Assembly (NCBI GenBank): GCA_041500865.1
Contig: JBGQMY010000013.1
Span: forward strand, 1 to 31,826
Reading direction: 5' to 3'
Origin: Candidatus Micrarchaeia archaeon
Lineage (GTDB): Archaea; Micrarchaeota; Micrarchaeia; Anstonellales; J096
DNA length: 31,826 bases
The notes below the pieces were generated by a model. It had not been told where the DNA came from. It searched no databases and was given only the letters and a program-made list of their open reading frames with translations. Shown in pieces: positions 1-31,826 of the stretch; the stretch's first letter is position 1; every line of letters starts with the position of its first letter. Both the position numbers and the translations under genes were made by a program.

Positions 1-110
1 TGCTCTTCTGTAGACAATGCCAGCTTCTCGCTTTTTGCGATGTCTGGCTTTTTCTGTTTTGGCCTTATCCTTTCCATCATCCGCCTTAGGAGCGGCTTCC
101 TTTCCTGCAT
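1..110 (-). CDS. 5' fragment (window edge) of the ankyrin gene also seen at 31049-31795
   Basis: ATG at 110, MQERKPLLRRMMERIRPK..., identical to the 5' end of the 31795 gene. Confidence 0.85.
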   Translation of the reverse strand, partial: MQERKPLLRRMMERIRPKQKKPDIAKSEKLALSTEE

Positions 111-141
111 GCCTTTATTGTGCGGCAAAGGTGTTAAAAAA
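111..141 (-). promoter_or_regulatory. TATA promoter module TTTTTAACACCTTTGCCGCACAATAAAGGC-ATG
   Basis: TTTTTAA about 24 nt before ATG; related motif precedes many genes in the window. Confidence 0.7.
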
Positions 142-147
142 TGGCAT

Positions 148-549
148 CTAGACCCAGCCGACGCATTCCCCGAAAACGGATATGAAATGGTTGAAGTCCC
201 GCCTGTCCATTGATTCGCGGGCGAATTTCAGGAAGCGCAGGAATGGCTTGTTTTTCCTTTTCACGGCCGAGTGATTTGCATAATCTGTCACCTTGCGGCC
301 GGTTCCGTCTGTCTGGTCGATGTTTGCGCCCCTCCTGATGAGCATGACAAAGGTCCTTTTGTCCCCTGTGTATGCCACGTTGAACAGCGGGGTCCAGCCA
401 TTGCCTGGCTCATACTCCAGCTGGGCGCCCATGTCCAGCAGTTTCTCGACCCTTTGCGTTTTAAATTTCCAGGAGTGGATGATGAGCATGTCATTAAGCC
501 GCTTTTGGTCCCGTTCGCCTAATGGTTTTTTCAGCTGCAGCTGTGCCAT
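148..549 (-). CDS. Small ankyrin-repeat protein with C-terminal FxxxFxxC tag
   Basis: GWTPLFNVAYTGD..LIRRGANIDQTD ankyrin consensus; ends FISVFGECVGWV; ATG 549 fits TATA at 574-580. Confidence 0.85.
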   Translation of the reverse strand: MAQLQLKKPLGERDQKRLNDMLIIHSWKFKTQRVEKLLDMGAQLEYEPGNGWTPLFNVAYTGDKRTFVMLIRRGANIDQTDGTGRKVTDYANHSAVKRKNKPFLRFLKFARESMDRRDFNHFISVFGECVGWV

Positions 550-604
550 GTTTCTGTTTATGGACAAAAAGGATTAAAAATCAGACAGTGCCAGCCTTGG
601 AGGC

Positions 605-1174
605 TCATTCCCTCACAAAGCCGAACCTTTTCCCTTTCGCAGTCATCTTTACAAAATGGTTTAGGCTTTTCCTGAACATGTCTTCGCCATGGCGCCTCCT
701 GTCCTCAATGTACGCAATCCGTATCCGCTTGTAGCTTTCCGGAAGTTTCTGGAAGCGCGCCCACGCTTTCTTGTCTTTTCTTATTGCATTGATTATCCTT
801 TTTGGAAACACGAACTTCTCATCCGCCTTGAAGGCGTGCGAAACCGCGCCAAGCCCAGCCTTTGTCATTTGCTTTTCTAGAATCATCTTTCTTATTCTCT
901 CCTTGTTCGTCTGCGAAAGCCCGCTGTTGCGCCTTCTTGGCGAAAATCTCTGGGCGAACATCTCATCATCCACCTTTTTCACTATGCTGTCTATCCACCC
1001 AAAGCACAGCGCCTCTTCCACAGCGTCGTTATATGGTATCCTCGGCTTGCCTGATGATTTCCTATAATAAATGAGCCAGATTTCCTTTTCCTTTGCGTAG
1101 TTTTTTGCAAGCCACGCGCGCCAGGCTTTCCTGTTGGCCGTATAAAACGTCTTTCCCAGCTTCATTTCCGGCAT
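605..1174 (-). CDS. YdeI/OmdA-like family protein
   Basis: WRAWLAKN..EIWLIYY, YNDAVEEALCFGWIDS, QRFSPRR, FQKLPESYKR motifs; ATG 1174 fits TATA at 1197-1203. Confidence 0.85.
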   Translation of the reverse strand: MPEMKLGKTFYTANRKAWRAWLAKNYAKEKEIWLIYYRKSSGKPRIPYNDAVEEALCFGWIDSIVKKVDDEMFAQRFSPRRRNSGLSQTNKERIRKMILEKQMTKAGLGAVSHAFKADEKFVFPKRIINAIRKDKKAWARFQKLPESYKRIRIAYIEDRRRHGEDMFRKSLNHFVKMTAKGKRFGFVRE

Positions 1175-1203
1175 GATTCTGTTGTGCGGCAAGGGATTAA
1201 AAA
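1175..1203 (-). promoter_or_regulatory. TATA promoter module TTTTTAATCCCTTGCCGCACAACAGAATC-ATG
   Basis: Same TGCCGCACAA core as the ankyrin promoters at 118-127 and 31026-31035. Confidence 0.7.
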
Positions 1204-1791
1204 TCAGGCTGTGCAGTCGGCAAAGGATGCCAGGAACAAGATGAACATTTCCTTTCCTGTCAAATCCTGCAATAGCGGCATGGATTTGAGGAACTGCGCG
1301 GTTTTAACGCTGGAAAAATCCATGGCTGTATTGCCCCGGTCGTCTTTTGCGGAAATTAATTTCTGTATGTCTCCGCCGGCTTCTGCGTATTCCTGAATTA
1401 GCATGACACAGATTTGGGTGTGCCCCATCTGTGCGGCCTCGCATAGGGCGGCCCTGCCGAGGTCGTCTTTTGCGGAAATTAATTTCTGTATGTCTCCGCC
1501 GGATTTTGCGTATTCCTGTATCAGCAGGGCACATGTTTGGGAATATTCCCTGTTTGCGACCCAGTGCAGAGCGGTGGCGCCGCCATTGCCCTTTGCCGTG
1601 ATATCTGCGCCTTTCTTGATAAGCCGCATTATCTTTTCATTGTTGCCATGCAGCGCGGCGCTAATTAGCGAATCATTGAGCATCTCCTGCTCTTTTTCTG
1701 ACAATTTCGGCTTCTCGGGCTTCGGCTTGTGGAATAGGATTCTCTTTGCTTTGGCGAATGCCTCCCTTACCTTGCTTTTCCTCTTTTCCAT
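1204..1791 (-). CDS. Ankyrin-repeat protein with 41-aa repeats and C-terminal FxxxFxxC tag
   Basis: GATALHW, GRAALCEAAQMGH, GNTAMDF; ends FLASFADCTA; ATG 1791 (the ORF-track extension overlaps rli). Confidence 0.85.
   Translation of the reverse strand: MEKRKSKVREAFAKAKRILFHKPKPEKPKLSEKEQEMLNDSLISAALHGNNEKIMRLIKKGADITAKGNGGATALHWVANREYSQTCALLIQEYAKSGGDIQKLISAKDDLGRAALCEAAQMGHTQICVMLIQEYAEAGGDIQKLISAKDDRGNTAMDFSSVKTAQFLKSMPLLQDLTGKEMFILFLASFADCTA
1338..1525. repeat. 123-bp-period internal duplication in the ankyrin gene
   Basis: 42 identical nt at 1338-1379 and 1461-1502; EYA.SGGDIQKLISAKDD-like segment twice. Confidence 0.9.
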
Positions 1792-1846
1792 CAATATAGA
1801 TTGTGAGAAGAAGATATTAAAAGCATGACAGCCAAAAGCTGGGCAT

Positions 1847-3604
1847 ATGGCAAAGGTTACTACGCCAGTAAAGCGGCTGGCGATACTGGACAGGGATGCA
1901 TGCACAAGGGACAAGACAGGCTACGTGTGCGTAAAGGTCTGCCCTATCAACAGGACAAGGGACAAGTGCATAACCATAGACGAGGAAACGAAATATCCGC
2001 TGATAAGCGACGAAAGGTGCATTGGCTGCGGAATCTGCGTGAAGAAATGCCCGAACGGCGCCATCTACATCATAAACCTGTCAAAGGACCTCGGGGAGCC
2101 CATCTACTCGTACGGACCCAATATGTTCAGGCTTTACGGCCTTCCGATACCGAAGAAAGGCTCGGTTATCGGGCTGATTGGCAAGAACGGCATAGGGAAG
2201 ACAACCGCAATACGGTTGCTTTCAAAGCAGATAAAGCCCAATTTCAGCGAAGAAAAGGATTTCTCTTGGGAAGAAATCTACAAAAGGTCGTCCATGGACG
2301 TTAAGAATTACCTGTCGTCCATAGCCGGAGAGCACAACGTCTCCATAAAGCCGCAGGACATAGAGAAGATAAGGGAGCGGAAGGTCCATGTCAAGGGACT
2401 GTTAAAGGCAGTCGGACTCGGAAATGAAACGCTGATAAAATTCGGACTTGAGGAAATCGCGGAAAGGAAGGTGGACGAGCTTAGCGGCGGCGAACTGCAG
2501 AAGCTGAGCCTGGCGATAACCATAAGCAAAAAAGCCGACATCTATTACATAGACGAATTGACCAACTATCTGGACATAGGCGAAAGGCTTAGGCTGTCAG
2601 TCATGCTCAAGGAGTTCGGGGAGAAGAACAGCCTCATAGTGGTTGACCATGACCTGACTGTAATTGACTACCTTGTTGATTATGTCTACATTTTCTTTGG
2701 CGAGGAGGGCGCATACGGCGCAGTCAGCGGCCTCAAGGCTGCAAGGACCGGCATAAACGAGTATCTGGAAGGCTTCCTTAGGGCTGAAAACCTGAAAATA
2801 AGGGACTTTGAAATCCAATTCTCAAAGTTCAGCCAAAGCGAGGAAAGGGCGCCCGTGTTTTTCAAATATCCGGAACTGGCAAGGGACTTCGGTCCCTTTA
2901 AACTGACTGTTGATGCAAGCGAAATCAGGGAAAAGGAAGTGATTGGAATTGTCGGCGGCAACGCCCTTGGCAAGACGACGTTCATGAGGATGCTGGCAGG
3001 CGTGGAAAAGCCGGATTCCGGAATCGTTGAGGAAGGCAGGAAGATAGCGTACAAGAGGCAGTACCTTGAAGCGGGCAAGGAAAGGGTGAATGACATCCTG
3101 TCAAAAGGCGACCCGTACATCGTGGAACTGTCAAGGAGGCTTTTGAGCATACCTGCAAACCTGCTTGAAAGGAGGCTTGACCAGTTGAGCGGCGGGCAAT
3201 TGCAAAAAGTGAGCATAGCGCACACGCTCTCGCTGGACGCAGGCATTTACCTTTTGGACGAGCCGAGCGCCTTCCTTGACGTCGAGCAGAGGATAGCGTT
3301 CTGCCACCTGATATCGGATTTTGTTGAATACAGGAAGAAGCCGGTCTTCATAATAGACCACGACATAAACCTCATTGACAGGGTGTCAAACAGGCTGATG
3401 CTGTTTTCAGGCACAAAGGCGAAGGAAGGCCATGGAAGCGCGGCAATGGGAAAACGCGAAGGCATGAACGCGTTCCTCAAGACCATGGACATAACGGTCA
3501 GGCGGGACGTGGACACGTACAGGCCAAGGATAAACAAGCCAGGCAGCGCTCTGGACCGGGAGCAGAGGCAGAAAGGCGAGTACTACTTCTCAAGCGAGAG
3601 ATAA
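1847..3604 (+). CDS. rli: ABCE1/RLI ribosome recycling ATPase
   Basis: N-terminal Fe-S domain (CIGCGICVKKCP), YGPNMFRLYGLP, two Walker A motifs (GKNGIGKTT, GGNALGKTT), two LSGG signatures, YRPRINKPGS..DREQRQKGEYYF. Confidence 0.97.
   Translation: MAKVTTPVKRLAILDRDACTRDKTGYVCVKVCPINRTRDKCITIDEETKYPLISDERCIGCGICVKKCPNGAIYIINLSKDLGEPIYSYGPNMFRLYGLPIPKKGSVIGLIGKNGIGKTTAIRLLSKQIKPNFSEEKDFSWEEIYKRSSMDVKNYLSSIAGEHNVSIKPQDIEKIRERKVHVKGLLKAVGLGNETLIKFGLEEIAERKVDELSGGELQKLSLAITISKKADIYYIDELTNYLDIGERLRLSVMLKEFGEKNSLIVVDHDLTVIDYLVDYVYIFFGEEGAYGAVSGLKAARTGINEYLEGFLRAENLKIRDFEIQFSKFSQSEERAPVFFKYPELARDFGPFKLTVDASEIREKEVIGIVGGNALGKTTFMRMLAGVEKPDSGIVEEGRKIAYKRQYLEAGKERVNDILSKGDPYIVELSRRLLSIPANLLERRLDQLSGGQLQKVSIAHTLSLDAGIYLLDEPSAFLDVEQRIAFCHLISDFVEYRKKPVFIIDHDINLIDRVSNRLMLFSGTKAKEGHGSAAMGKREGMNAFLKTMDITVRRDVDTYRPRINKPGSALDREQRQKGEYYFSSER
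3558..3595 (+). repeat. rli 3'-end segment, duplicated at 5031-5068
   Basis: gggagcagaggcagaaaggcgagtactacttctcaagc vs gggaatagaggcagaaaggggaatactacgtctcaagc (33/38). Confidence 0.85.
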
Positions 3605-4088
3605 TCAGGAGGCAATGCGCTCACTGAAGGGTTTCATGAAAGAGTTAAATGTTTCTTTTCCCATCCAATCCTGAAATGTTGGCATGGATTTAAGGAACTG
3701 GGTGATTTTTGTGTGGCTTTTCCGTAAGGCATAATAAAGGGCTGTTCTGTCATTATTATCAGTTGCGTTAATCAATTTCATTATGTCCCCACCAGCTTTT
3801 GCGTATTCAATTATAAGTAAACTGCATGTTTTTTGTGTGTCCGTTGTATGCAATCCATTGCAGGGCTGTAGCGCCTTTATCAGTCTGTGCGGCTATATCC
3901 GCACCTATTTTGATGAGCCTTATTATTTTCGCGTTGTCGCCATTCTCTGCGGCAGTTAAGAGCGCATCATTGAGCCGCTTCTGTTCCTTTGCGGACAATA
4001 CCGACTTTTCGCTTTGCTCGATGTCAACTTTGGTCTTAGCTATTTTTCTTGCCTGCGCATTCCCTTGGAACTGCTTCCTTTCCTGCAT
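3605..4088 (-). pseudogene. Frameshifted ankyrin-repeat gene
   Basis: ORFs 3807-4088 and 3605-3853 join if one base is removed from the T6 run at 3829-3834 (giving GHTKTCSLL); tag Cys replaced by Arg (FMKPFSER). Confidence 0.8.
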
Positions 4089-4134
4089 ATTCCTATTATG
4101 CTCCAAAGGTGTTAAAAACTCTGCTGGAATATCC

Positions 4135-4173
4135 TGCCCCCTAAATGTTTAAAAATGCTTGCCCCCTAAATGT
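4135..4173 (+). promoter_or_regulatory. Two 14-bp direct repeats flanking the Fic TATA box (putative operator)
   Basis: TGCCCCCTAAATGT at 4135-4148 and 4160-4173 around TTTAAAAA. Confidence 0.65.
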
Positions 4174-4177
4174 CATC

Positions 4178-5038
4178 ATGGGCAGTTACATTGAAAAAAA
4201 GGTCATTAAAGGCAGGATATACTATTACCTGACTGAAAACAAATATTCAAACGGAAAATGGAAAAAAACAAGGAAATACCTGGGAATCGCAACCCCATCC
4301 GGGTTTGAGAAACCGACAAGAAAGAACCCAAAGCCGATTCTTGGCAAAAATGAATTAAAGGTCATTGAAAACATCAGGAAAAATTACCTGAAGTTCCATC
4401 ATCTGGACGCCAGGATATGGAAAGAGGAGCGCGAACGGTTCGTCAGTTTCATATTCAACACAAACGCAATAGAAGGCAACCCGATAACGCTTGAGGACAC
4501 CGACACCGTTCTTCGCGGCGGGAAAATCAGGGCGAAGGAAAAGGACGTGCGCGAAATAAACAACATGAAAAGATGCGTAGACTTCATTTTCAATTATTCT
4601 GGAAAGATTGACGAAAAGCTTGTTCTGAAGCTGCATAAAATGCAGATGGAAAACGTGCTGCCTGAATCCGGACAATATAGAAAAGTGGATGTCAGCGTCG
4701 GAAGGTATGTCTGCCCCCCATGGCAGGAGCTGCCCAAGCTGATGAAGAGGTTTTTTGCCTGGATAAATGAAGCAGAAAAGAACACTTCAGTTTTTGAGTT
4801 TGCATGCCTAATCCACTTAAAATTCGTAAGGATACACCCTTTCAGGGACGGGAACGGCAGGATGGCAAGGCTGCTGCTGAACCTTGCGCTATTGAGGAAG
4901 GGCTACCCCCTTATTAACATCTTCAATGACGAGAAACTGCTTTATTACCTTGTGCTGAGGAAAGTTGACGCGACAAAGAGGCCGAAATCCTTTGTGGAAT
5001 ACCTTTTCGGCACTTATGCCAGCCAATACAGGGAATAG
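4178..5038 (+). CDS. Fic family protein with N-terminal putative DNA-binding module
   Basis: Canonical HPFRDGNGRMAR; inhibitory (S/T)xxxE(G/N) motif TNAIEG; N-terminal KGRIYYYL..NGKWKK..KYLG. Confidence 0.92.
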   Translation: MGSYIEKKVIKGRIYYYLTENKYSNGKWKKTRKYLGIATPSGFEKPTRKNPKPILGKNELKVIENIRKNYLKFHHLDARIWKEERERFVSFIFNTNAIEGNPITLEDTDTVLRGGKIRAKEKDVREINNMKRCVDFIFNYSGKIDEKLVLKLHKMQMENVLPESGQYRKVDVSVGRYVCPPWQELPKLMKRFFAWINEAEKNTSVFEFACLIHLKFVRIHPFRDGNGRMARLLLNLALLRKGYPLINIFNDEKLLYYLVLRKVDATKRPKSFVEYLFGTYASQYRE

Positions 5039-5068
5039 AGGCAGAAAGGGGAATACTACGTCTCAAGC
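5031..5068 (+). repeat. Relic copy of the rli 3' end
   Basis: Reads RE*RQKGEYYVSS in the rli frame. Confidence 0.85.
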
Positions 5069-5112
5069 TGATTTAGATACACTTTTAATTCTTTTTGGAC
5101 ACAGAAAGGCAC

Positions 5113-5736
5113 ATGAAGCTGAGATTTTCCTCAAAGCCGGCCCGGAAGCCCGTAATGAATAAGGCTACAGCCGATTTGCTGGAGGAAATCGAAAAGGATG
5201 CCAGAAAAGAGGCAAGGCGCGGAATAGCGGATGTGGAGGGATTCACAAAATCCAAGGATGCCGCAGCGGCTGTCGGGCGTTTCCTCGCCCAATCCGCCCA
5301 TGCAACGATTAACTGCCATTACATCAGGGCAATTGCCAAGCAAACGCATTCCGGGGAAGCGGTGGTGGGGGCGATTAAGGCAGCAGCCAGGCACAAAAAG
5401 AATGACCAGCATGTGCTTGACGCACTATCCGACATGGGCATGGAAGACGCCAAAGACGTGATACGCTGTTCAAAGCTATTCAAGAGAATAAGCGGCCGCC
5501 GTTTCAAAATAAGAGTATTGGCTCGGTGGTTCATGGACATCTTGTACAGAACAGGCTCAGGAAAGGTGGCTTACAAGACCCTGAATACGCTCATGAACTG
5601 CGAACTGCAAAAAATAGACCGCATCAGGGAAGGCATGCTGCTCGGATTCATCGCAACTCTGCATATTATGGATGACAAAAACGCCCGCAACGGCTTCCAG
5701 ATCGATTTCTTAAGGTGCGCTTTCCCGCATCAGTAG
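5113..5736 (+). CDS. Hypothetical helical-repeat protein with C-terminal FxxxFxxC tag
   Basis: ATG 5113 fits TATA at 5083-5088; IAKQTHSGEAVV motif shared with 15918-16910; ends FQIDFLRCAFPHQ. Confidence 0.65.
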   Translation: MKLRFSSKPARKPVMNKATADLLEEIEKDARKEARRGIADVEGFTKSKDAAAAVGRFLAQSAHATINCHYIRAIAKQTHSGEAVVGAIKAAARHKKNDQHVLDALSDMGMEDAKDVIRCSKLFKRISGRRFKIRVLARWFMDILYRTGSGKVAYKTLNTLMNCELQKIDRIREGMLLGFIATLHIMDDKNARNGFQIDFLRCAFPHQ

Positions 5737-6317
5737 TACGTCACGTTCTCCACGAACCCGCTGCCTGTCATGACTACTTGGACAGACCTGTTCTGCGAGG
5801 ACCACAGCACGCTCCATAGGTCGTTCGCAAGGGACACCGAAGGCGTTGCGTTGCTGGTCACGACAAAATACTTGATTCCCTCTGTCCCCGGGGCGTTCAG
5901 GCTCGCGATTATTGCCTCCTCCTCGAACGCTATCAGGCACTTGCCTTCGGAGCAGAGCGAGCAGTCCTTTGTTATCAGCTCAGGCTTTGACGGCTCGAAC
6001 TTCTGGTTCGGGTACAGATACTCAAGGTGGTACAGCTTCGGGCACGTTGAGTTGTACAGCTCGGTGACCCGGACCTTGACCTGGAAATACGCCGAGCTTC
6101 CCTGGCCGATTTCAGTGACATTTATTATGCCGACCCTGTCCGCATCCGGGTATTTCACCCTTGCGTCGTCAAGGATGGCCTGCTCTTCGCTGACCTTGAA
6201 CTCCGTCTCATGCGTCTGCACGCCCCTCGGGTTGATTACGAAGAGGAGTATCATGAACACGAAGAAGAGTATTATGCCTGCAATTATGCCCGCTATGCTC
6301 AGTTTAGGAAGCTCCAT
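5730..6317 (-). CDS. Membrane-anchored hypothetical protein
   Basis: N-terminal TM helix IAGIIAGIILFFVFMILLFVI; Cys-containing extracellular part; follows pyrG. Confidence 0.75.
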   Translation of the reverse strand: MELPKLSIAGIIAGIILFFVFMILLFVINPRGVQTHETEFKVSEEQAILDDARVKYPDADRVGIINVTEIGQGSSAYFQVKVRVTELYNSTCPKLYHLEYLYPNQKFEPSKPELITKDCSLCSEGKCLIAFEEEAIIASLNAPGTEGIKYFVVTSNATPSVSLANDLWSVLWSSQNRSVQVVMTGSGFVENVTYY

Positions 6318-6341
6318 GAGGCCCTATCTCGGAATAACTTT

Positions 6342-7958
6342 TTATTCCTTTCTTTGGCGCTTCAGCGCAGCGTCTGCAAGCGCGACGAAGAGGGGCGCCG
6401 GCCTCTCCAGCCTGCTTTTCAGCTCAGGATGGGCCTGCGTGCCTATGCCAAACGAGGCATTCCACTCAACTACCTCGACGATTCTCTTGTCAGGGGAGGT
6501 TCCGGAAACCACCAGGCCCTTTTCCTCAAGCTTTTGGACAAGCTCGCTGTTGGCCTCGTACCTGTGCCTGTGCCTCTCGCTTATTTTTGAAGCGCCGTAA
6601 GCCGCATAAGCGGCCGTGCCCTCCTTGAGCACGCATTCGTATGCGCCAAGCCTCATCGTCGCGCCCTTCTCCTTTACGCCAACCTGCTCAGGCATCAGGT
6701 ATATCACGGGGTATGGCGTCTTTTCGTCGAATTCCGTGGAGTTTGCGTTCCCCATGCCGCACACGTTCCTGGCATATTCAACGACCATGAGCTGCATGCC
6801 CAGGCATAGGCCAAGGTACGGTATCCCGTTTTCCCTGCAGTGCTTTATTGCGGCTATCTTGCCTTCCACGCCCCTTACGCCGAACCCGCCTGGGACGATT
6901 ACCGCATCCACCCCTTTCAGGACGTCCTCGGCCTTCACCTTGCCGTCGTCAAGCTCCGAGGACTCTATGAGCTTCATGTTGATTTTTGCGTTCGTGGCCG
7001 CGCCTGCATGGATGAGCGACTCATAGATGCTGGCATACGCATCCCTCACCTTCATGTACTTCCCGACTATCGCGACCGTTATCTCCCTTTTCGGCTTCTT
7101 TATCCTGTCCACTATGGCCGACCATTCCTTCATGCCGTCCTGCTTTGTCCCTATGTCCAGCTCCTTGCATATGATTTCGCTTAGGTTTTGCTTTTCCAGT
7201 ATGAGCGGAAGCTCGTAAACGGTGTCCACCAGGGGGTCGTCCAGCACATTCTCGATTGGCACGTTGCAGAACACGTTTATCTTTTCCTTTGACTCCTTTG
7301 TGAGAATCTCATCCTCCCTCGTCACTATGATGTGCGGGTGGATGCCGAGGCTTGCGAGCAGCCTGTTGGCGTGCTGCGTCGGCTTGGTCTTCTGCTCCCC
7401 TTTTGATATGCTGTTTACGTAAGTCAATTGGACGAAGAGCATGTTGCCGTGCTCCTCAAACGACATCTGCCTCATGGCCTCTATGAAATAGCTGTTCTCA
7501 ATGTCGCCGACCGTTCCGCCGACCTCAACAAGCACCACGTCCGCGTCAAAATGCTCGCCCACGTGCTTAACCCACTTCTTTAGCTCGTCGGTAAGGTGCG
7601 GGATTATCTGGACGTCCCGGCCCAGGAAATCGCCCTTCCTTTCCTTGTCTATTATCTTCTTGAATATCTTCCCGCCTGTTATGCTGCTTATGCCCTCCAG
7701 ATTGAAGTTCAGGAACCTCTCGTAAGTGCCGAAGTCCATGTCGCATTCGGTCCCGTCGTCCAATACGAAGACCTCGCCGTGCCTGAAGGGGTTCATTGTC
7801 CCGCAGTCCACGTTCAGGTAGCCGTCGAACTTTATGGGGACGACCTTAAGCCCCTTGCTCTGCAGTATTTTCCCTATTGAGGAAGACAATATGCCCTTTC
7901 CGAGGCCTGACATCAGCGAGCCAAGTATGACGATGTACTTGCGCTTGGAGAGATGCAT
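6342..7958 (-). CDS. pyrG: CTP synthase
   Basis: SGLGKG, DGYLNVDCGTMNPFRHGEVFV, KTKPTQH, GLCLGMQ, ERHRHRYE, QAHPE; ATG 7958 fits TATA at 7980-7985. Confidence 0.98.
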   Translation of the reverse strand: MHLSKRKYIVILGSLMSGLGKGILSSSIGKILQSKGLKVVPIKFDGYLNVDCGTMNPFRHGEVFVLDDGTECDMDFGTYERFLNFNLEGISSITGGKIFKKIIDKERKGDFLGRDVQIIPHLTDELKKWVKHVGEHFDADVVLVEVGGTVGDIENSYFIEAMRQMSFEEHGNMLFVQLTYVNSISKGEQKTKPTQHANRLLASLGIHPHIIVTREDEILTKESKEKINVFCNVPIENVLDDPLVDTVYELPLILEKQNLSEIICKELDIGTKQDGMKEWSAIVDRIKKPKREITVAIVGKYMKVRDAYASIYESLIHAGAATNAKINMKLIESSELDDGKVKAEDVLKGVDAVIVPGGFGVRGVEGKIAAIKHCRENGIPYLGLCLGMQLMVVEYARNVCGMGNANSTEFDEKTPYPVIYLMPEQVGVKEKGATMRLGAYECVLKEGTAAYAAYGASKISERHRHRYEANSELVQKLEEKGLVVSGTSPDKRIVEVVEWNASFGIGTQAHPELKSRLERPAPLFVALADAALKRQRKE

Positions 7959-7980
7959 GGTTTTCCTTGAAAAGAAAGGT

Positions 7981-8466
7981 TTAAATTGCCGGCGTTTTCC
8001 CCTGGATGGCCTCAAAAATCTTCTCTGCCTTTTCCAGCTTCCCCATCTTGAGGTAGGCGCTGTACTCCTGCGCAAGCGATATGACCGGTATCCTCATGCT
8101 GCTGACGATTATGGTCTTCCTTGCGGAAAGCCTCTTCGTCTCGCTCCACAGGTCGCCTCCCGGAACCTTGTTGACAAGCTCGCCGATTACTTGGACGTCT
8201 ATTCCATTGACCTTGAACTTTCCCTCGTATGCGTCGTAATTCTCCTTTTCCACATGCTGTATCGGCTCTGTTTCAAACCTCTTCAGCACCTCGCCCATCC
8301 TAATTACGTCTTCCTTCGTGCCTACCAGGATGTCAATGTCATTGGATTGCACGTCAACGCCCTGAAGCTCAAGGTTGGTGCCTGCGAAAACGGCCCAGTT
8401 TATGCCGCTGCCAGAAAGCCTTTTTGTCAATATTCTCAAGGCGTCCAGCCTTTCCTTTGTGAGCAT
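7981..8466 (-). CDS. Nucleotidyltransferase-fold protein
   Basis: WAVFAGTNLELQGVD...DIDIL (DxD motif), VNGIDVQVIG; ATG 8466 fits TATA. Confidence 0.7.
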   Translation of the reverse strand: MLTKERLDALRILTKRLSGSGINWAVFAGTNLELQGVDVQSNDIDILVGTKEDVIRMGEVLKRFETEPIQHVEKENYDAYEGKFKVNGIDVQVIGELVNKVPGGDLWSETKRLSARKTIIVSSMRIPVISLAQEYSAYLKMGKLEKAEKIFEAIQGKTPAI

Positions 8467-8566
8467 ATTCCCCTGTTGGGCGTTTGTGTTTAAAATCCAG
8501 GCGGCAGGCAGAAGGTTTTTATACATTGTCAATCACATATGACCAAACATTAAGACAGGTGAAACA

Positions 8567-9241
8567 ATGGCACAGCTGTTCGTCATAAGGCATGCAGAGA
8601 AGGCCGCGGCGGGCAGCGCGGTGCAGGGGATGCACGCGGGGCTAACCAAAAAAGGCAGGAAGGACGCGCTTTCCTTCGGCAGGCGCATGAAAAGCGTCCT
8701 GGAAGGCAAGGACATAACGGTGACGCATAGCAAGCTTGAAAGGTGCCGCGAGACTGCCGACCTTTTCAAGATTGGATACGGGCCATGCGCAAAGGTCGTT
8801 GATTCCGGCAGGCGCGGAGGCAGGATAGCGTACCTGGCCCCTGAGATGATAAGGGTGTCGGACAAGGGCGGGCTGCACAGCAACGTGGTCTCAAGGGCCT
8901 TTGTCAGCGGCAGCTTGGCCGGGTTCTTTTCACGCGTTTTCCTGATGTTTGAGAGCGACTATGCCGGCACAACCGCAAAATGGCTTGCCGACGGCTTCAA
9001 CGGAAGGTTCATTCCGCCGCATGTGATAGCCAGCGCGATAGATTCAATAGCCCGCATCGCAAAAAGCGAGACGGTTATGATGTTCGTATCCGACGTGCAG
9101 ATATCAGCAGTCGGCCTGGTTTACGGCATAAGCCAGTTCGTTGAAAAAAGGCCGGACTACCTTACAGGGCTCTGGGACCCAAATTTCCCGGGCCACAACT
9201 GGTCCCCTTTCTTGCTCGCTAGCCAGACCAGCCTGATTTAA
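8567..9241 (+). CDS. Histidine phosphatase superfamily protein (divergent)
   Basis: LFVIRHAEK, LTKKG..DA, SKLERCRETA; second catalytic His not evident. Confidence 0.65.
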   Translation: MAQLFVIRHAEKAAAGSAVQGMHAGLTKKGRKDALSFGRRMKSVLEGKDITVTHSKLERCRETADLFKIGYGPCAKVVDSGRRGGRIAYLAPEMIRVSDKGGLHSNVVSRAFVSGSLAGFFSRVFLMFESDYAGTTAKWLADGFNGRFIPPHVIASAIDSIARIAKSETVMMFVSDVQISAVGLVYGISQFVEKRPDYLTGLWDPNFPGHNWSPFLLASQTSLI

Positions 9242-9314
9242 AATATCTTTCTACAATAAGAAATACGGGCTATATTTTGGCGCATTCGGCCAGGATTCGC
9301 TTATGCGATAGATG

Positions 9315-9363
9315 ATATATTTATATATACCACATATATATGTTATATACTAGAGGTGTACAC
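9315..9363 (+). promoter_or_regulatory. AT-rich TA-operon promoter with palindromes
   Basis: ACATATATATGT (9332-9343) and GTGTACAC (9356-9363); GAGGTG RBS. Confidence 0.5.
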
Positions 9364-9365
9364 GT

Positions 9366-9602
9366 ATGGTCCAGGCGGTAATCAACATAGACGAGGAAAC
9401 AAACAGGCTGTTGAACATAGTCAAGGCGAAGTATGGGCTTAAGGACAAATCCGATGCGATAAACCTTGTGACTCAGGAATATGGCTCCCTCATACTGGAG
9501 CCTGCCCTAAGGCCGGAATACGAGAAAAGGCTGAAGAGGATAAAGAAGGGAAAATTCGTAAAGGTGAATGACTTTGCAAAAAGGTATGGGCTGGAAAAAT
9601 GA
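9366..9602 (+). CDS. Antitoxin (DUF2683-like)
   Basis: MVQAVINIDEETNRLLNIVKAKYGLKDKSDAIN..EPALRPEY; ATGA overlap with the toxin. Confidence 0.8.
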   Translation: MVQAVINIDEETNRLLNIVKAKYGLKDKSDAINLVTQEYGSLILEPALRPEYEKRLKRIKKGKFVKVNDFAKRYGLEK

Positions 9603-9865
9603 GCTATTCCCTTGAGCTATCCAAGCAGATAGACATGAAATTCAAGAAACTAAGCAAAAAACAGCCCAAGAAAATGGAGATAATAGAAAAGAAAACAAGG
9701 CAGATAATTGAGGACCCTTACCGCTTCAAGCCATTGAGGGGGCGCATGCACGGCATAAGGAGGGTCCATATAGACAAATCCTTTGTGCTTATCTACGAAA
9801 TAGACGAGCAAAGGAAGTCCGTAAGGTTGCTTGATTTTGAGCACCACGACAAAGTATACGTTTAA
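9599..9865 (+). CDS. RelE/StbE/YafQ-family toxin
   Basis: PYRFKPLRG...RRVHI..SFVLIYEI...LLDFEHHDKVY. Confidence 0.88.
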   Translation: MSYSLELSKQIDMKFKKLSKKQPKKMEIIEKKTRQIIEDPYRFKPLRGRMHGIRRVHIDKSFVLIYEIDEQRKSVRLLDFEHHDKVYV

Positions 9866-9889
9866 AACCTCTTTCCCTGATAATACAGA

Positions 9890-10145
9890 TGGGCTAGGTT
9901 GGGGCTAGGGGTCCCAGTCCGCAAATCCCCTTTAGGCGGGCCGAATGCCTGGGGAGTAATGCTTTTGCCAAGCATCCTTCCCGTCGGGGCGTCGAAGTCC
10001 TGTCTTCCAATAGCGAGGATGCGGCGAAACTGGTGAGGCCGGAAGGAGCAGCCATAAGCCGTATTTTCCTGTTTGGAAGAGCCACAGGATGGAGCTTCGC
10101 CGGAAAAGGCCCTGTTTGGCTGGGCATTGCAAGCCAGGAAGCCCA
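9890..10145 (+). ncRNA. ffs: Archaeal signal recognition particle RNA
   Basis: Helix 8 GGTGAGGCC-GGAA-GGAGCAGCC (10032-10053); TCTTCCAA..TGCGGC pairs with GCCGTA..TTGGAAGA; AATGCC/GGCATT; 5' GGGCTAGG Alu-like start; TATA at 9861-9867; 3' end uncertain by about 10 nt. Confidence 0.88.
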
Positions 10146-10288
10146 ATGGGCTTTTTCAAAAAAAGCCCAAGGCAAAAACCGACTACGTTTTTCTTCACCC
10201 CAAAAGAAACTATTTTAGGAAAAAGCACTTGGGGAAAGAAACTACTTTTGTCTTCAATCTCAAAGGAAGCATGGGCTCCGCGGAGCCA
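10146..10288. repeat. Multi-hairpin intergenic repeat element
   Basis: TGGGCTTTTT/AAAAAGCCCA, AAAAAC/GTTTTT, CCCCAA/TTGGGG, GGCTCC/GGAGCC; modules shared with 23629-23755 and 30560-30664. Confidence 0.7.
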
Positions 10289-10963
10289 TCATGCGACGCA
10301 TTCCCTGAAGCTCAGCATGAACAAATCGAAACTCTCTTCCCCTATCGCTTTTTTGAAATTCTCTATTGTTAGCTTTGACAGAAACGCAACTGTGTCTTTT
10401 TCATTATTTTCTTTGGCATATGCCAGCGCGGTCTTGCCATAGATGTCCGATTCGCCGATGTTTGCGCCTTTTCCAATCAATAAAGAGCATGTCTTGGTGT
10501 CTCCCTTCCATGCGGCCCTCATGAGCGCAGTCCTGCCTTTATTGTCTCTTATGTTTATTTCTGCGCCCTTTTCCAGTATTAGGGAGATTACGCGCCTGTC
10601 CCCATGCTGTATGGCCGCCATCATGGCAGTCTCGCCATGGATGTTCCGCGCATTGGCATCGGCGCCGCGCTTCAGCAGTGCCTTGGCTATCTTATAATGC
10701 CCGCCAAATGCGGCAAACATCAACGGAGTTTTGCCGTATTTGTTTTTTGCGCTTGGGTTTGCGCCAGCTTTCAGCAGGCGCATTATGTCTGTAGCAGGAA
10801 ACGTCTCATCCAGTATCCTTTCGCATACGTCACAAAGCCCCTTGTCCAGATATTCCTGCATTGACCTGTCTATCTCAATGTCGGGATTGGGCTTGCTGCG
10901 GCTGAAGAATGTGATTACCTTGTTTCGCATTTTCCTGATTGGCTCTTTATGCGCAAGCCGCAT
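10289..10963 (-). CDS. Ankyrin-repeat protein with C-terminal FxxxFxxC tag
   Basis: GKTPLMFAA, GETAMMAA, GRTALMRAA, GKTALAYA; ends FMLSFRECVA. Confidence 0.93.
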   Translation of the reverse strand: MRLAHKEPIRKMRNKVITFFSRSKPNPDIEIDRSMQEYLDKGLCDVCERILDETFPATDIMRLLKAGANPSAKNKYGKTPLMFAAFGGHYKIAKALLKRGADANARNIHGETAMMAAIQHGDRRVISLILEKGAEINIRDNKGRTALMRAAWKGDTKTCSLLIGKGANIGESDIYGKTALAYAKENNEKDTVAFLSKLTIENFKKAIGEESFDLFMLSFRECVA

Positions 10964-11021
10964 GGTAACGATTGTTAATAAAAGAGGTTAAAAATGCCAT
11001 TGGTTGACGAAGAAAGCGCCA

Positions 11022-11714
11022 TCAGGCGACGCATTCCCTGAAGCCGTGCATGAACAGGTTGAGACCTTTCTTCCCCATTATGCTTTCAAATATTCTTGTT
11101 TCCGCCCTTGACAGCAACGCCTCTGTTTTAGGTTGCTTGTTCCTGATGGCAAGCATCCTTGCGGTCCTTCTGTAACTGTCAAATGCATTGGGGCTGGCGC
11201 CATTGTCCAGCAGCAGCTTGCATATTTTGGTGCGGCCGCGTTCCGCAGCAAGCATGAGCGCGGTCTTGTTGCATTCAGCCAGCATGTTCACGTCGGCCCC
11301 TTTTGCAACCAGGGCCTTGACTGTGCGCGGATGGCCTCGCTGCGCCGCAAGCATGAGCGCAGTCATTTTGTGGTTGTCCTGCGCATCAATCTCCGCGCCC
11401 AGCGCAAGCATGGCATTTACGATTTTGCGGTCTCCTCCCCATGCGGCGATAATCAGCGGGGTCATGCCGTCGCTGTCCTTTGCATTTGGGTTTGCGCCGG
11501 CGTTCAGCAGGCGCATTATTTTTTTAGTGTCGCTCATATTTGATTTGGTATCATTATACTTCACGATATTGTAGCATTCATCTACAAGCGCCTTGTCTAG
11601 GTCTTTCTGCTTTGGCTTTCTGATTATAATATCCAGGTCTGGCTTGCTGCGGCTGAAGAATGTGGCTATTTTGTTGCGCATTTTCCTGAATTGCCCCTTT
11701 TGCATAAGCTGCAT
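11022..11714 (-). CDS. Ankyrin-repeat protein, tandem paralog of 10289-10963
   Basis: GMTPLIIAA, TALMLAA twice; shared RKMRNK..TFFSRSKP leader; ends FMHGFRECVA; ATG 11714 fits TATA. Confidence 0.93.
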   Translation of the reverse strand: MQLMQKGQFRKMRNKIATFFSRSKPDLDIIIRKPKQKDLDKALVDECYNIVKYNDTKSNMSDTKKIMRLLNAGANPNAKDSDGMTPLIIAAWGGDRKIVNAMLALGAEIDAQDNHKMTALMLAAQRGHPRTVKALVAKGADVNMLAECNKTALMLAAERGRTKICKLLLDNGASPNAFDSYRRTARMLAIRNKQPKTEALLSRAETRIFESIMGKKGLNLFMHGFRECVA

Positions 11715-11805
11715 GGCCTGATTGTGCATAAAAGAGGTTAAAAATGCTGTTGGTTGGGCATGCTGCGCCATCATTGTTTTAATACTTGCTTCAGATTACC
11801 TTTTC

Positions 11806-12408
11806 ATGGATGCCTTTGAGGTCCTTGAGAGGAACGGGATAACGGTCGCGCCCTATGAGGTTGTCAAGACCAAGGCCCAGCTTTTCAGGGCCGCGGAAAA
11901 GATAGGATACCCGCTTGTCCTGAAGGCATGGGACACGAAGATAATCCACAAGACGGACGTCGGCGGCGTAATACTTGACAATTGGACAAAGGAGATGCTT
12001 GAGACGGGCTTTGACCACCTGAAGTCAAAGTTCGGCGGCATCAGCATACTCGTGCAGAAGCAGATGAAGAAGGGCATTGAGCTTTACGTTGGCGCGATAG
12101 ACGACGCGGTGTTCGGGCCCATGGTCCTTTTCGGCATAGGCGGCATATACGTTGAGGTTTTCAAGGACATCACCGCAAGGATATGCCCGATAACGGAAAA
12201 GGACGTATACGACATGATTGACGAGGTAAAGACAAAAAAGATAATACTCGGCTACAGGGGCAAGCCCGTCAACATAAAGGCGCTTGCATCGCTGATGGTC
12301 AAGGTAAGCACGATGATGGGAAAGGAAAAGATAAAGGAGCTTGACCTTAACCCGATAAAGGTTGACGAGAAGGACTGCTTCGTCATTGACGCTAGGATTG
12401 TGCGCTAG
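11806..12408 (+). CDS. ATP-grasp subunit of ADP-forming acyl-CoA synthetase (beta-like)
   Basis: IGYPLVLK, HKTDVGGV, FGPMVLFGIGGIYVEVFKD, ELDLNP, DARI. Confidence 0.9.
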   Translation: MDAFEVLERNGITVAPYEVVKTKAQLFRAAEKIGYPLVLKAWDTKIIHKTDVGGVILDNWTKEMLETGFDHLKSKFGGISILVQKQMKKGIELYVGAIDDAVFGPMVLFGIGGIYVEVFKDITARICPITEKDVYDMIDEVKTKKIILGYRGKPVNIKALASLMVKVSTMMGKEKIKELDLNPIKVDEKDCFVIDARIVR

Positions 12409-13490
12409 GTCCTTTTGGCTTCCGCCTTCATTACCCTTTCCATTGCGATTTCCATCGCGTATTTCCTCAGGAAGCAGTCGCCATTCGCCCTATTGACTAC
12501 TTCATGTACGTTGCTTGAAATCTTTTCCTTCACCAATTGGAACATCTTCTGCTCGTCGTAGTGCATGAGCTCCGCGTACGAGCTTATCACGCCGCCTGCG
12601 TTCACCAGTATGTCAGGGAAAACCATCTTGCCTATCGAGCAGAGCTTTTTCTCTATTTCCGGAGACATGGGAATGTTTGCAGCCTCGAAAACGTATTTCG
12701 CCTTTATTTTTGAGTAGTTTGTTTCGTTTATGCTGTTCGGCCTTGCGCCCGGAATTACGATGTCCGCGTCAGCCTCAAAAAGCCACTCGTGCGGCCCTGT
12801 CATGTCTGCCTTGTATGCCGTCACTGAGCCCTGCTCAGTCTTGGTTTTAATCAGCTCCTTGACGTCCAGCCCGCCTTTTGAGTAGATGAATCCCCTTGAA
12901 TCCGAAACCGCTACTATCTTCGCGCCCATCTCTGAAAGGAATTTGGCCGCAAACGTCCCTACATTGCCGAAGCCCTCTATCGCGATGCGCTTGCCTTCCA
13001 CGCCTTCGCCGAGCGCCTTCATGCCTTCCTTGATGGAAACTGCAATGCCGTATCCGGTTGAGCCAAGCTCGTGCGGCAATCCGCCCATCTGCGCCGGCTT
13101 TCCTGTAGCCGAATCAGGCCCTCCGACCTCGGCGATTATGCCCATCTCGCGCTCGCCGGTGTACATGTCCGGCCCTGCGACGTAAAGCGAGTTCAGTATG
13201 GGCTTTATCTTTTTCGCGAAAGCCCTAATCAGGTTTTCCTCGCTTGCCTTGCCTGTCTTCCTTATGCCGGCCTTTGCGCCCCCGAACGGAAGGTCGGCAA
13301 GCGCGTTCTTCCATGTCATGGCCCTTGCCAGCCCGAAGACCTCCTCCTTTGTTATGTCGGAAACGAACCTTATGCCGCCCTTGCCCACGCCGCGCGCAGT
13401 GTTGTCTATGACAAGGTAAGCCTCAAGGCCGGCACGGTAATCCCTAACCTCTATCTCATATTCAGGCCCGAACTCGTCAGCAAGTATCAT
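12405..13490 (-). CDS. gdhA: Glu/Leu/Phe/Val dehydrogenase (glutamate dehydrogenase-like)
   Basis: GKGGIRF, LARAMTWK, GGAKAGI, GPDMYT, GFGNVG, PDILVNAGGVISSY. Confidence 0.92.
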   Translation of the reverse strand: MILADEFGPEYEIEVRDYRAGLEAYLVIDNTARGVGKGGIRFVSDITKEEVFGLARAMTWKNALADLPFGGAKAGIRKTGKASEENLIRAFAKKIKPILNSLYVAGPDMYTGEREMGIIAEVGGPDSATGKPAQMGGLPHELGSTGYGIAVSIKEGMKALGEGVEGKRIAIEGFGNVGTFAAKFLSEMGAKIVAVSDSRGFIYSKGGLDVKELIKTKTEQGSVTAYKADMTGPHEWLFEADADIVIPGARPNSINETNYSKIKAKYVFEAANIPMSPEIEKKLCSIGKMVFPDILVNAGGVISSYAELMHYDEQKMFQLVKEKISSNVHEVVNRANGDCFLRKYAMEIAMERVMKAEAKRT

Positions 13491-13535
13491 TGAAATCCCC
13501 TTTTCATCAGTTGTTGACAGGATGGGTTAAAAACG

Positions 13536-14102
13536 TTATTGGCTTATGCAGTCCCGGAAGCTGAAATAGAAAGAGTTTGACGCTTTTTTGCTGGCAAAAA
13601 GCCCTGGCGGGATGTTTGTTGCGAATTTGAGGAATGCGATTGTATCTTTTTTATGGGATGACTTGGAAAAATCAAATGCGGTTTGTTGCATGTCGGTTTT
13701 TGCATATATGCTGGCGCCTTTCTCGATTAGGATGGCGCAGGTTTCGGTGTGTCCGCGTCCTGCGGCATACATGAGCGCAGTCCTGCCGTAGTAATCCTTT
13801 GCATCTATGTTTGCTCCATTGTCAATCAGCAGGGCGCAGGTTTCTATGTGCCCTAGCCATGCGGCATTCGTGAGCGCGGCCTGGCCGTATCTCAGAGCCT
13901 TTGGGTTCACGTCTGCCTCGGCCTTCAGCAGCCTTTTGATTTTTGCATTGTCGCCTTTGTCGGCTGCGCCCAAAAGCATTTTGTTAAGACACTCCCGCTC
14001 TGCCCAGCTGGGTTTCCTTTTCTCTGTTTCGGGCTTGCGGCCGGATATTTTTGGCTGTTCGGCCGCTTTCTTCTCCCTAGACAGCCTCTTTTCCTTGGCC
14101 AT
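13536..14102 (-). CDS. Ankyrin-repeat protein with C-terminal FxxxFxxC tag
   Basis: GQAALTNAAWLGH, GRTALMYAAGRGH; ends FYFSFRDCISQ; ATG 14102 fits TATA. Confidence 0.92.
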   Translation of the reverse strand: MAKEKRLSREKKAAEQPKISGRKPETEKRKPSWAERECLNKMLLGAADKGDNAKIKRLLKAEADVNPKALRYGQAALTNAAWLGHIETCALLIDNGANIDAKDYYGRTALMYAAGRGHTETCAILIEKGASIYAKTDMQQTAFDFSKSSHKKDTIAFLKFATNIPPGLFASKKASNSFYFSFRDCISQ

Positions 14103-14226
14103 GACTTTGTTATGCACGAAAGAGGTTTTAAATGTGTCCAATCGTGGAAAAGCGTATGAAACAAAAAACGAATAGCGGAATTGTCGCCTTATCCTTTTTA
14201 AACATTTCTAATGCACCGCTTAATCA

Positions 14227-15393
14227 GTGAAAGTAATGGCCAGCCCCACCCCAAGAGCAGGACTGCTAGACGCAGAGATACTGGAACAGGAAAGGACAGC
14301 GGAACGGATCCTCAAAAGGCCCCAATTGCCCGGCCACACGCTGATAGAGGAAAGGCAGGAGCCGTATGGGATAACGAAGATAACGGGCAACAGCAATTAC
14401 AGCATACTCACGTCGCTGCTCTCAAGGAGGATTCCAACGGCGGACATAGCGAAAAAGGACATTGACATCGCGGCTACGCTGCAAAGGGCGTCCCCGCAGA
14501 ACGTTGAGTGCATACTGAAAAGGAGGATACTCCCGGTTGAGCTGAGGGGTTATGAATGGGACAGCACGCACTCAAAAAGGCTGAGGAGAAGCCTGAACAG
14601 CAACGTCCGGCCGTACATGGACGTGCTTTCCGTATGCACGGAGCCGATGTCGCTGGACATGCTGAGGATAAAGGCAAGCGAGACGATGGAGTTCAAGGAG
14701 AAGAGCGACCACTTCAAGGACATCTACATGTACGTTGAAAAAAAGCCGAAAAAGAGGAAGGGCGAAAGCGCCGGAATATCCTCCGCGTTCATGCGGATGT
14801 ACAGGGAAGGGAAGAAATACAGCGTCGGCGTGATGGTGAAGGCCGTTTCCGAGAACAGGAGGATGGAAGGCGACGCCGCGGACAAGATAACAGATGAGCT
14901 GATAAGCCAGCTGACATCCAGGATAGGCGCAGAGGGCGGCGAGATAACGGGCGCGCTGCGCAGCTTCATGAGGGAATACAACGTCAAGGCAAGGGAGACG
15001 CTCAATGCCACGGTCGGCTTCGGGGTCGTGGTCGGGGACAGCTCGGGCATGCACGTCATTGCCACAAAGGACATGTCGTTTTACAAGATAGAGGGCGGAA
15101 GGATAGCAAGCGTGTTCAGGCCGAGCGCCAAGAACATAGGGGAGGACGTCCAAATCGTGAAGGGCAAGGGGAGGATGATGTACCTTGACATGGGGGCAGG
15201 CGCCGGCCCTGACGAGAACCACATAATGGAGGACACTCTCATAGCGCTCAATTCGTCAATACCGCTTTCCGACATGGAGCTGAAAAGGAGGTTCAGGGCG
15301 TCAGACCTTGAATCCGTGGGAAAGGCAATAGTCCGCGAGATAAAGTCAACAAGGATGTTCGACGACCTCGGCATGATGGTGTTCTCAAAGTGA
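14227..15393 (+). CDS. Hypothetical protein, C-terminal half resembles a degenerate PP2C/SpoIIE phosphatase fold
   Basis: Long ORF coupled to trm56 by a GTGA overlap; terminal DDLGMMVF resembles the PP2C DDxTxxxx motif; start may be 14236. Confidence 0.6.
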   Translation: MKVMASPTPRAGLLDAEILEQERTAERILKRPQLPGHTLIEERQEPYGITKITGNSNYSILTSLLSRRIPTADIAKKDIDIAATLQRASPQNVECILKRRILPVELRGYEWDSTHSKRLRRSLNSNVRPYMDVLSVCTEPMSLDMLRIKASETMEFKEKSDHFKDIYMYVEKKPKKRKGESAGISSAFMRMYREGKKYSVGVMVKAVSENRRMEGDAADKITDELISQLTSRIGAEGGEITGALRSFMREYNVKARETLNATVGFGVVVGDSSGMHVIATKDMSFYKIEGGRIASVFRPSAKNIGEDVQIVKGKGRMMYLDMGAGAGPDENHIMEDTLIALNSSIPLSDMELKRRFRASDLESVGKAIVREIKSTRMFDDLGMMVFSK

Positions 15394-15917
15394 TAGTCGT
15401 TTTGAGATTGTTCCACAGGCTGCCGAGGGACGAAAGGGCGACTACGCACGTCGCATTGGCTGCAAGGGCGTTCGGCGCAAACGGAATGGTATATTGCGGC
15501 ATGCGCGACCCTGGGATGGAGAAAAGCGTCAGCAAGATATGCGGCAAATGGGGCGGGGACTTTTTCGTTGGATACACCGAAAGCTGGAAAAGGACGATGA
15601 CGGAATACAAAAATAAGGGCTTTTCCATTTTCCACCTCACGATGTACGGTCAAGGAATCCCAAGGGAGGCTTCAGCTGAAAAAAACATCCTTGTTGTCGT
15701 GGGAAGCGAGCAGGTGCCAGGCGAGGTCTACCAGCTTGCGGACTTCAACGTAGCGATAACGAACCAGCCCCATTCCGAGATAGCCGCGCTTGCGGTTTTC
15801 CTTGACAGGATGATGGGCGGAAAAGAATTAAGCGCGGAATTCGACAGGACGCAATTCTCAAAAGGGAAGATAAGGATTGTGCCGAACGGAAGGGGAAAGA
15901 GCGTCGTTGAGCGGTAA
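15390..15917 (+). CDS. trm56: tRNA (cytidine(56)-2'-O)-methyltransferase aTrm56
   Basis: LRLFHR..RDERATTHVALAARAFGA, WGGDF, HLTMYG, NQPHSEIAALAVFLD. Confidence 0.95.
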   Translation: MIVVLRLFHRLPRDERATTHVALAARAFGANGMVYCGMRDPGMEKSVSKICGKWGGDFFVGYTESWKRTMTEYKNKGFSIFHLTMYGQGIPREASAEKNILVVVGSEQVPGEVYQLADFNVAITNQPHSEIAALAVFLDRMMGGKELSAEFDRTQFSKGKIRIVPNGRGKSVVER

Positions 15918-16910
15918 TTATAAGACACAGTCCGCGAACTCCCTGAAAAAGGTCTCGTGAATTTCTCCGAGCAGTTTTTCGCATGATTTTGCGGCATCGC
16001 GCAGGCCGATGTCATATAGGTTGTTGGGTATTACGTCGCCAGCCTGTATCCCAAACTGGCACAGCAGGAGAATCATCAGCCTGTCATTTATTTTACCTTT
16101 CGTGATGTGGTCCTTTATGAGGCCTGTCCAGCGCACTACTTCCTCGCCAGAGCGCGTCGCCCTTGCCACTTTCGCAATGCCAAGACGGACGTATGGCGGT
16201 ATGCCTGGAACAGGGAAAAGGAAAAACTCGGCTCCCAGGCTTATGCATCCCCACATTGCCGGCTTTGAGCGTGTGTAAGAGGCAATCTCCAGAAGGAAGG
16301 GGCTGTCTTCAACCATTGCCATCACTTCCTCGTCGCGCAGGAATGCAGCCGTGCGCATGACAACGTCTTTCGGCTTTTCAGCGAAATTGTAAGGAAGAAT
16401 TACACTGAAAAGCATGCCAGCGACGTTTGCTGCGCCATCGCCCTCGTATAAAGAGGCTGTTTCGGCGCATGAGATTGTGGCGTCAACGGACTTTGTGTAG
16501 TGCGCAATATGGGATATGGATTTCAGCGTTTCCTCAATATGTATTTTGGGCATATGTGTTTTTGCGGCTTGCATTGCCGCCTTTGCAGCGGCAACTGTGG
16601 CAGCGCCTGAACCTTTTGCTTCCCTGTGAACGTCAAGAAGGGCGCGGATTATGGGGGCATCCATGAGGTTATTGGACATTACCTGCTCTCTAAGAGTCAG
16701 CGGGCAGATTGCTTTCTTTGCCAGCAATACGATGTCCTGCATTTCAATTTGCCTGCCGTCGCTGTATTTTGCCCCATAATCCTGGATTACTGAAAACGGG
16801 TCATCCTGCGCAGGCATTGGCGCATTCTTGGGAGCCCTAAATTTCGGCATCAGCGCTAAAGCTACTCTTTTGAAGATGTTTTTCTTGGCTGCAGGCTTTT
16901 CCTTCTGCAT
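15918..16910 (-). CDS. Hypothetical helical-repeat protein with basic leader and C-terminal FxxxFxxC tag
   Basis: Recurrent IAxxTxS motif (IAHYTKS, IASYTRS, VARATRS); ends FFREFADCVL. Confidence 0.7.
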   Translation of the reverse strand: MQKEKPAAKKNIFKRVALALMPKFRAPKNAPMPAQDDPFSVIQDYGAKYSDGRQIEMQDIVLLAKKAICPLTLREQVMSNNLMDAPIIRALLDVHREAKGSGAATVAAAKAAMQAAKTHMPKIHIEETLKSISHIAHYTKSVDATISCAETASLYEGDGAANVAGMLFSVILPYNFAEKPKDVVMRTAAFLRDEEVMAMVEDSPFLLEIASYTRSKPAMWGCISLGAEFFLFPVPGIPPYVRLGIAKVARATRSGEEVVRWTGLIKDHITKGKINDRLMILLLCQFGIQAGDVIPNNLYDIGLRDAAKSCEKLLGEIHETFFREFADCVL

Positions 16911-16940
16911 AGTGGTATCTTATGGGGAAAAGCTATTAAA

Positions 16941-19418
16941 TCAATATGGATAGACTATTGCCTTGTGCCACACGCCGTAGATTTTCTCGCCGCACTTGGG
17001 ACACTTGCCTTCCGGAGTTACGTCAAAGAAGTTCACGTTGAACGAGTCCCTTCCGACAAGGAGCGCGTTGCATTTCGGGCAGTGCGTGTCCTCTCCGCCA
17101 GGCACGTATGCGTTCCCTATGTAGATGTACCTTAGCCCCGCTTTCTTTCCGATGTTTCTTGCCTTTATCAGCGTTTCAACTGGCGTCACTGGCTTGTCAG
17201 CCATCTTGTAGTCGGGGTGGAACTGCGTGACATGCCAAGGTATGTTTTTGTCAATGCCTGCTATGAACTCCGCCATGCCGTTCAACTGCTCGTCGCTGTC
17301 GTTCTCGCCAGGTATGACCAGCGTGACGATTTCAAGGTGCTTGCCCCTTTTGTACACGGATTTTATGGTGTCAAGGACGTTTGAAAGCTTCGTGCCGCAG
17401 TTCCTTGCATAAAAGTCTTCAGTGAATCCTTTCAGGTCTATCTTGTACGTGTCAATGTGCTTCAGGTAATCAAGGGCCTCCTCTGACTCATATCCTGACG
17501 ATATGAACGCGTTGGAAAGGCCTTCCGACGCCGCGAGCTTCGCTATGTCCTCCGCGTACTCGGCCCATATCGCGGGCTCGTTGTAGGTGTATGCTATGCC
17601 ATCGGCCTTGTACTGCAGCGCCAGCTTCACCGCCATCTCAGGGGGAAGCGTGTTGGATTTCTGCTGTATGAGGTTCCTTGCGTTGTCCGCCTCCTTGCCT
17701 GCCTCCTGTTTTGGAAACTGGCTCATCTCCCAGTTCTGGCAGTTGCAGACTGCGATGAAATTAGCCAGGTAAGAATGCTCATTGTCCACTTCGCAATTAT
17801 ATACAAGTCCCGCATATTTTTTACGCTGTGTCGTGAATACCGGCACAAGCCAATGGGTGTCGGTTTCCCGGAACATCAGGCTCCTTTCGCTTTTCTTCCG
17901 CGGCTCATATTCCGTATTACCAAGGAAATGCTCCCTGAATTTTTCAGCAGTGAGCTTGACATAATACAAAGTTGACTGGTTGACTGTCCTGCCCTCAATT
18001 CTCTTTTTGGCAGGCGGCTGCCATTCATAAAAGCTCGGAAGATATCCCAGAAGCAGCAGAAGATGATATATCCCAAGAGCCAGCTTTTTGGAAACCGTGT
18101 TGAACGCTATTTTGTCCTTCAGCACGCAGCCGTCCCCTGCCAGATACGCATCCATGAAGGATTTTATCACCCTTTGCCCAGAGCGCGCCACTTCGGAAGG
18201 CACTTTCTTGTTTTTTGCCCTCTCGCCGCACAGGCTCTTGAACAGAATGCCGATAGAGGATTTTGACACCTCAACCGAGAGTGCCGTCCGTCTCATGACC
18301 ATTTTTGGTTTTGCCTGGAATATCTGCTCAAGCAGTCCAGCCGTGCGGCGCGCCAGATTCCCTTCATGTCTGCCATATGAAAAAACGACGTTGAAAGAGG
18401 ATGGCCTGTTTTGACACGCTGCAGTATGGCCCTCTGCGCAGTAATATCCAAGCAACTCCGCCAGGTCTTCGTCAAGCGGAATCAGGGCGGGTATGCCATC
18501 CCCTTTCTCCATCTTGAATCTGACACGCTTTCCGCTACGCACAACTTTGTTCTCGTAGACAAAGGTAGATTCGCCGATTCCGTCCCTTTTCAGTTTGCCA
18601 AGCAGTTTCCTCAGATAAACTGGGTGCATGCAAAGCATTGCCCCGATTTCCCTCGACGTTTTGCCTGCTTTATTGAGGCCTATCAGCCGCCTAAGACCGG
18701 CCTCATCCAGCTTCCTCCCTTTTTTAATCTTTGAAACGCCTTTTGCAAGGATTCCGCAGCAGTCCAGCACAACCTTCCTGTTTTTTGGTTTCAACTTTGG
18801 GACTGCCAGATAATCGCCTTTTTTCAGCGTATATGCAGGCACATTTTCAAATCTTCCTTCCCGCCACACAAAAAACCTGTGTTCTGGCGTGCAGGTTACT
18901 GGAGGCACATGCCTCGGCTTTATTGTGAGTATGTCGCCTTCATAGTTGTGCCTGAATACCTTTGCCACGGTTTCCCGCTCCCCGGACGCCGTTACCGTTT
19001 TCCTGTCCCCGGCAATGGCAATCTCGCCATGGGCATTTGCCATCTTCTCATCACAGGTTTCGAAGACTTCGTGAAGGCTCTTTATGGAATCGTCATTTAT
19101 GATGGTGGCATCTTCTGTAAAACAGAACGAGCACCTGAAGTTGCAGCCGTATGTCCCTATTGAGAAAAGCATTGTGCCAGGGTTATGGTGAAAAAGCGGC
19201 TTTTTCTCCACTGGGTCCATGTTGACCGCAGCCGGGCGCCCATAGACATATGAATATAATTTTCCGCCCTCGTTTCCCCTTGTGGAGCAGATGCCGACCC
19301 TTCCCTCGGGTATAGCGCAGTAATGCTTGCATGCAAGGCATTTCAGCGTATCGCCCTTCAGCTTTTCGTAGAGCACCGCTTCCTTCCCCGACTCGGAGAC
19401 TATCCTTGTCCTTGCCAT
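16941..19418 (-). CDS. amrS: AmmeMemoRadiSam system radical SAM enzyme, intein-containing
   Basis: CLACKHYC, DPVEKKPLFH, GCNFRCSF|..|CQNWEMSQ, IAYTYNEP, WHVTQFHPDYK, YIYIGN. Confidence 0.93.
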   Translation of the reverse strand: MARTRIVSESGKEAVLYEKLKGDTLKCLACKHYCAIPEGRVGICSTRGNEGGKLYSYVYGRPAAVNMDPVEKKPLFHHNPGTMLFSIGTYGCNFRCSFCFTEDATIINDDSIKSLHEVFETCDEKMANAHGEIAIAGDRKTVTASGERETVAKVFRHNYEGDILTIKPRHVPPVTCTPEHRFFVWREGRFENVPAYTLKKGDYLAVPKLKPKNRKVVLDCCGILAKGVSKIKKGRKLDEAGLRRLIGLNKAGKTSREIGAMLCMHPVYLRKLLGKLKRDGIGESTFVYENKVVRSGKRVRFKMEKGDGIPALIPLDEDLAELLGYYCAEGHTAACQNRPSSFNVVFSYGRHEGNLARRTAGLLEQIFQAKPKMVMRRTALSVEVSKSSIGILFKSLCGERAKNKKVPSEVARSGQRVIKSFMDAYLAGDGCVLKDKIAFNTVSKKLALGIYHLLLLLGYLPSFYEWQPPAKKRIEGRTVNQSTLYYVKLTAEKFREHFLGNTEYEPRKKSERSLMFRETDTHWLVPVFTTQRKKYAGLVYNCEVDNEHSYLANFIAVCNCQNWEMSQFPKQEAGKEADNARNLIQQKSNTLPPEMAVKLALQYKADGIAYTYNEPAIWAEYAEDIAKLAASEGLSNAFISSGYESEEALDYLKHIDTYKIDLKGFTEDFYARNCGTKLSNVLDTIKSVYKRGKHLEIVTLVIPGENDSDEQLNGMAEFIAGIDKNIPWHVTQFHPDYKMADKPVTPVETLIKARNIGKKAGLRYIYIGNAYVPGGEDTHCPKCNALLVGRDSFNVNFFDVTPEGKCPKCGEKIYGVWHKAIVYPY
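17742..19124 (-). mobile_element. Intein with LAGLIDADG homing endonuclease (461 aa)
   Basis: Starts CFTEDA; block B TCTPEHRF; LLGYYCAEG and AYLAGDG; ends VYNCEVDNEHSYLANFIAVCN before extein Cys. Confidence 0.93.
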
Positions 19419-19431
19419 TCAAACCGCCTTG

Positions 19432-19989
19432 CTATGAGCCGCTCCCGTTGGATTCTATTACCGTAATGTCCCTGGACATGCACTCGACTGCGCTTAAGCA
19501 TCCGTTCTCCATCGTGGCATTCAGCCTCTGGTAGTTGGCCCCGCACTCGTCCGCCAGGCCGTTTATCAGCACATCCGGTATGTCCTGGCATCCCGGTCCC
19601 TGCATCTTTGATATGTCATATGCAACCCGCTCCGAGGCGTTCATGCACTTGTAGGCTGTCGTGCAGTTCCAGACGTCCTTGACTTCTATCATCGCCTTGG
19701 ACAGGCTTGCGCAATTGCCGTATTCCGCCTGGCTTGGCGCGCTTATCGGGGTGCACTGCCCCGGCAGCGAAACGTTGCCCGTCGCGTTCTGCGGCGTGAT
19801 GTCCTGCGTGGCATTGGCCTCCGGGGTGCTGTTTGCAATTGCGTTGGTCTGGTTCGCAACAGATATGTTTTCCTGCACGCCCTGCGATGAGTTGTTCGCC
19901 CCGATGTCGGTCACGGTGCCGGAGCCGCCTACGCATCCACATGACAGGACCAATGCTGCAACGATGAGGATTAGGGTTTCCCTTGCCAT
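19432..19989 (-). CDS. Putative surface lipoprotein with Cys-rich domain
   Basis: Hydrophobic signal ending LSCGC; NxS/T-rich linker; Cys-rich C-terminal domain. Confidence 0.7.
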   Translation of the reverse strand: MARETLILIVAALVLSCGCVGGSGTVTDIGANNSSQGVQENISVANQTNAIANSTPEANATQDITPQNATGNVSLPGQCTPISAPSQAEYGNCASLSKAMIEVKDVWNCTTAYKCMNASERVAYDISKMQGPGCQDIPDVLINGLADECGANYQRLNATMENGCLSAVECMSRDITVIESNGSGS

Positions 19990-20026
19990 GCCAGTCTTTC
20001 AAAAAGGAAGTTTAAAAAAGTATGGA

Positions 20027-20614
20027 TTACTGCGTTGACCTCACGAACGTGCCGATGGAGGTGCAGTTTATGCTTATGGATTTTGCGCATGTGCTGCCGT
20101 TGACATAGGCGTACGTGGAATTGACAATCACTTTAACATTATCATACTCCGCGCCGCACATGTTCGCTGTAGCGTAGATGACGTCATCCGTTATCACCGG
20201 AGGGCATATCCTGTCCTGGATGCTTATCCTGGAAAGGTCATACCTTACCCTGGACACTGCGTCCATGCACCTGTACTCCGTCGTGCAGTTGGCTGCATCC
20301 TTTATTTGGACGTATGTGCTGACGTTCTTCTTGCACACGGCCTGCTGCTCTGCTGAAGGCGGTGCAACGTATGCGCATTGGGCGGCAGAATTGTTGGCCG
20401 TCTGGTTAATAGCTGGTTGGCTATTGTTCTGCGCCGGCGTTGCGTTGGTGGATGCATTGCTGACAGTCGGAGAAGGCTGCTGGCCCGAGACGTTCGGCGC
20501 AGTTGAGATTATGTGCCCGCCGCTGGCGTTGGCTGCTGCCCCTCCTTGGGATACGCATCCTGCGAAAATAACCAGTGCGATGAGCACCGCTGAAACCAGA
20601 ATAGTCTTGTACAT
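20027..20614 (-). CDS. Putative surface lipoprotein, paralog of 19432-19989
   Basis: Signal ending FAGC; KDAANCTTEYRCM..RVRYDLS vs KDVWNCTTAYKCM..RVAYDIS. Confidence 0.72.
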   Translation of the reverse strand: MYKTILVSAVLIALVIFAGCVSQGGAAANASGGHIISTAPNVSGQQPSPTVSNASTNATPAQNNSQPAINQTANNSAAQCAYVAPPSAEQQAVCKKNVSTYVQIKDAANCTTEYRCMDAVSRVRYDLSRISIQDRICPPVITDDVIYATANMCGAEYDNVKVIVNSTYAYVNGSTCAKSISINCTSIGTFVRSTQ

Positions 20615-20655
20615 GAAGGCATTTCATGCAGCCAAACTTTAAAAGGATGGGGGTT

Positions 20656-21669
20656 TCACCATTGCGGTTCCGTCGCAGGCATGGGAACGGTGCTTGGCAT
20701 GAGCCTCTTCCTTTTCAATGCCTTTGATATGGCTTCCGTTATCGGCTTCTTTACCTTTGCCGAAAGGTATGGAAGCGCATAAACGGCGTATATGGACATC
20801 ATTGTCCAGCTCAGATGGCCGATGGGCGGGGTGCTCTCCTCTTTCATCGTTTTTGCAATGGCCGGAAGGTAAACTTCAGGCATTGCGCCGCTTTTCCCAA
20901 GCGCATCCTCTATGTCCTTCCTTTCCTTTGCATTTGGCGGAAGGTTAACTATGGCATTCAGGAATGACGACCTTTCTGCAGCCTCCCTTGCGACCGCCGG
21001 CCCAACGAATGCGCCAGAAGAAATGCCCTTGCCCATATAAACAGCCATGGATCCCGCGGCAGGATATGCGAGGATTTTGGATATCGTGCCCAGAAGCTCC
21101 TTGCGGAACATGCCTTTTGCAATAGATTTCTCTATAAGGCCCTTTGCGACCTCCTTCCCGACGCTTTCGGCTCCCTTGATTAAGAATCTTGATGCCAGGC
21201 CTTCAACCCCCGTGGCTATCCATGTTACTATGCTCGCATCAAACGCCGCATCCATCGGCTTTTCCGCCATGTTGACATACCTGAACCAGAGGTCGGTCCT
21301 CTTGCCGACATAGTCCGGCATTGCCATATTAAGCGCATTCATCAGCTCTCTTATGCTTTTGGAATATCTGTTCAATGCTGTTTCCGAACCGGGGTTGTTG
21401 TAGGCGGTTTCAAAGGCGCTTCTGTATGTATTCCATTTCTTCTCGAAAACGTCATAGTGTGTTGATTTGAAGTCGTCCGCATATCCAGACATTCCTGCCA
21501 AGCCTGAAGTCTTGTAGGAGCTCAGCTCTTTAAGGTCATGGTACAGGGTCCGCATCGTGCCATGCATTTTCCATGCAACTAGCCTGTCCGTTTCCTTGAG
21601 ATAGCCGCGCATTACGTTCCTTGGAATGGTAACCTGCTCTTCTTTCTTCACCACGGTTCCGTTTGCCAT
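20656..21669 (-). CDS. Hypothetical protein with hydrophobic segments
   Basis: 337-aa ORF with its own TATA (21692-21699); no recognised family. Confidence 0.6.
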   Translation of the reverse strand: MANGTVVKKEEQVTIPRNVMRGYLKETDRLVAWKMHGTMRTLYHDLKELSSYKTSGLAGMSGYADDFKSTHYDVFEKKWNTYRSAFETAYNNPGSETALNRYSKSIRELMNALNMAMPDYVGKRTDLWFRYVNMAEKPMDAAFDASIVTWIATGVEGLASRFLIKGAESVGKEVAKGLIEKSIAKGMFRKELLGTISKILAYPAAGSMAVYMGKGISSGAFVGPAVAREAAERSSFLNAIVNLPPNAKERKDIEDALGKSGAMPEVYLPAIAKTMKEESTPPIGHLSWTMMSIYAVYALPYLSAKVKKPITEAISKALKRKRLMPSTVPMPATEPQW

Positions 21670-21708
21670 GTTAAATATTAAGTTAAAAACGGTTTAAATA
21701 TTGATGCC

Positions 21709-22614
21709 CTAAAACGAATTCAGCGTCTCCTTTAGCCCTTCCTCAAGCGGCCTGCTCGCGCGGAAGTCCAGCAATTCCTTTGCCTTTCCTGTGTCTGCAA
21801 CGCTGAAGCGGATGTCGCCTTGCCTGCCTTCTGCGAAAGACGGCTCCATCGCATAGCCGGTCATGCCTCGCATTGCCCTGAAAAGGCCCAGTATCGTTAT
21901 CCCTTTTCCCGAAGCTATGTTCATGGGCTCTGCGGAATGGCCCTTCGCCCTCATGGCAAGCATGTTGGCCTCAGCCACGTCCTTTACATAGATGAAATCC
22001 CTTGTCTGCCTTCCGTTTCCGTAAATGCTTATTGGTTTGTGGTTTAGCATGCTGGATGCGAATATGGATATTACTCCGGAATACGGGCTGGACGGGTCCT
22101 GCCTTGGCCCATAGACGTTGAAATACCTCAGCGGCACTATGTTCATGCCATATTCCTTTGCGTAAATCCGCGCATAGAGCTCGTCAATGAGCTTGCTTTC
22201 GGCATACGGGCTTTTCGGGAAAAGCGGCGCGTCCTCTGCCACCGGCTTTGCCGCCTCGTCGTAAACAGCAGCGGAACTTGCAAAGACGACCCTTTCAACG
22301 TCCGCCTTCCTTGCGCATTCCAGAAGGTTCAGGAACGACGCCGCGTTGTCCCTGTACGTCTTTTCGAATTTTGAGAAGCTGAGCGGGACGGAGACAAGCG
22401 CGGCCTCGTGGAAAACGACCTCAACGCCTTTCAGCGTGTCCGGCGTTATGGACGCGATGTCCGCCCTGAGCAGTTTCGCGCCCCTTGAGACAGCGCCGCC
22501 GATGTTCTCCATCTTCCCTGCGGAAAAGTCGTCCAGTATTGCTGTCTCCTTGGCATCAAGCGCGTCAACGATGTGCGAGCCTATGAAGCCCGCCCCGCCT
22601 GTCACGAGGTACAT
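21709..22614 (-). CDS. NAD-dependent epimerase/dehydratase (GalE/WcaG-like)
   Basis: TGGAGFIGSH, ASSAAVY, SPYAESK, LRYFNVYGPRQ, GRQTRDFIYVKDV. Confidence 0.93.
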   Translation of the reverse strand: MYLVTGGAGFIGSHIVDALDAKETAILDDFSAGKMENIGGAVSRGAKLLRADIASITPDTLKGVEVVFHEAALVSVPLSFSKFEKTYRDNAASFLNLLECARKADVERVVFASSAAVYDEAAKPVAEDAPLFPKSPYAESKLIDELYARIYAKEYGMNIVPLRYFNVYGPRQDPSSPYSGVISIFASSMLNHKPISIYGNGRQTRDFIYVKDVAEANMLAMRAKGHSAEPMNIASGKGITILGLFRAMRGMTGYAMEPSFAEGRQGDIRFSVADTGKAKELLDFRASRPLEEGLKETLNSF

Positions 22615-22666
22615 GAAGGGATTTGCAAAGGGTTGTTTTTATAGTTAAGCCTGTTCTATATGAACA

Positions 22667-22696
22667 TTTTTAACCTCTATGCCGCACAAGGCAGGC
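22667..22696 (+). promoter_or_regulatory. TATA promoter module TTTTTAACCTCTATGCCGCACAAGGCAGGC-ATG
   Basis: Same TGCCGCACAA core and AGGC-ATG as the ankyrin promoters. Confidence 0.7.
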
Positions 22697-23536
22697 ATGG
22701 AACAACGGAGGCTAGATGCAAGCCAAGCAATGAAAAAGCCGGGACGGTTTGCAAGGGACGTATTGGTGTCTGCCGCGCGTTCAATCAGAGCCATTGCAAG
22801 AAAAAGGCCGAGATTCGTTGACATTTACCGATTGCCAACGGTTTACAATATCTGCAACCAGACTTTAAGAGAGGTTATTTCCCTGCCGAAGTTAAGCCTG
22901 GCGCACGTCGCAATGAATGCCGGGGACGTTTCCCTTGGGCACTGGCATTCAAGAATGACTGAAATTTATTTCGTTCTTGATGGAAATGGCATTTTGTATT
23001 ATGGGGATAGGGCAATCGGCGCGGAAAAGGGAACTTATCTTATGCTCCCACCAGGAATCCCACACAAACTCAGGAACGTTGGCGACTCCAGCCTGGATCA
23101 CCTTGTCTTGGCGATGCCCCCATTCAATCGCAAGGATGTTGAGATTTTGGAAGGCTTTGAAAACGAAAGACTGCTGCCTGAAAAATACGGGCATGACAGG
23201 CCGCCCTTGACCGCATTGGACGGCGCATTGATATACGAGCTGATTCCGCCAACCGAAAGAAAAATGCTGGACGTCGCATTGGCAGTCGGTTTTCTGCCCA
23301 AAGGAAGAAAAGCGATACCCCATTACCATAGGATAAGCGAAGAAATATATTACATTTCAAAAGGAACCGGCAGTGTAAGGGCCGGGAACAGGAGATTCGA
23401 CGTAAAAACAGGGTCGGTTGTCTACATCCCAAAAAACACTGTCCATGCCCTGGAAAACGGAAGCGATTCGGACGAGCTGGAGCTGCTCTGCATCTCCTCG
23501 CCCGCATACAGGGAAGGGGACTTCATACTTGAATGA
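22697..23536 (+). CDS. Bicupin protein with basic N-terminal extension
   Basis: HWHSRMTEIYFVLDGNG..PPGIPH and HYHRISEEIYYISKGTG..PKNTVH. Confidence 0.88.
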   Translation: MEQRRLDASQAMKKPGRFARDVLVSAARSIRAIARKRPRFVDIYRLPTVYNICNQTLREVISLPKLSLAHVAMNAGDVSLGHWHSRMTEIYFVLDGNGILYYGDRAIGAEKGTYLMLPPGIPHKLRNVGDSSLDHLVLAMPPFNRKDVEILEGFENERLLPEKYGHDRPPLTALDGALIYELIPPTERKMLDVALAVGFLPKGRKAIPHYHRISEEIYYISKGTGSVRAGNRRFDVKTGSVVYIPKNTVHALENGSDSDELELLCISSPAYREGDFILE

Positions 23537-23573
23537 GGCCCCTGGGTTCAAAAGAACCCTTTTGGCAGGGCAA
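23536..23573. repeat. Short (internally deleted) copy of the hairpin element
   Basis: AGGCCC..CCTGGGTTCAAAAGAACCCTTTTGGCA..GGGCAA; 26/27 identical to 23710-23736. Confidence 0.75.
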
Positions 23574-23616
23574 TATGCCATTATTTTAAACCTTATCCTG
23601 CATAATTTCAGATTGC

Positions 23617-23628
23617 GCGGCTGTAGTC
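23617..23628 (+). repeat. Duplicated first 12 nt of tRNA-Gly
   Basis: GCGGCTGTAGTC is identical to 23756-23767. Confidence 0.85.
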
Positions 23629-23755
23629 AGGCCCTTTTTGGGCTTTTTCTGAAAAAGTCCAGGGAAAAACCGACAGCGTTTTTCGCTGAAGCCTTTTCCC
23701 AAAAGGCTTCCTGGGTTCAAAAGAACCCTCTTGGCATGACGCAGTTGCAGGGTAA
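23629..23755. repeat. Multi-hairpin element (REP/MITE-like) between the duplicated tRNA 5' ends
   Basis: Serial inverted repeats including GAAGCCTTTT/AAAAGGCTTC and GGGTTC/GAACCC; 23639-23684 matches 10147-10193 (40/47). Confidence 0.72.
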
Positions 23756-23826
23756 GCGGCTGTAGTCTAGTGGTAGGATATAAGCCTTCCAAGCTTGTGA
23801 CCCGGGTTCAAATCCCGGCAGCCGCA
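23756..23826 (+). tRNA. tRNA-Gly (TCC)
   Basis: Acceptor stem GCGGCTG/CAGCCGC; anticodon arm TAAGC-CTTCCAA-GCTTG; T-arm CCGGG-TTCAAAT-CCCGG; CCA not encoded. Confidence 0.96.
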
Positions 23827-23944
23827 CTGAACCAAGGGGGCTCCGCGCCTCCTCAGTTCCAAGGTCCTCCCGCTCCCCCGGCGATTGGGGTTGCTTGGGC
23901 CCAAAAGAAGGCTGAATAACAGTTAGAATAGGGTGAAGCAAGGC

Positions 23945-24508
23945 ATGAGCAAATTTGATGCAGTAATAAAAGAATTGAAATATATCCTGCCTACATCGCC
24001 CATTGAATTTGAATTGAAGCACGCCGAACTTGTTTTGAAATGGGTCTTAGAACTTAAACCCGATGCAGATGAGGCACTGAAGATTGCGGCCTTTTCCCAT
24101 GACATTGACAGGGCTGTCCACAAAATTCTTGAGAAAGACCTGAAAGATTATTCCAAGATCAATGAATTCAAAAAAGAGCATTCCTTGCGGTCTGCCCAGA
24201 TAATCTCTGCCATCCTAGCGAAACACGGTTACCCGCAAAAGACAATTGACAAAGTCAAACAGCTTGTAGAAAGCCACGAGTTTGGAGGGGATCCTGAATC
24301 GGACATCTTGAAAGATGCGGACAGCATAGCCTATTTCGAATATAACATTCCGTTTTATCTTAAAATAACTGGTAGAGAACGCACTAAAGAAAAGATAAAG
24401 TTCATGTACAGGAGAATGTCTGAAAAGGCCAAGAGATTAGTCCATCAGATAAGATTCGAGGATAAAGAGACAGAAAAATTGTTTGAAGAGGCAATACATG
24501 AACTATAA
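23945..24508 (+). CDS. HD-domain protein (DUF4202-like)
   Basis: KHA..VLKWV, AAFSHDIDR, SHE, DADSIAYF, KIKFMYRRMS. Confidence 0.8.
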   Translation: MSKFDAVIKELKYILPTSPIEFELKHAELVLKWVLELKPDADEALKIAAFSHDIDRAVHKILEKDLKDYSKINEFKKEHSLRSAQIISAILAKHGYPQKTIDKVKQLVESHEFGGDPESDILKDADSIAYFEYNIPFYLKITGRERTKEKIKFMYRRMSEKAKRLVHQIRFEDKETEKLFEEAIHEL

Positions 24509-24539
24509 AGTAGCGGATTCAAAAAAAGGCATGATGTGT

Positions 24540-25127
24540 ATGGACAACCTGCCAATGACAAGGGAGGAAGCGGTTGCTTTGCTGAAAAGCATGCCGCAGC
24601 TGGATTCCGACATGAACCATTACCTGGAGACAGAGGCTATTATGCGCTCCTTGGCCGAAAGGTTCGGCGAAAACGCCGATTACTGGGGGATGCTGGGCCT
24701 GCTGCACGACATTGACTGGTCGCTGACCAAGAACGACTGGAAGGAGCACTGCGTCAAGGCGGCCGGGATGCTGAAATCAAAGGGCTTTGATGACGCGTTC
24801 ATAGAAAACGTGCAGTCCCACGGGTATGGCCATGATGAAATTCCCCTTCTGAAAGACAAGAAAAGAGCCTCAAGGATACAGCATTGCCTTATCGCAGCCG
24901 AAACATTGACCGGAATCGTTTATGCATACGCCTTGATGAGGGGAAAAAGGATTTCTGACATGGATGCCAAGGGGCTAAGCAAAAAATTCAATGACAAGAA
25001 ATTCGCGGCGAATTGCAGCAGGGAGCTTGTCAGGGAGATAGAGCTGGCCGGGCTGGCCACGGAAGATTTTTTTGCCTTGTCCATAGAGGCAATCAAGGGC
25101 ATAAAGGAACAGATTGGCCTCGAATAG
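24540..25127 (+). CDS. HDIG-type HD hydrolase
   Basis: TREEA, H.LETEAIMR, GLLHDIDW, KKFNDKKFAANCSRE; start may be 24531. Confidence 0.88.
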   Translation: MDNLPMTREEAVALLKSMPQLDSDMNHYLETEAIMRSLAERFGENADYWGMLGLLHDIDWSLTKNDWKEHCVKAAGMLKSKGFDDAFIENVQSHGYGHDEIPLLKDKKRASRIQHCLIAAETLTGIVYAYALMRGKRISDMDAKGLSKKFNDKKFAANCSRELVREIELAGLATEDFFALSIEAIKGIKEQIGLE

Positions 25128-25246
25128 GGATAACGCTTTTACGAAAGAAAAAAGACAGTATATACTAAAAACTGATTTTCCGTCTTTTTGCGCAAAGCTG
25201 GGCACATTGCTGCCAGAAGCGGCATCCTGCGTTTCAGCAAGCGCCT

Positions 25247-25444
25247 TCAGGCTGCGACCTTTTTCACGTTCTTTGCGCGCGGCCCACGCTCTCCGGACTC
25301 AACATCGTATTCAACGACGTCGCCTACCGCGAGCGCTGCTCCGCCCTCAATCGCAGAGGTGTGCACGTACACGTCCTTCCCGTCCTCGCCCGTGATAAAC
25401 CCAAACCCGCGGGCGGCGTTAAACATCTTTACTTTTCCTTTCAT
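25247..25444 (-). CDS. cspA: Cold-shock domain protein
   Basis: KGKVKMFNAARGFGFI (RNP1), DVYVHTSAI (RNP2), GPRAKNV. Confidence 0.93.
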   Translation of the reverse strand: MKGKVKMFNAARGFGFITGEDGKDVYVHTSAIEGGAALAVGDVVEYDVESGERGPRAKNVKKVAA

Positions 25445-25560
25445 TTAAATCACCAATCTGATGCTGCTTTTGAAGCGCATGGTTTATAAAATCTTGTCTG
25501 GCCGGCCCATGCGCAGTATTGCAGCCTGGAAAGGGCGCACTGTTTGGGGCTGCCGGTTCA

Positions 25561-25869
25561 TCATTGCCTCGTTCCATGGATGTCAAGAAGGCTGTCGAGT
25601 ATCGCATACAATACGTCCATATCCTGGTCAATCCGCGTCAGCGGGTTCGCGACGTGGCTTGCCGCGCCGTCGAAGTAGTCAAACTTCATCTTGCCGAGCC
25701 TTCTGTTGTTCATTGATTCGGCGAAGTCCGCAACCTTCATCATGGATGCCAGGTCCAGCCATTCCTGCCGGAAATGCGGGTTTGAAATTAAGCCGTTAAG
25801 CACCCTTGCCGCAAGGTAGGAGCCGTATCCGTGCGTCCTGTACAGCATTACGCATGAGCTGTCTATCAC
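25561..25869 (-). CDS. Hypothetical protein (possibly the C-terminal part of a frameshifted gene)
   Basis: GTG start overlaps the stop of 25866-26342. Confidence 0.4.
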   Translation of the reverse strand: MIDSSCVMLYRTHGYGSYLAARVLNGLISNPHFRQEWLDLASMMKVADFAESMNNRRLGKMKFDYFDGAASHVANPLTRIDQDMDVLYAILDSLLDIHGTRQ

Positions 25870-26342
25870 GTCTGGATAAAATGCGGGGTTTGCGGAAACG
25901 CAAGCATCGCAGACTTCGTGTCATATCCTGCATCGCAGCCTGTGTTGGCGTCTATGACGGTTGCAAGCATTGTTATGTCGTCAAGGCTTTTGGCGTAAAG
26001 CCACGAAATGGCAAAAGACCCGTTTGAAAGCGCGTTCCCAAGCAGGCGCATGCAGAAGCCTGAATCCAGGGTTCCGCTTTTGCCGTCTATCTGGCTTATT
26101 ATGGACATGAGCCTGTCCATGGCCGATTCAGGGTCCGTTGGCTCCCGTTTTATCCTCTCAGCGGACGCTAAGACTGAAAGTATTGTCTCCTCGTCCAGCT
26201 TGGGCATTGACCCCACAAGCAGCGCAATTTCAGAAAAACGCTTTTCAGCGCGGTTCTCGGACACAAGCGGCTCCCTGGCATTGGCTGGGGGCATCTTTTT
26301 TGCGTTCGCATCGCCAGTATCAAGCCTCTGGGCCCCTGCCAT
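25866..26342 (-). CDS. Hypothetical helical protein
   Basis: ATG 26342 with TATA TTTTTTAA at 26366-26373. Confidence 0.55.
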   Translation of the reverse strand: MAGAQRLDTGDANAKKMPPANAREPLVSENRAEKRFSEIALLVGSMPKLDEETILSVLASAERIKREPTDPESAMDRLMSIISQIDGKSGTLDSGFCMRLLGNALSNGSFAISWLYAKSLDDITMLATVIDANTGCDAGYDTKSAMLAFPQTPHFIQT

Positions 26343-26430
26343 GTTATAACCTATGAATTAAACTGTTAAAAAAGATTGCGGCGCAGGGCATTGTTATGTT
26401 TAAAAAGCTTGACGTTGCTAACATAGCAGG

Positions 26431-26850
26431 GTGGTTGGGATGGATGTTTACGAAGTGAACGAGATTGTCCTTGTCCTGGAGAACGTGCCCGGAAGCCTCT
26501 ACAAATTGTCTAGCGTGCTTTCAACTTCCGGACTGAACATAGAGTCCATAAACGCCTATGCGCAGGACGAAAAGACCGCCGTGTTCAGGCTGATAACCGC
26601 GGACCCGACAACAGCGCTGAAGGCCATAGCCAAGTCAGGCGTCCCGATAGTGTCAAGGGAGATATCCAAGGCATACGTGGTGAAAATGGCGGACAGGCCA
26701 GGCGAGCTTGCGAAGCTTACTGAGAAGATTTACAAGAACGGCCTGGATTTGGAGTCCGTTTATTTGGTTGACAGGGCGAACGGATACACGGAGATAGCCG
26801 TGAAGTCGTCAAAGGAGCCGGGAAAGCTCAGGGCAATACTGAAGGGTTAA
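26431..26850 (+). CDS. Tandem ACT-domain protein
   Basis: LENVPGSL...GLNIESI and DRPGELA...GLDLESVY. Confidence 0.85.
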   Translation: MVGMDVYEVNEIVLVLENVPGSLYKLSSVLSTSGLNIESINAYAQDEKTAVFRLITADPTTALKAIAKSGVPIVSREISKAYVVKMADRPGELAKLTEKIYKNGLDLESVYLVDRANGYTEIAVKSSKEPGKLRAILKG

Positions 26851-26851
26851 G

Positions 26852-27361
26852 ATGGGAATACTGACCTCCTTCATAGAGAAGACGCTTGACGCGGTCAGGA
26901 ACGGCAAGAAGCTCAGCGAGAAGGAGGCAAGGATGCTTGAGAGCGTGCTCAACAAGAGGGCCAATGCCATACAGGTTGCGACAAGGGCGTTTGCGGCGGC
27001 GATAATCATATCATCCAAGGAAGGCGAGTCCCTCAACAGGTCCAAGATAAAGAAGCTTTCCGTTGTCCTTGACACAATAGTGGATGCGGCCATAAGGAAC
27101 GACCTGGAGGGCAGGCAGCCGTTCTCTGACGGCCAAAGGAAGAAGCTTGTCAGCATATTCAACGAGATGGGCTTCAACGGAGACCAGGTCGCGGCGAAGT
27201 TCATAGCCAACTTCGACATCCTGCACGGAGAAGTGCTCAAGGAAAACCTCACGAGGGTGGAAAGCAGGGCGGAGGAAGTGAGGATGTCCGCCGACGTGCC
27301 CATAAGGCCGATAATGCCGGCCGAAAAGGAGAAGGAGCGCGAAAAGGAAAGAAGGTCCTGA
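26852..27361 (+). CDS. Hypothetical protein
   Basis: Tightly packed operon-like ORF with host-like codon usage. Confidence 0.65.
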   Translation: MGILTSFIEKTLDAVRNGKKLSEKEARMLESVLNKRANAIQVATRAFAAAIIISSKEGESLNRSKIKKLSVVLDTIVDAAIRNDLEGRQPFSDGQRKKLVSIFNEMGFNGDQVAAKFIANFDILHGEVLKENLTRVESRAEEVRMSADVPIRPIMPAEKEKEREKERRS

Positions 27362-27362
27362 C

Positions 27363-27854
27363 ATGAAGGCCAGGCTCAACCCGGAGCTCTCATACCTGAT
27401 TGGGCTGTGGGGATATTCCAGGTCGTCAAAGGGCATAGGCGTAAGGGGAAGCGACGTGCTGATAGAGACGTTCGTAAAGGCGTGCCTTGACCTTAAGCTG
27501 ACGGCAATCAACAAGTTTCTCTACGGCGAGGACGAGGCGTTCTTCTACAACTCCGCGGTGGCCAAGTTCATGGCGCAGGTGTGGGCCGAGAGGACCAAGA
27601 GGTTCAGGTACGGCAACGATTACGCCGCCGCATACCTTGCAGGGCTCTTTGATTCGGTCGGAAGCGTCGAAGGCGGAAGGGTAGCGCTAAGGAAAATCGA
27701 CATAGTGGACAAAACGCTGCTGTCCAACCTCCGCATGCTTCCTGACGAGAGAAGGGGCGGCGTGCTCATAGGCAAGGAAAAGGCGTTCCTGAGATTCATA
27801 TCGCCTTACGTCAGGGCGAACAGGGACATACTGCAGAAGGCCGGTATCGCATGA
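27363..27854 (+). CDS. Stand-alone LAGLIDADG-like protein
   Basis: ELSYLIGLW and AAYLAGLFDSVG; no intein or intron borders. Confidence 0.65.
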   Translation: MKARLNPELSYLIGLWGYSRSSKGIGVRGSDVLIETFVKACLDLKLTAINKFLYGEDEAFFYNSAVAKFMAQVWAERTKRFRYGNDYAAAYLAGLFDSVGSVEGGRVALRKIDIVDKTLLSNLRMLPDERRGGVLIGKEKAFLRFISPYVRANRDILQKAGIA

Positions 27855-28453
27855 TGCTCAGGCAGCATGCGACTGCGACGTTCGCAATCTCCTTCCCGTT
27901 CCTGTTTCCCGGTTCTGGCTGGATACCTGCGCTGCTTTTCACTGTTTTCGGCTCGCTGCTTCCTGACATGGACATATCCGACTGCAACCCTGTTTCAGGA
28001 AACAAGGGCGCCGTTTCCCGCGTGCTGTCATTTCTTGGCCTTGTTTTCAACTGGCCCGTTTCAAGATTGTTCTCGCTGGCCTCCGGAAAGGACATGTCCG
28101 GCCATAGGGGCTTCGCGCACACAGTCATTGCCGGGTTTCTGCTGTCCGCGCTGGTCGGGGCGCTGCTTTTCGTGGCGAAGCTCAATTACGTTTACGCTGC
28201 TTGGCTGTTCATAGGATACCTTCTGCATCTGCTTGAGGATGCGATGACGCCGTCAGGCGTTGAGCCTTTTTTCCCGTTTGGCAAAAGGCTCGGTGGCAGG
28301 ATAAAGACGGACAACCCTGCATGGGACGTGATAACGGTGCTGCTTTGCGTGCCGACAGGCATTTTCCTGCTTGGGCTGGCCAGTCCGGAAACCGCAAAGG
28401 CCTCAGTGGCGCTGCTTGTCGTCGCGCTTGTCTTGACAATAAGGATGAGATGA
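27851..28453 (+). CDS. YdjM/YbcI-like membrane metal-dependent hydrolase
   Basis: GSLLPDMD, HRGFAHT, HLLEDAMTPSGV; several TM segments. Confidence 0.88.
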   Translation: MMLRQHATATFAISFPFLFPGSGWIPALLFTVFGSLLPDMDISDCNPVSGNKGAVSRVLSFLGLVFNWPVSRLFSLASGKDMSGHRGFAHTVIAGFLLSALVGALLFVAKLNYVYAAWLFIGYLLHLLEDAMTPSGVEPFFPFGKRLGGRIKTDNPAWDVITVLLCVPTGIFLLGLASPETAKASVALLVVALVLTIRMR

Positions 28454-28468
28454 TTGGCTCCGCGTTTT

Positions 28469-29104
28469 TCATTGCCTTTGATACGGCGCCTGGTCTGCAA
28501 GCCTATTCGCTTTGGCGGCAAGCCCTGCATCGCCTGCCTTTTCATAGCATAAGGCGGCTGCCCTGTGCCTTTCCAGCTTTGAGAACAAAAGGCCAGCTTC
28601 CATGAACCGCCCTGCCTTTTTGTAATATTCGGCGGCATAGCTGGAAAAGCCCTTTGACGCGCAGAAATCGCCGATTTTGGAGCTTGCGTCCTTTGCAGGC
28701 ATTTTTGACTTCAGGAGGTTCTGCTCAGCATCATGGAATTTGTTCAGGTTTAGGCATATCCCGGCTGCTGCGGAAAAGTCCTTGAGCGCCAGCGCAACCA
28801 TGAGCCACTGCTCGGTGCTTTCAATGCCCCTGTTTTTCTTGGCATTGTCGTACGCCATGGCAAGCTCGGACATTAGGGCGGCTTTTGCGGTGTCGCCTAT
28901 GCGGTTGCCGCCCAGCTTGCCCATTATCTCCATTGTGCCAAGCCCGCCGAAGTCACTTTTGGATGCGCCGAAAAGCTCGGCCAACTCATCGCCTTCGCCA
29001 ACGTCATCGTGCAGCGGCTCGGCGTTCTTTATCGCCTTTTTGCTCTTGTTCAGTCTGCTCTTTTTGGGCCTGCCCCCTTTTTTTGAAGCGGCGAACATCA
29101 TCAT
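28469..29104 (-). CDS. TPR/SNAP-like repeat protein with N-terminal GGRPKK
   Basis: AAEYYKKAG..AG, AALCYEKAGD; ATG overlaps the stop of the upstream gene. Confidence 0.65.
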   Translation of the reverse strand: MMMFAASKKGGRPKKSRLNKSKKAIKNAEPLHDDVGEGDELAELFGASKSDFGGLGTMEIMGKLGGNRIGDTAKAALMSELAMAYDNAKKNRGIESTEQWLMVALALKDFSAAAGICLNLNKFHDAEQNLLKSKMPAKDASSKIGDFCASKGFSSYAAEYYKKAGRFMEAGLLFSKLERHRAAALCYEKAGDAGLAAKANRLADQAPYQRQ

Positions 29105-29889
29105 ATCATCCTTCGCGATGCGCCGCTGTTCGCTGCCGCAAGCCCCTTCTCTCTTTTCTTCATTTTGTTTGCAATGCCGAAGTGCCCGCACTTGGTAAAC
29201 ATGAGCGCCGCAGTCCCGTACCTGCCTTCCCTCTCCGCCTTTTCGGCTGCCATAAGATACGCCTTTTCTGCCAGGTCCTGCCTCTTGGCCTTGTCAAACG
29301 CCTCGGCGGCCTGCTTGTACTCGCAGACGTTCATGTAGGCATGGCCCGCCCTTTCCCATTCCCACGCCATCTTGAAGCGGAACGCGGCTGACGAGAACAG
29401 GCGCAGGTCCTCATACCTTTGCGCTGCCCTGTGCCATTCCATTCTGGCATTCCTGATGTTGCCAATGTCATCGGCCGCCTGGGCCTTTTTTTCTATTTCG
29501 CGTATCGCTTCCATCTCTTCCTTTAATTGCGAATCCGGCCCGTCCGGGTCCCTGACTTTACGTGCCGGCGCGCCCTCGCAAGTTGTTCCTTCATCAGTTT
29601 CTGTTAAGGGATCATTATCATCCAAAACCGGCTGCGGTTCGGGAGCATTTTTCGGGATATCGCCCTCAACTCTGTCCTTGTATTGCTCCATCAGAATCGC
29701 AGGCGGCCTGCCCCTTCCGCTGTATCCTGGCCTGTCTTTCCATGTCTTCGTTCCAGCAGTCGGTGGCTTCGGCTTTTCCATCCCCCATCTTACAAGCAGC
29801 TCATGCGGCGGCCTTCCCCTTCCGCTGTATCCTGCTTTGCCTTTAAACTTGCAGACATATGCGCTTTTCCTTTCTGTTGTGGCTGCCAT
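29101..29889 (-). CDS. TPR/SNAP-like repeat protein with two GYSGRGRPP motifs
   Basis: AAQRYE, AAEAFDKA, AALMFTKCG repeats; motif repeated 35 aa apart. Confidence 0.7.
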   Translation of the reverse strand: MAATTERKSAYVCKFKGKAGYSGRGRPPHELLVRWGMEKPKPPTAGTKTWKDRPGYSGRGRPPAILMEQYKDRVEGDIPKNAPEPQPVLDDNDPLTETDEGTTCEGAPARKVRDPDGPDSQLKEEMEAIREIEKKAQAADDIGNIRNARMEWHRAAQRYEDLRLFSSAAFRFKMAWEWERAGHAYMNVCEYKQAAEAFDKAKRQDLAEKAYLMAAEKAEREGRYGTAALMFTKCGHFGIANKMKKREKGLAAANSGASRRMI

Positions 29890-29904
29890 CTTGTCTCACC
29901 GCGC

Positions 29905-30513
29905 CTAACCGCCACGCTTCCTGAACCTTGGCAAAGGCAGCAAACAGCCGTTTCCAAGCTTTTGCGCCAGCCTCAGCTTTCTGTCTTTCTCCCTTTCTGC
30001 CCTCATCTTTTCTGCCGCAGCCAGCCTTGCCTCAGCCTTTTCCTTTACGCGCTGCGCCCTTTCACCGCGCCCTGCTTTATTGTAGACGTGATGCGCAAGG
30101 CCGAGATCCTTAGACCTTTCTGCCTTCTCGCCGGCCATGCTGTATGCCCTTACTGCCTTTTTCCTGTCCTTTGCGCTCTCAAAGCACCTTCCTGCTGAAA
30201 AATACTCCTTGCAGCGCATGAACGCGTTGGCCGCTTCCGGGAACATCTTCGCCTTCCTGAAAAAGCCGCCTGCAAGGCGGAATGCCTCCCTGGAAATGTA
30301 GATGCGCCCTATCCCTGCGTAAATCGCCTCTGCCTCCGTGTCTTTTCCGCGATGATGCAGCTCATCCGCCTTCGCAATCATCTGCATAATTGTTGGCTTT
30401 TGCGACTCGTCAAAAAGCTCGTGCTGCGCCGTTCTCCTCTTTCCGGCGTCCTTCCTTATGAGGTGATTCCGCAAGCTGGCCGCTGCCACCTTAATCTCCA
30501 TTGACCTGAACAT
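29905..30513 (-). CDS. TPR/SNAP-like repeat protein
   Basis: AGGFFRKA, AANAFMRC, AGRCFESA, AHHVYNKAG repeats; TATA at 30539-30546. Confidence 0.7.
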   Translation of the reverse strand: MFRSMEIKVAAASLRNHLIRKDAGKRRTAQHELFDESQKPTIMQMIAKADELHHRGKDTEAEAIYAGIGRIYISREAFRLAGGFFRKAKMFPEAANAFMRCKEYFSAGRCFESAKDRKKAVRAYSMAGEKAERSKDLGLAHHVYNKAGRGERAQRVKEKAEARLAAAEKMRAEREKDRKLRLAQKLGNGCLLPLPRFRKRGG

Positions 30514-30559
30514 GGAGTTTTTTTTGTGTTCAAAAGGGTTTTTAAATGTGTGTGCAAAG

Positions 30560-30664
30560 CCCCTTTCTTTCCTAAGGGAACCAAGGTTCCCTTGAGGCTC
30601 AACCTTCCTTTTTTATGGCTCCGCGGAAAGAAAACTGTCTTTGCTTTCACCTCAAAAGAAACTA
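30560..30664. repeat. Hairpin-containing intergenic element related to 10146-10288
   Basis: AAGGGAACC/GGTTCCCTT stem; GGCTCCGCGGA; TTCACCTCAAAAGAAACTA vs TTCACCCCAAAAGAAACTA (10194-10212). Confidence 0.6.
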
Positions 30665-31018
30665 CTATTGGCCTGTGCATTCCCTGAGCAATGAGACGAA
30701 TAGTCTGCCGGGCTCCTTTCCAAGAAGCGCGCGGGCACCGGCCTCTGCAAGGAGCTGCGCTATTTCTGTGTTTTTGTTTTCCACGGCACGCGTGAGCGGA
30801 GTCCAGCCGTCATTGTCCTTTACGTCGATGCTTGCGCCAACATTTAGCAATCTCTCCGCTCTTTTTGTTTTGCCGTTTCCAGCAGCATCCAATAGCATGC
30901 CATTGAGCTGTTTCTGCTTTTTCTCTGATAATGCCTTCTTTTGGCTTTCTATTATGCCAGCTTTGGGTTTGGCTGGCGCCTTTGCCGGAATGTTATTCTG
31001 GAGCCTCTTTTCCTGCAT
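30665..31018 (-). CDS. Short ankyrin protein with C-terminal tag
   Basis: GKTKRAERLLNVGASID, GWTPLTRA; ends FVSLLRECTGQ; ATG 31018 fits TATA. Confidence 0.85.
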   Translation of the reverse strand: MQEKRLQNNIPAKAPAKPKAGIIESQKKALSEKKQKQLNGMLLDAAGNGKTKRAERLLNVGASIDVKDNDGWTPLTRAVENKNTEIAQLLAEAGARALLGKEPGRLFVSLLRECTGQ

Positions 31019-31048
31019 GCCTCTATTGTGCGGCAAAGGTGTTAAAAA
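31019..31048 (-). promoter_or_regulatory. TATA promoter module TTTTTAACACCTTTGCCGCACAATAGAGGC-ATG
   Basis: One mismatch to 111-140; directly follows the TGA of the upstream gene. Confidence 0.72.
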
Positions 31049-31795
31049 TCAGGCAGCAACGCAGTCGCCGAACGGTTTCATGAACGCATTTCCAGTTATG
31101 CCGGCAAGCCATTCCATGGACCTGAGGAATGCGGCTGTTTCTTTGTTGTTCCATTTTATGGCAATCATGAGCGCAGTCCTGCCGTCATTGTCCTTTGCGT
31201 CGATGCTTGCGCCTTTTTCGAGCAGTAAAGCGCAGGTTGGGGTGCGTCCATACATTGTGGCATACATGAGCGCGGTCCAGCCGTAGTTGTCCTTTGCCTC
31301 GATGCTTGCGTTGTGTTCAAGCAGTAAAGCGCAGGTTGGGGTGTGTCCCCAATATGCGGCATACATGAGCGCGGTCCAGCCGAGGTTGTCCTTTGCGTCG
31401 ATGCTTGCGCCTTTTTCAAGCAGGAATTCGCAGGTTTGGGCGTGTCCGTTCCATGCGGCCCGCATGAGCGCAGTCCTGCCGTCATTGTCCTTTGCCTCGA
31501 TGCTTGCGCCTTTTTCAAGCAGTAAAGCGCAGGTTTGGGTGTGTCCGTTCCATGCGGCCCACATGAGCGCAGTCCTGCCGTCATTGTCCTTTGCCTCGAT
31601 GCTTGCGCCAACTTTTAACAATCTTTCCGCTCTTTTTGTTTTGCCGTTTTCAGCGGCATCCAGCAGCTTGTTGTTGAGCCGCTCCTGCTCTTCTGTAGAC
31701 AATGCCAGCTTCTCGCTTTTTGCGATGTCTGGCTTTTTCTGTTTTGGCCTTATCCTTTCCATCATCCGCCTTAGGAGCGGCTTCCTTTCCTGCAT
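31049..31795 (-). CDS. Ankyrin-repeat protein with near-identical repeats and C-terminal tag
   Basis: Five KDNxGxTALM units; ends FMKPFGDCVAA. Confidence 0.95.
   Translation of the reverse strand: MQERKPLLRRMMERIRPKQKKPDIAKSEKLALSTEEQERLNNKLLDAAENGKTKRAERLLKVGASIEAKDNDGRTALMWAAWNGHTQTCALLLEKGASIEAKDNDGRTALMRAAWNGHAQTCEFLLEKGASIDAKDNLGWTALMYAAYWGHTPTCALLLEHNASIEAKDNYGWTALMYATMYGRTPTCALLLEKGASIDAKDNDGRTALMIAIKWNNKETAAFLRSMEWLAGITGNAFMKPFGDCVAA
31166..31609. repeat. 99-bp tandem repeat (about 4.5 units) encoding ankyrin repeats
   Basis: CATGAGCGC recurs at 31166, 31265, 31364, 31463 and 31562. Confidence 0.95.
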
Positions 31796-31826
31796 GCCTT
31801 TATTGTGCGGCAAAGGTGTTAAAAAA
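31686..31826. repeat. Terminal direct repeat, right copy
   Basis: Identical to 1-141. Confidence 0.97.

Follow-up and report, generated by a model that had tools for sequence, protein, structure and literature searches.

A constant F-x3-F-x2-C tail on the ankyrin proteins of a Micrarchaeia genus: a possible docking helix

Introduction

Very large ankyrin families are found in several small, host-dependent genomes, including those of TM6/Dependentiae, Wolbachia, and Orientia. In poxviruses, the ANK/BC and ANK/F-box (PRANC) proteins form a large paralogue family in which variable ankyrin repeats are followed by a short constant C-terminal box, and the BC box is described as requiring its Leu and Cys and as transferable to an ANK-only protein (PMC6232478). 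Cellular ASB proteins such as ASB7 (PDB 8y1u) can be grouped with this ankyrin-plus-box design. Elsewhere, Legionella AnkB, whose cargo is an ankyrin domain, and Salmonella SifA carry a CaaX ending, and GobX and LpdA are palmitoylated, with the Cys described as lying about five residues or fewer from the end (PMC4951486). The CGP-CTERM (TIGR04288) and PGF-CTERM systems also place one C-terminal tail on many proteins per genome, with a Cys in CGP-CTERM. Almost no candidate effectors are at hand to explain what DPANN archaea do to their hosts.

Here, we describe a C-terminal tail, F-x3-F-x2-C, in a symbiotic-type Candidatus Micrarchaeia archaeon with a genome of about 1 Mb and 1,058 called genes. 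The window, meaning the whole stretch of DNA that was analysed, comprises 31,826 nt of contig JBGQMY010000013.1 (GCA_041500865.1), in which the tail genes lie within 148..31795.

Results

A sequence-only reading of the window had listed ten C-termini with this motif, and we confirmed the coordinates and residues of all ten: eight match F-x3-F-x2-C exactly, the protein at 30665 has Leu for the second Phe, and the fragment at 3605 has Arg for the Cys. Pfam ankyrin repeats are present in eight of the ten genes. On a profile trained on 84 tails, all from outside the window, the seven intact ankyrin proteins score 23.6 to 37.8 bits. They are encoded on the minus strand at 148..567 (first Phe to stop 148-186, Cys codon 163-165, Cys at -5 from the C-terminus, 23.6 bits), 1204..1791 (tail 1204-1236, Cys 1213-1215, at -3, 31.1 bits), 10289..10963 (tail 10289-10321, Cys at -3, 37.8 bits), 11022..11774 (tail 11022-11054, Cys at -3, 36.1 bits), 13536..14102 (tail 13536-13571, Cys at -4, 28.1 bits), 30665..31018, a short protein with the variant F-x3-L-x2-C (tail 30665-30700, Cys at -4, 25.5 bits), and 31049..31795 (tail 31049-31084, Cys at -4, 37.2 bits). 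The 10289 protein was modelled and matches ankyrin folds by both Foldseek and VIA; a homodimer prediction (residues 33-224, two copies) scored 0.00 and weighs neither way. The ankyrin pseudogene at 3605..4088 (minus strand; tail 3605-3640, Arg codon 3617-3619) is broken by a frameshift, and a second public run is identical, with 0 differences over 3500-4300.

The last two proteins had both been taken for non-ankyrin carriers, and one of them withstood scrutiny. The gene at 15918..16910 (minus strand) encodes a helical-repeat protein that is not an ankyrin. Its tail (15918-15950, Cys codon 15927-15929, at -3) is genuine and scores 15.5 bits, the best among 926 non-ankyrin genes, the runner-up scoring 3.0. 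The orphan protein at 5113..5736 (plus strand) holds the motif literally (5695-5736, Cys at -6), probably by chance, since it scores at background on the tail profile (-1.9 bits); its non-defining columns fall at the 44th percentile of background, and it was excluded from the carrier count. Homology between these two proteins was not established (E 0.008, probability 4.8%), and neither has a homologue among 60 relatives. Nine of the ten window genes thus count as genuine carriers, the dead pseudogene included.

Three homologues of the 15918 protein all keep the tail (4/4 sequences), and 10 of the last 13 positions are invariant in this family, against 124 of 330 overall. Aligned with the tail profile, the family is in register (E 0.0009), and the non-defining columns of the 15918 tail score 0.3 bits, at the bottom of the range (training minimum 0.4). 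The protein matches no Pfam model, ankyrin or other, and its best fold match (Z 7.0, rmsd 4.5, 149 residues aligned) does not exceed background; an Atlas search with it returned nothing.

Genome-wide, the tail, as F-x3-F-x2-C-[VIT]-[AGS]-x0-3, ends 95 of 1,058 called genes (about 9%), and complete ankyrin ORFs end in the strict motif in 87 of 118 cases and loosely in 96. The motif ends 14 of 18,290 uncalled shadow ORFs and two of 926 non-ankyrin genes, where 0.08 would be expected, so that its frequency on ankyrin ORFs is far above chance. The proposal of a real tag, a Cys-invariant helical module at the protein level, is supported. The tail reaches far beyond the window and stays within one genus: it was found in two congeneric genomes (the three, G000 to G002, are 77-92% complete) and was absent from all others of the 401 class members searched, a match in G301 being spurious because it is not on any ankyrin gene. 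The tail has no match in Pfam, NCBIfam, or PDB sequences, and no NCBIfam model matches more than one of 75 tails. An Atlas search with residues 165-224 of the 10289 protein returned ankyrin clusters only, and 130 of 134 library matches are ankyrins, with three others being short fragments or an ankyrin remnant. Genome-wide and among 1.84 billion proteins, the 15918 family is the sole exception to ankyrin carriers, contrary to the diverse cargo that had been suggested. All other carriers belong to one ankyrin expansion, and their having the tail is therefore explained by common descent. No gene recurs next to tagged genes, and a TATA-like box adjoins 34 of 99 of them.

Within 236 tails selected by the motif, the two Phe and the Cys are kept in 98%, 95%, and 100%, and any column from the start of the last repeat to the tail in at most 85%. 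The larger sample that the sequence-only reading had called for gives the same answer for the Cys: when 146 tails are aligned with the Cys column left out, 144 keep it, and the sole true loss is the window pseudogene at 3605. Buried Cys residues within the ankyrin repeats are only 61% kept, and the median core identity of the paralogues is 36%. Codons for Phe, Phe, and Cys match genome usage, which indicates that selection acts on the protein and rules out a DNA-level cause such as promoter overlap. A DNA-level cause for the shortness of the tail is likewise ruled out, since three different stop codons follow the tails and read-through would append a median of 18 codons. In 95 of 98 tails, 3-6 residues separate the Cys position from the chain end (-4 in 59, -3 in 21, -5 in 11, -6 in four, and deeper in three), and the distance of the Cys from the last repeat is variable, mostly 39-48 residues with a recurring 4-residue indel.

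In each tagged protein, a basic N-terminal leader (median charge +4 versus +1) precedes 1-11 variable ankyrin repeats, which are followed by an extended last helix and, after a Gly kink, by the tail helix; the helices are predicted. The tail is nearly neutral, with a net charge of -1 to +1 in 61 of 82, and by a hydropathy cut-off none of 82 tagged proteins has a signal or membrane helix. Ankyrins that lack the tail and have an ordinary cap also exist, with reciprocal counterparts in G000 and G002. The strongest covarying pairs of tail and repeat positions were uninformative artefacts of invariant columns.

Two further ankyrin-rich relatives, G008 and G050, lack this tail and each have a constant tail of their own. 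The G008 tail is L-x2-C-[DN]-K, with an invariant L-x2-C and about 10-19 residues after the Cys, and the G050 tail is basic. The F-x3-F-x2-C tail showed no homology to either in profile-profile comparison (E 0.29 for G008, 0.057 for G050), and HMM searches in both directions between G000 and G008 stayed at background level. The hydrophobic-x3-hydrophobic-x2-Cys spacing common to the tails may be convergent.

Discussion

We read the tail, with a probability of roughly 0.4, as a constant C-terminal helix by which the rapidly diverging ankyrin paralogues, about 100 in each genome, dock onto one shared partner. The docking surface would be the Phe-Phe-Cys face together with the free C-terminus, likely fitting into a single common protein. 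Targets would be chosen by the variable repeats, each paralogue having a different one, and the tail would deliver each target to the same machine, either inside the archaeon or, after delivery, in a host. The module expanded together with a single ankyrin family of one genus, and at least one graft placed it on an unrelated helical-repeat protein. An E2 search of five genomes gave no match, and neither did its control.

Alternatively, the tail may be an inherited structural C-cap whose helix packs back against the extended final helix of the ankyrin domain, its Phe, Phe, and Cys being core residues copied by duplication, and the 15918 gene may have captured such an end, which now serves as its own cap. 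We consider this less probable than docking. As a folded cap would, the tail in the AlphaFold model of 10289 has a pLDDT of 95-97 and follows immediately after the last repeat, several long ankyrin structures align up to residue 224 and so cover the tail region, and F194 (73%) and L195 (83%) of the preceding helix are possible cis partners. The predominance of ankyrins among the library matches and the restriction to one genus also suit a cap. However, the tail Cys is much more invariant than buried repeat Cys residues, the linker varies in length while the distance from Cys to C-terminus is held, paralogues without a tail exist, and the tail is retained on an apparently non-ankyrin fold. The data support the conclusions that not every ankyrin paralogue needs the tail as a cap and that the tail has been portable at least once, in the 15918 family.

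A lipid anchor, with S-prenylation or S-acylation of the Cys by a host enzyme or an archaeal one and an amphipathic helix seated on a membrane, seems less probable still. A Cys at -4 in 59 of 98 tails would suit it, as would the 75 of 90 tails that obey a permissive yeast FTase rule (PMC10320760), the missing signal and membrane helices, the three lipobox ankyrins seen, all without the tail, and an ICMT-family gene present in all three tagged genomes and in no other among 19 family members searched. However, 16 genomes without the tail have ICMT as well, the a2 position is aliphatic in one of 90 tails, and 39 of 98 tails place the Cys elsewhere than -4; CaaX substrates shorter and longer than the four-residue kind are described (PMC10541624). 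PF00432 was not found in G000, where its search control matched nowhere, and PF01239 and Rce1 were not found in G000 to G002. The tail helix is not basic, the invariant Cys of G008 has a long stretch downstream, and no LRR proteins, which would hint at a eukaryotic host, were found. To our knowledge, membrane insertion needs no strict Phe, and a neutral, strictly Phe-bearing tail would fit a shaped pocket more readily than a bilayer.

Least probable is an export or degradation signal, a free C-terminal helix that, read by a VirB4-like secretion ATPase or a protease, would route the proteins into a host, because type IV secretion effectors carry a positively charged C-terminus and this tail is neutral, the VirB4-like ATPase also occurs in tail-less G008 and G050, a single non-ankyrin family carries the tail where diverse cargo would be expected, and the basic N-terminal leader is an alternative export signal. 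In its favor are the VirB4/TraG-like ATPase encoded at G000:C1:83633-85216, tagged proteins without a Sec signal, the likeness of the basic G050 tail to type IV signals, and effector secretion by VirB4-like ATPases as proposed for Nanohaloarchaeota (PMC10266531).

Returning to the docking helix, we tentatively extend it to repeated Micrarchaeia adaptor libraries, each of about 100 ankyrin receptors with a lineage-specific box, that might couple host targets to one machine through a reactive Cys. If so, these libraries would be the archaeal equivalent of F-box/SOCS-box substrate-receptor systems and would constitute the first effector class to be defined for a DPANN symbiont. As about a tenth of a 1-Mb genome ends in a single short module, one bait peptide with a built-in Cys/Phe substitution control could lead to the partner, possibly a host or a machine. 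Should the tail prove to be just a cap, it would still be a marker, so far uncatalogued, of an ankyrin expansion in archaea, a finding of modest interest.

Compared with known systems, the tail lacks the features of archaeosortase-type sorting signals (motif, transmembrane helix, basic end, and signal peptide); unlike CGP-CTERM and PGF-CTERM, it has no transmembrane helix, basic end, or N-terminal signal peptide (0/82). The suggested parallel to the AnkB-type CaaX did not hold up, given the rarely aliphatic a2, the variable Cys position, and prenylation enzymes that were not found. In contrast to CaaX systems, a2 is small here (A/G/S in 77 of 90), the Cys ranges from -3 to -6 downstream of an invariant Phe pair, about 100 copies occur per genome, and prenyltransferase and Rce1 were not found in genomes 77-92% complete; canonical CaaX prenylation would fit poorly. 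Unlike TM6/Dependentiae, Wolbachia, and Orientia, the organism is an archaeon, and its constant tails are lineage-specific, differing between related genera.

The poxvirus boxes differ in sequence: the consensus is [TSP]-L-x3-[CSA]-x3-hydrophobic for the BC box and hydrophobic-P-x2-hydrophobic-x3-hydrophobic for the F-box (PMC6232478), against F-x3-F-x2-C here. The tails depart from the BC consensus, with S, D, A, or P at position -4 and chains that stop at most five residues past the Cys in 95 of 98, and from the F-box consensus, with no conserved Pro; no SOCS-box, F-box, or PRANC Pfam model matches any of 75 tails. The match to ASB7 (Z 22.5, rmsd 3.9, 174 residues aligned) was rejected as a SOCS-box likeness, as the repeats drive it. 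The archaeal tail also has 2-5 residues after the Cys, and, unlike poxviruses, its archaeon has no known eukaryotic host. As a docking helix, the tail would resemble the poxvirus ANK/BC boxes in design without being one of them.

The tail and its carriers

The tail F-x3-F-x2-C-[VIT]-[AGS]-x0-3 is a real C-terminal module, specific to one genus and present on roughly a tenth of this DPANN proteome, and it is undescribed within the databases and literature that we searched. All ten window C-termini quoted in the sequence-only reading read as quoted. Eight of the genes are ankyrins by Pfam, and the other two, 5113 and 15918 (named by start coordinate), have no Pfam match. The genome (G000) spans 1.04 Mb at 92% completeness, with the window as its entire contig C13. 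A home-made profile identified 121 ankyrin ORFs there, 118 of them complete. In this complete set, F-x3-F-x2-C-x2-5 closes 87 ORFs and a looser form closes 96; the motif ends 14 of 18,290 shadow ORFs used for comparison. The 99 tailed ORFs are spread over 70 separate sites on 22 contigs. Tail relics, isolated or broken by stops (G000:C1:17378-17521, C17:984-1124, C2:2611-2718, C12:12162-12263), point to rapid birth-and-death turnover of family members.

Other window genes include a Fic-domain gene (4145-5038, +), a RelE/ParE-family toxin preceded by a small gene (9366-9865, +), a radical SAM gene containing an intein and a LAGLIDADG domain (16941-19418, -), and two tandem Cys-rich lipoprotein-like genes lacking a Pfam match (19432-20614, -). 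Three SNAP/TPR-like helical proteins, basic at their ends, are encoded in tandem at 28469-30513 (-), one with AT-hook-like G-R-G-R-P motifs repeated twice (29101-29889).

The sequence-only reading claimed two non-ankyrin carriers, of which 15918 stands and 5113 probably does not. The literal motif ends only these two of the 926 non-ankyrin genes of G000, with 0.08 expected. On a position matrix trained on 84 tails outside the window, 15918 ranks first of the 926 with 15.5 bits, the runner-up reaching 3.0. Scored by only the 15 non-defining columns, it falls in the top 0.6% of background, yet at the lowest end of the scores of the training tails. Its three homologues, 56-62% identical, all have Cys at -3 from the C-terminus, and 10 of the final 13 positions are kept throughout the family, compared with 124 of 330 in the whole alignment. 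The tail has been transferred once to a putative non-ankyrin fold, tentatively modeled as a helical solenoid (mean pLDDT 62, tail 37). For 5113, the non-defining columns score at the 44th percentile of background, and retention of F-x3-F-x2-C in its single homologue says little because the two are 81% identical. This match is probably chance, though it could be a degenerate copy. Elsewhere, at G000:C3:51460-53597, two neighboring non-ankyrin genes have a common C-terminal D-P-R-M and adjoin three tail-less ankyrin genes.

Among 1.84 billion representatives, the tail profile matched 134 proteins (28 identical to G000 proteins). Of these, 130 are ankyrins; the others are two short fragments of C-termini, a remnant of 79 residues and a spurious internal match. 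The remnant retains the tail with, apparently, only cap helices. This search needed about 35 bits, and its profile extends into the last ankyrin helix; it therefore reports on strong tails and not on weak ones on other folds.

Conservation and predicted structure

The tail is invariant, terminal and under selection at the protein level. Over 98 tails, the first F is present in 97, the second in 93 and E/D before the Cys in 72; V/I/T/L follows the Cys in 92, then A/G/S in 83. The Cys lies at -3 in 21, -4 in 59, -5 in 11, -6 in 4 and deeper in 3. Codons at these positions match genome usage (TTC:TTT 76:21 and 74:19 against 5941:2389; TGC:TGT 91:7 against 2499:275), so the constraint acts on the protein. 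Tailed ORFs end in TGA (56), TAG (22) or TAA (21), and read-through would append a median of 18 codons; the short end is therefore no accident of downstream stops.

To avoid circularity, we aligned tails from the 205 complete ankyrin ORFs of G000 and its congeners G001 and G002 with a profile ending before the Cys. It scored 146, the other 59 being tail-less or too divergent. Conservation of the Cys, claimed from the window, holds in this larger sample (144 of 146). Of the two exceptions, one is a Cys-bearing protein aligned out of register; the only true loss is in the frameshifted window gene 3605, which reads the same in a second run. A buried Cys within ankyrin repeats is kept in just 61% of repeats.

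By sequence, the two F, the Cys and the residue after it fall at i, i+4, i+7 and i+8, on one helix face. In the AlphaFold prediction for 10289 (66 rows, mean pLDDT 91), the final ankyrin helix is extended (189-207), and a kink at Gly leads into a helix formed by the tail (209-223, pLDDT 95-97). Repeat number varies from 1 to 11. The 82 tagged proteins examined contain no signal or membrane helices; they begin with basic N-termini, and their tails are roughly neutral. Three lipobox ankyrins seen all lack the tail.

Distribution

The tail is on 95 of 1,058 G000 genes (simple gene caller of our own), and a profile search of the kind proposed in the sequence-only reading gave, among 401 class members, real matches in the three congeneric genomes only. 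Among 61 relatives, profile matches number 100, 27 and 40 in G000, G001 and G002, and nine others have at most two weak ones. Of the 203 complete ankyrin ORFs in the three genomes, 43 are tail-less; these include broken tagged genes as well as intact proteins with ordinary caps and cross-genome counterparts. Among named records, those nearest to the G000 ABCE1 protein come from Micrarchaeia/Micrarchaeota MAGs. Two runs besides the possible source, both sediment metagenomes, contain at least half of a 7-kb stretch.

Other relatives with ankyrin expansions (Pfam matches: G008, 72; G050, 58; G020, 42) include parallel tails. In G008 (about 841 kb covered), 17 of 31 complete ankyrin ORFs (e.g. L023, L028, L117) share a putatively helical tail of 60-80 residues with an invariant L-x2-C, then [DNS]-K and further helix; this type is present in 1 of 401 genomes. 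Seven G050 regions encode 11 proteins (L033-L038) with a common basic C-terminal module bearing a conserved R-x-P near its end, and its ankyrin carriers mostly begin directly with repeats. No homology was detected between the G000, G008 and G050 tails.

Possible function

We favor a docking helix whose conserved face would be read in trans by a shared partner. A serious rival is that the tail may be a structural cap: its model is confident, and long ankyrin structures align on through it.

Docking is preferred over lipidation of the Cys because the Phe are strict and the helix neutral, because just one of the 90 tails that have their Cys at -4 carries an aliphatic a2 (second residue after the Cys), and because no prenyltransferase or Rce1 was found, in incomplete genomes and with one control silent. 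Lipidation gains from 75 of 90 tails fitting the permissive yeast rule, as given in main-text passages of PMC10320760, and from an ICMT-family gene in all three tagged genomes, which is nevertheless also in 16 others of the 61. Among the 19 members of this taxonomic family searched, ICMT was found in the tagged genomes only. At G000:C6:40644-43910 the ICMT-family gene adjoins a RuBisCO-like gene, recognized by eye.

Export through the VirB4-like ATPase encoded in G000 is weakened by its equal presence in tail-less genomes. This VirB4/TraG-like ATPase (527 aa) lies among clustered membrane-protein genes at G000:C1:79969-86062, and similar ones occur in 5 of 5 genomes searched. An E2 search of five genomes found none, its control being silent. 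No gene recurs beside tagged genes to point to the partner, and no LRR proteins were found to point to a eukaryotic host.

Relation to known systems

The tail has no counterpart among Pfam, NCBIfam or PDB entries, and the literature covered, by listings and abstract openings outside subscription journals, gave no description for ankyrins of Micrarchaeota, Micrarchaeia or DPANN or for archaeal ankyrin C-terminal motifs. The word 'ankyrin' is absent from the main text of PMC8204110; PMC10320760 and PMC10266531 were covered by main-text passages, and their supplementary family tables could list this family. The design is like that of poxvirus ANK/BC and ANK/F-box proteins (passages of PMC6232478) and of Cys-lipidated Legionella effectors (passages of PMC4951486), but the tail departs from the consensus of each. 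We regard it as a variation on a known design, one that may work through docking.
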